A DNA stretch of 64,000 nucleotides from Candidatus Poribacteria bacterium (GTDB lineage: Bacteria; Poribacteria; WGA-4E; WGA-3G). Of this stretch, positions 1 to 64,000 are shown piece after piece (position 1 is the first letter of the stretch; every line of letters begins with the position of its first letter). Position numbers and translations under genes: made by a program. Below the pieces are notes generated by a model. It saw only the letters and a list, made by a program, of their open reading frames with translations, was not told where the DNA came from and did not search any database. The stretch lies in contig CAXXUA010000015.1 in NCBI GenBank assembly GCA_963663765.2, positions 512,303 to 576,302 on the forward strand, read 5' to 3'.

Positions 1-181
1 CACCTTGTCAATAAAATTTGCTTAGTTTGTTATCTTCCTGCGTTTTTTCACCAATCTTTATATAAAATTCAAATATTTTATGCCGTATGCACCCTTTCGG
101 TCTAAAACTGTGTCTTTAATATATGAAGTGTGACTCTATTTCACAAACATATATTTGAATATTCAACAAACAAAAAATCAA

Positions 182-727
182 ATGAATAATCAACACAAAG
201 TATTTATCAACTTCTGCCATACTGAAGATCGGCACTATCAGGAACGATTTGAAGAATTGTTTTTAGATGTCTACAGCATCATAGTGTCAAGGTCTATCAA
301 AATAGGAGACTTTGATAGTACGACATTCTCAACAGAACGCATTCGTCAGCACATACGGGAAAAATATCTCCGAGATTCCACAGTGACTGTTGTGTTGATC
401 GGTGCTAATACATGGCATCAGAAATCTGTAGACTGGGGGATCAGCTCCAGTATACGTCAAACAGAATACAACACCCGCTCTGGACTTTTAGGGATTTTGC
501 TACCGACATATCCAAGACCCCCCGGTAAACACTACGATCCCCGCACAATCCCGCCAAGACTATACGATAACGTCGCATGTGGATTTTCCAAAATCTACAG
601 TTGGAACGAGGAACCTTATACCGTCCTGTCCTGGATACATTATGCTCACATACGGAGAACAGAGATACTGCCTAACAACTCACGTGCTCCGTTAACAAAT
701 AACTTGTCGGGCGAAAGGTGGAACTAA
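182..727 (+). CDS. TIR-domain protein, Thoeris ThsB/MTH538 (DUF1863)-like, copy 1
   Basis: KVFINFCH...IREKYLRDSTVTVVLIG..TW..KSVDWGISSS..GLLGILLP pattern; in-frame ATG at 182 preferred over TTG at 155. Confidence 0.85.
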   Translation: MNNQHKVFINFCHTEDRHYQERFEELFLDVYSIIVSRSIKIGDFDSTTFSTERIRQHIREKYLRDSTVTVVLIGANTWHQKSVDWGISSSIRQTEYNTRSGLLGILLPTYPRPPGKHYDPRTIPPRLYDNVACGFSKIYSWNEEPYTVLSWIHYAHIRRTEILPNNSRAPLTNNLSGERWN

Positions 728-939
728 ATTGAATGTGCGATACGCGCACGTGTGAACATCTTAACCTTTGACACATTTACAACTGTTTTCACATCTTGCA
801 CCCCTTCCGACATAACACTGTGTCTTTAATTGTGAAAGGTGTCATATATCGCTATTGCGGGAATCTATTTCACATATTTGGTGTTAAACCCTAAATTTAA
901 TTAGGAACTCAAACTTGTACTGATATTGGAGGTAATCAA

Positions 940-1278
940 ATTGCAAAATTAGGAGACGTAATTTTTGTAGGCGCTTCTGGAAAGAAATACAACTTTATAG
1001 TTTATACCACGGATACAAAATTCAACGACGTTGGAGCTGTATATATTTTCACGAAACGTCTTCGGAAGTCCGACGGTAGTTACAAATATACACCTCTGTA
1101 CATTGGTCAAACTAATTCACTTAAAGATAGAATCCCATCACACGAAGAGTGGCCCTGCGTAAGGAGGCACGGAGTCAATTCTATCTGTATACATATTGAT
1201 GAGAGCAAATCCTCTCGTTTAGTGAAAGAGAAAGACTTGATCGATAGAGGAAGTTCACCTCCTCCATGCAACGATTAG
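940..1278 (+). pseudogene. GIY-YIG nuclease copy 1; start codon is ATT instead of ATG, frame otherwise open
   Basis: Aligns codon-for-codon to 8640..8978; GGAGGTAATCAA-ATT-GCA here vs -ATG-ACA in copy 2; TAG at 1276-1278. Confidence 0.8.
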
Positions 1279-1432
1279 TGATAGTCATTCACCATAAACA
1301 GAAAAAGAGTTTTCAAATCGTATATAGTCTATTTTTAGGCTGCTGTTTACCTATGTGCACGTGTGCTGAATGGCATGCGTACGTTCGGAGTTTTAGTTCC
1401 GATCACACTTAGAATCATAAAGGAGAACAACT

Positions 1433-2050
1433 ATGTATATTCTAACTGAAAAAAATGAGATAATTTATACTAAGAATTATTGGATAGGTTTTGAAGGAAA
1501 CAAGCTTAATGCTTATTCAGCTTTTTTAGAGGAAAGAAAGGCTGGTCATAAAATTCTTATCGGCCGCTTTGAGGATGAAACTGAAGCAGAAATGGCACTC
1601 AAAGATATATTTAATGCCATATATCAGGAGAACAAAATTTGGAGTGCAGCAGAGTATAAGGACGAAAAAGATTATACGATTCCAGATGATACGGCTTCAG
1701 ATGATGCGACTTCAGACGATACGCCTATGTCTGACTGGCCTAAATGGGAACAAGATGTAGGAGAAATTATAGTTGAAATATATGAGATTAGAGATCCTTC
1801 AGGTCAAATGTTATTCAAACCAAAAGATCTTACAGATTTCTATCCTCATCTAAGAAGCATGTGGCCAGAAAATAACCATATAGGTGCAACTGTTAGCAAG
1901 AAGTTAGCTGATTTAGTAACTCGTGGAGTACTTGAAAAGCCAACCTATAGCCAGTATCGGATTGTTGAAGGTGAACTTTTATTTCTGCATTTGAAATTAC
2001 GAGTCTCAAATCAAAAAATCGATGAGTTGAAAAAACAACTTGACAATTGA
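1433..2050 (+). CDS. Hypothetical protein with C-terminal DpnI-like (Dam-replacing) winged-helix domain
   Basis: AAGGAG RBS; F.PKDL..F.PHL...WPENNHIGATVSKKL.DL..RG.LE.....YR resembles the DpnI C-terminal wH motif. Confidence 0.6.
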   Translation: MYILTEKNEIIYTKNYWIGFEGNKLNAYSAFLEERKAGHKILIGRFEDETEAEMALKDIFNAIYQENKIWSAAEYKDEKDYTIPDDTASDDATSDDTPMSDWPKWEQDVGEIIVEIYEIRDPSGQMLFKPKDLTDFYPHLRSMWPENNHIGATVSKKLADLVTRGVLEKPTYSQYRIVEGELLFLHLKLRVSNQKIDELKKQLDN

Positions 2051-2227
2051 TAGCAAATACCCATGAATACTCTTTATTTCAACAACAAATGGCCGCACCT
2101 CATGCACACGTGTGCCACTGCAGCACATGTGCGCATGTGATGCGGTACGGAAACCGAATTGGAGGATTGACGCACCCACAAATCTATAGTATACTATCCC
2201 CAACCCCACACGAAAGTAAGCACACAC

Positions 2228-2692
2228 ATGGCAATAAAGAAATCACAACTCTACCCATCATTATGGGAAAGCTGCAACAAACTCCGCGGTGGAATGGATG
2301 CATCGCAATACAAAGACTATATTCTTACGCTCTTATTTATGAAATATGTCTCCGACAAGGTAGAGAGAAATCCTCGCGAGGTAATAATAGTAGCAGAAGG
2401 CGGTAGTTTCTCCGATATTGTGAAATTGAAAGGTGACAAGGAGATTGCTGATAAGATTAACAAAATTATTGATAAATTCGCTGAGGCAAACGAACAGATA
2501 AGTGACTTTAATCAAGCTGATTTCAATGACGATAGTAAACTTGGTAAAGGCAAAGAGATGGTGGATCGCTATACCGGTCTCGTGGAAATCTTCAACAATC
2601 TCGACCTCAGTGCCAATTGCGCTGCAGGAGATGACCTACTCGGTGATGCTTACGAATATCTTATGAGAGAACTCATATTGAGTAAAACATAA
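2228..2692 (+). pseudogene. hsdM: Type I R-M methyltransferase M subunit, N-terminal fragment only
   Basis: MAIKKSQLY.SLW.SC.KLRGGMDASQYKDYIL.LLFMKYVSDK...DLLGDAYEYLMR, then stops before the SAM-binding and NPPF motifs. Confidence 0.9.
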
Positions 2693-2778
2693 AGATGTTG
2701 TAAAATAGGGAAAGAAAAGGGGATACTTTACGTCCCTTTATTGTCACTTCAGATATTCATATTATGAGAGGTGTTATT

Positions 2779-3193
2779 ATGACCGACAAGACACAAAAAC
2801 AACCGAAATACAAAAGTATTCCGAAGCAGGTTCCCCGTTAGGAAATTCAGAACGAAAGCCTTTAGCTCAAGTTTATCTTTGACGTATACCAGCAGCACAG
2901 GTTCTGTGTCCATGACTGCCACTGCCAATGCACCGATTTTCGGTGCGGATCTGTATATATATTTTCTAGATCGCACCTATGATTGGAGGAATGAATATGG
3001 CACGAAAATCGATTGGACTTCTGGGTATAGCAATGCGATGACGTATTCATTACCAGTAAATTATTCATTTCCGGTATCTGCTGCATCTGGGACGTATAAG
3101 TTCACGTTACATGTGTATCCATTTAATAACAGTGGATCGGGTGTTGCGTGGGGTGTTCCGTATGATGTTTTTGAAAATGTTACTGTTGACTGA
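2779..3193 (+). pseudogene. Probable frameshifted hypothetical beta-rich protein
   Basis: GAGG RBS + ATG at 2779 is out of frame with ORF 2879..3193; hairpin + T run follows at about 3217-3254. Confidence 0.35.
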
Positions 3194-3391
3194 AAACTAT
3201 TGCCTTGAAAACTATCAGGCAGGTCTCCTTTTTGGGTATCTGCCTTTTTTCTTTGGAATAAGTCGTTGTGGACTTGAAAAGTTGTCAAAAAGTGCGATAA
3301 CATCCTATTTATAGTGAAATCTAAAAATACTTACACATTTTTATAATATCATCAATAGACAAATCGGGATTGTATTCGCGTTTACGCTTAA

Positions 3392-3777
3392 CGCTCTTCC
3401 GTCAAATCCCCATACTTTAGTTTGTTGATTGTAGACGGAAACCAAAATCGTAATTTGTCAAAACATTCTTGACATTTTCACTAAAACTTGCGATACTCTT
3501 TTTCGCAGTCGGCATGGGTTCTGATTGATAGTGAAACAATCAGGTAAAAGCCTTGCAATTCAATACTGCTAAAGTTTTCAAAAACATCTATTGCACGTTT
3601 AGGATAGACGCATTGAAAACGCTCACCCGTTTGAAAATCACGTGTCAAAAACAAATAGTTGTCTTCGGCAAGTGGTTAGCTTAGCAACCACTGTGGAGAC
3701 GGATTAAGACGTAGCTCTGATCGACACTGTCTATGAAACACAGGTTTCCCCTGCCTTTAGGTAGTGGGTACTATGAC
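3392..3777 (+). mobile_element. Non-autonomous IS200/IS605-type mini-element (no tnpA/tnpB)
   Basis: Left hairpin TTCCGTC-AAATC...GATT.TAGACGGAA; right end CCCCTGCCTTTAGGTAGTGGGTACTATGAC nearly identical to the right end of the tnpB element at 12289. Confidence 0.75.
3469..3497 (+). promoter_or_regulatory. Sigma70-type promoter inside the mini-element
   Basis: TTGACA-17 bp-GATACT. Confidence 0.65.
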
Positions 3778-3797
3778 AATGATATAGACAACACAAG
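3685..3797 (+). ncRNA. Putative orphan omega-RNA (3' part of scaffold plus flanking guide)
   Basis: TGTGGAG..TAAGAC..GAA.CACA.G..CCCCT.CCTTTAGGTAGTGGGT.CTATGAC aligns with the 3' end of the tnpB element; the 5' limit is uncertain. Confidence 0.6.
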
Positions 3798-3876
3798 CGA
3801 ATAACTTGTGCATCCACTGCAAGATATTCTGTCATACCGTTATTGCAAATTGGTATCTATGTGTTGAGCGAACAAT

Positions 3877-4944
3877 TCACTGTTTCAACTTTCCCCAGAG
3901 CGTCGTCACTCGGTTCTTATGTTCAACATCAAACGGTACTTCGCTCGTTGTCCAATCAAATAATGACACGCCCCTTCCTTGCATATCCAAAATTTTTACC
4001 TCAGGCCCACCGTCAAAAGGTATTGCGTAAGTATGATATGAAAAATTTGGCCTGAGAAACGCTCCACCGTAAGCTGTATAAACGATGTGCTCTCCATCGG
4101 GTGACCATTTTAGGTCTAAGAAGTCAAAGTGAGGTGAAAGGTTTCTTATAACCCTCAAAGGACGTATATTACTAACTGAGAAAATACTAATTTCATGTGC
4201 CGGTCCGAAAAACCTATAAGCAAAAGCAAGCTTTTTACCATCCGGTGAAAAGGCAGGCATACTCCCATCTTTGCTTACACGTATAACTTCTCCGGTTTTG
4301 GTCTTGAGAAGAAAAATGCCTTCGGCAGTATCATAAGCGATATGAGCTTTGTCTGACGACAAAACGACGCGGTGTGCCTCAACTTCTTTTATCAATGTTT
4401 CTCTTATAGGCGGCACATCGATTTGTGGTAATTGTGTTATTAATTGTTGTATTTCAGTAAAAATAGAGGTGGTTGGGTTGTCTATTTCATATTTTTGAAA
4501 TAGATAGATCCCGCTCATTGGCGGAGGATTTGTGCGAAGTTTACCATCAAGGTCTCTGGCAAGCAGATAGTTTGTGAAGATGACATCTCCGTGTTGTGAG
4601 ATGTCAACATCAAGAATCTCATTAAATCGCTGATGTGTTAGGAGTTGTCCTTCCTGATGGATATTATCTGTATCTATAAGATAAATATCAAATGTTAAAT
4701 CCTGCTGATCGTATTCGGTCAGAGTAGCGATATAAGGACCATTCTTTTGAACAGAGAACCCGCGAATATTGTATTCGTGTCTAAATAGCAATCGGGCGTT
4801 ACTCACATCTGTCACATCGGTAATCCATAGTTCATTGAGGTTATCAGGATGTCTATAAACAACCTCACCTGTCACTTCGGCATCTATCGTTGCTGGGAGG
4901 AACACACACACACCCAGAAAAAGAATTATGGCAATATATCTCAT
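3877..4944 (-). CDS. Secreted TolB/PD40-like beta-propeller protein
   Basis: Signal peptide MRYIAIILFLG; PAFSPDGKKLAF and LKWSPDGEHIVY repeats; ATGA overlap with upstream paralog; tail VEHKNRVTTLWGKLKQ. Confidence 0.8.
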   Translation of the reverse strand: MRYIAIILFLGVCVFLPATIDAEVTGEVVYRHPDNLNELWITDVTDVSNARLLFRHEYNIRGFSVQKNGPYIATLTEYDQQDLTFDIYLIDTDNIHQEGQLLTHQRFNEILDVDISQHGDVIFTNYLLARDLDGKLRTNPPPMSGIYLFQKYEIDNPTTSIFTEIQQLITQLPQIDVPPIRETLIKEVEAHRVVLSSDKAHIAYDTAEGIFLLKTKTGEVIRVSKDGSMPAFSPDGKKLAFAYRFFGPAHEISIFSVSNIRPLRVIRNLSPHFDFLDLKWSPDGEHIVYTAYGGAFLRPNFSYHTYAIPFDGGPEVKILDMQGRGVSLFDWTTSEVPFDVEHKNRVTTLWGKLKQ

Positions 4945-5909
4945 TTTTTTAGTTTTCCCCATAGTGTCGTTAGTCTATTTATAGGTTCAACAGGATACGT
5001 AGTTGTCTTCCAATAATCAAACATTGGTACACCGTGTTCAAACATATCTAAAATTATTTCGTAGGATCCTCCATCAACAGGAATCGCTATGTTGTTATAG
5101 GCAGTCCCTTTATTGAAGAGTTTCTTGCCGTATGTTGTATAAACGATATGTCTCCCATCGGGTGACCATTTGAGACCGAGGAATGCCGCGTGAGGCACAA
5201 AATCTTTTGTAATCTTCAAAGAACGTAAGGTGTCAATTGAGATAATCTCAAGTTCATGTGTGATCCCTAAAAACCTGTGAATAAGTGCAAGATTTTTACC
5301 ATCCGGAGAGAACGCAGGCATACTCGCACCTTTGTTAACTCGGAAGTCCTCCCCAGTATTGATGTTAAGAAGGAAAATACCTTCTGAAGTATCATAAGAT
5401 ACATAATTACCGTTTGGTGACCAGACAAGATTATTGGCGTTAACTTTTTTTAACTGTTTTATCTGCGGAATTGTCTTTTTTATTTCGCTTCTTGAAATGA
5501 GGTAAATACCGCGCGTACGTGCATCCAGATTTTTACCAGTGAATACAATATCTCCGCGTTGCGAAATACTCACATTTAAAATATCAGAATACCTTAATTG
5601 TGTAAGATTGTGTTCTTCTACAAGAATAGAATTTGTATCAAACAGGTATAATTCAGCTAGCCAAGGTTTGTCTTCACGTGCAGAAACAGTAGCAATATAA
5701 GCACCGTTTTTTTGAACTGAGAGTCCATATATCGCTTGTTTCATTTCAAAAAGTAGACGCGGGTTATTTGTATCATTAAAATCAACGATCCATAATTCGT
5801 TGGTATTGTCTGGATGAACAAAAACTACCTCACCATTAACTTTCGCTTGCGTTGTAAGCGGAAAGAGAACAATCAACCAAAGATATAAAGTTGTGAGTAG
5901 ACATTTCAT
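4941..5909 (-). CDS. Secreted TolB/PD40-like beta-propeller protein (paralog)
   Basis: Signal peptide; WSPNG/FSPDG/WSPDG repeats; tail VEPINRLTTLWGKLKK. Confidence 0.8.
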   Translation of the reverse strand: MKCLLTTLYLWLIVLFPLTTQAKVNGEVVFVHPDNTNELWIVDFNDTNNPRLLFEMKQAIYGLSVQKNGAYIATVSAREDKPWLAELYLFDTNSILVEEHNLTQLRYSDILNVSISQRGDIVFTGKNLDARTRGIYLISRSEIKKTIPQIKQLKKVNANNLVWSPNGNYVSYDTSEGIFLLNINTGEDFRVNKGASMPAFSPDGKNLALIHRFLGITHELEIISIDTLRSLKITKDFVPHAAFLGLKWSPDGRHIVYTTYGKKLFNKGTAYNNIAIPVDGGSYEIILDMFEHGVPMFDYWKTTTYPVEPINRLTTLWGKLKK

Positions 5910-5917
5910 GATTACAC

Positions 5918-6433
5918 CTATTTTTCTAAATGAACTTTCGTTGGGTTTTCCATTTCCATTGGGAATTCACCTAAATCAGTTATCTTGTCGGCTGAAAAAT
6001 CGGACGGTTTAGGTAACGGATAAGGTGGTTTACCAAAACTATAACGAACTTTTATTTCTGGTTGGTCAATACGTTGTAGGAAGTTTAGTTCCTTGTCAAG
6101 TTTATCAAGTTGCGTTTTCAATGTTGCAATATCATCTGTAATAACTTGTATCCGACTCTTTTCAGCATCTGTTAACGGACGCGGGTCTGGGTTGGTCCAA
6201 ACACCTGTCGCTTGATAGGAAAGTTTCGGATTGATTTTCCAAACCTTTCCGCCAATTGTCACCTCTGTGGTCAACTCCTTATTTTCATCATTATGGTCTT
6301 TATTTTCTTCCTGTTGAGTTGGTGTAGATGTGGACGTAGTGTCTCTATTTTGTTCACATCCTATCTGCGATAAGATGACTATTGATAGTGTGAAAAAACA
6401 GATGAAACGAATATTACACATAATATACCTCAT
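5918..6433 (-). CDS. Hypothetical lipoprotein
   Basis: Hydrophobic N-terminus with lipobox-like LSQIG-C, then a Ser/Thr-rich linker. Confidence 0.6.
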   Translation of the reverse strand: MRYIMCNIRFICFFTLSIVILSQIGCEQNRDTTSTSTPTQQEENKDHNDENKELTTEVTIGGKVWKINPKLSYQATGVWTNPDPRPLTDAEKSRIQVITDDIATLKTQLDKLDKELNFLQRIDQPEIKVRYSFGKPPYPLPKPSDFSADKITDLGEFPMEMENPTKVHLEK

Positions 6434-6532
6434 ATCATTTATAATTTGAACTAAAATAGTAACTTACAATCTATGAAACTATGTTGTGGATGGGACAACA
6501 TGCCCCATCCTGTTTACAGCATAACATTAGAA

Positions 6533-7114
6533 TTAAATACCTGATGCATTAATTCTGACATTCACTCGAACACCTTGAATTCCCAATGCTGCAGAAGTAG
6601 ATGCAGATCCATTGCCAGCATCGTCAAAATCAATGGTATGCTGATCCCACGCCATCATCCAATCGGGATCATTTCCTCCTAATGCTGCATCACCAGGACC
6701 ACGAGCATGATTTACTTGTGGTCTACCGGGCAACCGAACCCATGCATTTCCACGACCCTGCTCAGCGTCTACGAGTGTGCTTAACGCTAAAGCCCAATAA
6801 TTAACTTCCCAATTCTCATCCGCATCTTCGGTGATATCCGCACCGCCTGCGACAGCAACGGATCCAAGTGTATTCCCATCATCATCAAGACGATCTACTT
6901 GTAACCAAACTAATGCGTTCTTATTAATCAAATCTACATCCCAACCTTGGACGACATTTTCATAGGGACCCCCTTTTATAAATTCAAGCTCAACGCCCCC
7001 TCCCGGATTGACAATTTCTCCGATGGCATTATTGAGAATGATGTTACCGAAAACGAATGCCCCTACGAACATTAACGCTATGATTATGCTGTTTCTGAAT
7101 TTCCTATTTTGCAT
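6533..7114 (-). CDS. Hypothetical secreted protein
   Basis: AAGGAGA RBS before ATG at 7114; basic then hydrophobic N-terminus. Confidence 0.65.
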   Translation of the reverse strand: MQNRKFRNSIIIALMFVGAFVFGNIILNNAIGEIVNPGGGVELEFIKGGPYENVVQGWDVDLINKNALVWLQVDRLDDDGNTLGSVAVAGGADITEDADENWEVNYWALALSTLVDAEQGRGNAWVRLPGRPQVNHARGPGDAALGGNDPDWMMAWDQHTIDFDDAGNGSASTSAALGIQGVRVNVRINASGI

Positions 7115-7340
7115 GTTAGTTCTCCTTTTGTTATCCAAGTCTCAATTTGCGAAATATAAAGCAAGCAAAGTGTTAACTTTTTATTGCTTATTTTTACAAA
7201 TTGCGACTCAGGTCTACTCATATAAAACAAATATCAGCTTTAAACTATTATTTCAGAACTGAAAGTACCAACTAAAATGAACACTATAAAAACGGTAACC
7301 TTCCAAAACAAATTGATAGTGACATAATAGCATTTTCTCT

Positions 7341-7742
7341 TTTCATAATTAAAGACACAGTTTAATCTCAAAAGGGTGCATAATACGCAAAAAGTTAACA
7401 TTACAAGACTTACGCGTTTCCCCCTTGATAAGGAGTAGAGGGTTAAAAGATATTATTTTGGTGTTTTAAACCCTTTTATCAGTGGGACTTTAAGAATAAA
7501 TGCGTAAACCCCGCATCATTTATAGTAAATTATGGAATTAATTACACGCTTGCACAGGTAGGAGCGACCCGGGGAATGCCATTGGGCGAATGCGCGTATG
7601 GCATTCCCCATGATTCATACCCTTTATTTGGAGGTCGCTCCTACCAAATAAATGAATAGGATACTGTCATGACAGCCAATTTTCACCATATTTTGCGTAT
7701 TATGCACCCTTTTGAGATTAAACTGTGTCTTTAATTATGAAA
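7341..7742. repeat. Perfect 52-bp inverted repeat (7341-7392 / 7691-7742) containing an ECF-like promoter motif
   Basis: TTTTGCGTATTATGCACCCTTTTGAGATTAAACTGTGTCTTTAATTATGAAA and its reverse complement. Confidence 0.9.
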
Positions 7743-7844
7743 TGACTTTATGTCTTGTTATTTAGGAAACACATGTTAACAATCGTCACATACAGGTTGT
7801 TTTTCAATTTATATTTGGATACATTTTTACAAACAAAAAATCAA

Positions 7845-8390
7845 ATGAAGAACCAACACAAAGTATTTATCAACTTCTGCCATACTGAAGATCGGCAGTA
7901 TCAGGAACGATTTGAAGAATTGTTTTTAGATGTCTACGGCATCATAGTGTCAAGGTCTATCAAAATAGGAGACTTTGATAGTACGACATTCTCAACAGAA
8001 CGCATTCGTCAGCACATACGGGATAAATATCTCCGAGATTCCACAGTGACAGTCGTGTTGATCGGTGCTAATACATGGCATCAGAAATCTGTAGACTGGG
8101 GGATCAGCTCCAGTATACGTCAAACAGAATACAACACCCGCTCTGGACTTTTAGGGATTTTGTTACCAACATATCCAAGACCCCCCGGTAAACACTACGA
8201 TCCCCGCACAATCTCGCCAAGACTATACGATAACGTCGCATGTGGATTTTCCAAAATCTACAGTTGGAACGAGGAACCTTATACCGTCCTGTCCTGGATA
8301 CATTATGCTCACATACGGAGAACAGAAATACTGCCTAACAACTCACGTGCTCCGTTAACAAATAACTTGTCGGGCGAAAGGTGGAACTAA
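7845..8390 (+). CDS. TIR-domain protein, ThsB-like, copy 2
   Basis: Near-identical to 182..727; in-frame ATG at 7845. Confidence 0.85.
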   Translation: MKNQHKVFINFCHTEDRQYQERFEELFLDVYGIIVSRSIKIGDFDSTTFSTERIRQHIRDKYLRDSTVTVVLIGANTWHQKSVDWGISSSIRQTEYNTRSGLLGILLPTYPRPPGKHYDPRTISPRLYDNVACGFSKIYSWNEEPYTVLSWIHYAHIRRTEILPNNSRAPLTNNLSGERWN

Positions 8391-8639
8391 ATTGAATGTG
8401 CGATACGCGCACGTGTGTCATCGCAGCACATGTGCGCGTATCACACATGTGAACAACTATAGTTTTTTGACACATTTCCAATTGTTTTCACATCATACAC
8501 CCTTTCCGACATAATACTGTGTCTTTGAATTGTGAAAGGTGTCATATATCGCTATTGCGGGAATCTATTTCACATATTTGGCGTTAAACCCTAAATTTAA
8601 TTAGGAACTCAAACTTGTACTGATATTGGAGGTAATCAA

Positions 8640-8978
8640 ATGACAAAATTAGGAGACGAAATTTTTGTAGGTGCTTCTGGAAAGAAATACAACTTTATAG
8701 TTTATTCCACGGATACAAAATTCAACGACGTTGGAGCTGTATATATTTTCAAGAAACGTTATCGGAAGTCCGACGGTAGTTACAAATATACACCTCTGTA
8801 CATTGGTCAAACTAATTCACTTAAAGATAGAATACCATCACACGAAGAGTGGCCCTGCGTAAGGAGGCACGGAGTCAATTCTATCTGTATACATCTTGAT
8901 GAGAGCAAATCCTCTCGTTTAGTGAAAGAGAAAGACTTGATTGATAGAGGAAGTTCACCTCCTCCATGCAACGATTAG
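8640..8978 (+). CDS. Small stand-alone GIY-YIG nuclease
   Basis: GAVYIF...LYIGQT..L.DR...H...KEKDLI....PPCN (Y, YIG, R, E and N retained); GGAGG RBS. Confidence 0.8.
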   Translation: MTKLGDEIFVGASGKKYNFIVYSTDTKFNDVGAVYIFKKRYRKSDGSYKYTPLYIGQTNSLKDRIPSHEEWPCVRRHGVNSICIHLDESKSSRLVKEKDLIDRGSSPPPCND

Positions 8979-9023
8979 TGATAGTCATTCACCATAAACA
9001 GAAAAAGAGTTTACAAATCGTAT

Positions 9024-9670
9024 CTAGTGTTTAGTCAACATACTATTGTAGGTCACGATTCGGAGATCGCTCCTACAGAAATCTTGTGTATTGTGTGTAT
9101 TGTAGGAGGGAACTCCGATTCCCGACTTCTTTTTAGACCCATCAATAAACACGTGACTAAGCACTAGTGTTTAGTCAACATACTATTGTAGGTTGAGATT
9201 CGGAGATCGCTCCTACAGAAGTCTTGTGTATTGTGTGTATTGTAGGAGGGAACTCCGATTCCCGACTTCTTTTTAGACCCATCAATAAACACGTGACTAA
9301 GCACTAGTGTTTAGTCAACATACTATTGTAGGTTGAGATTCGGAGATCGCTCCTACAGAAGTCTTGTGTATTGTGTGTATTGTAGGAGGGAACTCCGATT
9401 CCCGACTATCAAGGCGTTCAGTCGAGATTCGGAGATTGCTCCTACAGAAGTCTGGTGTATTGTGTATTGTGTGTATTGTAGGAGGGAACTCCGATTCCCG
9501 ACTACTTTTTAGACCCATCAATAAACACTTGACTAAGTGGTTCACTCTTTAAGTATTTACGATATATCTTCAATTGATGATCTACTGCTTAAACAGATGA
9601 CTACTGGGTTCTTCAGCATTGAACTTTTATTTTATGCTAAAATTAATTGCCGAAAGAACCACTAAGCACT
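9024..9670. repeat. Tandem 140-bp CTAG-bounded MITE units carrying REP-like hairpins, with a nested GTGGTTC...GAACCAC MITE at about 9537-9662
   Basis: CTAGTGTTTAGTCA...TGACTAAGCACTAG units start at 9024, 9164 and 9304; the nested element recurs inverted at about 56036-56160. Confidence 0.8.
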
Positions 9671-10519
9671 AATATATACGAGTTGTGCTAAATGACTTTA
9701 TGTAAACCATTGTTTCACATAAGCATAACGTTTTGCAGGTGTCCCTAATTGCAGGTGTCCCTAATAGGTTGAAACGATCTTCAGTCCTGTAGGGACTAAA
9801 TGTTTATATATCATACCCAATATATGTAAATTTAGTATAAACATTTAGTTAACTGGCACAAATCAGGATATTGCTCAATTTACGTTAAATTACTAATTGG
9901 TAAAATTGGTAATTTTTTCTTCGGAAAAACCCAGTCATAGACAAGAGTCGTGTACAGAAAAAATTACCAATTGCCTGAAAGTAGCGACTTGTACTAAATA
10001 ACTATTTATTAAACATTACTTCACATAGACAAGAGGATTTAACCGTCCTTCTTTTGCTTTGGATGATCTTTAGTCCCGTAGGGACGAAATGTTATATACC
10101 ATACCCAATATATGTGAATTTAGTATAAACATTTAGTTAACTGGCACAAGTCGTTAAATTAGGTAATTCTATCTAACTCACCTTGGTAGGCGGGGAATGC
10201 ATACCGTGTGAGAAATATTTATTACCGATTTAATATTTAATAATTTAATCTTCATTTAAGCGCGCTGGAAACCTAAAATATGCTGATAATTACATCATTT
10301 TTAACATACTTCTTGATTAAATCAAGAAAACTACGTAAGTCCCGTATTCATAAAGTACAAGACGCGAAATGACAGAATTGAGAAAATTACATTCCATTAC
10401 CATATTGAGTATGATATAATAACACAAGTTGCTAACTACAAAGTCTTAACTTGGAAACACTATCTATAATCAAATAAAGCTGATAATTAGCTTATATATT
10501 GTAGGGCAAACTTAGGTTA

Positions 10520-11669
10520 TAATACCATTTCCAATAGATTTATTCTCATTATTATTGTATAATATTTGACAAATTTTATTTAGAGAAAGGTAGTTTTCTA
10601 TGAACAAAAAAGTTCCTGATATTACAGAAAGTGTTAAAGAACTAAAATCCCTCATGAGCACCGCTAAGGATACGACTGAAAAAGACAAAATTCGTATGCT
10701 CTATCTACTAAAAAGCGGTGAAGCGAAAAATCGTATAGGTGTAGCCGCTTTGCTCGGTATGTGCCGAGAAACGATTGGCCAATGGTTATCCAAGTATGAA
10801 GCAAGGGGACTTGAGCAGTTGTTAGAACGCCGTTATGCTCCGGGACGCAAACCCTTTATGACACCCGATCAACTTGAGACACTCCGAGAAAAATTGAACG
10901 AACCAGAAGGTTTTAGCAGTTATGTTGAGATCCACCGATATGTCATTGAGACGTTTGGAGTTGAGATAAGTTATCAGGCGATTTATGCACTGGTGCATGA
11001 TAGATGGCATGCGAAACTCAAAGTGCCACGCAAAAGTCATATAAAAAAAACGCCGATGCAGCAGATGAGTTCGTAAAGAACTTTTCATCAGAAGTATTCT
11101 CTGCTATTTCAGAAAAGCGTTCCACTGGTCAGCGTGTTCGCCTTTTCTGTGAAGATGAAACCAGATATGGCACTTTATCGGACACTCATAGACGGATTAC
11201 CGCACGGGGTGTCAAACCTGTTGCCAAAATAGATTATACTTATGAGGCAGTTTATCTATATGGAGCTGTTGAACCCCTTACGGGCAAAGGGTGTTTTCTT
11301 GAACTCCCTTATCTGAATGCAGCCTGTTTCCAGATCTTTATAGACCATCTCAGTGAGACTTTTCCCGATACCCTAAATGTGGTGATCCTTGATAATGGTC
11401 GGTTCCATCACGCAAAAGCGTTGAAAGTGCCTGAAAACGTTGTCCTACACTTTCTACCTCCTTATTGTCCGGAATTGAACCCGATTGAGCGTCTGTGGCA
11501 AGATATCAAAGCAAAGTTATTTAGCAAAACATATCAAACCTTGAAACACATGCAAGAAAGCATCACACACATACTATCTGATTATTCTAACGATGTCATC
11601 GCAAAAATCACAGGGTTCTCGTATTTTATAAAAACTGCTAATGAGATATAATCAATTAGAATTGGTATA
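10520..11669 (+). mobile_element. IS630-family insertion sequence
   Basis: Ends TA-ATACCATTTCCAAT ... ATTAGAATTGGTA-TA; HTH ORF plus DDE ORF. Confidence 0.92.
10600..11651 (+). CDS. IS630 transposase (two ORFs joined by a probable -1 frameshift at A8, 11043-11050)
   Basis: orfA HTH ending KVPRKSH; orfB with FCEDE, ILDNG and LPPYCPELNPIERLW motifs. Confidence 0.9.
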
Positions 11670-11677
11670 ACATTACT

Positions 11678-12295
11678 ATGAGTATGTTTCGTGAACACTG
11701 GATTGGTGGTTTGACCGCTTACAGTGCTTTCTTTATTATATCGCTTATAGTAACAATTGCCATTTCTGTTGTTTACAGTAAACCGTTTGATTGGAATCCA
11801 ACGATTTCATTGGAACCCCTTCAAGTCCTTGGATGCTTCATTGTTTCGTTGCTATTTGGCTTATGGCCGGATGTAGATATAAAAAGCAAAAGCCAAAAGA
11901 TATTTTATACTGTCCTATTTGTCTTAAATGCGTTGCTTATTGTTGTTTTTCAAATGTACTTATTAGCATCAATTATAGGTTGCTTAGCCATGCTTCCTAT
12001 TTTAAGTAAGCATCGTGGTTGGACTCATTCAAAAATTACAATGTTCCTGCTCCCAAGTCTTTTTCTTGTGATTCCAATATATGTGAATTATCCTGATTGG
12101 GGTGAAAGATGGGAAACATTACCAGATTTATATGAATCTTTACTGACATGGGAGCACCTTCCTAATAGACTTCGCATTGGTTTTCCGTATTATCTTGCTG
12201 GTCTGATTGGTTATGCGTCACATCTCTATCTTGATGGCATCTTGTTCCGTTCACGTAAAGCCCAACAGCGGAAAGTACGGTCGAACAGGTCATAG
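11678..12295 (+). CDS. Membrane-bound metal-dependent hydrolase (YdjM/DUF457-like)
   Basis: FREH, WPDVD, HRGWTHS and SHLYLD motifs; several TM segments. Confidence 0.8.
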   Translation: MSMFREHWIGGLTAYSAFFIISLIVTIAISVVYSKPFDWNPTISLEPLQVLGCFIVSLLFGLWPDVDIKSKSQKIFYTVLFVLNALLIVVFQMYLLASIIGCLAMLPILSKHRGWTHSKITMFLLPSLFLVIPIYVNYPDWGERWETLPDLYESLLTWEHLPNRLRIGFPYYLAGLIGYASHLYLDGILFRSRKAQQRKVRSNRS

Positions 12296-12355
12296 CACCC
12301 ACTACCTAAAGGTAGGGGCTTGTGCTTCGTAGCAGTTAGCCTTATTTCTAAGGTC

Positions 12356-13477
12356 TTACATCTGCTCCACAACGGGATCATAAGCAGCCCGCAAGATATT
12401 GATAGCAGCGTTTATGTCTCTATCGTGTTCAGCATTGCAGTTTTGACATATCCACTGTCTATCATTGAGACAAAGGTTTTTATTAGAGTGTCCGCAGGTG
12501 CTACATGTTTTTGTTGTAGGTGTCCATTGCCGGACTTGAAGGAAAGTTTTAGTATGTTTGAAACACTTGAATTCCAACACTTGAATAAACTGATAAAACG
12601 CAAGGTCACTAATTTTTCGTCCCCAGAGTCGCTTCATACCATCAAGGTTCAACGTTTCAGTGACGATAGTATCAAAACGTCTGCAAAGGTCTGTAGCGAT
12701 TTTCCATTGCCAATCAAGCCGTTGGTTATTGATTTTGATGTGGAGCCTTGCGAGTATTCTGATAGCACGATACCAGTTATTAGAACCTTTGATTTTACGG
12801 CTCACGGCTTTATTCAGTTTGCGGAGGTGTTTCAAGGATTTTCTCAAGAATTCAGGTGCGGTTATTTTTTCACCATTACTCAAAGTCAAAAATGTTTTCA
12901 GTCCGAAGTCTATACCCACGCTCTCACCTGTTTGTTGCATAGGTTCGGTAGAAGTATCATCTGTGACGATATAAAGCCAGTATTCACCAGCACTATCACG
13001 GAGTATCTGGATATAGCGGACATTTCCGTGCCAGTGTCGGTGTTGGTAAAAAGAAAACCTGCGTTTGTCAAACTTCAGAGATTGTGTGGGTTCGTCCCAC
13101 GATTTAAAGGAGATACGCACACGTCCATTTTCAAGTTTATAGCCTGTTTGGAATTTGGCAGAACGATAACGATGTTTGCGCTTGAATTTAGGAAGTCCGC
13201 CTTGACACGCAAAGAAACGTTGGTATGCGTCATGGATACGGATAATCGCAGCATCCAAAGTGTCACGTGGTATCCATGCCCAGTGTTTTTTAGTCCGTTT
13301 CAACAACTTGGTAAGATGCGGTTGGAGTCTATACCTGCCAGCATATTTACCATATCTGCGGTAATAACGTTTTTCCAAACGAAGAAAGTGGTTGTGGACA
13401 TCAGCGAGATCGTCAAGCAGGTTGCCCAAGCGTTTGTTTTTAGAATGGTTGCGTATCTTATATTTATAGGTTCGCAT
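12356..13477 (-). CDS. tnpB: RNA-guided endonuclease TnpB
   Basis: RuvC GIDFGL / IVTETL / DRDINAA intact; zinc finger CSTCG..CQNC. Confidence 0.95.
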   Translation of the reverse strand: MRTYKYKIRNHSKNKRLGNLLDDLADVHNHFLRLEKRYYRRYGKYAGRYRLQPHLTKLLKRTKKHWAWIPRDTLDAAIIRIHDAYQRFFACQGGLPKFKRKHRYRSAKFQTGYKLENGRVRISFKSWDEPTQSLKFDKRRFSFYQHRHWHGNVRYIQILRDSAGEYWLYIVTDDTSTEPMQQTGESVGIDFGLKTFLTLSNGEKITAPEFLRKSLKHLRKLNKAVSRKIKGSNNWYRAIRILARLHIKINNQRLDWQWKIATDLCRRFDTIVTETLNLDGMKRLWGRKISDLAFYQFIQVLEFKCFKHTKTFLQVRQWTPTTKTCSTCGHSNKNLCLNDRQWICQNCNAEHDRDINAAINILRAAYDPVVEQM

Positions 13478-13618
13478 AGTTTACTCCAGCATAGTTCCCA
13501 ATACGATTTGGTTGTGGTAGAGACCACGTCAGGAGACGTGGATCGTATTCTCTACCACCTATGCTGATAGTAGTTTAAGATATTGACATATATTTGTCAA
13601 GAAAAAAGAGCGGGCAGG

Positions 13619-14933
13619 CAGGGTTATTTAGTTTTAGGAGTTTTGGTTGTTTTTTATCACAATCGTTAATATTTTTGGATATGCAGATATAGCGTGATTT
13701 ATCGCGCTATATCTGCTATACTTCACCTAAAAAATCTTACCTTTGAGGTGAAAAATGCCAGAGAAAAACTCTCGACACTTGTTAGATAGATTAGCAGAAA
13801 TCCAAGACCCGCGCAACAATAAAGGAAAACGACACCCATTGAAATCAATCATCGGACTTAACATTATTGGTTTTATGACTGGACATAAAGGATATACATC
13901 CATCGCAACTTGGGCCCGAACCCAACCAGACCTCGCAAGAACACTCGGTTTTACACATAAGAAAACACCTTGTCCCGCAACAATACATAATGTTCTAAAA
14001 GATTTAGATGCTGATGCTGTTGAAAAGACATTTACAGACTGGGTAGAAGACGTTTGTCAAAGTCGACCTGATTTAGAAGGTTGTCTTGACGCAGTCGCTA
14101 TAGACGGTAAAACGATGCGTGCCAGTAAGAAAAGTGGTGCGACAATAAGCCATTTACTCTCTGTTGTGTCTCATGAGTTAGGCGTCACACTTACACAAAA
14201 AGGTGTCAGTGATAAAACCAACGAAATACCGATCTCAACAGAGATCCTCAAAAACTTTGATGTGAGTGGTAAAGTCATCACAACAGACGCACTTTTGACA
14301 CAGCGACCATTCTGCCACGCCATCATAGAGGGTAATGGAGACTATGTGCTCCCTGTCAAAAAGAACCAACCGGACCTTTACGATGAGATCCAAAAACTCT
14401 TTCAAGACGTTCCAGACACGCTTTCTGATAACACACCACATCCTAAATTGGGAGCCCCTATTTACACTCACGAGACTTCTGAAAAATCACATGGTAGAAT
14501 AGAGACAAGGTGTTTGAAAGCAAGCACAAGTCTCAACGCATATCTGGATTGGCCAGGTATAGCACAAGTGTTCCAATATCGTTATACTTACAAAAATACG
14601 AAAACAGGAGAAGAAAAAACCAAAATCCATTATGGTATTACAAGTCTGACACCCGAAGAAACTTCTGCCCAACGTTTACTTGAGCTACGCCGTGGGCATT
14701 GGTCAATAGAGAACAAGTCGCATTGGATGCGTGATACACAACTTGGAGAAGACGCATCGTCTGTCCGATGCGGTGCTATTCCACAAATCATGGCTGCTTT
14801 GCGAAATACAGCATTAGCAGTGTTGCGATTTGCTGGGATAACGCGTATAGCAGATGAGATAAAATACTTAGCTTCAAAACCTAAACTCGCAGTTAACTTG
14901 ATAACTGAGAGTTTTTAAAACTAAATAACCCTG
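13619..14933 (+). mobile_element. ISAs1-family insertion sequence
   Basis: Perfect 18-bp TIR CAGGGTTATTTAGTTTTA; 9-bp TSD GCGGGCAGG at 13610-13618 and 14934-14942. Confidence 0.95.
13755..14918 (+). CDS. ISAs1 transposase
   Basis: DPR..GKRH, AIDGKT, KTNEI, TTDALLTQ, VKKNQP, HGRIETR and RGHWSIEN motifs. Confidence 0.95.
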   Translation: MPEKNSRHLLDRLAEIQDPRNNKGKRHPLKSIIGLNIIGFMTGHKGYTSIATWARTQPDLARTLGFTHKKTPCPATIHNVLKDLDADAVEKTFTDWVEDVCQSRPDLEGCLDAVAIDGKTMRASKKSGATISHLLSVVSHELGVTLTQKGVSDKTNEIPISTEILKNFDVSGKVITTDALLTQRPFCHAIIEGNGDYVLPVKKNQPDLYDEIQKLFQDVPDTLSDNTPHPKLGAPIYTHETSEKSHGRIETRCLKASTSLNAYLDWPGIAQVFQYRYTYKNTKTGEEKTKIHYGITSLTPEETSAQRLLELRRGHWSIENKSHWMRDTQLGEDASSVRCGAIPQIMAALRNTALAVLRFAGITRIADEIKYLASKPKLAVNLITESF

Positions 14934-14983
14934 GCGGGCAGGAGACCCAAACCTAAAGGATTGGGTCTCCTGCCCGAAGATTG

Positions 14984-16294
14984 ATGAAATTAGTTAAACA
15001 TAATATACAACGTTTGCGAAACAATTCCTTAATAAAGACTCTCTACACTTTCGTTAAAGAACATAATATTGAACTCTACATTGTAGGTGGTAGTGTTAGG
15101 GATTTACTGCTTAATCGTTTTATAACAGATTATGATTTCACATTGGAATCTAATGTTTTTCAGTATGCAAAGATGTTTGCTGATAGCATACATGCCCCCA
15201 TCGTTCCACTTGAAGAAAATCCTCCCACAGTCAGGATAATTATAAGAAGTACAAGTTCTATTACTCCTGATTTCTACATTGATTTTGCACAATATCGCGC
15301 AGCATCACTTATAAAAGACTTACAACTACGCGATTTAACAATAAATGCAATTGCGATTCCATTTGTTTCGTTTATGGAATCAAACAATTATGAGATAATA
15401 GATCCATGTAATGGATTAAAAGACTTGGAAATGCGTCTACTCCGTTTTCCAAGTGAACAGGTTATCCTTGATGATCCACTGCGATTGATGAGAATATATC
15501 GTTTCGCTGCACAGTTAGACTTTCAATTCTCTGAAGAATCTGAAACGTTAGTTGAACAGCACAAACGACTTCTTTCAGAAACTTCAATAGAAAGAGTTCG
15601 TGATGAACTACTAAAAGTATTCAACGTTGAGAATGCCCAAAAATATTTACAGCAGATGTATGATATTGGGTTGCTATCAATTGTCTTTCCACAGTTGGAG
15701 CAAAGAAGAATGAATTGGGATCCGTTAATATACTATGAGGAAGAACTAATACCAAATCAAATACCTGATTATGACTTTGATATGCAAATCTATCTGCATG
15801 ACGAATTAGGTATATACACTTCTCGCTACTGTTTGTTAAAACTTTGTCTAATTCTTACTGAGGATTTCGGTGACGTTGGCAATAAGTTACGACTCAGTAA
15901 GAAATCAGTTAAGTTTATAAAATCTCTATTTGCAGGAATCAAACATATTTCAGATAGAAGCATGACAAGAAAAGACATAATTGACTTTTTGAGAATTGCA
16001 TCAACAGATTGGTGGGGTGTCATATTATATTCAATAGCTAATCAGTCTATATCTCATGAGACAATAGAGAAAATATCAGATATTTATTTTGACCATTTCC
16101 TTCCAATTGTTGAACAAGGTCGACTGATTACTGGAGAGGATTTGATAAAGAGATTTAACTTGAATGAAGGCAAGGAAATTGGTGAACTATTGAAACAGAT
16201 TGAGGATATGCAGTTTTATGGTGAAATTAGGTCACGAGAAGATGCTCTTGCTACTGTAGAAGTATTAATTCATGAACGAGATTTTGCAATTTAA
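14984..16294 (+). CDS. CCA-adding tRNA nucleotidyltransferase / poly(A) polymerase family
   Basis: YIVGGSVRDLLL..DYDF, DLQLRDLTINA, DDPLRLMR and ERVRDEL motifs. Confidence 0.9.
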   Translation: MKLVKHNIQRLRNNSLIKTLYTFVKEHNIELYIVGGSVRDLLLNRFITDYDFTLESNVFQYAKMFADSIHAPIVPLEENPPTVRIIIRSTSSITPDFYIDFAQYRAASLIKDLQLRDLTINAIAIPFVSFMESNNYEIIDPCNGLKDLEMRLLRFPSEQVILDDPLRLMRIYRFAAQLDFQFSEESETLVEQHKRLLSETSIERVRDELLKVFNVENAQKYLQQMYDIGLLSIVFPQLEQRRMNWDPLIYYEEELIPNQIPDYDFDMQIYLHDELGIYTSRYCLLKLCLILTEDFGDVGNKLRLSKKSVKFIKSLFAGIKHISDRSMTRKDIIDFLRIASTDWWGVILYSIANQSISHETIEKISDIYFDHFLPIVEQGRLITGEDLIKRFNLNEGKEIGELLKQIEDMQFYGEIRSREDALATVEVLIHERDFAI

Positions 16295-16974
16295 TCAATT
16301 TCATGTTTAGGTAATAACTTTGGGATTAGAGAAACCAGTACAATGAGTACTCCTGCAGCTGAAAGATATAATATCGTCTTTGACAAATCACCTTCGCCAC
16401 TAACAATTGCGCCGCCGATTTGCACATAGGCTATCGTTCCCGGTAACATAAAAATCGCAGAAACAAGTACATAAGTGAGAAACTTAATTTTTGTCAGTCC
16501 ATAAGCATAGTTTTGCAGATTAAATGGGAAAATAGGAACTAACCGCGTGAACATAAGTATACGCCATCCTTCCTGTTCAACCTTCTCATCAATCCTTTTA
16601 AATAGACTAAAACCTGAAACCCACCGCTCAACGATATCGCGGGCAATGTAACGTGCCACAAGGAAAGCCAACGAAACGCCAATCGTCGCACCAATCCAAA
16701 CATAAACGACACCAAGAATTGGACCGAAAGCAACACCAGAGATTACAGTTACAGGTAATCCTGGCAAAAAGAACAGTGTCGCGACAATGTAAAGACCGAT
16801 ATACACTATCGGTGCGACAATCCCGAAGCCTGAAACCCAATCTTTGATTTTGTGTACGTTCTCAAGTTTAATGTACTGTGTAACACCGTAATGTCGTAAT
16901 AGCAGATAGATCGCAACTAGTACACAGATTACAATAGAAAACTTAATCAGTTTGCTTTTCATTGATGTTGACAA
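16291..16974 (-). CDS. TVP38/TMEM64 (VTT/DedA) membrane protein
   Basis: FLPG..G.AFG, RLVPIFPFNLQNYAYGLT; start may be 16962. Confidence 0.9.
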   Translation of the reverse strand: MSTSMKSKLIKFSIVICVLVAIYLLLRHYGVTQYIKLENVHKIKDWVSGFGIVAPIVYIGLYIVATLFFLPGLPVTVISGVAFGPILGVVYVWIGATIGVSLAFLVARYIARDIVERWVSGFSLFKRIDEKVEQEGWRILMFTRLVPIFPFNLQNYAYGLTKIKFLTYVLVSAIFMLPGTIAYVQIGGAIVSGEGDLSKTILYLSAAGVLIVLVSLIPKLLPKHEID

Positions 16975-18421
16975 TTGCCTTCAAATAGGCTTTTATTCTG
17001 TTGCGGTATCGTGCTGGAATTCTATTATTCTCTATTGCATTTTCATAGTCTTGCTGTGTTGCCAGAACAACCTTACTAAATGGTAGATAGTTCGGTTCGT
17101 TAGCATCGTTATTTACCCTTCCAGTGAATACCCGTGTAATGATTTCAGAGTCAGATTCATTTTCTGTTATTATTTCTAAAGCATTCCCATCGTTATTTAA
17201 TCGGGGCACATTACCATCTGTAAGAGGTTTTAACGGATTGTTTTCGTTTTCAGTTGACGTGATACCATTTGATGTAGGTGTAAAATCGGAGTTTGTGTTT
17301 GTTTCTTGTGAACCTTGAACTTCTGTATTTCCAGTTTCTTGTCCGTGCGAGCCGTCACTGTGTGCCATTCCTCCAGAGTGATGATTAGTTTTAATGCTTG
17401 CTAATGCAATTTGTTTTCGGTTTTCTACAAGCATGTCTTCAAGTTGGTTCAGTCTATTTGCATGTTTTAAAGCATTTGCAATTTCCAGTAACACGTCTGA
17501 AGGTACTGTTGTTCCTTGGATCTGATCTAATTTCTGTTTTAATTCGCTATTGGGATCATTTTCAGAAAGTCTTGAAAAGAGTTTTTGTAGCTCTGACAGA
17601 AGTTCGGGGGTAAGTTGCTTTTGTGCAGCTAATCTTTCAAATTCCTCTGCAAGTGCGGTGGTATCCATGTTCTTGAAGTGTTGAGTTGTTTTTACTGCCG
17701 CAGTAATTGCTGACACATCTGGATATTCTGATTTCTGTTTTTGGATTTCTCTATTTAATTCACTGAGTGACTCTTGGACGTTTGTAATAAAATTGGTGTT
17801 TTTCAGTTGATTGACGGTCTTTGTAATCTCATTTTGAATATGTGTATTCTTAATACTATGACTTTCGTTGATTAGTTTTGCAATTGTCTGGTTTATTGCA
17901 TCACGTTCTGAAACTGCTATTGGTTCAGGGAGTTCATATTGTTGGGGTATCGCAAAAGATAGTCCAATGAGTAGCAGCGGAATTGGAAGCCATTTTACGA
18001 ATTTTGGTGGCGTAAAACGCATGAACTCACTTACACCTAAGTTCTCTATTCTTGATGTGGAATCACACATTTGAAGATATGCTATTTCATCGGTTTTATT
18101 ATTCTTAATGGATTCCAAGGATGTTATAACTCTACCCTTGAGACGCATGTTTGTATCAATAGAATTAGCAATCTCAGATGACGTTTTACGTTGAATCATA
18201 CCCATTAAGAAACCAAAACCTACTGCACCTAAAATAAGAAAGAGAGAGAGTATCAAAGTTGAAAATGGAAGAATAAAAAAGCGAGTTCCTATATAAAACA
18301 TGGCAAGTAAGCACATTGCGATAAAGAGTAGTCTTATCACTTGCTGATAGACTGTATGTCTAAACGCACGATTTTGACATGATTTTATGTAATTTAGGAT
18401 GGAGCGTTGTTGGGATTCCAT
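16943..18421 (-). CDS. Membrane-anchored coiled-coil hypothetical protein
   Basis: Three N-terminal hydrophobic segments, helical middle, C-terminal IPARYRNRIKAY motif. Confidence 0.7.
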   Translation of the reverse strand: MESQQRSILNYIKSCQNRAFRHTVYQQVIRLLFIAMCLLAMFYIGTRFFILPFSTLILSLFLILGAVGFGFLMGMIQRKTSSEIANSIDTNMRLKGRVITSLESIKNNKTDEIAYLQMCDSTSRIENLGVSEFMRFTPPKFVKWLPIPLLLIGLSFAIPQQYELPEPIAVSERDAINQTIAKLINESHSIKNTHIQNEITKTVNQLKNTNFITNVQESLSELNREIQKQKSEYPDVSAITAAVKTTQHFKNMDTTALAEEFERLAAQKQLTPELLSELQKLFSRLSENDPNSELKQKLDQIQGTTVPSDVLLEIANALKHANRLNQLEDMLVENRKQIALASIKTNHHSGGMAHSDGSHGQETGNTEVQGSQETNTNSDFTPTSNGITSTENENNPLKPLTDGNVPRLNNDGNALEIITENESDSEIITRVFTGRVNNDANEPNYLPFSKVVLATQQDYENAIENNRIPARYRNRIKAYLKAIVNINEKQTD

Positions 18422-18490
18422 TTTATTCTTGTCCTATGCATTGGAAGAAACTACATCTGGATAATACTAATGCTTCTTTGAATAATGTAC

Positions 18491-18931
18491 TAATACCAAT
18501 TCTAATAAATCTTGTCTCATTAAGGAATTCTACTGTTTACTGGCAGGGGGTTACTCTCTTCGGTAGGAGGGACCTCCCGGTCGCGACCGTGATGTCGCTC
18601 CTACCAGATTTCCGCTGCTAATGAGACATTATTATACCAATTCTAATAAATCTTGTCTCATTAAGGAATTCTACTGTTTACTGGCAGGGGGTTACTCTCT
18701 TCGGTAGGAGGGACCTCCCGGTCGCGACCGTGAGGTTGCTCCTACCAGATTTCCGCTGCTAATGAGACATTATTATACCAATTCTAATAAATCTTGTCTC
18801 ATTAAGGAATTCTACTGTTTACTGGCAGGGGGTTACTCTCTTCGGTAGGAGGGACCTCCCGGTCGCGACCGTGAGGTTGCTCCTACCAGATTTCCGCTGC
18901 TAATGAGACATTATCACATGAAAATGGTATA
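18491..18931. repeat. Three tandem 141-bp units of an IS630-ended MITE carrying a REP doublet
   Basis: ATACCAATTCTAAT at 18493, 18634 and 18775; closes AAATGGTATA; internal GTAGGAG..CTCCTAC. Confidence 0.9.
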
Positions 18932-18935
18932 ACAA

Positions 18936-19727
18936 TTGCATATTTCCTTAAGTAACGGTATAATAGCGCAAAAAGATAAGGGTGTCAAGTTGAAATCATA
19001 TTTACAAGAAATAAAAACAAAATATCTACAAGGTTGGGAACGGCAAACGACGGTCATATTACTTGCATCTGGTGTGATTTTAACAACGCATAGAAAATTT
19101 AGTCGTACCGGTTTTTATCGCGCACATTTAGCTGAGTATTTTGAGTATTTACCATTGGCTGCAAGCCTTCCTTACTATTACTGGTTTCTGTCAACAGCAG
19201 TGACTTTATTAGTGATTCCAATCATCATTGCAGTTGTTGGATCGAATCAGAGACTGCGTGATTATGGAATGAGATTAGGTAGACAGAAACTGGGTTGGTT
19301 GATTACGGCGGCAGCTTGGATATTGATGATCCCTATAGTATTTATTGCAATAAAACTTCACGAACCTTTCTTATATAAATATCCGTTCAGTAAGGTTGTT
19401 GCGAAGAGTTGGGTTACATTTGTTCCATATCAACTTGCTTATGGTGTCTATATGTTCTCATGGGAGTTTTTCTTCCGAGGATTTATGTTGTTCGGTTTAG
19501 AAAAACGATTTGGGAACTATAGTATCTTGATTCAGACGATTCCGTTTGCGGTCATGCACTTTTCTAAGCCGTTACCAGAAGCACTTGGTTCAGTCATTGC
19601 GGGTATATTGTTGGGTGTACTTGCACTTGAAACTCGATCATTTGTGTATGGTGCTGCAATTCATTGGTTGGTTGCAATGACGATGGATACGTTATGTGTT
19701 CTTTTACGTAGTTCAGTGTTGGTATAG
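18936..19727 (+). CDS. CPBP (CAAX/Abi) intramembrane metalloprotease
   Basis: WEFFFRG, FAVMH and AAIHW motifs; multiple TM segments; start uncertain. Confidence 0.85.
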   Translation: MHISLSNGIIAQKDKGVKLKSYLQEIKTKYLQGWERQTTVILLASGVILTTHRKFSRTGFYRAHLAEYFEYLPLAASLPYYYWFLSTAVTLLVIPIIIAVVGSNQRLRDYGMRLGRQKLGWLITAAAWILMIPIVFIAIKLHEPFLYKYPFSKVVAKSWVTFVPYQLAYGVYMFSWEFFFRGFMLFGLEKRFGNYSILIQTIPFAVMHFSKPLPEALGSVIAGILLGVLALETRSFVYGAAIHWLVAMTMDTLCVLLRSSVLV

Positions 19728-19881
19728 TGATGTAAAGATGCATAGGCGTCAATTTAAGAACAGGACTTACGCACCCAACGGTACGCGGGGAATACCTAAA
19801 TAAGCATGCGCGTATGGCATGCTCCATGATTCATACCCGAAGAATACCATAAGGTATTCATACCGATGATTACTTGATTTT

Positions 19882-20412
19882 GTGCTTTGTAAGCGCGCCC
19901 CCCAACTACCCCCCAACTGCAGGCGTGCTTTGTAAGCGCGCCCCCCAACTGCCCCCTAACTGCAGGCGTGCTTTGTCCGCGCACCCCCAACTGCCCCCCA
20001 ACTGCAGGCGTGCTTTGTCCGCGCACCCCCCAACTGCCCCCTAACTGCAGGCGTGCTTTGTAAGCGCGCCCCCCAACTGCCCCCCAACTGCCTCCCAACT
20101 GCCTCCCAACTGCCCCCCAACTGCAGGCGTGCTTTTTAAGCGCGCCCCCCAACTGCAGGCGTGCTTTGTCCGCGCGCGCCCCAACTGCCTCCCAACTGCA
20201 GGCGTGCTTTTTAAGCGCGCCCCCCAACTGCAGGCGTGCTTTGTCCGCGCGCGCCCCAACTGCCCCCTAACTGCAGGCGTGCTTTGTCCGCGCGCCCCCC
20301 AACTGCCTCCCAACTGCAGGCGTGCTTTGTCCGCGCACCTCCCATGGTAGGCGTGCTTTGTAAGCGCGCTGGCACATCATATCCCAACAGAGCGCTTACA
20401 AACCACGCCTAC
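19882..20412. repeat. GC-rich tandem array of CTGCAGGCGTGCTTTGT(AAG/CCG)CGCGC units with CCCCAACTG linkers
   Basis: About 10 full copies plus a terminal REP-like doublet at 20347-20412. Confidence 0.95.
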
Positions 20413-20791
20413 AATCTGAAAAATATTTATTACCCGATTAATAAATTAATCTTCATTTAGTTTGTGTCCGCATCTGCACAAACTAAAAGTTTGATGCTCA
20501 AATTGTCCAAATAATTATATGTCTTACTATAATCGGGGTTGAAAACCCCTCCCACAAAAGGTCAAAATCCTTAAATTGACCCTTATAATACGGTTAGAAA
20601 CCGCACCTACCGGTCTGGGTGTATAGCAGGTGTTAACAATTTGCAGGAAACATCTAAAACTGAATATTCCTGAACATACTAAGCGAACAATTGCATAATT
20701 TCAACGATTGTGTTATACTCAGCATATATTATGAAAATCACCAGTAATTTGAAGCGTAATTTACGATTTTCTAACCAAAGTAACAGTCAAT

Positions 20792-22027
20792 ATGAGTAAG
20801 GAGTCATGGATGCCAGAAAAGAAGTACAAGGTACGTGCAGCACATTGTGATTATCGTGCAACTGAAGAAGAAATTTACAATACACTTCGCCGCATCACGG
20901 ATCCGCTAACGCAATCTTGGAAGCCGATAGAGAACGCTAAAAAGATTGTAATCAAATTTAATATGATGAAACCGCATGAGCGAATTGTTTATTTTGAGGG
21001 TCGCCGTCGAGAACTTGTCGATGATGCGGTCTGCCGTGCTGTGTTGCGGTTACTCAAAGAACATACCACGGCTCAACTTGTAGCAACTGATACGAACCCG
21101 TATACGCACGGAAACCGTATGCCGCCAGGTTTCAACTATGAGCATCATCTCAAGGAATTTGGTGTAGATTTTGTTGATTCTAATTTACCACCATTTATGG
21201 TATATGATGTTCCAGGTGGCGGTTCAATGTTTGACCGTTACACATTGAGTGCATGTTTTGCTGAGGCAGATGCAGTGGTTTCAGTAGCGAAGATGAAAAA
21301 CCATGCATTTATGGGTATCACACTTTGTACAAAAAACCTATTTGGTTTGCCTCCTATGATACTTCCTGAAGGGCGTACACGGAGTTATTATCATCATTTA
21401 ATTCGTCTGTCTTATGTACTACCCGACCTTGCAATGATAACAAAACCGTGTCTGAATATTATAGATGCATTGACAGGTCAGTGGGGACGCGAATGGGGAG
21501 GTGAAGGTAGAATCTGTAATGCGTTGATAGCAGGGGATCATCCGATTTCTACTGATACCGTCGGGATACATCTGATGGGACATGATCCTAAATCCGATTG
21601 GCCTACTCCCCCTTTCAAACGCGATCGGAACCATATCCTTATCGCTGCACAACGGGGATACGGTACTGTTGATTTAGATGAAATAGATTGGGACAGTGAA
21701 GTTACATCACCACTTGCGGAATTTGATTCTGTAGAGACTGATAGTCCTGAAAGGGTTTCTAATTGGCGACAAACGACATGTGAACAGGGATTGGTCTATC
21801 TTGAAAACCAGAAACAGATGATAGATAAATATCAGGATAATTATATCTATTTGCAGGGGGGAGAAGTTGTTTGGAGTGGTCCTGATCCATCGAATCTTGG
21901 TAGTCGTCGAAAACTAAGTGGAGATAAGAAGGACAGCGCATTATGGCTCAAACTTGTAGATGCTGAAGAATATGAAGGTGAACGATTTAACGTTTATGAA
22001 GAATGTCTGAAAACCTTTGTAGCATAA
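20792..22027 (+). CDS. DUF362-domain protein
   Basis: IVIKFN, SVAKMKNH..MGITLCTKNLFG, LNIIDAL and D.ISTD motifs. Confidence 0.85.
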   Translation: MSKESWMPEKKYKVRAAHCDYRATEEEIYNTLRRITDPLTQSWKPIENAKKIVIKFNMMKPHERIVYFEGRRRELVDDAVCRAVLRLLKEHTTAQLVATDTNPYTHGNRMPPGFNYEHHLKEFGVDFVDSNLPPFMVYDVPGGGSMFDRYTLSACFAEADAVVSVAKMKNHAFMGITLCTKNLFGLPPMILPEGRTRSYYHHLIRLSYVLPDLAMITKPCLNIIDALTGQWGREWGGEGRICNALIAGDHPISTDTVGIHLMGHDPKSDWPTPPFKRDRNHILIAAQRGYGTVDLDEIDWDSEVTSPLAEFDSVETDSPERVSNWRQTTCEQGLVYLENQKQMIDKYQDNYIYLQGGEVVWSGPDPSNLGSRRKLSGDKKDSALWLKLVDAEEYEGERFNVYEECLKTFVA

Positions 22028-22043
22028 GGTCGTAACAATAAAA

Positions 22044-22796
22044 TTGGATATACCGATGAGTATCACTGAAGCAGAAAAAAAGCAATTGGATGAGCAAGGG
22101 TGTATTGTCATACCTAATGTGCTTTCTGAAGAAGAAATTGAGATGTATAGAAAAGATATTCTTCGGTTGGCATACCAAGAGAGAAATGATGGAAAAGCAC
22201 TACGTCATACAGAGGGTTATGGTCAACATGTGCGTTGGTTGACAAATAAGGGTGAGATTTATGAGCGGCTTGTTGCTCATCCGAAGGTGATGCCGTTTTT
22301 TGAACATCTACTCGGTTCGGATTACACACTGAGCACTCTAACTTCAAACATCATAGAACCGGGTGCACCTGACGGGGGATACCATGTTGATAATATCTTA
22401 GGAGGGTTACCTGAACCGCTTCCAAGTATTCCTTTAGTTGCGAACAGTCTATGGTTACTTGATGACTTTACACCAGAAAATGGTGGTACTCGGCATGTGC
22501 CTGGTATCCACTTACAGCAGATAAAACCTCCTCCCGGAAAAAATTACCATCCCGATGAAGTGCGACTTTCCGCACCAAAAGGGTCAGTATTCCTTTTTAA
22601 TGGGGCTTTATGGCATTCGACTGGAGCGAACAAGACTGATAGACAACGTATTGCCTTGATCTGTTTCTGTTGTCGGTCGTTTGTTAAGCCGATGTTTGAC
22701 TTTGTGCATCATTTAAAACCGGAAGTCGTTGAACGTGCTTCTCCAACTATGCGTCGTATCTACGGTTTTGATTCCCAACCGAGACCACCTGATTAA
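22044..22796 (+). CDS. Phytanoyl-CoA dioxygenase (PhyH) family
   Basis: HVD; LDDFTPENGGTRHVPG; LWH..GAN.T..R; start may be 22056. Confidence 0.9.
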   Translation: MDIPMSITEAEKKQLDEQGCIVIPNVLSEEEIEMYRKDILRLAYQERNDGKALRHTEGYGQHVRWLTNKGEIYERLVAHPKVMPFFEHLLGSDYTLSTLTSNIIEPGAPDGGYHVDNILGGLPEPLPSIPLVANSLWLLDDFTPENGGTRHVPGIHLQQIKPPPGKNYHPDEVRLSAPKGSVFLFNGALWHSTGANKTDRQRIALICFCCRSFVKPMFDFVHHLKPEVVERASPTMRRIYGFDSQPRPPD

Positions 22797-22834
22797 ATTC
22801 CATTCCTTTGTTTCAAGATATAAAGGATAATACT

Positions 22835-23056
22835 CAGGGTTATTCAGTACTAAAAGTTTTCTGTTATTGAGATTTACTGAAAGTTAATACCCAAATGAGG
22901 TTTCCTAACTGCACCTTATACATCAATTTTAGATTATTGAAACATGAACATCGGTCTTTAGTCCCTACGGGACTAAAGAACTGGACAAGATGGCAACACA
23001 TAAAATTAACGACATAGCAAAATAATATCAAATATATTGAAAACTGAATAACCCTG
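22835..23056. mobile_element. MITE with ISAs1-type ends
   Basis: CAGGGTTATTCAGT ... ACTGAATAACCCTG; internal TTTAGTCCCTACGGGACTAAA hairpin. Confidence 0.8.
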
Positions 23057-24201
23057 GAGGGTGTGTAAAGTTTTTTCACAAACTGTTCATTCTCCATTGC
23101 AGGCGTGCTTTGTAAGCGCACCCCACCTGCAGGCGTGCTTTACAAGCGCACCCTGTGCTCACCTGCCCCCCACTGCATGCGTGCTTTGCAAGCGCTCCAT
23201 AACAGACGCACCCCCTACCTGCAGGCGTGCTTTGTAAGCGCGCCCTGTGCTCACCTGCCCTCCCACTGCAGGCGTGCTTTGTAAGCGCGCCCTGTGCTCA
23301 CCTGCCCTCCCACTGCAGGCGTGCTTTGCAAGCGCTCCATAACAGACGCCCCCCACCTGCAGGCGTGCTTTGTAAGCGCGCCCTGTGCTCACCTGCCCTC
23401 CCACCTGCAGGCGTGCTTTGTAAGCGCGCCCTGTGCTCACCTGCCCTCCCACTGCAGGCGTGCTTTGCAAGCGCTCCATAACAGACGCCCCCCACCTGCA
23501 GGCGTGCTTTGTAAGCGCGCCCTGTGCTCACCTGCCCTCCCACCTGCAGGCGTGCTTTGTAAGCGCGCCCTGTGCTCACCTGCCCTCCCACTGCAGGCGT
23601 GATTTGCAAGCGCGCCCTGTGCTCACCTGCCCCCCACTGCAGGCGTGCTTTGCAAGCGCGCCATAACAGACGCACCCCCCACCTGCAGGCGTGCTTTGTA
23701 AGCGCACCAGAACAGATGTGCCCCCACTGCAGGCGTGCTTTGTAAGGGCGCTCCCCACCTGCACAGGCGTGCTTTGTAAGCGCGCTCTTGTAACAGACAC
23801 CGAGTGTGTAAAGTTTTTGCACAATCTACTCATTCTCCATTGTAGTGCGGTGTCTCTGTACCCCGCTTTTGTTTTCACTCATCAGATATAAAGAAAACCA
23901 TCCAGTTTCTATCAAATATTGCTTGCCGTTAGGGAACTGTGGACATCGTAGGGGCGAGGTCTCCTCGCCCGCATTAGCCTCTGTTCGGGCGGGGAGACCC
24001 AGCCCCATAGGCGTCAATTTAAGGGTTTTGACCTCTTGTAGGAGGGGTTTTCAACCCCGATTTGAGAGAAATTGAACATAAAATCGGGGTTGAAAACCCC
24101 TCCCACAAGAGAAAATGCCAACACTTTTTTCTTAAATTGACCCCTATGGGGCGGGGAGACCCAGCCCCTACGGCATAGTAACCAAAACTATACACACCCC
24201 T
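23057..24201. mobile_element. Composite MITE with ISKra4-type ends containing a 16-copy repeat array and a nested MITE
   Basis: GGGTGTGTAAAGTTTTT ... AAAACTATACACACCCC matches the TIRs of the ISKra4 at 50784-52255. Confidence 0.7.
23098..23786. repeat. 16-copy GCAGGCGTGCTTTG(T/C)AAGCGC array with a 139-bp higher-order period
   Basis: Counted by eye; two recurring linkers, CCTGTGCTCACCTGCCCTCCCA and CCATAACAGACGCCCCCCA. Confidence 0.95.
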
Positions 24202-24882
24202 GACTAAAAAGCAACTTGACTTTGACTATGGTATTGTGTCATAATTGATTAATTCTTTGTTATGCTATTCCAAGTTGCTACCTACAAGATATTAAGCAGA
24301 TAGTTGTGAGCTATTTCAATAAGTCATTGATTCTCAACTATTTATTATACAAGACTTACTCAGTTTTCTTGATTTTATCAAGAATTATGATGAAAATGAT
24401 GTAATTATCAGCATTTTTATTGATTTCCAGCGCGCATACAAAGCACGCCTACCGTTGGAGAAATATTTTATTACCGAATTAATAAATTAATCTTCATTAG
24501 GCATTCACCGCCAACCGTTTTTGCTTAAGTCCTGCTGGGGTTACAAACCCCTCCTACAAGTGTGTTCATAAATAGGTGGAAACTTGTGAAATATTATTAC
24601 TTGAAATTTTTCATATTCTTTGGTATTCTTTTAATGAAATTATATACGTAATTATTGTTCTTTATCTCACTCTTATGTATTGATTTACTTTTGATAGTAG
24701 GTGGCATATCATGACAAATTCCTTTACCAAAGACTTTTTTACCCCGACTATACATACGTATCTGATTATGGGAATAGTAGTGGTTCAAATCGTTTTCGAT
24801 TCCATATATAATGAGTATTTCAAAGGCACCGAACACAGTGGATTTTTATATTTCATAATAAAAGGAGACGTATTGGAATTCA

Positions 24883-25368
24883 ATGAATCGGAAAAAGGAG
24901 GCAGAGAAGGTGTCAAATACAATTTCCAATGACTTAGTACTCCTGACTATACCGATGCGTCGAGATATGGAGCTTGCAGCAGCACAATTGGCTTCAGTCA
25001 TAGCTGAATCTATGAGTTTTTATGAGCAGCAAGTAGAAGAAATTCAAATGGCAACGATTGAAGCTTGTATAAATGCATTTGAACATAGCAAGAGTCCAGA
25101 TCAGCAGGTATTTACTAAGTTTATAATGAGGTCAGATGAGTTGGAAATCAAGATTACAGATCAAGGAGTTGGTTTTTCTCATGACAATCGTGCGCAACAG
25201 AGAAACAATAAGCCAGATATACATCCAGAGATGCGGAAACGCGGATGGGGGTTGGAAATAATTCATGCACTGATGGATAGTGTGAATATTAGTAGTAACA
25301 ACAACGGTACAACTATTTCAATGGTAAAATGTAAGAATGAAACAGATCAGGAAGATGGACAGGAATGA
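24883..25368 (+). CDS. Anti-sigma factor Ser kinase (RsbW-like, HATPase_c)
   Basis: EACINAFEH, ITDQGVGF and RGWGL..I..LMD motifs. Confidence 0.9.
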   Translation: MNRKKEAEKVSNTISNDLVLLTIPMRRDMELAAAQLASVIAESMSFYEQQVEEIQMATIEACINAFEHSKSPDQQVFTKFIMRSDELEIKITDQGVGFSHDNRAQQRNNKPDIHPEMRKRGWGLEIIHALMDSVNISSNNNGTTISMVKCKNETDQEDGQE

Positions 25369-25452
25369 CTTAACAGTGATAATTGAAATGGTTTATCTGG
25401 GAACCGTGTGATTTTCTGCATTTGAAATTCTCATTTTGAAGGAGGAAAAAGT

Positions 25453-25797
25453 TTGGCAAACAAATTTGATATTCAGATTCGTGCTGAAAAACAGTACGCT
25501 ATATTAGAAACAGCCGGATATTTGAACGATGCACTCGGAGAACGACTTTCAAAAGAAGCACAAGAACTCATTGAAAAAGGCTATACACAGTTAGTAATCA
25601 ATTTGGACAAAACAGCATTAATTAACAGCATAGGTATTTCCATTCTCATAGAAATTATTGAAGCTCTTGAGCAACGTGATGGTACATTAAACTTTTGCGG
25701 TTTATCTGCTACCCAAGAACGGACCTTTAGAATGATGGCAATAGCGAAATACGCGGGTATCTTCCCAGATGAAAAATCTGCAATTGCCAATTTTTGA
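25453..25797 (+). CDS. STAS anti-sigma factor antagonist (RsbV-like)
   Basis: LVINL.....INSIGI phospho-Ser motif; GGAGG RBS with TTG start. Confidence 0.9.
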   Translation: MANKFDIQIRAEKQYAILETAGYLNDALGERLSKEAQELIEKGYTQLVINLDKTALINSIGISILIEIIEALEQRDGTLNFCGLSATQERTFRMMAIAKYAGIFPDEKSAIANF

Positions 25798-25922
25798 TCT
25801 CCAATAAATAAAACACATAACCTTATTACACTTAACTGTTTCAACCACCGTTCTTGATTCTAACGGGTCAAATGGATTGAACCCCTAACCTAAGTTAAGA
25901 AGATCAGAAGGAACAATCCGCC

Positions 25923-27803
25923 ATGCACCTAAGCACAGCAGAAGAAACTATACAAAGGTTAATATTTAGTTTATCAGAACTGGAGAATTTAGGACAAACA
26001 CTAATCTCTGGTCGTAGTAATTTTAATATATCCAGTAAGACATATCTCCGCATCACACTCGGTACTCTTCAGGTAACAGGGGGAGCTATCCTGAGTTACC
26101 AATCAACAGATAATTCTTTAACCATTACCGCCTCAACTCCAGAGGTAGATGTTCCCACGATAGAAATTGAACCACACGAAATTACAAGTCTGTTAGAATG
26201 TTCCTTTGTTGATTTAGACAATGCACCTGATGATCTTCAAGAATTTATTGATAGAAACGAGCAGAGTCTTAATTGTAATTCAATCCATCAACTTTGGGTG
26301 CCTTTAAAGATACAAGACGAATTACTTGGAATTCTGAGTTTAGGTAAGTTTTTAGGTCGTTCTAAGTTTGAAGAATGGGAGCAGGAACTTCTAACCATAC
26401 TTGCACACCAAATATCAATTGCGATTGCGTACTCTCGAAATGAAGAACGTATTCAGAGTGAGAAGTTTCGTCTGTTTATGTTAGCAGAAAGTGCACCGCA
26501 AATTTGTCAACTTTTACAGCCTGAAGATGCTGCGGAACAGGTAGTCCACCAAGCAGTAGCACTGTTAGATGCTAACGTTGGTGCATTGATGCTTATGCAA
26601 TCGGAGGAACAAAATCTTGAGTTACGATATGTTTTCCCACCTGATATCATGGACTCCGATGGAGAAGAAAACGAAAATAAAAGCAACCTATTAGTACCAT
26701 TAAATGGTAGTGATAATGACACATCTGAGCTACAATCAATAACGTCAGTAGAGATGTTAGCAAATGTAGTAAAAGAAGGAAGAACACACCAATGTTCTGC
26801 TAATGCGGACAAACTTTTTGGTGGTAGAACTCTGATGGCGGGTCCAATACAGGGACGTGACGGGGATATATTAGGTGTTCTTGTAGTTGGAGACAAAGAA
26901 GAACGGGGTGGGAGTATTACCAACTTCACATTTGAAGATGAGACCTTACTTGACTCTTTTGCTAAGCAAGCAGGTGTTGCAATAGAAAATGCGCATCTGC
27001 ATCAGGAAGCACTTGAAGCACGCCATTTGCAAGCAGAGATGGAGGAAGCTCGAAAAATTCAAGAGAACCTTATTCCAGATACACTCCCAGAAATACCTGG
27101 GTATGAGGTTGCAGGATACTACGAACCTCGTGGACCAGTTGGAGGCGATTATTTCGACTGCATAGAACTTACAACAGGAGGGTGGGGACTTGCTATTGCT
27201 GATGTATCAGGGAAAGGTATGCAGGCAGCACTCTTGATGGCAACACTCCGTGCAGGTCTTTTGTCTGAATTATCGAGAGTTCGCACTGAAAACATACCTA
27301 TAGATATGAAGAATGAATTGACTGACATGGCAATGACCTTAAATTCACTGCTCTATGTCAGCGGAACGGAAGAAAAATACGCTACATTCTTTTATTCCCA
27401 TCTAAATCCTGAAACAGATACTGTCACATCGTTGAATGGAGGACACAACCCTCCATTGATAGTTAAAAGCAATGGAGACATAGTATGGCTTGGTGAAGAG
27501 GTGGGTGGATTGCCGCTGGGTATGTTTCCAAATGATATGGTGCCTCTGATCGCAAAATACGAAGCTGAGCAGTTTAAACTCGAATGTGGTGATGTAATCA
27601 TCTTCTATACTGATGGCGTAACCGAAACTGTGAACATAGAGGACGAGTTTTATGATGAAGAACGTCTTGAACAATTCGCAAAATCTTGCAACGAAAAAGA
27701 TGCTGCATATATATGCAACTTTATACATCAGTCAGTAATAGACTTTCAGGGGGATGCAGATCAATTTGATGATTTGACCTTGCTTGTACTACGAAAAAAA
27801 TAG
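25923..27803 (+). CDS. GAF-GAF-PP2C (SpoIIE/RsbU-like) phosphatase
   Basis: VGGDYFD, IADVSGKG, YTDGVTE and DDLTL motifs. Confidence 0.92.
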   Translation: MHLSTAEETIQRLIFSLSELENLGQTLISGRSNFNISSKTYLRITLGTLQVTGGAILSYQSTDNSLTITASTPEVDVPTIEIEPHEITSLLECSFVDLDNAPDDLQEFIDRNEQSLNCNSIHQLWVPLKIQDELLGILSLGKFLGRSKFEEWEQELLTILAHQISIAIAYSRNEERIQSEKFRLFMLAESAPQICQLLQPEDAAEQVVHQAVALLDANVGALMLMQSEEQNLELRYVFPPDIMDSDGEENENKSNLLVPLNGSDNDTSELQSITSVEMLANVVKEGRTHQCSANADKLFGGRTLMAGPIQGRDGDILGVLVVGDKEERGGSITNFTFEDETLLDSFAKQAGVAIENAHLHQEALEARHLQAEMEEARKIQENLIPDTLPEIPGYEVAGYYEPRGPVGGDYFDCIELTTGGWGLAIADVSGKGMQAALLMATLRAGLLSELSRVRTENIPIDMKNELTDMAMTLNSLLYVSGTEEKYATFFYSHLNPETDTVTSLNGGHNPPLIVKSNGDIVWLGEEVGGLPLGMFPNDMVPLIAKYEAEQFKLECGDVIIFYTDGVTETVNIEDEFYDEERLEQFAKSCNEKDAAYICNFIHQSVIDFQGDADQFDDLTLLVLRKK

Positions 27804-27815
27804 GAAACCCAAAAC

Positions 27816-28778
27816 ATGCAACAGAATACAGAAGGACGTAAATACCTAAATCCAACAGTTCTCGCTCAAATTGGGAATCTTGAACTTATTGCAAAATTTG
27901 TTGTTGAGGGTTTCATCTCAGGTTTACACAAAAGTCCTTACCACGGCTTTAGCGTTGAATTCTCGCAATATAGACAATATATGCCAGGTGATGATACGAA
28001 ACACATAGATTGGAAAGTCTACGGCAGGACTGACAGATATTATATCAAACAGTTTGAAGAAGAGACGAATTTGAATTGCTATATACTGTTGGATACCAGT
28101 GAATCTATGTCGCATCCTTCCCCGGAAGACTTAGAAGAGATAGAAGCAGTGACACAAACTGAGTCAGAAAGTGTTGTTGGACCACTTTCCAAACTCCGCT
28201 ATGCCAGTTTTCTAATAGCATCACTTTCCTATTTCATGGCTAAGCAACGAGATGCAGTTGGGTTTGCATATTTTGATGAGAAAGTACATCAGTATCTGCC
28301 TGCCCGTAGCAGTGCTTCCCACATGCATACTATATTACTAACTCTGGAAAACTTACAGACAGCAAAAGAAACAAAAATTGGTGAACCATTACATCAAATA
28401 GCTGAAAGGTTGACGAAACGCGGATTGGTCATTCTGATTTCCGATCTTTTTGATGAGAACCCAGATGAAGTGATAGAAGGACTTGAACACCTACGTTACG
28501 ATGGTCACGAAGTCATTGTCTTTCATCTGCTTTCTCAACAAGAGGTAGACTTTGAGTTTGAAAGATTGATCCGTTTTGTGGATTCAGAAACCGACCAAGA
28601 AATTATTACAACACCGCAAGTGATACGAGACAGTTATCTGAGCAATTTTAATGATTTTATTCATCACTATAGGACGACTTTGAACCAATCGGATATAGAT
28701 TACAATCTATTAAACACATCAACACCGATTGACAGAGCACTTTCATCATATCTTGCCAAACGTCAAGGTTTTATATAG
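27816..28778 (+). CDS. DUF58 protein (MoxR-associated)
   Basis: GLHKSP..GFSVEF..YRQY.PGDD..HIDWK motif; LLDTSESM. Confidence 0.92.
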   Translation: MQQNTEGRKYLNPTVLAQIGNLELIAKFVVEGFISGLHKSPYHGFSVEFSQYRQYMPGDDTKHIDWKVYGRTDRYYIKQFEEETNLNCYILLDTSESMSHPSPEDLEEIEAVTQTESESVVGPLSKLRYASFLIASLSYFMAKQRDAVGFAYFDEKVHQYLPARSSASHMHTILLTLENLQTAKETKIGEPLHQIAERLTKRGLVILISDLFDENPDEVIEGLEHLRYDGHEVIVFHLLSQQEVDFEFERLIRFVDSETDQEIITTPQVIRDSYLSNFNDFIHHYRTTLNQSDIDYNLLNTSTPIDRALSSYLAKRQGFI

Positions 28779-28823
28779 AACTAGCTAAGCACTGTAAAAG
28801 GAATATAAAAGGAGAAAAACACG

Positions 28824-30920
28824 ATGGGTTTATTAGCAGGTGCGTTTGCAATTGCAGGTGCTGTTGGTGCATCAATTCCGCTAATTATTCACTTATTAAA
28901 TAGGGAACGTGCCCGAAGACTGGTTTTCAGTACAGTTCGTTTTATTCAGATGTCGCACCAGACAAACGTACAACGTCATAGATTAAAACGTTGGTTGCTA
29001 TTGTTGATGCGAATTTTGATGTTAATTCTCCTCGGTCTTGCTTTTGCACGTCCATTCTTCGCTGAGGATCCAGCAACTGCACCAGAATTAGGTGGTGTCC
29101 GTAATGCAGTGATTATCATGGATACATCTTATAGTATGCAATATGAAGATGTATTAGCTCGTGCGAAAAATGAGGCAACTGATCGACTTGGCAATATGGA
29201 AGCAGCGGATGCAGTAGCACTTATTTTCTCAGCAGATAAAGCACGTCAGGTTCTACCAATTGACTCCGAACATAATCACCTCAAAACTGCGATTGAAAAC
29301 GTTGTACCTACCAACTATACTACAGATTACCTTGATGCGATCCAAACTGCAGATGAAATACTAAAGACAGTTTCGGTAGGTCAAAAGCAGATTTTCCTTA
29401 TCGGAGACTTACAGAAAAGTGGTTGGGAGAACTTCCTTGAAACTGACAAACTTAGTTCCGATGTAGACATCGAATTTGTCAATATAGGTGAAGAACAACC
29501 TAATAATCACGCAGTTACCGATATCAATGTCCCTCCTGTTATTTTGATCGATCAAAAAGACACAGAATTGGTGGCACGTGTCCATAACTATAGTAGTGAA
29601 CGTGTTGAAAACCTTGATGTGAGTTTATTCATAGATGATAAAAAAGTAGAAACAACCAAATTGGACATTGAACCTGAAGACAGTTCTGATGCTGTGTTCA
29701 AAGTCAAAATAGATCTGCAAAACGAATCATCCCATACAGGTTGGGTTGAAATAAATACTGACGCATTGAAAATTGACAACAAACGTTATTTTACTGTGCA
29801 AAGTATGAAATCTATAAATGTCCACTGTGTTAATGGTGAGCAGAACAGGTCTGACATTGAAGATGAAACATTCTTTCTCACAAGAGCACTAAGAAGTGTT
29901 GGTGATGTAGGCGCTCCGATTGATTATTCGGAATCAAATTCAATTCCTACTGCAGATAACCTGAAGCGTTACGATGTCGTAATAGTTGCTAATGTAAGCA
30001 CAATAACGGAGAGTGAATCAGAAAGGCTTAAAACTTATGTGAATGGTGGGGGTGGACTTATCATCACACTTGGAGATAGAATAGATACTGGTGTGTATCA
30101 ACAATTTTTGGGTGGAGCAGAGAATTCTTTGTTACCATGCACAATTATGCAAGCGGTCGGTGATCCTATTGGTAAAGATGATTTCAAAGTAATTGCAAGT
30201 GTTGATTTTCGTCATCCGATATTCACTCCGTTTAGCAATCCGAACCACGGCGATTTTGCTAAAGGTAGATTTTATCGCTATTATCAAACTGTACCTACAT
30301 CAGATGCAACAGTGATGGCTGCGTTTGATGATGGTAACCCGACATTACTTGAAAAAACCTACGGTAATGGACGCGTGCTATGCTACACCTCAACAATTGA
30401 TCGAGAATGGAATGATTTACCAATACACGGTGTCTATCTTCCGTTTCTTCATGAAACCGTAAAATATCTTGCACTAAAACAGGTAGGAAAAGTACCAGAT
30501 TATTATGTTGGAGATACAATAGAATACAACGGTTCTCAAGAAAGTGCTGGAAAAGAGGTTGCAGTTTTCAATCCTGATCGTAAAGAAGATAGGTTGGTAT
30601 TAAATGAGCAGGGAAGTCTTTTCTATGAGAACACAGAAAATCCAGGAATCTTTTCAGTACATAGGTCTGGTGAGAAACCTCAATATTTTGCCATTAATGT
30701 GGATACAGCAGAGTCAGACTTAACCCCTCGCAATCCAGAAGAATTGACCAGTATGCTTGTTGGTACTGCAGAAACAAACCGTATACCGACTGAACTTACA
30801 CCAGATGTTGTCCGACAATATGAAGCAGATGTTGAGAGAAACCAAAGTCTCTCGACTTATCTGCTGTTAGCAGTTTTTGCCCTTGCAATTTCAGAGATGT
30901 TCTTGGCAAACCGCGTGTAG
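28824..30920 (+). CDS. BatA-N / vWA-domain membrane protein
   Basis: PLIIHLLNR..F...RF, LAFARP; MIDAS DTSYSM; C-terminal TM. Confidence 0.88.
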   Translation: MGLLAGAFAIAGAVGASIPLIIHLLNRERARRLVFSTVRFIQMSHQTNVQRHRLKRWLLLLMRILMLILLGLAFARPFFAEDPATAPELGGVRNAVIIMDTSYSMQYEDVLARAKNEATDRLGNMEAADAVALIFSADKARQVLPIDSEHNHLKTAIENVVPTNYTTDYLDAIQTADEILKTVSVGQKQIFLIGDLQKSGWENFLETDKLSSDVDIEFVNIGEEQPNNHAVTDINVPPVILIDQKDTELVARVHNYSSERVENLDVSLFIDDKKVETTKLDIEPEDSSDAVFKVKIDLQNESSHTGWVEINTDALKIDNKRYFTVQSMKSINVHCVNGEQNRSDIEDETFFLTRALRSVGDVGAPIDYSESNSIPTADNLKRYDVVIVANVSTITESESERLKTYVNGGGGLIITLGDRIDTGVYQQFLGGAENSLLPCTIMQAVGDPIGKDDFKVIASVDFRHPIFTPFSNPNHGDFAKGRFYRYYQTVPTSDATVMAAFDDGNPTLLEKTYGNGRVLCYTSTIDREWNDLPIHGVYLPFLHETVKYLALKQVGKVPDYYVGDTIEYNGSQESAGKEVAVFNPDRKEDRLVLNEQGSLFYENTENPGIFSVHRSGEKPQYFAINVDTAESDLTPRNPEELTSMLVGTAETNRIPTELTPDVVRQYEADVERNQSLSTYLLLAVFALAISEMFLANRV

Positions 30921-30964
30921 TTAGTGTATTTGCGTATTTTAGATTAGGAGGATATAGCAAACAA

Positions 30965-31888
30965 ATGGGTCCTGAAACGAATGATAGAATTGAAGTTCCA
31001 GATATTGTCTCAGAGAAAGAATGTCAATTCTTTGTAGAAAACGGTTACCTTGTCGTTCCGAATCTTCTATCCGAAAGTGAAATTGATGAACTTCGGAAAG
31101 ATACAGTCAGACTTGCACGTGGTGGATATGAAACTAATAACATGAAACCACTACCAGAAAACGTTACAGACGAAGAAGCAATCGGCAGAATACTCTGCAT
31201 TCATCAACCACATTTTGTTAGTGATACAATTGAGAATTATGTCAAACACCCAAAAATCTGTGGGATATTAAGTCAAATCACCGCTGCGCATCTACCGTTT
31301 TGGGATGGCAGTGTTAAGTGTATGCAGTCAATGCTTTTCGTCAAACCGCCCAATTTTCAAGGACAAGCGTGGCATCAAGATGAGATTTATATTCCAACGC
31401 GTGACCGTTCGTTAATCGGTGCATGGATTGCAATGGATGATGCTACAGTAGAAAATGGGTGTCTATGGGTATTACCAGGTTCACATCGGCAAGGCTACTT
31501 ATATCCACAACGCAACCATGAAAATCCTGACGAGTTTGACTTCACACCTGAGAGTTTTGGTTTTGACGGTACAATAGAGGTGCCCGTAGAGGTAACAACG
31601 GGAACACTTGTCTTCTTCAACGGTTATTTACTGCATCGTTCTCGCAAAAATCGTGGTAACACATTTAGACGTGTTCTTGTCAACCACTACTGTAATTCAT
31701 GGTCTTTACTTCCTTGGTCAATTAAGGAAGGTGAACGTCCTGCGAGTGCAGACCGTCGTTGTGTTATTCCAGTTTCAGGTGTTGATCCCTATGCTTGGAA
31801 AGGTTATGATGAACCCCCTAAGAGCATTGGTCTACGTTCCTGTAAAGCAGTTAATGAATTACCCCCAATCACTGAGGAAGGAAAGTAA
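30965..31888 (+). CDS. PhyH-family dioxygenase
   Basis: WHQD, WIAMDDATVENGCL.VLPGSH, LLHRS..N. Confidence 0.92.
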   Translation: MGPETNDRIEVPDIVSEKECQFFVENGYLVVPNLLSESEIDELRKDTVRLARGGYETNNMKPLPENVTDEEAIGRILCIHQPHFVSDTIENYVKHPKICGILSQITAAHLPFWDGSVKCMQSMLFVKPPNFQGQAWHQDEIYIPTRDRSLIGAWIAMDDATVENGCLWVLPGSHRQGYLYPQRNHENPDEFDFTPESFGFDGTIEVPVEVTTGTLVFFNGYLLHRSRKNRGNTFRRVLVNHYCNSWSLLPWSIKEGERPASADRRCVIPVSGVDPYAWKGYDEPPKSIGLRSCKAVNELPPITEEGK

Positions 31889-31893
31889 AAAGA

Positions 31894-32097
31894 ATGACAA
31901 CAGAACAGGCGACAGAACTACAAAACACATTAGAAAAAATGATGAATCGGATATCCACGGGTGACGACATTGCAGAGCAGCTTCTCCGAATACAACAGTT
32001 GTCTATTGACGTTGAAGCAACCGCTCCAAAAATTCTAATGCACTATATAGAACGAAGAAGTTATACAAAGGCATTAGATTTTCTTAAAGAGTTGTAA
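31894..32097 (+). CDS. Small hypothetical protein
   Basis: Operonic spacing; HYIERRSYTKAL.FL C-terminus. Confidence 0.6.
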   Translation: MTTEQATELQNTLEKMMNRISTGDDIAEQLLRIQQLSIDVEATAPKILMHYIERRSYTKALDFLKEL

Positions 32098-32252
32098 TAC
32101 CATTTCCATGTGACAATGTCTCATTGCAGCGGAGATCTGGTAGGAGCAACCTCCCAGTCGTGACCGGGAGATTACTCCTACCGAAGAGAGTGACCTTCAA
32201 CCAGTAAACAGTGGAATTCCTTAATGAGACAAGATATATTAGAAATGGTATA
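32095..32252. mobile_element. IS630-ended REP-carrying MITE (reverse orientation)
   Basis: TAATACCATTTC...AGAAATGGTATA; reverse-complement homolog of the 18491 unit. Confidence 0.85.
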
Positions 32253-32289
32253 ATGCGTGTGAGTTTCAATAAAAAATAATGAGGATTTC

Positions 32290-33048
32290 ATGACAAGAGA
32301 AGATGGACGAAAAAAAGACGAATTGCGGCTAATCAACATAAAACGTCATTACACTATGCATGCTGAGGGAGCAGTTCTTATAGCGACAGGAGATACGAAA
32401 GTAATCTGTACTGCATCAGTAGAAGAACGACAACCGAGTTTTATGCGTGAACAGAATCAACGTAATCGTGGGTGGGTCACTGCAGAATATTCTATGCTGC
32501 CGCGTTCCACATCCCAAAGAATGCGACGCGAAGCAACACAAGGAAGACTCGGTGGCAGGACCCAGGAAATTCAACGTCTAATTGGCAGATCACTACGTGC
32601 AGCCGTAGACCTTGATATGTTAGGTGAAAGAACAATCTGGATAGATTGTGATGTTATTCAAGCGGATGGTGGTACACGTACTGCTGCCATCACAGGCGCG
32701 TTTATTGCCCTTTGGGATGCGTGTAACACGCTTAAAAACCAAAATAAAATTGATAATCTTCCTATCACTGACAATATCGCTGCTACAAGCGTAGGTATCA
32801 TAAAAGGCACGCCGATGCTGGATCTCTGTTATTCTGAAGATTTTGCTGCAGATGTTGATATGAATGTTGTTATGACAGGTAGCGGGAAATTCATTGAGAT
32901 ACAAGGTACAGCTGAACATAATCCATTTTCACGGGAAGAATATGACCAATTACTTGACCTATCAGTTATCGGTATCCAACACCTGATCCGTTTACAGAAT
33001 AAGATAATGCTCGAGGACCTTGATGAAGTTAGTTTTAGCAACGCGTAA
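32290..33048 (+). CDS. rph: Ribonuclease PH
   Basis: [38 protein letters not shown]. Confidence 0.97.
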
Positions 33049-33667
33049 CCTTGGAAAAGTAAATGAATTGACTGCAATGCTCCGTAAGCAACAAATACAT
33101 AAAGACCTTCAACTATTATCATTGCAGGATTTTCCTGATGCCCCTGAAGTCGTTGAAGATGGTGAAACTTATGAAGAAAATGCTACGAAAAAAGCCACTG
33201 TTATTGCAGATTATACTGGATTTCAAACGCTTGCTGATGATGCAGGTTTAGAAGTAGCTGCACTTGATGGAGCTCCGGGAGTTCATTCAAAGCGATGGGC
33301 AGGAGAGGATGCAACAGATGCTATCCGTATAGAGAAATTGCTTACTGCGTTGGATGATAAAACCAATAGAAAAGCGCGATTTGTCGCAGCAATTGCCATT
33401 GTTGAACCTACAGTTTCAATAAGCAACAATGTTGATGATGGAAAAACAAGACATAAAGAAGTTACTGTTACAAGAAAAGTGCAAGTCGTAGTAGGGATAT
33501 GTGAAGGACACATATCCGACACTCCTGCGGGAGAAAGCGGTTTTGGATATGATCCAATCTTTGTTCCTGATGGATATGAGAAATCTTTTGCTGAATTAGG
33601 TGATGAAATCAAGAACCAGATCAGTCATAGAAGTCATGCATTCAGATCAGCTCTCAGTTTATTGTAA
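33023..33667 (+). CDS. rdgB: dITP/XTP pyrophosphatase
   Basis: [39 protein letters not shown]. Confidence 0.95.
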
Positions 33668-33729
33668 TATACAATTCAAAGGTAACAGTCTTTATGATAT
33701 ACTTTCACACACACATAATTTTATAACAA

Positions 33730-33923
33730 CAGGACTTACGCACTAAATGGTAGGCGGGGAATGCCTAAATGGCATTCATACCGTTGATTTGGGGGAATGC
33801 CTAAATGGCATTCATACCGTTGATTTGGTGCTTTGTAAGCGCGCTGGCATCCAATAAAATCCTGAAAATTACGCTATTTTCGTTATAATATTTTATTAAA
33901 TCATGAAAACTGCGTAAGTCCTG
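33730..33923. mobile_element. MITE with CAGGACTTACGCA ends
   Basis: Perfect 13-bp TIR flanked by AACAA on both sides; related ends at about 7404/7513, 10344, 19761 and 24350/24533. Confidence 0.8.
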
Positions 33924-33967
33924 AACAAAATACATTGATATAATGTTTAATACAGAAAGGTAAATTT

Positions 33968-34525
33968 ATGGCATCACTAAAAGATTTACGAAATGGGTTA
34001 GTTATCCGTCTTGATGATGTAGTCTACACCGTTGTAGATTGCGAGCATGTGAAACCTGGAAAAGGAGGTGCATTTGCTCGAACGAAGATCAAAAGAGTTC
34101 GTGACGGTGCTGTCCTTGACCGTACATTCCGATCAAGTGATACGATTGAAACCGTCAGACTCACCGACCAAGAGATGCAATACCTTTACAGCGAAGGAGA
34201 GGTATTATGGTTTATGGATAACGAATCTTTTGACCAAATCCAACTATCAAAAACACTACTTGGCGAAGATGTTAAATTTCTAAAGGAAGGTGAAAACATA
34301 ATAATCAAAATGGATGGGAATACCCCACTTGCAGCGGAGTTGCCAACGTTTGTTAAACTCCAAATTATTGAAACTGATCCGGGGTTACGAGGAGATACTG
34401 TGAGTGGCGGTACAAAACCTGCTAAATTAGAAACGGGTGCTGTTGTCAATGTTCCTCTCTTTGTTAAGAATGAAACCGTCATCAAAGTTGACACGCGGAC
34501 AGGGAAATATGTTGAAAGGGTATGA
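33968..34525 (+). CDS. efp: Elongation factor P
   Basis: HVKPGKGGAF; GDT..GGTKPAKLETGA.V.VPLF; KVDTR. Confidence 0.98.
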   Translation: MASLKDLRNGLVIRLDDVVYTVVDCEHVKPGKGGAFARTKIKRVRDGAVLDRTFRSSDTIETVRLTDQEMQYLYSEGEVLWFMDNESFDQIQLSKTLLGEDVKFLKEGENIIIKMDGNTPLAAELPTFVKLQIIETDPGLRGDTVSGGTKPAKLETGAVVNVPLFVKNETVIKVDTRTGKYVERV

Positions 34526-34528
34526 AAA

Positions 34529-35044
34529 ATGAAACAAAACAAACAGAGTAATGAACCTGATTCTTCAACCGATACGAAAGCTACAGTTGAAGAACGGGAT
34601 AATTCTGAATTTGATTCTGAGCAGATGTTTGAATGTCTTCAGCAACTCATTGACATCGCTGAACGCGCTGATTTAGCAACCGCACGTATACGGAATGGAG
34701 ACTTAGAGATAGAGATTTCCCGTACAACAACACATCATGTAGGTACTACACCTATCCTTGAAAATGCCCCGATGCATTCCCTCGTTACGGAGAACGAAAC
34801 AGGTGATGATATTATTCGTTCTCCGATGCCAGCGCGGTTTTATCGATCTCCCGCACCTGACGAACCCCCCTTTGTTGAGGTCGGAGATAGTGTTTCAGCA
34901 GGAACGTCTATCGCGACCTTGGAAGTCATGAAAACATACAATGATGTTGATGCCCCATTCGACTGTGAAATTCTTGAAATTCTTGTTGAAGATGGACAAG
35001 CAGTTGAATTTAATCAAGCTTTATTTCGTGTGAGGCAAAGTTAA
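34529..35044 (+). CDS. accB: Biotin carboxyl carrier protein
   Basis: SPM..FYRSP.P..PPFV.VGD; EVMK biotinylation site. Confidence 0.93.
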   Translation: MKQNKQSNEPDSSTDTKATVEERDNSEFDSEQMFECLQQLIDIAERADLATARIRNGDLEIEISRTTTHHVGTTPILENAPMHSLVTENETGDDIIRSPMPARFYRSPAPDEPPFVEVGDSVSAGTSIATLEVMKTYNDVDAPFDCEILEILVEDGQAVEFNQALFRVRQS

Positions 35045-35048
35045 GCTA

Positions 35049-36407
35049 ATGTTTCAAAAAATACTAATCGCTAACCGTGGTGAGATTGCCATACGTGTCA
35101 TACGTGCATGTAAAGACATGGATATAAAAACAGTTGCGATTTTTTCTACTGCTGACAAAAACGCGCTTCACGTCAAGCTTGCTGATGAAAGTTACTGTAT
35201 CGGACCTCCGCCTTCAACAGAAAGTTATTTGAAATACGCGAACATCATTGCAGTTGCGGATTTTGCTAATGTTGATGCGATTCACCCTGGGGCAGGCTTC
35301 CTTTCTGAAGACGCACAGTTTGCTGAGATATGTGAAGCACACAAAATAAAGTTTATTGGACCCTCCGTCAATGACCTTACGACTATGGGTGATAAAGTTC
35401 GTGCACTTGAGACCGTCGCCAAAGCGGGTCTAAAACTTGTACCCGGTAGCCATAACAGGAAAAGAAAAAAAGATAAAAAAGGTACCGTTGAAACAGCAGA
35501 AGAAGCAGCAGAACTTGCTGAAAAGATTGGGTATCCAGTTGGTATCAAAGCATCTGCAGGTGGTGGTGGTCGTGGTATTCGCATCGCACACAATAAACCG
35601 AGTTTGTTCAATCTTTTTCACATAGCACGTGCAGAAAGTGAAGCTGCATTCGGTAACAGTGATGTCTACATAGAAAAATGGATTGAAGATGCACGGCATA
35701 TTGAAGTTCAGGTTTTAGGAGATGCACACGGAAATATCGTACACTTTGGAGAACGTGAATGTTCAATACAACGCAAACAGCAAAAACTCCTTGAAGAAGC
35801 ACCTTCGCCATCAATTTCTACAAAACTACGGAACGACATCTGCAAGGCAGCTGTTAAAGCTGCAAAGTCAATTGGATATTCAAATGCTGGTACAATTGAG
35901 TTTGTGGTAGACAAAGACGAAAAATACTATTTCCTTGAAATGAATACACGGATACAAGTTGAGCATACAATTACAGAAAGTATTACAGGAGTGGATCTAA
36001 TCAAGGAACAGATACGATTAGCAATGGGGGAGGAACTTGGATACAACCAATCTGACATAAGTATCAATGGACACGCAATTGAATGTAGAATTAATGCCGA
36101 AGACCCAGCAAATCAGTTCATGCCATCACCAGGTTTAATTACGGACTACCAACCTCCCGGCGGTATTGGTATTAGGGTTGATGGATATGTCTATACGGGT
36201 TATACGGTCCCACCACATTACGATTCTCTTGTTGCGAAACTTATCGCTTCTGGTAGGGATCGAGACGAAGCGATTGCACGAATAAAACGTGCTCTTTCTG
36301 AATTCCGAATTGAAGGTATAAAAACAACAATTCCACTCCATTTAAACATCCTGAATGATGAACGATTTCTCAGTCGTAACATCTTTACAAACTTCCTAAA
36401 TTCATGA
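35049..36407 (+). CDS. accC: Biotin carboxylase
   Basis: LIANRGEIA, GGGGRG, FLEMNTRIQVEH, ECRINAED. Confidence 0.97.
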   Translation: MFQKILIANRGEIAIRVIRACKDMDIKTVAIFSTADKNALHVKLADESYCIGPPPSTESYLKYANIIAVADFANVDAIHPGAGFLSEDAQFAEICEAHKIKFIGPSVNDLTTMGDKVRALETVAKAGLKLVPGSHNRKRKKDKKGTVETAEEAAELAEKIGYPVGIKASAGGGGRGIRIAHNKPSLFNLFHIARAESEAAFGNSDVYIEKWIEDARHIEVQVLGDAHGNIVHFGERECSIQRKQQKLLEEAPSPSISTKLRNDICKAAVKAAKSIGYSNAGTIEFVVDKDEKYYFLEMNTRIQVEHTITESITGVDLIKEQIRLAMGEELGYNQSDISINGHAIECRINAEDPANQFMPSPGLITDYQPPGGIGIRVDGYVYTGYTVPPHYDSLVAKLIASGRDRDEAIARIKRALSEFRIEGIKTTIPLHLNILNDERFLSRNIFTNFLNS

Positions 36408-38131
36408 TTGCCTTGTTAGGTACGCCATCAAAAAAGTTTCTCCTTCACATTTATGTGTTGAGTCTTGTAATACTCGTTAGTGTCACATTTGATGTACATA
36501 CGCAACCACCTACCTTCGTTGATGTTACAAAAGAAGTAGGTATTCGTTTTCAACATTCAAGTGGAACCCGTACCAGTATGCTCCCAGAAGATATGGGGTC
36601 AGGGGCAGGTTTTGGAGATATAGATAACGATGGGGATCTTGATCTTTATGTCGTAAATATACCAGGTCCATTTCAGAATTGGTTATCAAAGAAATCCTTA
36701 ACAACTGCTTCAAATGTATTATATAGAAACAATGGCGATGGCACATTCTCTGACATAACACTTTCTGCAAAAGTTGGTGATGGTGGATATGGTATGGGGT
36801 GTGTATTCACTGATTATGATGGTGATGGCAACCTTGATCTGTATGTAACTAATTATGGAGAAAATACACTATATCGCAACAATGGAGACAGTACTTTTAC
36901 AAATGTAACAAAGATCGCTGGGGTTGAATGTCCATTATGGAGTACCGGCGCAGCATTAGCAGATTATGATGGTGACGGTGATGTTGATTTGTATGTGTGT
37001 AACTACGTTAACTACGATCTTGAAAAATTCCAACAGAAAAAAGTTAAATCACGGCAATCGGGTATATTAGTACCTAATGCCCTGAATCCTACCGTATTTG
37101 AACCACAAGACAATGTCTTATTCCGAAACAATGGAGATGGTACCTACACTGATGTTACTACAGAAGCTGGTGTTGCAGCACCTGGTGGTAGAAGTATGCA
37201 AGCCATTTTTAGCGACTTCGACCAAGATAATGATTTGGACATTTATGTTGCAAATGATACATCTGAGAACCACATATTTCGCAACAATGGAGACGGTACT
37301 TTTACTGATGTTAGTGCAGAGTCCTGGGCAGCAGATTTTCGTGGGTCAATGGGTTTAGCTGCTGGTGATTACGATACAGATGGAGATGTTGATATATTCA
37401 TCAGTCATTGGATTGATCAGGAAAACGTTCTCTATAGAAATCTGCTGAAAGAGAACATAAATTCGGAAAAAAATATACCGAAACTCATCCGCTTTGTTGA
37501 TGAAGCCTATTCCACGATGTTGGCTGAAGTTAGCATCAAAGAGATTGGATGGGGAACATCACTATTTGATTACGATAACGATAGCGATTTAGATATTTTC
37601 GTTGCAAACGGTAGTACTTTTCAGATGTTGGACGACCCAGAATCGCTTATTCCACAACATAATCAGTTGTTTCGTAACAATAAAGATGGAACATTCAGTG
37701 ATGTCAGTAAGACTTCTGGGATTGCTGATCTTCCTGCGCGTGTTAGTCGGGGTACAGCATTTGCAGACTATGACAATGATGGAGATGTTGATATATTCAT
37801 CGTGAATAACTATGACGGACCCACACTATTACAGAATAACACATCTTCAAAAAATAATCCTAATGGTTGGTTGCATGTAAATTTAGTCGGATCGGATAAG
37901 AACAGGAATGCCATTGGAGCAAAAATTCTACTCAAAACGGGAAATACCATACAAGTTCAGGAAATATATGCAGGAGAAAGTTACATGTCTGCAAACGGTT
38001 TCATAACGGAATTCGGGTTAGGAAAAGTTACTAAGGTTGACATGATTCAGGTTATCTGGCAAAACGGTAAAACCCAGACTCTTGAGAATGTCTCTGTGAA
38101 TCAGAAAATAGAAATTATACAGAACCCATAA
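36404..38131 (+). CDS. CRTAC1 / FG-GAP repeat protein with ASPIC-UnbV domain
   Basis: Repeated DYDGDGD.DLYV..LYRNNGDGTF.DVT; C-terminal NR.AIGA..FGLG. Confidence 0.92.
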   Translation: MIALLGTPSKKFLLHIYVLSLVILVSVTFDVHTQPPTFVDVTKEVGIRFQHSSGTRTSMLPEDMGSGAGFGDIDNDGDLDLYVVNIPGPFQNWLSKKSLTTASNVLYRNNGDGTFSDITLSAKVGDGGYGMGCVFTDYDGDGNLDLYVTNYGENTLYRNNGDSTFTNVTKIAGVECPLWSTGAALADYDGDGDVDLYVCNYVNYDLEKFQQKKVKSRQSGILVPNALNPTVFEPQDNVLFRNNGDGTYTDVTTEAGVAAPGGRSMQAIFSDFDQDNDLDIYVANDTSENHIFRNNGDGTFTDVSAESWAADFRGSMGLAAGDYDTDGDVDIFISHWIDQENVLYRNLLKENINSEKNIPKLIRFVDEAYSTMLAEVSIKEIGWGTSLFDYDNDSDLDIFVANGSTFQMLDDPESLIPQHNQLFRNNKDGTFSDVSKTSGIADLPARVSRGTAFADYDNDGDVDIFIVNNYDGPTLLQNNTSSKNNPNGWLHVNLVGSDKNRNAIGAKILLKTGNTIQVQEIYAGESYMSANGFITEFGLGKVTKVDMIQVIWQNGKTQTLENVSVNQKIEIIQNP

Positions 38132-38146
38132 AATGCATAACTTGCT

Positions 38147-39553
38147 ATGCACATTAACGACACTACATCAATACATTCTACCTTAACAACTTCTCCAAAA
38201 TCTGCACTTATGACAGAATCGGAGATGGGTCTTTTTGTTGATTACTATCAACTAACGATGGGTCAAGTAGATTTTAAAAACAGAAATGATTCCATTATCA
38301 CTGCTAATTACTTTGTACGTAAAATTCCACAAGGTGAATATCTTATTGCTGCTGGACTTGAACAAGTCATCCATTACATTCTAAATCTTCGGTTCACAGA
38401 TGATACACTAAACTGGTTATCTGATCAGGGTGAATTGTCTGATGATTATCTTGATTCGTTGAGAAATTTCCGATTCAACGGCTCCGTTTATGCTGTTCCC
38501 GAAGGCACTCCTGTTTTTCCAAATGAACCTATAATAAATGTTATCGGTCTATCTCGTGATGTGCAAATTTTTGAAACATATCTGCTTTGTGTGATGAATT
38601 TCCAGACGTTGATTGCAACCAAAGCTTCGCGCATTGTGCAGGTAGCAAGCGGAAAACCGGTATATGATTTCGGTGCAAGACGCGCACACGGAAGAGATGC
38701 GGGGATCCTTGCAGCACGTGCATCCTTTATAGGTGGTGCAGAAGCGACATCACTTGTGCTTGCAAACCGGTATTTTGACATTCCGTATGTTGGGACGATG
38801 GCGCATAAGTTTGTAATGGAGCGACCATCAGAACTGGATGCTTTCAGAGACTACTCTAAGGTTTTTCCACACAATGCCACATTCTTAATTGATACCTACA
38901 AGACAATAGAAGGTACAAGAAATGCAAGTATTGTTGCACTTGAAATGGAGGCACGTGGATGTCGACTGAAAGCCGTGAGATTAGACAGCGGTGATCTCTT
39001 GACCCTTAGTAAAGAAGTGCGTCTTATCCTTGATTCAGCAAGACTTAACTATGTGAAAATCATCGCAAGTCATGACCTTGATGAGTATGAGATTGAGAGA
39101 TTACTCAAAAATGGTGCACCCATTGATGGATTCGGAGTTGGTACTCGTCTTGCCACAGGTGCAAACTTCAACTCAGTGACTGGTGAAGGTGGTCCATCTG
39201 CGCTTGGTGGTGTCTACAAATCGGTTGAACGGGATGGAAAACCTGTTGGTAAACAATCGCTTGATGAACCTGGCAAAGCTACGGTCCCAGGAAGAAAACA
39301 GGTATATCGGCAAACCGACAAAGATGGTAACTACTATAATGACTATGTCACACTTTGGAATGAACCACTATCCAGTGGAAAGCCTCTTTTAATTTCCATT
39401 GTCAAAGACGGAGAATTGGTGTATAATTTTCCTAAGTTAACAGACATTCAAAAACGAATGATTACAGAACTGACAAAATTAGATGAATCACATAAGACAA
39501 TAACAGATGCAAAACCCTATCCAGTTGAAATACATCTGCCATCGGGAAACTAA
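38147..39553 (+). CDS. pncB: Nicotinate phosphoribosyltransferase
   Basis: DYYQLTM, DFGARR, GTMAH, LIDTY, VRLDSGD, FGVGT. Confidence 0.95.
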   Translation: MHINDTTSIHSTLTTSPKSALMTESEMGLFVDYYQLTMGQVDFKNRNDSIITANYFVRKIPQGEYLIAAGLEQVIHYILNLRFTDDTLNWLSDQGELSDDYLDSLRNFRFNGSVYAVPEGTPVFPNEPIINVIGLSRDVQIFETYLLCVMNFQTLIATKASRIVQVASGKPVYDFGARRAHGRDAGILAARASFIGGAEATSLVLANRYFDIPYVGTMAHKFVMERPSELDAFRDYSKVFPHNATFLIDTYKTIEGTRNASIVALEMEARGCRLKAVRLDSGDLLTLSKEVRLILDSARLNYVKIIASHDLDEYEIERLLKNGAPIDGFGVGTRLATGANFNSVTGEGGPSALGGVYKSVERDGKPVGKQSLDEPGKATVPGRKQVYRQTDKDGNYYNDYVTLWNEPLSSGKPLLISIVKDGELVYNFPKLTDIQKRMITELTKLDESHKTITDAKPYPVEIHLPSGN

Positions 39554-39718
39554 ACCGAAGCATATTGGATTCATCTAACGAGTTATGGTATACTTAACAA
39601 TATATTTTACACACAAAGTGTAACGCATCCTAAATTCCTATGCGTCACACACAATTATAATTTTGTCATAACATCATTGTTATGCTTTGAAGCTAAATGC
39701 TTAAGGAACACAAAATAA

Positions 39719-40903
39719 GTGTCTACAGAACCAAACAATGCCGATTCCGCCCATGCGGCGGATATTATTCATCCTCAACCTGTGCCTTTTCTAATTATTC
39801 ATCTTGCATGTTTCGCAATATTTTTTGTAGATGTTCAACCCACGGATTGGATTATATGCGGAGTCCTTTACGTTATCCGTATGTTTGGTATTACAGGGGG
39901 GTTTCATCGCTATTTCTCACACAGAGCATTCAAAACAAGCCGTGGTTTCCAATTCTTTTTAGCATTTCTCGGACAGTGTTCAGCACAACGCGCAACACTC
40001 TGGTGGGCAGCTAAGCATCGGGAACATCACAAGTATTCCGACACAGAAAAAGATGTTCATTCACCAGTCAAACATGGATTTTGGTATTCTCATGTAGGTT
40101 GGATACTTTGCTCACGCGGACTAAGCGTAGATTACAACTTGATAAAGGACTTTCGGAAATATCCGGAACTTGTCTGGCTTGGTAAGTACCATTCACTACC
40201 GGCGGTATTATTAGGTGTGTTCATCTGGATAATTGCTGGCTGGTCTGGTCTGGTCGTGGGTTTTGTAATAAGTACTGTGCTTCTATATCACGGAACTTTT
40301 TCAATTAATTCTCTTTCCCACATTTATGGTAAACAAGATTATGTCACAGGTGATAATTCTCGAAACAACATTTTTCTCGCAATCATTACACTCGGTGAAG
40401 GATGGCATAATAACCACCACCATTTTCCAAGTGCAGCACCACAAGGATTTCGTTGGTGGCAAATTGATATTACATATTATATCCTAAGGCTATTGTCCTT
40501 ATTTAGAATCGTATGGGACCTACGCTTACCGCCAGCACATGTTGTTGAGGGTAAACGCAGAATGTCACTCACTACCGTTGAAAACGCTGCACAGCAACTT
40601 GCTGCGAGTTTCTCTATTGAACAGATTAGTAAAACGGTTTTACAAATATGGGCACATACACCAAAATTAGAAGAACTACGCAAACGAGCTCAAAATGGTC
40701 AGACAGAGGTTGAAGCATTTCTCAAAGAAATGAAGATACTTGAGTTACCAATTATAGGAAATCTTAAAGATAAAGCACAAGCCATGTTTACACACATACC
40801 ATCCTTAAATCCGGTTGTTGAACGGACAAATCAACTCATTGTTCAGGCAGTTTCGGTATGGCTGCTTCAGAACGACATGAGCGAAACAGCGGTTAAGGTA
40901 TAG
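39719..40903 (+). CDS. Delta-9-type acyl-CoA/acyl-lipid desaturase
   Basis: His boxes HRYFSH, HREHH and EGWHNNHH. Confidence 0.93.
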   Translation: MSTEPNNADSAHAADIIHPQPVPFLIIHLACFAIFFVDVQPTDWIICGVLYVIRMFGITGGFHRYFSHRAFKTSRGFQFFLAFLGQCSAQRATLWWAAKHREHHKYSDTEKDVHSPVKHGFWYSHVGWILCSRGLSVDYNLIKDFRKYPELVWLGKYHSLPAVLLGVFIWIIAGWSGLVVGFVISTVLLYHGTFSINSLSHIYGKQDYVTGDNSRNNIFLAIITLGEGWHNNHHHFPSAAPQGFRWWQIDITYYILRLLSLFRIVWDLRLPPAHVVEGKRRMSLTTVENAAQQLAASFSIEQISKTVLQIWAHTPKLEELRKRAQNGQTEVEAFLKEMKILELPIIGNLKDKAQAMFTHIPSLNPVVERTNQLIVQAVSVWLLQNDMSETAVKV

Positions 40904-41105
40904 AGAATACTGATTAGGGTTGGGTTAGACTAATAATAAAATCTAACTCCACCCAAACGGTACAGAAATGTAAAAAATCATTCATTGAGACCGAGCCTTA
41001 TACGGTTGAACTCATTCAGAATTGAACAGAATAGCAACGAAGATGCGTATATTCCACTATAACCACATATTCCGTGATGAGAGACATGTTTTGCTCTGAT
41101 ATACC

Positions 41106-41960
41106 ATGGAGGGAATGATGAATAACCTAATAGACTTTAAATTCAAGCAGAGAAAATATATTCCTGTTATTCCAAAAGCAAATGGGAAACCAACCATCTA
41201 CATTGAAGGATACCCTTGTGAGGACGACGAACCTATGGCTGCAACAGGATTTCATGGTGTGCAGATTAATACCTTTTATGACCAACTCTCGCGATATTTC
41301 GCTATCAATGATCATATATATATCGGTGTTGACAGTTTTATTTACTATCGTGAAGGAGACATCACAAAGTCCATTGCTCCTGATGTTTATGTCGTTTTCG
41401 GTGTTGCTAAAGGTCCCGAGCGTCGCAGTTTTTATACTTGGTCAGAAGGTGCAGTGCCTGTAGCAGTTTTTGAGTTTCTCTCTGATTCAACTGTAAATCA
41501 GGATCGAAATAAAAAAGTTGGGTTGTATCTAAATGATATCGGTGTTCAAGAATACTTTATCCATCAACCTGAAATGAAAAAACCTGCAGAGTTTCTTGGG
41601 TGGCGGGGAAGTCCATCGGGTAACATTGTTGAGATGGTGCCGGATGCAACTGGCGGCATATTCAGCAAAGTGCTGAATCTCTGGTTTCGCTGGAAGGAGG
41701 ATCAATCGACACAAGTGAGACTTTTACGTCCATATCTGCCCGATGGCACACCCATAACAACGTCTATGGAAGAAAAACAGCTACGAGAACAAGAACAACA
41801 ACTGCGAGAACAAGAACAACATCGACGCTTGGAAGCGGAAGCGCGCGCTGAAGAGGCAGAAAGGGTTGTAAGGAAAGAAGCAGAACAGCGGCAGATATTA
41901 GAGGCAGAGGTAGAACGTCTCCGTGCACAACTCGCTAACCGCCAAGGCGAAAACGCGTGA
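41106..41960 (+). CDS. Uma2-family putative endonuclease with coiled-coil tail
   Basis: APDVYV...AVFEFLS.ST...D..KK..Y..IGV.EY; E/R/Q-rich tail. Confidence 0.9.
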   Translation: MEGMMNNLIDFKFKQRKYIPVIPKANGKPTIYIEGYPCEDDEPMAATGFHGVQINTFYDQLSRYFAINDHIYIGVDSFIYYREGDITKSIAPDVYVVFGVAKGPERRSFYTWSEGAVPVAVFEFLSDSTVNQDRNKKVGLYLNDIGVQEYFIHQPEMKKPAEFLGWRGSPSGNIVEMVPDATGGIFSKVLNLWFRWKEDQSTQVRLLRPYLPDGTPITTSMEEKQLREQEQQLREQEQHRRLEAEARAEEAERVVRKEAEQRQILEAEVERLRAQLANRQGENA

Positions 41961-42148
41961 CACTTTAGAATGAACCACTATCCTATAGAGTACTGCTCTT
42001 AATTTCCATTGTATGGGACAGAGAGTTGATATATAATTTTCCAAACCTGACAGATATTCTGGAATAGATGCGGTCAGAACTCACAACATTACACCATTTC
42101 AAACTAACAAATCAAGTTATTTTTCGGTAAAATATAAGAATTATCATT

Positions 42149-42676
42149 TTGGAGGTGATTAACTTTATGCAACAAATTGATCCAAGACAATTTCTTGAAA
42201 CCGATACATTGCTCAATAAGTTCCAAGGACAAGCAGTGTTCATAACGTATGACGGTATAAAACAACTAAAGATAACTAAAATAGAGAAATATGAGATCCA
42301 TTCCGATGATGATGCATTGCATAAAACAGATATCGTCTTTTCTCTAACCCCAAAAACAGCAAATAACTTGGGTGACGCATTGCGGGTCAACAAAAAACTT
42401 GAAGCTGAAAAACTACGCACAGATAAGGACCCCATTAAACGACCAAGAATCATTGGAAAACGTCCTATGCGTAAGTTAGCAAAAAAATACGTCAAAGTTA
42501 CTTTTCTTAACGGATACATACTATACGGTATACCGCTTGAATACAATGATTATAACTTCACAATGAATGTTAATGACCAGATAGTCCTTGTATATAGACA
42601 CGCAATCTATCAATTTGATATGGTCAAAAATAGTAAAAGTGTAAATCAACGGAAGGAAAACACCAATGAAAAATAA
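42149..42676 (+). CDS. Hypothetical protein with C-terminal Hfq/Sm-like domain
   Basis: VKVTFLNGYILYG....YNDYNF......VLVYRHAI resembles Hfq Sm1/Sm2 (YKHAI). Confidence 0.65.
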   Translation: MEVINFMQQIDPRQFLETDTLLNKFQGQAVFITYDGIKQLKITKIEKYEIHSDDDALHKTDIVFSLTPKTANNLGDALRVNKKLEAEKLRTDKDPIKRPRIIGKRPMRKLAKKYVKVTFLNGYILYGIPLEYNDYNFTMNVNDQIVLVYRHAIYQFDMVKNSKSVNQRKENTNEK

Positions 42677-43562
42677 ATCGTCTTATCGTGTGGCACCACC
42701 TGGATTTACAACGGAACAGTGGGAGACATTCAACAAAGACGGTATTATCTTCATTGAGGACGCAATCTCCGATGAAGATGTTGAAATCTATAAAGATGCG
42801 ATAGACCGCGTAGCATCAAAAAACCCTAAGTATCAACCGGGGAATTACCTCGGAATGCAGAACATCGTTGAACGCGATCCAGTTTTTACAGGATTGATAG
42901 ACCATGAACGTCATGTTGGTTTTGCTTATGATCTTTATGGTGAACTTCTTAAATTACATATAAGCCAGTTTTTCCTGCGTCCACAAGGAGGTAAACAGTA
43001 CAATCAGTGGCATCCTGATGGTGCTCGGGCATTACCTTATGGGGTCTTTTCTCCGAAATTACCGCTGCAAATCAAAGTCGGATATTGGCTAACAGACCTA
43101 CCGCATGAGAAGATGGGGAATATCGTTGTGCTGCCGGGAAGTCATAGACATCAATATATGGATGGATATGATACACACGAGAGTATCCCTGGAGAAATGG
43201 TTGTTTGTCCGCCTAAAGGCACAATGACAGTGATGCACTCCAGTATTTGGCATCGTGTGGAACCCAATGAAAGTGATGTAGTACGTTATAACATTTTTGT
43301 TGCCTATTGTCCATCGTGGGTAACACCTGCGGATCGTTTCCATTCCTCACCAGAGTGGGTAAAGACGCTCAACCGCGAGCAACGTATCATTATGCGGAGT
43401 TACGCTAATGCCTATCATAATGCCAAACCTCCCGCATCAGAATTTCCGCTCTTTTTAGATCGCGCGACCGGTTCTGACGCAGATGTAGACAAGTATTTGG
43501 ATCATGTCCAACTTCATAGACGCAAACGACAGACAACAGCAGAACGTATTGTTGGCATATAA
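42666..43562 (+). CDS. PhyH-family dioxygenase
   Basis: WHPD, VLPGSH, IWH..N. Confidence 0.88.
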   Translation: MKNKSSYRVAPPGFTTEQWETFNKDGIIFIEDAISDEDVEIYKDAIDRVASKNPKYQPGNYLGMQNIVERDPVFTGLIDHERHVGFAYDLYGELLKLHISQFFLRPQGGKQYNQWHPDGARALPYGVFSPKLPLQIKVGYWLTDLPHEKMGNIVVLPGSHRHQYMDGYDTHESIPGEMVVCPPKGTMTVMHSSIWHRVEPNESDVVRYNIFVAYCPSWVTPADRFHSSPEWVKTLNREQRIIMRSYANAYHNAKPPASEFPLFLDRATGSDADVDKYLDHVQLHRRKRQTTAERIVGI

Positions 43563-43573
43563 GGTCAATCAAA

Positions 43574-44761
43574 ATGAAAAACCTATTCCTTAAAGACATG
43601 CGTTACCGTCAAGCACGGGTAGTGTTAACTGCAATTGGCATCACTGTGCTGATTTCACTGATTCTGTTGTTGGGTGGTATCATGAACGGGATGCGTATTC
43701 AAGCACAGCAGTACGTAAAATCTACAGGGGCGGACATCTGGATTTCTGCAGAGGGTTCTGGTGGTGCGTTCATCGGGTTTTCCCTTTTGATAGAAGAAAC
43801 AATGGCACCATTGAATGCATCTAAAGACTTTGAAGAGGGAACTGTGTCCCCGCTTATTTTTGCTCAAGCACAACCGAAAATCCGAGAAAAAAACACTAAA
43901 GCTATTGTTGTTGGATATCAGTTAGGGAAACTTGGTGGACCAAAAAACGTTGTTGACGGTAGAATGTTTCAATCCAGCGAATATAAGGACTATCGTCCAG
44001 AAGATCCAGTTCCGCATGAAGTAATTGTAGATGAAAAAATGGGACTTGAAATCGGAGAACAAATTACCATCGGAACAGAAACCGTTAAGGTTGTTGGAAA
44101 AACCAGTAGTTTGATGTTTGTTTTAGATACTCCCCTACTATTTATGGATATTCGCGTTGCACAACAAGTACTGCTTGGGAACTATCCGCGTGTAAATATG
44201 ATGATTGCCAAGGTAAACATGAAACAGGAGTTAGCTAAGGTCACTGCAAATTTTGATGCTTCCGATGCGATTGAAGTACGTACTGTAACACAAACACTCA
44301 AAGACATTATCGGATATTATGTTGATGAACCGATGAAAGCGGTACAATTTCTACGGGTCATGTTGTGGTTGGCGGCTGGTTTGCTTGTTGGGATGATTAC
44401 TTATGTGACCATGTTGGAAAAGACGCAGGAAATTGGTGTGCTAAAAGCCATTGGCGCATCAAATAGATATGTGATGGCATTGCTGCTAAAACAGGTTGCA
44501 ATTATCTCTGTTGTTGGTGTTGTTGCAGGATTTTGTCTTTCCTATATATTCGCTGCAGCTGCACCCATTTTTGTTTCAATACATTTGGTTGAATCCATCA
44601 TCGTAGCTATTATTAGTTTTATTGTTTGTTGTGGTAGTGGTTATCTTGCCGCACGTAAGGCAATTATGGTCGATCCAATGATTGCATTCCGCGGTGAGAT
44701 TGATAGCGGAATGTCCAAACCTAATCCAAGTCTTCAAACTTTAGTTTACGATGAAGTTTGA
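43574..44761 (+). CDS. ABC transporter permease (MacB/FtsX type)
   Basis: N-terminal TM, periplasmic domain, EIGVLKAIGA, DP..AFR. Confidence 0.92.
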   Translation: MKNLFLKDMRYRQARVVLTAIGITVLISLILLLGGIMNGMRIQAQQYVKSTGADIWISAEGSGGAFIGFSLLIEETMAPLNASKDFEEGTVSPLIFAQAQPKIREKNTKAIVVGYQLGKLGGPKNVVDGRMFQSSEYKDYRPEDPVPHEVIVDEKMGLEIGEQITIGTETVKVVGKTSSLMFVLDTPLLFMDIRVAQQVLLGNYPRVNMMIAKVNMKQELAKVTANFDASDAIEVRTVTQTLKDIIGYYVDEPMKAVQFLRVMLWLAAGLLVGMITYVTMLEKTQEIGVLKAIGASNRYVMALLLKQVAIISVVGVVAGFCLSYIFAAAAPIFVSIHLVESIIVAIISFIVCCGSGYLAARKAIMVDPMIAFRGEIDSGMSKPNPSLQTLVYDEV

Positions 44762-44773
44762 GAAAATAACAAA

Positions 44774-45530
44774 TAATACCAATTCTATGTGATAATGTCT
44801 CATTAGCGGAGGAGATCTGGTAGGAGCGACCTCCCGGTCGCGACCGGGAGGTCGCTCCTACCGAAGAAAGTAATCTCCAACCAGTAGTAAACAGTGGAAT
44901 TCCTTAATAAGACAGGATTTATTAGAAATAGTATAATAATTCATTGATAAAGAAGTTGATATATCGGGTTTGAAAACCCACTCATAAAATTAACTCAGGG
45001 TTATTCAGTTTTAGGTGTTTTTGATGAGATTTTACTATAACGTTAATATTATGTGTTGCCATATTGTCCATGTCTTTAGTCCCGTAGGGACGATATGTTT
45101 ATAGAAAAAAGTTATCTACCCCTCTTGAGTTCCGTAGGAACGGCATATAAGAATAAACATATCGTCCCTATGGGACTAAGAACTGGAAAGGGTACTCGTA
45201 TTCTATAAACATATCGTCTCTACAGGACTAAAGACCGATGTTCAGGTTTCAATAATCTAAAATTGATGTGTGGTGTCAAATCAAGAAATCAACGGTATGA
45301 AATGCCTTGGGCGAATACGCGTATGGTACTCGCCATAAGACCCCGGGTGGTAATCGCTATGATTCCCCGAGTCTCTGTGCCTGTCCATTGTTTCCTTTTT
45401 GAATACATGGCGGGACACGGAGACACCGCCCTACAATGTGCGACTGGATTTATCGCTTAAATCGATACCTATGGTGCGGTTAGGAAACCGCACCTACCAC
45501 AATGTTATGGTAGTTTTAGATTTCACTATA
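44774..45530. repeat. Nest of MITEs/REPs (IS630-ended at 44774-44935; ISAs1-type end at 44996; several hairpins)
   Basis: Shares ends and hairpins with other copies in the window. Confidence 0.8.
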
Positions 45531-45549
45531 ATACTTTGAGGCATCTGTT

Positions 45550-46224
45550 ATGACAACCATCGTAAAAGGCATAGGTTTAAAGAAACGTTTTGGTTATGGT
45601 GATGCTGCTGTCACTGCAATTGACTCGGTTGATATCCAAATTGAAGAAAGCGAATTGGTGATGCTTATGGGTGATAGCGGATGTGGCAAGACAACTCTGA
45701 TAAGTCTACTCGGATGCATTTTAACGCCAGATGAAGGTGAATTACAAATTGATGGTAAAGCGATAGATCCCTATAATCAAGATTTAAGTGCTATACGCAG
45801 AGAAAAAATTGGGTTTGTTTTTCAGATGTTTCACCTACTACCATATCTGACTGCGCTTGAAAACGTCATGGTTGCAATGGATATTGCTAAGATAAATAGT
45901 ACTGAAGCCAAAAATCGTGGAATAGAACTGCTTACGCGAATTGGCTTAAGTGAACGGTTACATCATCGTCCTGCACAGTTATCAGGTGGAGAAAAGCAAC
46001 GTGTTTCATTTGCGCGCGCACTCGCAAACCGACCAAAAATCATCTTTGCTGATGAACCAACCGCGAACTTGGACAGCAGACAAAGTGACAACTTGATGAA
46101 CCTATTTCAAGAACTGAGGAAAGAACATCAAACAACGATCGTCATTGTAACTCACCATGAGGGGTTAAGACAGAACGCCGACAGAATCATTCACATGAAA
46201 GATGGAAGGATAGTTGCATCTTGA
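45550..46224 (+). CDS. ABC transporter ATP-binding protein (LolD/MacB type)
   Basis: GDSGCGKTT, LSGGEKQR, ADEPT, VTH. Confidence 0.95.
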   Translation: MTTIVKGIGLKKRFGYGDAAVTAIDSVDIQIEESELVMLMGDSGCGKTTLISLLGCILTPDEGELQIDGKAIDPYNQDLSAIRREKIGFVFQMFHLLPYLTALENVMVAMDIAKINSTEAKNRGIELLTRIGLSERLHHRPAQLSGGEKQRVSFARALANRPKIIFADEPTANLDSRQSDNLMNLFQELRKEHQTTIVIVTHHEGLRQNADRIIHMKDGRIVAS

Positions 46225-47627
46225 ATAGTAAAATAATCATTAGATTCGTTAGTTGCTGTATTCTTAGTGCAAATCTTCTTTTTACTAATACTACATTGAA
46301 CTATGCGGAAGAACTATTAACCCCAATGAGTCAGCAAGACTTTCTAACCAGTGGGTTTAACGGAGGCGGTTTATCGTTCATCAACGGAGATGCTTACGTA
46401 CGGTTACAATTGCAACCGGAAGTACCAATAGGCAAAGTGCGTATCGGGTTTGACCTCGTATTACTCTACAACCCTTACGCAGAAGACGGTGAAAATCAAT
46501 TCCTTGCCGAAGATGGTGAGATATGGGACAGTACAAGTACTTGGTTACGTTTGATTCGTTTTATCAGTTTTGGAGATCTTTATGATCCATTTTACTTCCG
46601 CGTTGGTGAATTCGACTATCTCACGATTGGACACGGTTCAATTATGTCGGGTTATTCCAATCATGATCGTCGTGGAATACACCTGAACGTACGAGGTGTT
46701 GACAACCGATACGGTGTTGAGACGATGCTCAACGATCTTGGTGATCCTACCATTTTTGGTGTACGTGGTTTTATCAGACCTTTTCTACAACCGGAGAACA
46801 ATAATCTATTCACACGATTTGAAGTCGGTGCTTCTTATATCACCGATATAGATCCTAATCCGATGGAAAAAGATGAAGAACCATTCAATGTTGTCGGAGT
46901 AGATGTAGGTTTCCCTATATTTGATAGTAGTTCTTTTCGTTTGGATGTATATAACGACATCGCATTGCAGAATCCACCACTTGATCCCGCGACATTTGCG
47001 GCGGCAGCTAATGAAATTGAAAAAAGTGCAGAATCAGAGTCTGAAGAGACATTGTTATCAAGAGAACCCATGCAAACAGAACTCACATGGGGAAATGCAA
47101 CAGGGATCGGTTTTACTTCTACCAAAGCAATTTTTAAAATTGAATATCGCATTTTTGAAGATGGTTATATTCCCGCAGTTTTTGATTATACATACGAAAC
47201 GGGTGAACCTGAATTCTGGGGTTATGAAAAAAGCGATGTAACACGACGTGGATTTTTCACGCAACTCATCTGGCAACCAATTCCGCAACTCCATCTCTTG
47301 GGTGCTTTTGAAAGTTACAACAATGACACGTCCAAGATCTATCTCGGTGTGATAGAATCGGGATTGGTACCACGGCTAAAATTTCGGGCATTCTACACAA
47401 AACGGAATATAGGAGAAGATGTAGAAACACACTTTTTCACTGATATTTTTGACCTTGATGAGAAGTCTGCGCTTAACCTTGAAATCCGATATATGATCTT
47501 TACACCTGTTGAAACGATTGTCATTAAGGAATACCGATTCAGACGAGTACAAACTGATTCTGGTCTTATTGAATTTGAACCTATCCACAAAACCTCTATT
47601 GTGTTTGGAGTTAGTACTGATTTTTAA
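46221..47627 (+). CDS. Hypothetical secreted / outer-membrane beta-barrel-like protein
   Basis: Signal-like N-terminus, amphipathic beta-strands, terminal Phe. Confidence 0.6.
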   Translation: MNSKIIIRFVSCCILSANLLFTNTTLNYAEELLTPMSQQDFLTSGFNGGGLSFINGDAYVRLQLQPEVPIGKVRIGFDLVLLYNPYAEDGENQFLAEDGEIWDSTSTWLRLIRFISFGDLYDPFYFRVGEFDYLTIGHGSIMSGYSNHDRRGIHLNVRGVDNRYGVETMLNDLGDPTIFGVRGFIRPFLQPENNNLFTRFEVGASYITDIDPNPMEKDEEPFNVVGVDVGFPIFDSSSFRLDVYNDIALQNPPLDPATFAAAANEIEKSAESESEETLLSREPMQTELTWGNATGIGFTSTKAIFKIEYRIFEDGYIPAVFDYTYETGEPEFWGYEKSDVTRRGFFTQLIWQPIPQLHLLGAFESYNNDTSKIYLGVIESGLVPRLKFRAFYTKRNIGEDVETHFFTDIFDLDEKSALNLEIRYMIFTPVETIVIKEYRFRRVQTDSGLIEFEPIHKTSIVFGVSTDF

Positions 47628-47633
47628 ATTCTT

Positions 47634-49529
47634 ATGGAACAGACTGAGACAACAGATGTCGTAGATTTTACGAAGCAACGCACTGAATTAGAAGGTATTT
47701 CAAAATGGATATTTGAGATAGCATCGGTCTTTTTTGTTGGTTTCTACATCTATAGTGCGGGGTTTGGAACAGCTGCTGAACAGTATCATCTCGGTTTCTA
47801 TCTTCTTCTGACTTTTTTCTTAATAGGTTTCCTTTATAAATTCAATCAAAGTTCCCCTTCTAAACGTCCCTCCATTATTGATATATTCCTTGCAGGTTTG
47901 AGTGTAATTTCGATCGGTTATTGGATAGTAGAATATCCTAACATTGCTAACCGCGCAGGAGCATATACATCTATAGATATAGTAATGGCTGCAATAGGTG
48001 TCATCGTTAGTTTGGAGATGAGTCGGCGAACAGTGGGATGGGGGTTACCCATCATCGCATCGGTTGGTATAGTGTATGCGTTGTTCGGTCGGTATATGCC
48101 ATTTGCTATTTCCCACCAAGGTTTTTCTATACAAAGGATAATTGAGCACTGCTTCTTTGCACAAGATGGTGTGTTCGGTATAATGGCAAGTGTTATGGCA
48201 ACCTATGTCATTCTATTTATCTTTTTCGGTGCATTCTTAGAGAAATCAGGAGTTGGTCAGTTCTTCATTAACCTTCCGATGTCACTCACGGGTCGTTCAA
48301 TTGGTGGGGCTGCGAAAGTTTCTGTCGTAACCTCTGGTTTCTTCGGTTCTGTTGCGGGGAGTGCAATTGCCAACACAGTTACAACCGGTGCATTTACGAT
48401 TCCATTGATGAAGCGTACAGGTTTTCGTCCGCATATAGCAGGGGCAGTTGAAGCCTCTGCCTCTGTCGGGGGACAGTTCCTACCACCTGTAATGGGGGCA
48501 GGAGCATTCTTGATAGCTGAACGGACAGGTGTTTCGTATAGCAAAATTGCCCTTATATCTATTGTCCCCGCGGTTTTATACTTCTTATCTGTTTGGGTGA
48601 TGGTACATTTTGAAGCAAAAAAACAGGGACTTGAACCGATTCCTATTCAAGAAATACCGAAACTATCCACACTCCTTAAAACAGGATGGTATTACCTTTT
48701 ACCAATCATTACACTCATTACCTCACTTATGTTGGGGTATTCTGCGTATAAATCTGCATTTTACTCTATTTTCGTCACTATTATTGTAAGTTATTTCCGT
48801 CCCGAAACAAGGTTAACACCAATACGTATTTGGGAGGCGATGGTCAACGGATGTAAGAATTCTCTCGCAATTGGTGGAGCAGTGGGTACTATTGGTGTCA
48901 TCGTTGCGGTAATTGATCTGACAGGTTTAGGTAATATATTTCCAGAATTAGTCATTTCAATCGCTGGAAATAACAAAGCCATTGCCATTTTGTTTCTCGC
49001 TGCTGCTTCATTAGTCCTTGGAATGGGGATTCCTGTCACTGCTGCATATCTGATTACATCGCAAATAGCTGTACCTATATTGATGGATCCCGAGATGGGA
49101 ATTCCAATGATCGCAGCACATCTGATAATATTTTGGTTGAGTCAGGATTCAAACATTACACCGCCAGTTGCATTGGGTGCTTATGCTGGTGCTGCTATAG
49201 CGCGAGCGGATCCTTGGAAGACGGGTTGGGCATGTTTTAAATTTGCTAAATTATTGTATATCATGCCGCTGCTATTTGCTTATACACATATCCTATTTAT
49301 ATCAGGAACTCTATTGCAACAAGTGATGTCCGTTGTAACAGCATTGGTCGGTACAATCATCTTCTCTATTGTAACGATGGGTTACTTTGTTAGGAAAACG
49401 CGTTGGTATGAATCTATATTGATGGCAAGTGCTGCGTTTCTCGCATATACACATAACGCATGGACGTTCATTTTTGGAATGGTATTGTTTGCCGTAGTCT
49501 TTGTTGTTCAGAAACGGACTGCGATGTAA
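47634..49529 (+). CDS. TRAP transporter fused 4TM/12TM permease
   Basis: ANTVTTGAFTIPLMK, EASAS.GGQ.LPP.MGAGAF, ITPPVAL. Confidence 0.93.
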   Translation: MEQTETTDVVDFTKQRTELEGISKWIFEIASVFFVGFYIYSAGFGTAAEQYHLGFYLLLTFFLIGFLYKFNQSSPSKRPSIIDIFLAGLSVISIGYWIVEYPNIANRAGAYTSIDIVMAAIGVIVSLEMSRRTVGWGLPIIASVGIVYALFGRYMPFAISHQGFSIQRIIEHCFFAQDGVFGIMASVMATYVILFIFFGAFLEKSGVGQFFINLPMSLTGRSIGGAAKVSVVTSGFFGSVAGSAIANTVTTGAFTIPLMKRTGFRPHIAGAVEASASVGGQFLPPVMGAGAFLIAERTGVSYSKIALISIVPAVLYFLSVWVMVHFEAKKQGLEPIPIQEIPKLSTLLKTGWYYLLPIITLITSLMLGYSAYKSAFYSIFVTIIVSYFRPETRLTPIRIWEAMVNGCKNSLAIGGAVGTIGVIVAVIDLTGLGNIFPELVISIAGNNKAIAILFLAAASLVLGMGIPVTAAYLITSQIAVPILMDPEMGIPMIAAHLIIFWLSQDSNITPPVALGAYAGAAIARADPWKTGWACFKFAKLLYIMPLLFAYTHILFISGTLLQQVMSVVTALVGTIIFSIVTMGYFVRKTRWYESILMASAAFLAYTHNAWTFIFGMVLFAVVFVVQKRTAM

Positions 49530-49685
49530 TACCAATTCAAATAAATCTTGTCTCATTAAGGAATTCTACTGTTTACTGGCAGGGGGTTACTCTCCTCGGT
49601 AGGAGCGACCTCCCGGTCGCGACCGGGAGGTCGCTCCTACCAGATTTCCGCTGCTAATGAAACATTATCACATGAAAATGGTATA
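49527..49685. mobile_element. IS630-ended REP-carrying MITE
   Basis: TAATACCAATTC...AAAATGGTATA; homolog of the 18491 unit. Confidence 0.88.
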
Positions 49686-49694
49686 AGTTGTCAT

Positions 49695-50546
49695 TCACGG
49701 CTTATCTGCTATTTCTTGAAGTCTATTCAGTATCTTCAATGCAACTTGATGAGACGCATCTTCATTGAATTCCTCAACTGCACTCCCTCCTCTGTATAAG
49801 TTTCCTCTATAATACCTTTGAAATATAAAGTATGTCCAAAGTGCTGCATCAATGTAATTCCCTTCCAGTACTGTATCTACTGTAACATATCCGAGCACTC
49901 CATTTAACAATAGTGCGTTAATCCCACTACTCCATTTTCCTGCATACATCTGTCCTGCGCCTGGAATGACTGCAGAAAGCACTTTTGCAAATCGGATAGA
50001 TTTTTGCGGTAGATTTTCTGCTTCTTCTAATAGTCGGTTAAGTTCTTCATCATTTGTATAGTACTGTAATGTCTCGCGCGCCTTCATCCATCGGAACTGA
50101 TAGATATTTGACACTGCCTGCAAAAAGAGTGAACGTTTCGTTTGAGTATTATCTGCATTTCGCAGCATTACTTTAATCAGTTCTAACCTTGCAAGATCGT
50201 AGTGCTTTGCAGCAATCAATATCACAGCTAAATCAAGTTGGTATTCCGATTTCTCTTTCAGTGTTGTGGCATGCAGCATAGCATTACGCATGGCAACAGT
50301 AGCGTCTTGAAACAATCCTTGTTCTCTAAATGCAAGTCCGATTTTATGATATGTTTCGGCTGCCCGATTATCTTCAGGATTAAAAAACAGAAACCGTTTG
50401 TATTCTGTTATTGCAGCATCGTAGTTTTCCACTGCAAAAAAATGGTTACCAATTGCAATAGGGTCTTCCATTGCAAAAGAAGTTATGTTGATGCAAGAAA
50501 TTGGGATGATAATAGAGGTAAGGAGAATGTAAAGTTTAGACTTCAT
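49695..50546 (-). CDS. TPR-containing membrane-associated protein
   Basis: Signal peptide, TPR pattern, SAVIPGAGQMYAG motif. Confidence 0.8.
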   Translation of the reverse strand: MKSKLYILLTSIIIPISCINITSFAMEDPIAIGNHFFAVENYDAAITEYKRFLFFNPEDNRAAETYHKIGLAFREQGLFQDATVAMRNAMLHATTLKEKSEYQLDLAVILIAAKHYDLARLELIKVMLRNADNTQTKRSLFLQAVSNIYQFRWMKARETLQYYTNDEELNRLLEEAENLPQKSIRFAKVLSAVIPGAGQMYAGKWSSGINALLLNGVLGYVTVDTVLEGNYIDAALWTYFIFQRYYRGNLYRGGSAVEEFNEDASHQVALKILNRLQEIADKP

Positions 50547-50571
50547 ATAGGTAATATAAAGGAATATAAGA

Positions 50572-50708
50572 TATAGTGGATTTTAGAATTATTTTTACAC
50601 TTTCAGGTGTAGGAGGGAACTCCGATTCCCGACTATCAAGGCGTTCAGTCGCGATTCGGAGATCGCTCCTACAGAAGAAGTCTAAACTTAATTGTATATT
50701 TCACTATA
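50572..50708. mobile_element. MITE with TATAGTG...CACTATA ends carrying a REP doublet
   Basis: REP pair at 50609-50672 nearly identical to 9382-9445. Confidence 0.7.
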
Positions 50709-50783
50709 AAAAGTGAATCATATTTTTCGCATGTAATAGATAATAATACTAATGGATAAATATGTCAAGTTGAATTCAGAAAA

Positions 50784-52255
50784 GGGTGTGTAAAGTTTTT
50801 ACACAGATGATTATGCGGCTTTTGTGTTTGGATTCCAGTATTTATCTCAACCACAATTTTTCAACAGACATCGCATTTTTAGCACAGCATTGATACCGGG
50901 TTCCTTCCATCTCATTGAAGCTTGTTTACATCTTTGTCCAACAACATGTTTACAAGCACTTTCAATCACACCATTTCCGAACTGATACCCTTTTTCTCTA
51001 AACGCTGAATACCGCATACGGTTCGCATGCTTTTCAAAATACTTCGCTTCTCTGTCTAAGATAGCAGCAACTTCCGGGTTATGTAGTCCTAAACCACGGA
51101 TGCGTGAGGCAACTTCTGGAATGTTGCCATCATAAAGGAAAGGTTCTGTCTCCTTTACCCAAGTTTCTATGGCTTCTGTTTCTGTCTCCCTATAGACAGC
51201 TTTCGCAACATTATACAAATGAGATGTGGTGTGCATGTAATCTACAATCTCTACAGCATTCGGAAAGTATTCTTTCGCAATGTTCCAAATCCACGCCGCA
51301 ACATCACCAATAAACACAACCTCTTGAGTATCTATATCTTCTTGATAGATACCACAACTTGTCGCTAACGCATATAACGCCTTACCAAAACGAGCCGCAT
51401 CATTACGACTTGCCACATAACCAATACTTGATGTTCTCGCGTGTGATATCGCATCAGGACTATTTGGTGGTCGTGGATAATCTCTGTAAACACATCCCGC
51501 TTTCACTTCTTTCCATCCATCAGGAGCGTTCGTATAACACCCATCACAACTCACATACCAACGCTGATTTTTCTCAAGCTTTTGTGTAGACACTTCTTCA
51601 GGGATATTCAAATCCGTAGACATCTTTCCCACGATTTGATGGAGTGTCGTCCGACTCACTTTTATCCCTTGGCGCAACAACTCGTCTGCTGCTTCCCGGA
51701 AGTCAAGACGCGCCGCAAGACGACACATCATCTCAGCAACACGATGCGTCCATTTACCTATCAACTCTTGTTTATCATCCCATATCACATGATAATGACC
51801 TGACGCACAACCATACACCCAACGCTCTACATCAATATCAACACAAAGCGTCGTAATACGAAGTTTTCTTTTATATCGTCGACGACATTCTTGATTACAT
51901 TCAGGACATGTTACAGGTTCACTCGGTTCTTCACATGCTTGATGAGAGATATATATCTCAAAAATCTTTTGACAGATAAGACTAAATCCCTCAAAGACAC
52001 GAGACTCTGCTTCTGACAATGATGTGTAAGGATCAGAAAATAATTCATTAGCAAACACACTTATTGCTGTTACAAAACTTTCACACGCTTCTTGATTTAC
52101 ATTGATTTTACTTCGATCTAATGTTATATTAATCATCGGTATCCTCTCGTAAAATTGAGTAAGATTATTAAGTTTATTTGGAAAGGATACCTTTTATCTA
52201 TATACCTCGCAACAACTAACCAAAAATAAGACTTGTGCAAAAACTTTACACACCC
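50784..52255 (-). mobile_element. ISKra4-family insertion sequence (degenerate)
   Basis: TIR GGGTGTGTAAAGTTTTT(A/G)CACA at both ends; no TSD visible. Confidence 0.88.
50811..52136 (-). pseudogene. ISKra4 transposase with a late nonsense codon
   Basis: SCDG, WKEVK, GD.A.WIW, VDYMH and IESACK motifs; TGA at 50847-50849 followed in frame by DKYWNPNTKAA*. Confidence 0.75.
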
Positions 52256-52586
52256 GAGACTACTCATTGCCAATAAAACTTTAAAATAGTATGCAGTAGA
52301 CAGGTCAATATTATACCGTATCGTTAAGTAATGTTGTGTTTGTTAGGTGGAGACGACATAAAATCAGACATGTGGAATTATACGTGAAGTTAATGTTTTC
52401 AAAAGATTTTAACATTTTCCAACATTCTTACAATGTTGTGTAATCGGGCTTATATGACGTTGTACACAGTTTTCGCTAATGACACAGACTTATACTGAAA
52501 ATCGACCTATCTCTTAAGATCCAAAACTGATAATTTTTAAAACTATTGGTATCCTTTGTAAAACAAAATCAGTTGTTCTCGCTATC

Positions 52587-55500
52587 TTATACTGTATCAC
52601 TGTTTTTCTGATCTGGAAGTGAATACACACCTCTCTGAACCTTTACAATCTCACCGTTATCTAAGAGGCGTTTGAGTTCATTTTTTATTGCTGTTGGATG
52701 TCCCTCAATGCCTTCCCTCAACTCTACTGTCTTTTTCTGACTATCGGCAAGTAAAGAAAAGATCTGATCTCTGATTGGAACTCGTAAGAGTTTACCACCC
52801 CTAAACTTTCGCAATACACGGTTAGCCGTACTTATAGAACATCCCAAGACCTGCTGAACTTTGTCTCTACCGGAGTCGGCGTTTAGGTTATCACGTTCTG
52901 TTTCATAATGTTCGCGTTTGGCTATTGTTTCAGCAAGTTTGTCTAACCCACCAGCAACCTCAAAATCTTCCCAGTCAAAAAGGAGTGTTTCAGGTCTATC
53001 GGTAATATCTGTGAGTGGGAAGCTTGTTACCAAGACAACCTTTTTATTCGGCATACGGGTCAAACCTGTAAGACCTATAATATTTTTAAGTCTAACGGTA
53101 ACGAGTGTTTGATATACACTCTGGACACGTTTGTCTTTATAGCGTATAGGTTCTGTTTCTCTTTCATAACAGAGAGGTTCCTCGTTATTCCCAAACAAAA
53201 TCTGCGCTCGCCGCCAAATGATACCGGGTGGCAAAGGAGGCGTGCCAACTATCCAAACGACTTGTGGTTCTTCAAAAGCAGTTTCCAAACCGTGTAACTG
53301 TTCAAAAGCTGTTATGAAACAGACGTTCTCAAGTTCCGAGATGTTTTCCAAGTGTTTAATTGCTAAATTATAAGTGATAATTGCATGCTTAACGCTTGGA
53401 TCACGTTCAATTTCTGATCGAATGTTGAGAAAAAAACGTTGTCCTATTTTAGACATTCTAATAACGTCCCAACTGTCGTAATAATCTAATATAGTTTCTA
53501 ATGGATAAGTGCCCGTGCGAATTTGGAAAACTTGATTTCCCTTGTTCCAGGCTGCTGGTTCAATGGGAACATAATCGATTTCTTCATCTGGAAATGCCCT
53601 ACGTACATTCTGTTCGGAAAGGATTGATGACATTAACAAAAGACGTTTGATGCTCGGATGCAGCACGGGTGGCACCCAGAACCATAACACATCAAAATGC
53701 ACTATCATCGGAGCATCCGCATCCGTTGTGTAGTATGATAAGTAATATTTTAATTGATGCCACAACGTCCAATGTGGATACTGACACACAGCGGGGAATT
53801 GCTGAATACTTTGGACGGATTCTGTGTTCAAGATACCTAATTGTATAGCTTTCGCCATCGGCATTGGGATGTTTATGTCTTTGTTAACCGCAAAAGTGTC
53901 AAGTTTGAAGTGTGGTAATCCTTTTGTCTCAAGTTTATACATGGCATTATTGTCCAATGGAATGTAAGCAGAAACACCACCTTCAAATTCAATGGAAAAC
54001 TGTGCTAATTCCTCTCCTGTTATGACATCAACATATCCGCGACTGATAATCTTACCTTGCATCTTCACTTGACACATCTGTTTAACAAGTTCTGCTTCGT
54101 GTCGTTGAAACGCCTGCACGGCTGTGCGAATCCGCCCGACTACATTTTCATTTGGGTTATTATTCATTTCTAACGCATGCAGTAGTGCTTGGGCAAATTG
54201 TCCTAATACATCTTCTTGCCAGTTGATACTCCATTCTTTTAATGTCTTTATTGGGATAAAACATTCAATAAAAAAACTATTGGGGTATACTTCATCTATA
54301 ATACAAAGCCGTTCTTTTCCATCATCTTGTTCAAGGAATTTTTCTACGATTTCTGTGTATTGTGGATCGAAAAACTGATAACGAGTTCCTGATATTTGTG
54401 CATTTACGTTGTTTAATCTGGCAGGTTGTGATAAATAGCCGCGTTCTTGGCATTCGGTATAGACGGGACATTTCGGACAGATAATTTCATCAGGATTTCC
54501 GCCTCTTTTCTCAAGTGCATCGCATCTTTCAAAATCCTCACAGACATTTCCGTGTTGGAAGGGGTTCGCCATTCGCGCCTCAACTGGTATATCTTTCACC
54601 TTGTTCCAGTTGTGTCTCCGCGCCCGCCAGCGTTCAATCGGTTGGATGTTTCGCTTTTGAAAGTGTCGGACGACTTCTTCAACTGTCCAGAACGCAGCAT
54701 TTAAACTAATGGCACTGCCGTTGAGAACATAAGACCCTGCTGAAAATGTTTTTCCCGCCCCTCTTTCGGCATTTAATACAGTAATACGCGCAGTGCTGTC
54801 ATAGACGCGTTGTATCCGAACTGTATTCTGTTCGAATGTGTCATAATTCTTTTTCTTTTGTTCCGGCTTTATCAGCACGGGTAATGGTCGTATTAATGCC
54901 AAGGGACTCAAATTGCCTTCACGGATAGCGTTCAGATTGTCGGATATCGGCAGAGCAGTAGTGGGTAAAATACCGGTATCATCCCAGATATCTGTAATAG
55001 CCACAGCATCTGTAGGTAACCCGATGTTAGGCGTTGATGCACGTACCCAAACGGTGTCTTCAGATTCCCATACAAATATGATGGCGTCGTCAGTTTTAGG
55101 GTCGTGTTGGCTCCAGCAATGATAACCGTTCTCTTGCTGAACATAAGTAAAACTGCGTTTCAAAAATGCCTCTTTTGCGAGATCAAGATTATATGAACCT
55201 AAGGATACCGGCGTAATAGTGGCAGGTATCGCGTTGACCTTTAGACTTTTTTCTTCAGATGGTTGCGGTTCATGAAGGGCATTCTGCAGAGTGTTGATAG
55301 GAGCAAAAAGCACCTCTTTTGTAATAATGGGTGGATTTAACAGATTTCCAAGCAGAATTTCGTAGCGGGAATCCCATCGGTTGTACCCCTCTTCCGCAAA
55401 GATTTCAAGATATCGCTCTCGTTGATTCGGATTTTCCGGGGTAGGTGTATGCTTATAGATATATTGCTTTGCATCTTCAGTTTTTGAATGTAAATAATTT

Positions 55501-55991
55501 AGAACCCTACAAGAAAAACGCAAACCACCGGATTTTGTCAATGTTAAGAGTGGATTTGCAACAGCGTTGACAAGTTTCTTAATACAGAGAAGAACAGTAT
55601 CAGGTGCAGTACATAGGGCATTGTATGAAAAATTGAGGTCGTGCCATTGTGCACCATCGCGCCCGGACGGTGTGCCAGTATACACCTGAATTCCCCATGA
55701 TGCATCCCAATGTCTAATCTCCCAATCTTCAATACCTTGGCGTTTTGTAAATCGTTCACCGTCAAAAGACCTTGGACCATAATCGTGTTGAGGGGCACGT
55801 CCTATCGGCATAAAGGAAATAGACGCTTGTTCCAAGTCATAGAGTCTCACAGGATATCTATGTCCGCAATAGACTGTGAAGTGATAAGGAAGACCCTTGT
55901 AGGGTGCGGGTGTGATGATTGTTTTCCGCTGTCTAAGCGGTTTCTTGTGCCGCTGATGACAACGTTCAATAATATTATCTAATGTATTCAT
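52587..55991 (-). CDS. Large hypothetical protein: primase-like N-terminus, P-loop helicase-like core, C-terminal HTH
   Basis: LTKSGGLRF; AERGAGKT; Cys cluster C..C..CPKC..C; CIIDE; wHTH-like tail. Confidence 0.6.
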   Translation of the reverse strand: MNTLDNIIERCHQRHKKPLRQRKTIITPAPYKGLPYHFTVYCGHRYPVRLYDLEQASISFMPIGRAPQHDYGPRSFDGERFTKRQGIEDWEIRHWDASWGIQVYTGTPSGRDGAQWHDLNFSYNALCTAPDTVLLCIKKLVNAVANPLLTLTKSGGLRFSCRVLNYLHSKTEDAKQYIYKHTPTPENPNQRERYLEIFAEEGYNRWDSRYEILLGNLLNPPIITKEVLFAPINTLQNALHEPQPSEEKSLKVNAIPATITPVSLGSYNLDLAKEAFLKRSFTYVQQENGYHCWSQHDPKTDDAIIFVWESEDTVWVRASTPNIGLPTDAVAITDIWDDTGILPTTALPISDNLNAIREGNLSPLALIRPLPVLIKPEQKKKNYDTFEQNTVRIQRVYDSTARITVLNAERGAGKTFSAGSYVLNGSAISLNAAFWTVEEVVRHFQKRNIQPIERWRARRHNWNKVKDIPVEARMANPFQHGNVCEDFERCDALEKRGGNPDEIICPKCPVYTECQERGYLSQPARLNNVNAQISGTRYQFFDPQYTEIVEKFLEQDDGKERLCIIDEVYPNSFFIECFIPIKTLKEWSINWQEDVLGQFAQALLHALEMNNNPNENVVGRIRTAVQAFQRHEAELVKQMCQVKMQGKIISRGYVDVITGEELAQFSIEFEGGVSAYIPLDNNAMYKLETKGLPHFKLDTFAVNKDINIPMPMAKAIQLGILNTESVQSIQQFPAVCQYPHWTLWHQLKYYLSYYTTDADAPMIVHFDVLWFWVPPVLHPSIKRLLLMSSILSEQNVRRAFPDEEIDYVPIEPAAWNKGNQVFQIRTGTYPLETILDYYDSWDVIRMSKIGQRFFLNIRSEIERDPSVKHAIITYNLAIKHLENISELENVCFITAFEQLHGLETAFEEPQVVWIVGTPPLPPGIIWRRAQILFGNNEEPLCYERETEPIRYKDKRVQSVYQTLVTVRLKNIIGLTGLTRMPNKKVVLVTSFPLTDITDRPETLLFDWEDFEVAGGLDKLAETIAKREHYETERDNLNADSGRDKVQQVLGCSISTANRVLRKFRGGKLLRVPIRDQIFSLLADSQKKTVELREGIEGHPTAIKNELKRLLDNGEIVKVQRGVYSLPDQKNSDTV

Positions 55992-56253
55992 CGGTTGAAA
56001 AAATAGTGGTATTAGACATCCTCAATTATTTCTAAGTGGTTCATTCGGCAATTAATTTTAGCATAAAATAAAAGTCCAATGCTGAAGAACCCAGTAGTCA
56101 TCTGTTTAAGTAGTAGATCATCAATGGAAACATATAATAACTACTTAGCAAGAAAACCACTAAGTATCGAACCTTGGATTTTAATGTAATACAAATGTTA
56201 GAAATTAATTATACATATTACCAAAAAAACCTGTTTTAGTCAAGGTCAGCTTT

Positions 56254-56778
56254 CAAGGTTATTTAGTTGAGGGGTGTGCATAAATAAATTTGATTCTAAA
56301 CTTATGTCGTAGGTCGGGTAGAACGCAGTGAAACCCGACACAATCGTATCAAGTCTTGTATGTCGGGTTTCGCAAACTCTACCCGACCTACAAAATCTTG
56401 TCCTTTTTGCGTCCTTTTTGCACTAAGAATGGTGCCCATCCACATGAAGAAGTTTGTGACGTGTGTCACCATCTATGTTGATCCAGCGATTATTTATGCA
56501 CACCCCTCATTTAGTTTTAAGTATTTCCAGACTAATAATTTACTGAAAGTTGACATCTAAGCCGTTAGGTGCGGTTTCCAAACCGAACCGTCTTTGTACC
56601 AATTACCTTCTTAGAGGTTCTCGCGTAGGATCCGGTTCGGTTAGGGGAAACCGCACCTAACGGCACTGAAGGACGCTAAATTGACACCCATGGTGCGTTT
56701 AGGAAACCGCACCTACCGGCTTGAGGAATTTAGCGTCCGTGAAATAACACAAGATAAACCCAAAACTAAATAACCTTG
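56254..56778. mobile_element. ISAs1-ended MITE with a nested GAGGGGTGTGCATAAATAA-ended MITE (56269-56508)
   Basis: Outer CAAGGTTATTTAGTT...AACTAAATAACCTTG; inner perfect TIR with 8-bp TSD ATTTAGTT. Confidence 0.85.
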
Positions 56779-57021
56779 TTAGACAGCACAGTGTAAAAAG
56801 GTTCACTGTGCCACGTCATGTCTGACATACAACAGTTGGCATAGAGAACCACCGCTACAATGAGATAGAAGACTTGCCGCTTGATACGCTCTGTGAGATG
56901 GACTGTATATCAAAATTGATACATCCGCTGACAATATAGTAATAAATAATCATAATATAATTAAATATGAATATATTATAACTTGACTTAATAGGACTAT
57001 TTAAATATAATTATTATATTT

Positions 57022-57234
57022 ACGACTTGTGCTAGTTAACATTCATTATGTCTATAATTCACATTTTTGTCTCATCGATGTTTGAATTCCTTTAATTTCA
57101 GGCGTATGTCGGTCTCAAATGTAGGAGTGAACTCCGATTCCAGACAATAATAAATCGCGATTCGGAAATCGTTGATACAGAATATAGACACTTGTGAAAA
57201 CCAACAAAACTATCAGATAAATAGCACAAGTCAT
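57022..57234. mobile_element. MITE with GACTTGTGCTA ends carrying a decayed REP doublet
   Basis: TIR GACTTGTGCTA/TAGCACAAGTC; TATATTT on both flanks; relatives at about 9679-9863 and 9985-10153. Confidence 0.7.
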
Positions 57235-57509
57235 TATATTTGACATTATCAAAACATAGTGAGTATTTCTTGAATACTCACTATCTCAATAGACTACATC
57301 ATTTATGAACTTTAGTAATGTTTGGCTTGCATGTTACCAGTTATGCAGATGTCGCATCAGTCAGTGAGCGCACTTCGGAAGTTCTGATGCAATCGTTGCG
57401 GCGATAAGTGGCGTATATTCTCCAGTTGAAAATAAAAATGTCTCTTGATTATGAAACAAAGTACTCATACTCAGTAACTTTAGGTGCGGTTTCCTAACAG
57501 TACTAATAG

Positions 57510-57882
57510 AGATGTATCATCAGCGTAGCCGAGCTGCCGATTAGGGTGGGAAAAACGCACAAGGAGAACACGTCGCAAGCGGCGTGTATTTCTACACATT
57601 CACAGCAAGGAAGGTCTCTGATACACGGAAGTTCTTAAAAGGAAAATAATAATGAAAAACATATTGTATTCAATCTTGATAACACTGACTATAACACTAA
57701 CCTTTACCACCAACACCCCCGCCCAAGACTACACAACAATAAGTCTACCCGAAGGCGCAAAAGCACGTCTCGGGAAAGGACGGATTACTGGGAATGTTGC
57801 CTATTCTCCCGATGGCAGCAAGTTGGCAGTGGCAAGCCGCATCGGTGTTTGGATCTACGATGCACAGACAGGTGAAGAATAG
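57510..57882 (+). pseudogene. Relic duplicate of the C-terminal-domain end plus WD40 gene start (60850-61240)
   Basis: 57652..57882 nearly identical to the N-terminus of the 61010 ORF, then stops; upstream sequence matches 60850-60986. Confidence 0.85.
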
Positions 57883-57986
57883 GTAGCAACTCAGGTTATA
57901 TATTGAAACGCGAGGACGAAATAAGAATTTAAGTAAGTATAAGTTGAATATCACACGGTTACTATACACTCTATAGGAGATATCCC

Positions 57987-60986
57987 ATGTTTATCAAAAA
58001 CTCTCTGGCTCACGGAAAGATGCGGCGAACCCTCAGTATCTCGCTAATTTCGTTTATCCTTTTTTGTGGTGCTGTTTCTCAAGGCATAACTTTTGACTTC
58101 AATTGGGAGATAGATGAGACCCCAGAAGGCAGTGAAAGTGCAACTGTCATTGAACTTGTCCAAGTGATCATGTTAGATGAAGTCATACAAGTACCATCAC
58201 ACAGCGCGTCTTTACGGTTGATGCAGAAGTATTCTGTCTATCTCGGTGCTGAATGGGATGCAGGACAGGCATACAGGTTGCTAAAGACATTTGAAACAAT
58301 ACCGCAGGATGTGAACAACCCTTACAAAGAGAACCACGAAGTGCCTGCTACCTTGTGGCGGTTGACAGATAATCATATTCAAGATGACATCACGGTCGAA
58401 TATATAAATAGACAAACAATTGTAACGATTGCGGCGGAAGCGTTTACGCATGCTGATCCGCTTTTAGCAGAAATTGATGGCGTGCGTGGCAGGTACTTCT
58501 CCAAACGACTGCATCAGGCTGTCGTTCGGTTTGTAACCGATAACGGTGTTGATAAAGAGGCACTTGAACGGATATTGCAGGAACGTTACGCAGTCAGCTT
58601 AAACGTTCCGGACTATACCGAACTGACGAGTAACACAACAGGTGAACATGCGGCAAGGTTCACAACATTTAAAAACGAAGAACTTATTGCAATTACAACG
58701 ATGTTTGAAGAATATCCACAAGGCATGCATAAAATAGTAGGACTAAAATATCTGGTTAGACGTTTAGATGGCACACCACATCCCCTTTATCCGAGTGCAC
58801 CTGCAGTTGCGTGGACGACAAGCGGTTATATTGAATTCATGGAATCTGCTTTTCAGGCACAAGGCTCGGATTATATCAATCGGTTGATTCTTCACGAAAA
58901 GGCACACTTTTTGTGGGAACACCTTTTTGATGACCAACTCATACAGGATTGGATTGAACTCGGGGGATGGTATGAAAATCCGGATGATACAGATGGATGG
59001 TCAACCACGAAGCAGCACGAGTTTGTATCTGCTTATGCTCACGGGAAGAACCCGAACGAAGATATGGCGGAGTCCATTAGTTTTTACATCGTTAATCCGG
59101 ATAAACTCCGCTCGCGGGCACCCGCAAAATATCAATTCATCCAAGACAGGGTTATGCACGGCACCCGATATATCTCAAAAATTCGTGAAGATTTAACGTT
59201 TGAGGTCTACAATCTGTATCCAGATGTTGTGTATCCTGGACGGATTATCAGGGTGGATATACAGGTGAATGGCGAACCGATGGAGGATAAACAGGTTGTG
59301 ATAGAACTTGAAATTCATAAGACAGGTGATCTTGACACCGCTCAAGGGTCTCAGGTCAGAATTTTAAGTCCAACAGGTACCTTCTTTGATCTCTGGCTAT
59401 TTCCAATCGGTTCCGATGGTGAATCTGAGATAGGTGCGTCTCATCTTCTACGAGGTGAAATTACTATTTCGCGCTTTGCAGCAGGCGGGTATTGGGCACC
59501 GGACGCTATTACGCTCACAGATGCACAAGGCAATGAACGCCACGAATCACAAGTCGATTATGGATGGAAACTCTATATGAACAACCCATTGGCTGACAAA
59601 GAAGCACCGACTTACGTCAAAAACTCAATGAAACTCTCTTTGTTAGAAGGTATAGAAGATGGGAGACGCTACCACATTCTTACTACGCGTTGGCAGATTC
59701 GAGAAGATAATGAGGTAACAAACATCTATGCACAAGCAAACGATGTAAACGATGAAACCTACTCCCGTAGTACAGAGAAATATGGGACATACAATAAGGA
59801 AACCGGTGAAGCGACTGTTGAACTCGTAATTCCTGATTACTATCAGACTGGGACCTATGCGGTTAATTATATTAGTATGGCAGATATAGGATTAAACCAG
59901 CGCGGAGTTTACTTCACCAAATCAAGAGGTGTTTTAAGAGAGGAAGAGGAGATCATTGATGAGCTACCTGCCACTATTGAGGTAGATACAATAAACCCTG
60001 ATAGCACACCGCCAGTGCTGGATTTGAACCGGATTACTGTAGTGGCTGTGCCGACAAATCCTGATGAACCGAATGGCGAAACACAAGTAGATATTACTTT
60101 TAGAGTCAAAGACAATATTAGTGGATATTCAGCAACAGAGATCTATTTGCGTGATCCGCACGGTGTGACGCACTTCTTTAGACATTACCATGATGAATTT
60201 CACAAAATCTATTTTTCAGACAACCCGACTGTCTATGCTACATACCACAAAACGATTATCTTACCTGTTGGCAGTATCCCGGGGACATGGGGAATTGCAC
60301 AAATGACTGTTACGGATAAGGCACAAAATAATCTTCTTGCGGACTTTACCGAAATCGTCCGTTTTGAGATAGAAAGCACCGAGACCTACAGCCAATCTGA
60401 TGTAAACAGGGATGGTGTGGTTAACATTCTTGATCTGATACTCGTTGTCAAAGCGTTCGGAGCGTATGATGAGAAAGCGGATGTAAATGGTGATGGCGTA
60501 ATCAATATCTTAGATTTAGTGCAAGTCGCCAGCAATTTTGGAGATGAAGTCGCTTCTGCACCGTCTGCTCTCAATCTAACTGCTGACCAAATCCAAAGTT
60601 TGTTGATACAAGCAGTGCAAGTAGACGATGGTAGTCCTGTCTTTCGTCGAGGTGTTAGTGTGCTACAAAACCTCTTACATTCGCTTCGTCCAAAAACAAC
60701 TGCGTTGTTGCTAAACTATCCAAATCCATTCAACCCAGAAACCTGGATACCGTACCAACTCGCAACACCCGCTGATGTTAGCATTTCAATCTATGCAACG
60801 GATGGCACGTTAGTGCGAATGTTAGATTTAGGGCATCAACCAATTGGGGTGTATCATCAGCGTAGCCGTGCTGCGCATTGGAATGGCAGGAACGCACAGG
60901 GTGAGCCTGTGGCGAGTGGCGTGTATTTCTATACATTATCAGCAGGGAAGGTCTCTGCTACTCGCAAAATGTTAATACGCAAATAG
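57987..60986 (+). CDS. Secreted zinc-metallopeptidase-like protein with dockerin-like repeats and FlgD/T9SS-like C-terminal domain
   Basis: HEKAH...NPNEDMAES; two DVN.DGV.NILDL repeats; NYPNPFNPETWIPYQL...SGVYFY..RKMLIRK. Confidence 0.85.
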   Translation: MFIKNSLAHGKMRRTLSISLISFILFCGAVSQGITFDFNWEIDETPEGSESATVIELVQVIMLDEVIQVPSHSASLRLMQKYSVYLGAEWDAGQAYRLLKTFETIPQDVNNPYKENHEVPATLWRLTDNHIQDDITVEYINRQTIVTIAAEAFTHADPLLAEIDGVRGRYFSKRLHQAVVRFVTDNGVDKEALERILQERYAVSLNVPDYTELTSNTTGEHAARFTTFKNEELIAITTMFEEYPQGMHKIVGLKYLVRRLDGTPHPLYPSAPAVAWTTSGYIEFMESAFQAQGSDYINRLILHEKAHFLWEHLFDDQLIQDWIELGGWYENPDDTDGWSTTKQHEFVSAYAHGKNPNEDMAESISFYIVNPDKLRSRAPAKYQFIQDRVMHGTRYISKIREDLTFEVYNLYPDVVYPGRIIRVDIQVNGEPMEDKQVVIELEIHKTGDLDTAQGSQVRILSPTGTFFDLWLFPIGSDGESEIGASHLLRGEITISRFAAGGYWAPDAITLTDAQGNERHESQVDYGWKLYMNNPLADKEAPTYVKNSMKLSLLEGIEDGRRYHILTTRWQIREDNEVTNIYAQANDVNDETYSRSTEKYGTYNKETGEATVELVIPDYYQTGTYAVNYISMADIGLNQRGVYFTKSRGVLREEEEIIDELPATIEVDTINPDSTPPVLDLNRITVVAVPTNPDEPNGETQVDITFRVKDNISGYSATEIYLRDPHGVTHFFRHYHDEFHKIYFSDNPTVYATYHKTIILPVGSIPGTWGIAQMTVTDKAQNNLLADFTEIVRFEIESTETYSQSDVNRDGVVNILDLILVVKAFGAYDEKADVNGDGVINILDLVQVASNFGDEVASAPSALNLTADQIQSLLIQAVQVDDGSPVFRRGVSVLQNLLHSLRPKTTALLLNYPNPFNPETWIPYQLATPADVSISIYATDGTLVRMLDLGHQPIGVYHQRSRAAHWNGRNAQGEPVASGVYFYTLSAGKVSATRKMLIRK

Positions 60987-61009
60987 CAGTCAACATAAGG
61001 AGAATAATA

Positions 61010-64000
61010 ATGAAAAATATATTGTATTCAATCTTGATAACACTATTCATAACACTAACCTTTACCGCCAACACCCCCGCCCAAGACTCACCGCAATGGC
61101 ATCTACCCGAAGGCGCAAAAGCACGTCTCGGGAATGGACGGATTACTGGGAATGTTGCCTATTCCCCTGATGGCAGCAAGTTGGCAGTGGCAAGCCGCAT
61201 CGGTGTTTGGATATACGACGCACAGACAGGTGAAGAACTTGACCTCCTCTCAGGGCATACGGAGTTGGTCAGTAGCGTATCTTTTAGTCCTGATGGCACC
61301 ACAATCGCAAGTGGGAGTTGGGACAACACCATCCGTTTGTGGAACGCAGACACAGGCACACACATAAGAACACTACCAGGGCATACGCGTAGGGTCTATA
61401 GCGTATCTTTTAGTCCTGATGGCACCACAATCGCAAGTGCGAGTTGGGACAACACCATCCGTTTGTGGAACGCAGACACAGGCACACACATAAAAACACT
61501 ATCAGGGCATACGGGTTCGGTCTATAGCGTATCTTTTAGTCCGGATGGCACCACAATCGCAAGTGCGAGTTCGGACACCACCATCCGTTTGTGGGAGGCA
61601 GTCACAGGCACACACATAAGCACGCTACGAGGGCATACGGATGATGTCTATAGCGTATCTTTTAGTCCGGATGGCACCACAATCGCAAGTGCGAGTTCGG
61701 ACAACACCATCCGTATGTGGGAGGCAGTCACAGGCACACACATAAGCACGCTACGAGGGCATACGGATGATGTCTCTAGCGTATCTTTTAGTCCTGATGG
61801 CACCACAATCGCAAGTGGGAGTGAGGACAACACCATCCGTTTGTGGGAGGCAGACACCGGCACACACATAAGAACACTATCAGGGCATACGGATAGGGTC
61901 TATAGCGTATCTTTTAGTCCTGATGGCACCACAATCGCAAGTGGGAGTGGGGACAGAACCATCCGTATGTGGGATGCAGACACCGGCACACACATAAGAA
62001 CACTATCAGGGCATACGGATTGGGTCTACAGACGTATCTTTTAGTCCTGATGGCACCACAATCGCAAGTGCGAGTTGGCAAGAAATCCGTTTGTGGGATG
62101 CAGACACAGGCACACACATAAGAATACTATCAGGGCATACGGGTTCGGTCTATAGCGTATCTTTTAGTCCGGATGGCACCACGATCGTAAGTGGGAGTGG
62201 GGACGGCACTATCCGTATGTGGGATGCAGGCACAGGCACACACATAAGAACACTATCAGGGCATACGGGTTCGGTCGATAGCGTATCTTTTAGTCCGGAT
62301 GGCACCACGATCGCAAGTGCGAGTTGGGACGAGACCATCCGTATGTGGGATGCAGACACAGGCACATACATACGAACACTATCAGGGCATACGAGTGCGG
62401 TCGATAGCGTATCTTTTAGTCCGGATGGCAGCATAATCGCAAGTGCGAGTTCGGACAGCACCATCCGTTTGTGGAAGGTAGACACCGGCACACACATACG
62501 AACACTATCAGGGCATATAGGTTCGGTCGATAGCGTATCTTTTAGTCCGGATGGCACCACAATCGCAAGTGGGGGTTTTCATCAGATCCGTTTGTGGGAT
62601 GCAGACACCGGCACACACATAAGAACGCTACGAGGGCATACGGATTGGGTCACAAGCGTATCTTTTAGTCCTGATGGCACCACACTCGCAAGCGCAAGTG
62701 GGAGTTGGGACACCACCATCCGTTTGTGGGACGCAGACACAGGCACACACATACGAACACTATCAGGGCATATGGGTTCGGTCGATAGCGTATCTTTTAG
62801 TCCGGATGGCACCACAATCGCAAGTGCGAGTTGGGACGGGACGATACTCCTATGGGATGTTAGCACAAGTGATGCTATCCGCACCCTCACAGGGCATACG
62901 GATATTGTCATTAGCGTATCTTTTAGTCCTGATGGCAGCATAATCGCAAGTGGGAGTGATGACGGCACCATCCGTATGTGGGAGGCAGACACAGGCACAC
63001 ACATACGCACCCTCACAGGGCATACGCATTGGATCAATAGCGTATCATTTAGTCCTGATGGGAGCACTATTGCAAGTGCGAGTTCTGACAGAACCATCCG
63101 TTTGTGGAATGTAACCGATGGCACACACATACGTACCCTCACAGGGCATACGGATGATGTCTATAGTGTATCTTTTAGTCCTGATGGGAGCACACTCGCA
63201 AGCGCAAGTGGGAGTTGGGACACCACCATCCGTTTGTGGAATGTAACCGATGGCATACACATACGCACCCTCACAGGGCATACGGATTGGGTCTTAAGCG
63301 TATCTTTTAGTCCTGATGGCACCACGATCGCAAGTGCGAGTGGGGACGATACCATCCGTATGTGGGAGGCCGACACAGGCACACACATACGAACACTATC
63401 AGGGCATACGGATGATGTCTATTGTGTATCTTTTAGTCCTGATGGGAGCACAATCGCAAGTGCGAGTGGGGACGACACCATCCGTATGTGGGATGCTGAC
63501 ACCGGCACACACATAAGAACACTCTCAGGGCATACGGGTTGGGTCAGGAGCGTATCTTTTAGTCCGGATGGCACTATGTTGGTAAGTGGGAGTTGGGGAG
63601 AGATCCGTTTGTGGGACGTAGACACAGGCACACACATAAGAACACTCTCAGGGCCTACGGGTAGGGTCTATAGCGTATCTTTTAGTCCTGATGGCACCAC
63701 TATCGTAAGTGGGAGTTATGATGGCACCGTGCTGCTGTGGGATCTCACCCCGACCCCAACATCACCCACCGTTGTTAGTCTTTCACCAGAGAGTGTTTGC
63801 GTCTCCGTATGTCGGTGAACAACTCACTTTCTCACTCAATATAGCAGAAGGTCAAAACGTTGCGGGCTACCAAGCCACAGTGCAGTTTGACACATCAGCC
63901 CTCAGTTATGTGCAAAGCGACAATGGTTCTTATCTACCTTCAGGTGCATTCTTTATTCCACCGCAAGCTGAAGGCAACTCTGTCCAACTCGCAGCAACAT
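61010..64000 (+). pseudogene. Secreted WD40-repeat protein with cohesin-like domain; two +1 frameshifts; runs off the window
   Basis: 20 near-identical ~126-bp repeats plus one divergent blade; extra A at about 62032 and extra T at about 63797; corrected frame reads VGEQLTFSLNIAEGQNVAGYQATVQFD. Confidence 0.85.

Follow-up and report, generated by a model that had tools for sequence, protein, structure and literature searches.

A 64-kb stretch of a sponge-symbiont Poribacteria genome (the window, meaning the whole stretch analyzed) raises the question of how the same REP-like hairpin doublet comes to lie between the ends of several different insertion sequence (IS) families. REPINs and MITEs have been treated as separate kinds of repeat: one preprint describes REPINs as slow (~1e-8 duplications per generation), inherited vertically and bound to a RAYT present in single copy, and MITEs as fast (~1e-5), short-lived and parasitic on ISs (bioRxiv 10.1101/2021.07.10.451892). 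In this genome the two are joined. A search of the accessible Poribacteria literature on MITEs, REPs, RAYTs or insertion sequences found no description of such repeats.

A shared doublet and its wrappers in the window

The initial annotation had placed one head-to-head doublet in three wrappers, and this was borne out. The doublet lies at 9382-9445 in a CTAG-type wrapper, at 50609-50672 in a TATAGTG-type wrapper and, in decayed form, at 57121-57178 in a GACTTG-type wrapper (Table 1). Its first half has six matches in the window, exact at 9102, 9242, 9382, 9478 and 50609 and with two mismatches at 57121, compared with 0 chance matches across 100 shuffles; its second half has 12 matches when up to three mismatches are allowed, compared with 0.01 expected. 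The intact family B doublet forms a hairpin (-17.8 kcal/mol, z -5.0), and folding of the decayed copy gave no significant hairpin (z -0.5). Within the CTAG-type array family B units are arranged tail-to-tail in addition to the head-to-head doublet, and the TATAGTG-type wrapper folds into a single long hairpin whose apex is formed by the doublet.

At least eight end types had also been proposed to enclose GTAG-led hairpins. The types are present and do hold such hairpins, but the ISKra4-type ends of the window (23059 and 23802) face the same way on either side of a family D array and therefore form no inverted pair; genome-wide, ISKra4-type inverted pairs hold cargo in 36 of 38 cases. A right end was looked for and not found for the ISAs1-type element at 44996-45290, which is thus truncated or further nested. 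Packaging of REP-like doublets in MITE wrappers of many IS families was confirmed as real, and as a genome-wide feature.

Table 1. Mobile elements, wrappers and REP arrays of the window (window coordinates)
Position	Strand	Feature	Remarks
9024..9540	.	CTAG-type wrapper tandem array, ~3.7 units x 140 nt	Repeat family D8
9985..10152	.	GACTTG-type wrapper around GTAG-containing E-like hairpin	Approximate boundaries
10523..11667	+	Autonomous IS630-like IS	Two overlapping ORFs, HTH + DDE_3 domains; 3-bp direct repeat flanks
13619..14933	+	Autonomous ISAs1-like IS	DDE_Tnp_1_assoc + DDE_Tnp_1
18494..18929	+	Three IS630-type wrappers in tandem, family A palindromic doublet in each	Repeat family D6
19839..20412	.	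Family D tandem array, no inverted wrapper pair around it	Repeat families D3-D5
22835..23056	.	ISAs1-type wrapper, E-like hairpin inside	
23084..23785	+	Second family D tandem array	Between same-orientation ISKra4-type ends
24003..24151	.	CATAGG-type wrapper, family C doublet 24038-24106	~20-bp direct repeats outside
32098..32250	-	IS630-type wrapper, diverged family A doublet	Empty site in G016
33730..33923	.	CAGGAC-type wrapper, two G modules + one D unit	
44777..44933	-	IS630-type wrapper, family A doublet	3-bp repeat flanks
44996..45290	+	ISAs1-type left end, then E, F, E, E units	Right boundary approximate
49530..49683	+	IS630-type wrapper, perfect family A doublet 49599-49640	3-bp target duplicated
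50572..50708	+	TATAGTG-type wrapper, 137 bp, family B doublet	
50784..52255	-	Autonomous ISKra4-like IS	UPF0236 match; sole full-length copy
56254..56778	.	ISAs1-like variant wrapper	Inner second inverted-repeat pair, GTAG-led long hairpin, two family H units
57024..57232	.	GACTTG-type wrapper, decayed family B doublet inside	

Wrapper ends, target duplications and empty sites

Across the genome, nine end types form 833 inverted-end pairs (up to 600 bp), and a listed REP unit is enclosed in 739 of them. The consensus wrapper elements are 85-500 bp long with sharp ends and no ORF, and the junctions between wrapper and cargo are fixed within families. Direct repeats immediately outside the ends revealed target duplications of 3 bp for the IS630-type (111 of 157 pairs) and H8-type (35 of 37), 5 bp for the CAGGAC-type (146 of 246), 9-10 bp for the ISAs1-type (48 of 103), 8-10 bp for the ISKra4-type (17 of 38) and 21-23 bp for the CATAGG-type (72 of 112). 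The typical target duplication of the IS630 family is TA; the one observed here is a 3-bp T-N-A.

Three end types were correctly assigned at the outset to autonomous ISs of the window, namely the IS630-like, ISAs1-like and ISKra4-like elements. The IS630-like IS has three full-length copies in the genome (99.8-100% identity) and the ISAs1-like IS has 11 (98.6-100% identity). Repeat families D15 and D16 link the end of the IS630-like IS to the MITE ends; the two sets of ends are only ~81% identical and have nothing in common beyond them, and since only the ends are shared the interior of the composites is no deletion remnant of a parent IS. A partner IS was identified for only three of the nine end types, and none was found in the genome for the TATAGTG, CTAG, CAGGAC, CATAGG, GACTTG and H8 ends. 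Two apparent partners for these six types were rejected as other ISs inserted into composites.

The content of the wrappers was also compared between end types. ISAs1-type pairs vary in their cargo (EF, A, C, E, D, H or G units), and 20 of 103 have none. Among CAGGAC-type pairs, 55 of 246 have no listed unit under strict matching; most of those sampled hold diverged D or G units, and one 58-bp pair holds none. Eight of 100 TATAGTG-type pairs have no listed cargo, all eight contain other GTAG hairpins, and no truly empty TATAGTG-type wrapper was found among the 100.

The proposal that REPs enter or are captured by IS ends and are then spread by DDE transposases could be set against two measurements, and both support it. 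REP loci are more common in wrappers than in other non-ORF DNA (5.9 versus 1.08 per kb, ~5.5-fold), a figure biased upward by the fact that cargo flanks helped to define the wrappers. By a strict criterion for long inverted flanks, only 14% of loci scored above the 99th percentile of random positions. Empty sites exist as well. The test in sister species G016 covered the IS630-type composites 32098-32250, 44777-44933 and 49530-49683, and all three are missing from the orthologous sites. Two of these sites have the 3-bp target once where the window has it twice, and at the 44777-44933 locus the whole 788-bp spacer is replaced by 84 bp; G016 carries dozens of copies at other sites. At the CAGGAC-type site 33730-33923 the spacer is short in G010. 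In four public runs the contigs break at the composites and give no direct sign of present-day activity. By their target duplications, the three IS-matched end types and the empty sites, the wrappers behave as DDE-type MITEs.

REP families and their RAYT genes

The genome contains 4,553 REP-like units at 1,899 loci. A GTAG tag starts families A, B, C (partly GTGG), D (GTAG or GCAG), G and H; the units fold strongly (z scores -5 to -10), and a search of the hairpins against Rfam gave no family match. Palindromic doublets are the form of families A and C, and in family B 67 of 194 loci consist simply of two units head-to-head, separated by 14 nt. Families D, G and H are found chiefly singly or in arrays; tandem arrays outside any wrapper contain many of the D, B and G units, and several composites hold one unit and no doublet. 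Family G is a 36-nt hairpin module with 635 cores, found within A, B2 and D units in three different wrappers. The elements are located between genes; for loci outside wrappers, overlap with an ORF of at least 120 aa was seen in 148 of 1,164. Unique DNA on both sides was observed at 139 of 1,897 loci, and repeated flank families on both sides (50-nt flanks) at 1,389 of 1,897, so that dispersal of units in unique intergenic DNA, a feature of REPs, is not the pattern here. Two seemingly naked B doublets were rejected, as they belong to an element of ~100 nt that recurs in sister genomes.

RAYT genes flanked by the cargo REPs, which had been named as a check on the proposal, were found. An intact RAYT of 159 aa (G000:C4:621598-622074) has family B arrays on both sides and lies above the Pfam Y1_Tnp cut-off; among relatives of solved structure the best is E. 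coli TnpA-REP (4er8, E 3.4e-7), with which the HUH and Tyr motifs align. Orthologues at 94% and 88% in Poribacteria MAGs have the same family B units on their flanks, and in more distant homologues (48-50% identity) the flanking units are of family H. The RAYT relatives are Poribacteria, and the genome is not cyanobacterial. A second RAYT has D arrays upstream and is frameshifted and cut by the contig end, and a third, which has family A units upstream, was cut by a MITE and is now a 35-aa fragment. No H-type RAYT is present in the assembly, and no RAYT was found for families C, E and F. An intact RAYT is therefore absent for three of the four RAYT-linked families in this assembly (15 contigs, 97.8% complete), in which a missing or broken gene could also reflect an assembly gap or homopolymer error. 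These data identify the cargo families as true REPs and genuine partners of RAYT (Y1/HUH) transposases. Family A and H composites are young, with a median pairwise identity of 94.8% (IS630-type) and 96.6% (H8-type); given that their RAYTs are broken or absent, they appear to have spread without a working cognate RAYT.

Proposed two-tier mobility and its alternatives

The reading that best explains these observations, to which we assign a probability of roughly 0.7, is that the genome is populated by composite non-autonomous elements in which REP cargo is copied together with its MITE wrapper by DDE transposases. Each composite would be a MITE of 85-500 bp with inverted ends, a target-site duplication and no gene, and its interior would be mainly one or two REP units with a GTAG tag, at a fixed position. 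In a first tier, single-strand, hairpin-guided copying by RAYTs would generate arrays and doublets beside the RAYT gene. A REP unit or doublet may then have come to lie between two IS ends in a few founding events; thereafter, in a second tier, the DDE transposases of IS630-like, ISAs1-like, ISKra4-like and other ISs would copy wrapper and cargo in trans. G modules probably entered REP units already in wrappers at a later stage, and these secondary composites would have been amplified too. The anatomy, copy numbers, target duplications, partner ISs, empty sites and RAYT-REP adjacency are observed; the assignment of each enzyme to its substrate and the first entry of cargo into a wrapper, by capture, insertion or recombination, are inferred. 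Counting against this reading are the six end types for which no partner IS was found, the ~81% end identity and the T-N-A duplication of the IS630-type, the upward bias of the enrichment figure, the 14% of loci in the strict flank test, the many D, B and G units outside wrappers and the chance that missing or broken RAYTs are assembly artifacts.

An alternative based on target choice, not co-amplification, is that RAYTs repeatedly and independently inserted REPs into the hairpin centers of existing MITEs, which would be preferred because they expose single-stranded hairpins. G modules sit at or near the GTAG tag of three host units, an indication that hairpin repeats do receive insertions of small modules, and the apical position of the doublet in the TATAGTG-type hairpin, together with the lack of truly empty wrappers of this type, is also what insertion would produce. 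However, wrapper-cargo junctions are identical over tens to hundreds of copies, whole composites with a duplicated target differ between species rather than cargo alone, and A and H composites are 95-97% alike although their RAYTs are broken or absent; we regard repeated insertion as improbable. Recombination could also give the appearance of one cargo in many wrappers with no capture step, if shared REP units acted as portable homology at which unequal crossing-over, gene conversion or template switching shuffled half-wrappers and built arrays. Such events have left traces: 13 of the 674 loci with both flanks assigned are chimeric, with flanks of two wrappers around one shared unit (for example IS630-type/ISAs1-type around A and IS630-type/TATAGTG-type around B), hybrids of CTAG-type spacer and TATAGTG-type arm occur, and tandem arrays of fused units are common. 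Nevertheless, chimeras make up just 2% of assigned loci, the major composites have distinct arms on both sides as well as target duplications, and recombination leaves dispersed insertions with empty sites unexplained, which makes a mosaic origin quite unlikely.

There is similarly little to commend the view that the hairpins are not passengers and were selected for a function, either for the MITE (transposase loading or end synapsis) or for the host (terminators or RNA stability). A hairpin unit in 739 of 833 end pairs, strong folding and intergenic location are in line with such a role. Against it, wrappers with the same ends hold different cargo, the ISAs1-type does without any in about a fifth of pairs, CAGGAC-type pairs without a listed unit occur (most of those sampled still hold diverged units), and the hairpins match no Rfam family.

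If copying of wrapper and cargo by DDE transposases is correct, it offers REP families an escape from RAYT dependence and explains REP families that have no RAYT. It also serves as a warning that MITE bursts can confound REP/REPIN counts and population models, and the ~830 composites of this genome, together with dozens of sister genomes, represent a data set on the origin of MITE interiors. A further extension, which we put forward tentatively and consider somewhat doubtful, is that REP families outlive their own RAYT by hitch-hiking between IS ends, with G as a third tier and selfish DNA nested at three levels. Under hitch-hiking, foreign DDE transposases would copy a unit between IS ends at the rate of MITEs, and ISs, not RAYTs, would maintain most copies of at least two families (A and H). 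Three-level nesting would also point to a preferential use of abundant hairpin DNA as filler at MITE birth.

Isolated precedents have been published. BIMEs of enterobacteria are mosaics of REPs with conserved linkers, and the repeats studied here resemble them in the alternating orientation of REPs, conserved spacers and tandem expansion. BIMEs are not known to carry IS-matching terminal inverted repeats or to duplicate their targets, unlike the composites, which have inverted ends and target duplications. BIMEs are among the repeats named in Nunvar (2010, PMC2817692). REP/REPIN-RAYT systems are described as having GTAG-tagged units, inverted doublets and a RAYT flanked by its own units (Bertels & Rainey 2011, PMC3116915; Di Nocera 2013, PMC3733652). 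Our repeats share these traits, with 23-28-nt GTAG-tagged palindromic units in hundreds of copies, inverted doublets that form hairpins and a Y1/HUH gene flanked by its own units, also for orthologous RAYTs in sister genomes; in contrast to the classical location in unique intergenic DNA, most units here lie in larger repeats with inverted ends and duplicated targets. Bacterial MITEs are mobilized in trans by IS transposases, as reviewed by Delihas (2011, PMC3184786), and the composites match them in being small and gene-less, with target duplications, filled and empty sites between species and, for three end types, ends as in resident ISs. They differ in that their interior consists of REP units from another transposase system, and in that the design recurs in at least nine end types.

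Precedents are also found in Di Nocera et al. (PMC3733652), where GTAG-15 dimers of Anabaena variabilis lie within long palindromes and CGTC-1 dimers of Halothiobacillus neapolitanus within 41-bp palindromes; the outer sequence is treated there as a target palindrome and the issue is set aside. As in the TATAGTG-type wrapper, the REP dimers described have a conserved outer palindrome that was not found without REPs, but the passages on these dimers mention neither IS ends nor target duplications, and likewise no empty sites, no multiple wrapper families and no RAYT decay. In heterocystous cyanobacteria, modules of ~21 nt are described as precisely inserted into other short repeats (Elhai et al. 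2008; PMC4390886, PMC13756078, PMC2884548). Family G modules are likewise inserted into REP units, although the phylum is another and the sequences, as far as these sources describe them, are apparently unrelated. The physical association of IS ends with REPs recalls ISPpu9 of Pseudomonas putida, described as an IS that targets REP sequences (PMC12288879); there the IS is inside the REP, whereas here the REP is inside IS-derived ends. ISs and a CATAGG-type element were also seen inserted into REP units in the Poribacteria genome.

Wrapped REP-like units in the window and across the genome

The initial annotation had placed one head-to-head doublet inside three different wrappers of the window (the inverted-end pairs of MITE-like elements, named by end type). 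Pattern matching confirmed this, with six matches to the first half of the doublet (five exact and one with 2 mismatches; 0 expected from 100 shuffles) and 12 matches to the second half at up to 3 mismatches (0.01 expected). DNA hairpin folding against shuffles gave a z-score of -5.0 for the intact family B doublet and strong hairpins for a family A palindrome and a family C doublet (Table of positions); the decayed copy in the GACTTG-type wrapper formed no hairpin better than shuffles (z -0.5). The entire TATAGTG-type element folded into one extended hairpin, the tip of which is formed by the doublet. No Rfam family reached the gathering score in the window. Some element boundaries in the window were counted by hand and may be wrong by one or two bases.

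Positions of the main features (those without a contig prefix refer to the window)
Feature	Position	Remarks
Head-to-head doublet	9382-9445	CTAG-type wrapper, within its 140-nt tandem array
Head-to-head doublet	50609-50672	TATAGTG-type wrapper, 137 bp
Head-to-head doublet, decayed	57121-57178	GACTTG-type wrapper
Family A palindrome	49599-49640	hairpin z -8.2
Family C doublet	24038-24106	hairpin z -9.7
CATAGG-type element	24003-24151	flanking direct repeats with GG at start, CC at end
Family D tandem array	19839-20412	periods 32-47 nt
Family D tandem array	23084-23785	periods 32-47 nt
Family G module	7558-7644	
Family G module	33750-33830	
IS630-like transposase	10600-11651	two overlapping ORFs (HTH, DDE_3)
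ISAs1-like transposase	13755-14918	
IS630-type composite	32098-32250	site empty in sister genome G016
IS630-type composite	49530-49683	site empty in sister genome G016
Composite-filled spacer	44756-45544	788 bp; 84 bp in G016
ThsB-like TIR-domain gene and downstream DNA	155-727	
ThsB-like TIR-domain gene and downstream DNA	7755-8390	
WD40-repeat and dockerin/FlgD-Ig genes	57987-63999	downstream of the studied region
RAYT 1	C4:621598-622074	intact, 159 aa
Family B array	G000:C4:622100-623400 (L005 1914-3327)	directly downstream of RAYT 1
RAYT 2	end of contig C10	family D arrays precede; frameshifted, cut by contig end
RAYT 3	C5:1704569	35-aa N-terminal fragment; family A units precede
IS with own inverted ends	G000:C5:745180-746796 (L072)	450-aa ORF

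Pfam identified IS630-like, ISAs1-like and ISKra4-like autonomous insertion sequences (ISs) in the window, and their ends fitted the patterns of the small elements, in agreement with the earlier proposal that three end types match autonomous ISs. The proposed ISKra4-type enclosure has to be corrected for the window: ends of this type were present around the second family D array, but both lay in the same orientation and formed no inverted pair. With about 1,500 units, family D outnumbers every other repeat of the genome; its two arrays in the window are long, and spurious ORFs of 90-174 aa cross them.

The assembly has 15 contigs totalling 6.35 Mb, with a completeness of 97.8%. Its commonest 14- and 16-mers all fell in a few short repeat families. 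A search with nine unit motifs (up to 3 mismatches) revealed 4,553 units in 1,899 loci. Of the 194 family B loci, 67 were simple doublets arranged head to head (spacer 14 nt), 29 were tail-to-tail pairs (spacer 25 nt) and 50 were single units, the remainder being arrays or mixed forms. Flanks were clustered using 50 nt on either side of each locus, anchored at the cargo edge, instead of 120-nt flanks, which chained into one component under single linkage. Repeated flank families were found on both sides of 1,389 of 1,897 loci, on one side of 369 and on neither side of 139; thus, the units are seldom 'naked'. Two 'naked' family B doublets had flanks that were multi-copy in three other genomes of the genus (G016, G003 and G014), where the doublets together with about 20 nt per side were themselves repeated. 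Long inverted flanks were also sought with a strict test of low power, in which only 13.8% of 1,895 loci lay above the 99th percentile of random positions.

The flank clusters paired into composite families, each a wrapper with its cargo, with sharp ends. We also constructed a wrapper-by-cargo matrix, in which nine end types were searched independently and ends paired within 600 bp. This analysis revealed 833 inverted-end pairs genome-wide, 739 of which enclosed at least one listed unit. A single cargo could occupy multiple wrappers (four for A, three or four for B), and a single wrapper, most notably the ISAs1-type, could hold several cargos. Chimeras, in which half-wrappers of two kinds surround one shared unit, were rare (13 of 674 assigned loci).

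Composite families, wrapper-by-cargo matrix and target duplications by end type
End type	Loci from flank clusters	Inverted-end pairs	Cargo of pairs	Target duplication (pairs)
IS630	A 148	157	A 153, AG 1, none 3	3 bp, T-N-A (111/157)
ISAs1	A 74; E/F 41	103	EF 48, A 18, C 9, E 3, D 2, H 2, G 1, none 20	9-10 bp (48/103)
ISKra4		38	EF 31, CEF 3, DE 1, A 1, none 2	8-10 bp (17/38)
TATAGTG	B 56, plus 22 with G module	83	B 77, mixed with B 3, H 1, CD 1, none 1	
CTAG	B about 41	41	B 41	
CAGGAC	D 111	246	D 126, G 56, DG 6, others 3, none 55	5 bp (146/246)
CATAGG	C 112	112	C 107, D 1, CE 1, none 3	21-23 bp (72/112)
GACTTG		16	E 7, B 3, CE 2, DE 1, none 3	
H8 (short)	H 43	37	H 30, none 7	3 bp, T-N-A (35/37)

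REP loci were denser inside inverted-end pairs than elsewhere, at 5.9 per kb of wrapper DNA versus 1.08 per kb of other DNA outside ORFs of at least 120 aa, a ratio that is biased upward because wrappers were found partly via their cargo. For the IS630, ISAs1 and ISKra4 types, whose ends were defined from autonomous ISs, the result is independent of this bias: 274 of 298 pairs contained cargo. When TATAGTG-type ends were paired separately under looser rules, listed cargo was absent from 8 of 100 pairs, yet all 8 had other GTAG hairpins.

Target duplications, partner elements and empty sites

Direct repeats immediately outside the wrapper ends were scored as target duplications, and six end types displayed them. 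The 21-23-bp duplication of the CATAGG-type element is unusually long, and in many cases the duplicated 21-22 bp amount to a REP hairpin of another repeat family; no partner enzyme for this element was found. Full-length partners were identified for the IS630-type (three copies, 99.8-100% identity), the ISAs1-type (eleven copies, 98.6-100% identity) and the ISKra4-type (one copy). The two overlapping ORFs of the IS630-like transposase were present in all three near-identical copies, and the split may reflect programmed frameshifting or a defect common to the copies. The flanking repeat of this IS is 3 bp; the IS630 family typically duplicates 2 bp. Copies had a median pairwise identity of 96.6% in the H8-type, 94.8% in the IS630-type and 94.2% in the TATAGTG-type; in the remaining wrapper families it was 87-91%. 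Judged by these identities, copies within the composite families are fairly young.

Several loci were examined as possible partners of the orphan ends. L022 was instead a glycoside hydrolase gene between two MITEs, L021 was an IS of IS4/Tn5-like type that had entered a CATAGG-type composite, the IS at L072 was a different element inserted into an IS630-type composite, and L019 and L020 revealed nothing clear. The end sequence of the L072 IS is a frequent k-mer of the genome; since it is present in 152 copies, it probably marks another MITE family.

Comparison with relatives revealed empty sites. The closest sister genome, G016 (about 86-87% identity in flanking genes), lacked all three IS630-type composites tested at orthologous sites. 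At two of these the 3-bp target was single in G016 versus double in the window, and at the third a short spacer took the place of the filled one. G016 carried the same IS630-type composite elsewhere, in dozens of diverged copies, and weaker copies were found in at least five further genomes of the genus. The exact core pattern occurred at 117 places in the genome studied here and at none in the other 39 of 40 genus genomes; by this sequence comparison the exact subfamily is species-specific, with diverged copies still in G016 and others. In the window a CAGGAC-type element occupies the spacer that separates the Ham1-family and EF-P genes; this spacer was short in G010 and held other composites in G006 and G003; in G016 the position contained unrelated genes and no composite. 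Contigs from four public sequencing runs (X1, X4, X6 and X7) all broke inside composites, and none bridged an empty site.

The composites were also hosts to further insertions. Family G, a hairpin module of roughly 36 nt with 635 cores genome-wide, adds a third level of nesting. Its hosts are the family D units of CAGGAC-type wrappers, the second half of the B doublet in TATAGTG-type wrappers and the family A units of the IS630-type; all three contain the module close to the GTAG tag or directly at it, with no duplication. It was often tandem, or contained further hairpins in its loop, including its own copies. Its behaviour is that of a tiny mobile module lacking a known enzyme. The resulting secondary composites were multi-copy; among them, TATAGTG-type examples made up 22 loci, and 24 pairs of the CAGGAC-type measured about 158 bp. 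Elhai et al. in 2008 reportedly described very small modules inserted in other repeats of cyanobacteria. An IS4/Tn5-like IS was inserted in a family C unit with an 8-bp duplication, and the CATAGG-type element also inserted into composites.

RAYT genes and the identity of the cargo

A Y1_Tnp profile search of the genome returned six hits, of which three were IS200/IS605 elements with TnpB and one was a remnant of such an element. Combining the other hits with a protein search from the first RAYT gave three RAYT loci. The best solved relative of RAYT 1 was E. coli TnpA-REP (4er8), with which the HUH and tyrosine motifs aligned. Family B arrays lay on either side of RAYT 1, and its orthologues in two Poribacteria MAGs were flanked by the same units. 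The array downstream of RAYT 1 exceeds 1 kb; its family B units number about 35 and are spaced 30-40 nt apart. RAYT 3 was cut off by an ISAs1-type composite, itself with E units. RAYT genes flanked by these REPs, which the initial annotation proposed to look for, exist in intact form for family B; for families D and A, defective genes are preceded by units of the family. The closest relatives of the RAYT protein in named genomes were from Candidatus Poribacteria MAGs (94%, 88% and 65-48% identity), followed by Verrucomicrobiota. On this ground a heterocystous cyanobacterial origin, which GC content and repeat load had suggested, was rejected. RAYT homologues at 48-50% identity in other Poribacteria were flanked by family H units; the present genome contained nothing closer to them than the family B gene, and no RAYT for families C, E and F was found in it. 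The cargo families are true REPs.

A proposed two-tier mobility system and its alternatives

The data are best read as a two-tier mobility system, to which we assign a probability of about 0.7. This supports the original proposal that REP doublets enter or are captured by IS ends and are then spread by DDE transposases, and extends it somewhat. RAYTs would generate REP units and multiply them locally, rare founding events would put a unit between IS ends, and DDE transposases would then spread wrapper and cargo jointly. Support for the second tier is good and comes from target duplications, partner ISs, empty sites, fixed junctions and the young copies in families that have a broken RAYT or none. 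The first tier is suggested by RAYT-REP adjacency and by what is known of the enzyme family; no such event was observed here. Cargo might have entered as filler captured in gap repair after excision, by REP insertion into an IS followed by internal deletion, by REP insertion into a MITE hairpin, or by recombination between shared units.

Three other explanations were considered. Independent RAYT-driven insertions into MITEs would bring each unit to its wrapper separately, a pure recombination mosaic would assemble wrappers and cargo by exchange, and a selected function would retain the hairpins for their use to the MITE or the host. Each accounts for part of the data, but none accounts for the insertion of whole composites with duplicated targets, and we regard all three as equally unlikely.

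Both partnerships, REPs with RAYTs and MITEs with ISs, are well documented, and a recent synthesis (bioRxiv 10.1101/2021.07.10.451892), in the text available, treats the two as distinct classes that differ a thousand-fold in duplication rate. The nearest precedent that we found is in Anabaena variabilis, where the available text of Di Nocera et al. 2013 (PMC3733652) reports GTAG-15 dimers inside long palindromes, with empty palindromes not found, and explicitly leaves the point unexplored. The accessible part of Bertels & Rainey 2011 (PMC3116915) speculates that REPINs might serve as building blocks of more complex repeats. Literature searches on Poribacteria repeats, nested RAYT/MITE elements and small dispersed repeats yielded no case of REPs wrapped by the ends of multiple IS families with target duplications and RAYT decay. 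The finding is of moderate interest for research on bacterial mobile DNA.

The two copies of the ThsB-like TIR-domain gene and its downstream DNA are 97-98% alike and 7.7 kb apart, and a third such gene on another contig (L019) adjoins a DDE transposase. The WD40-repeat genes contain 126-nt tandem coding repeats and share their region with a gene for a dockerin/FlgD-Ig protein.
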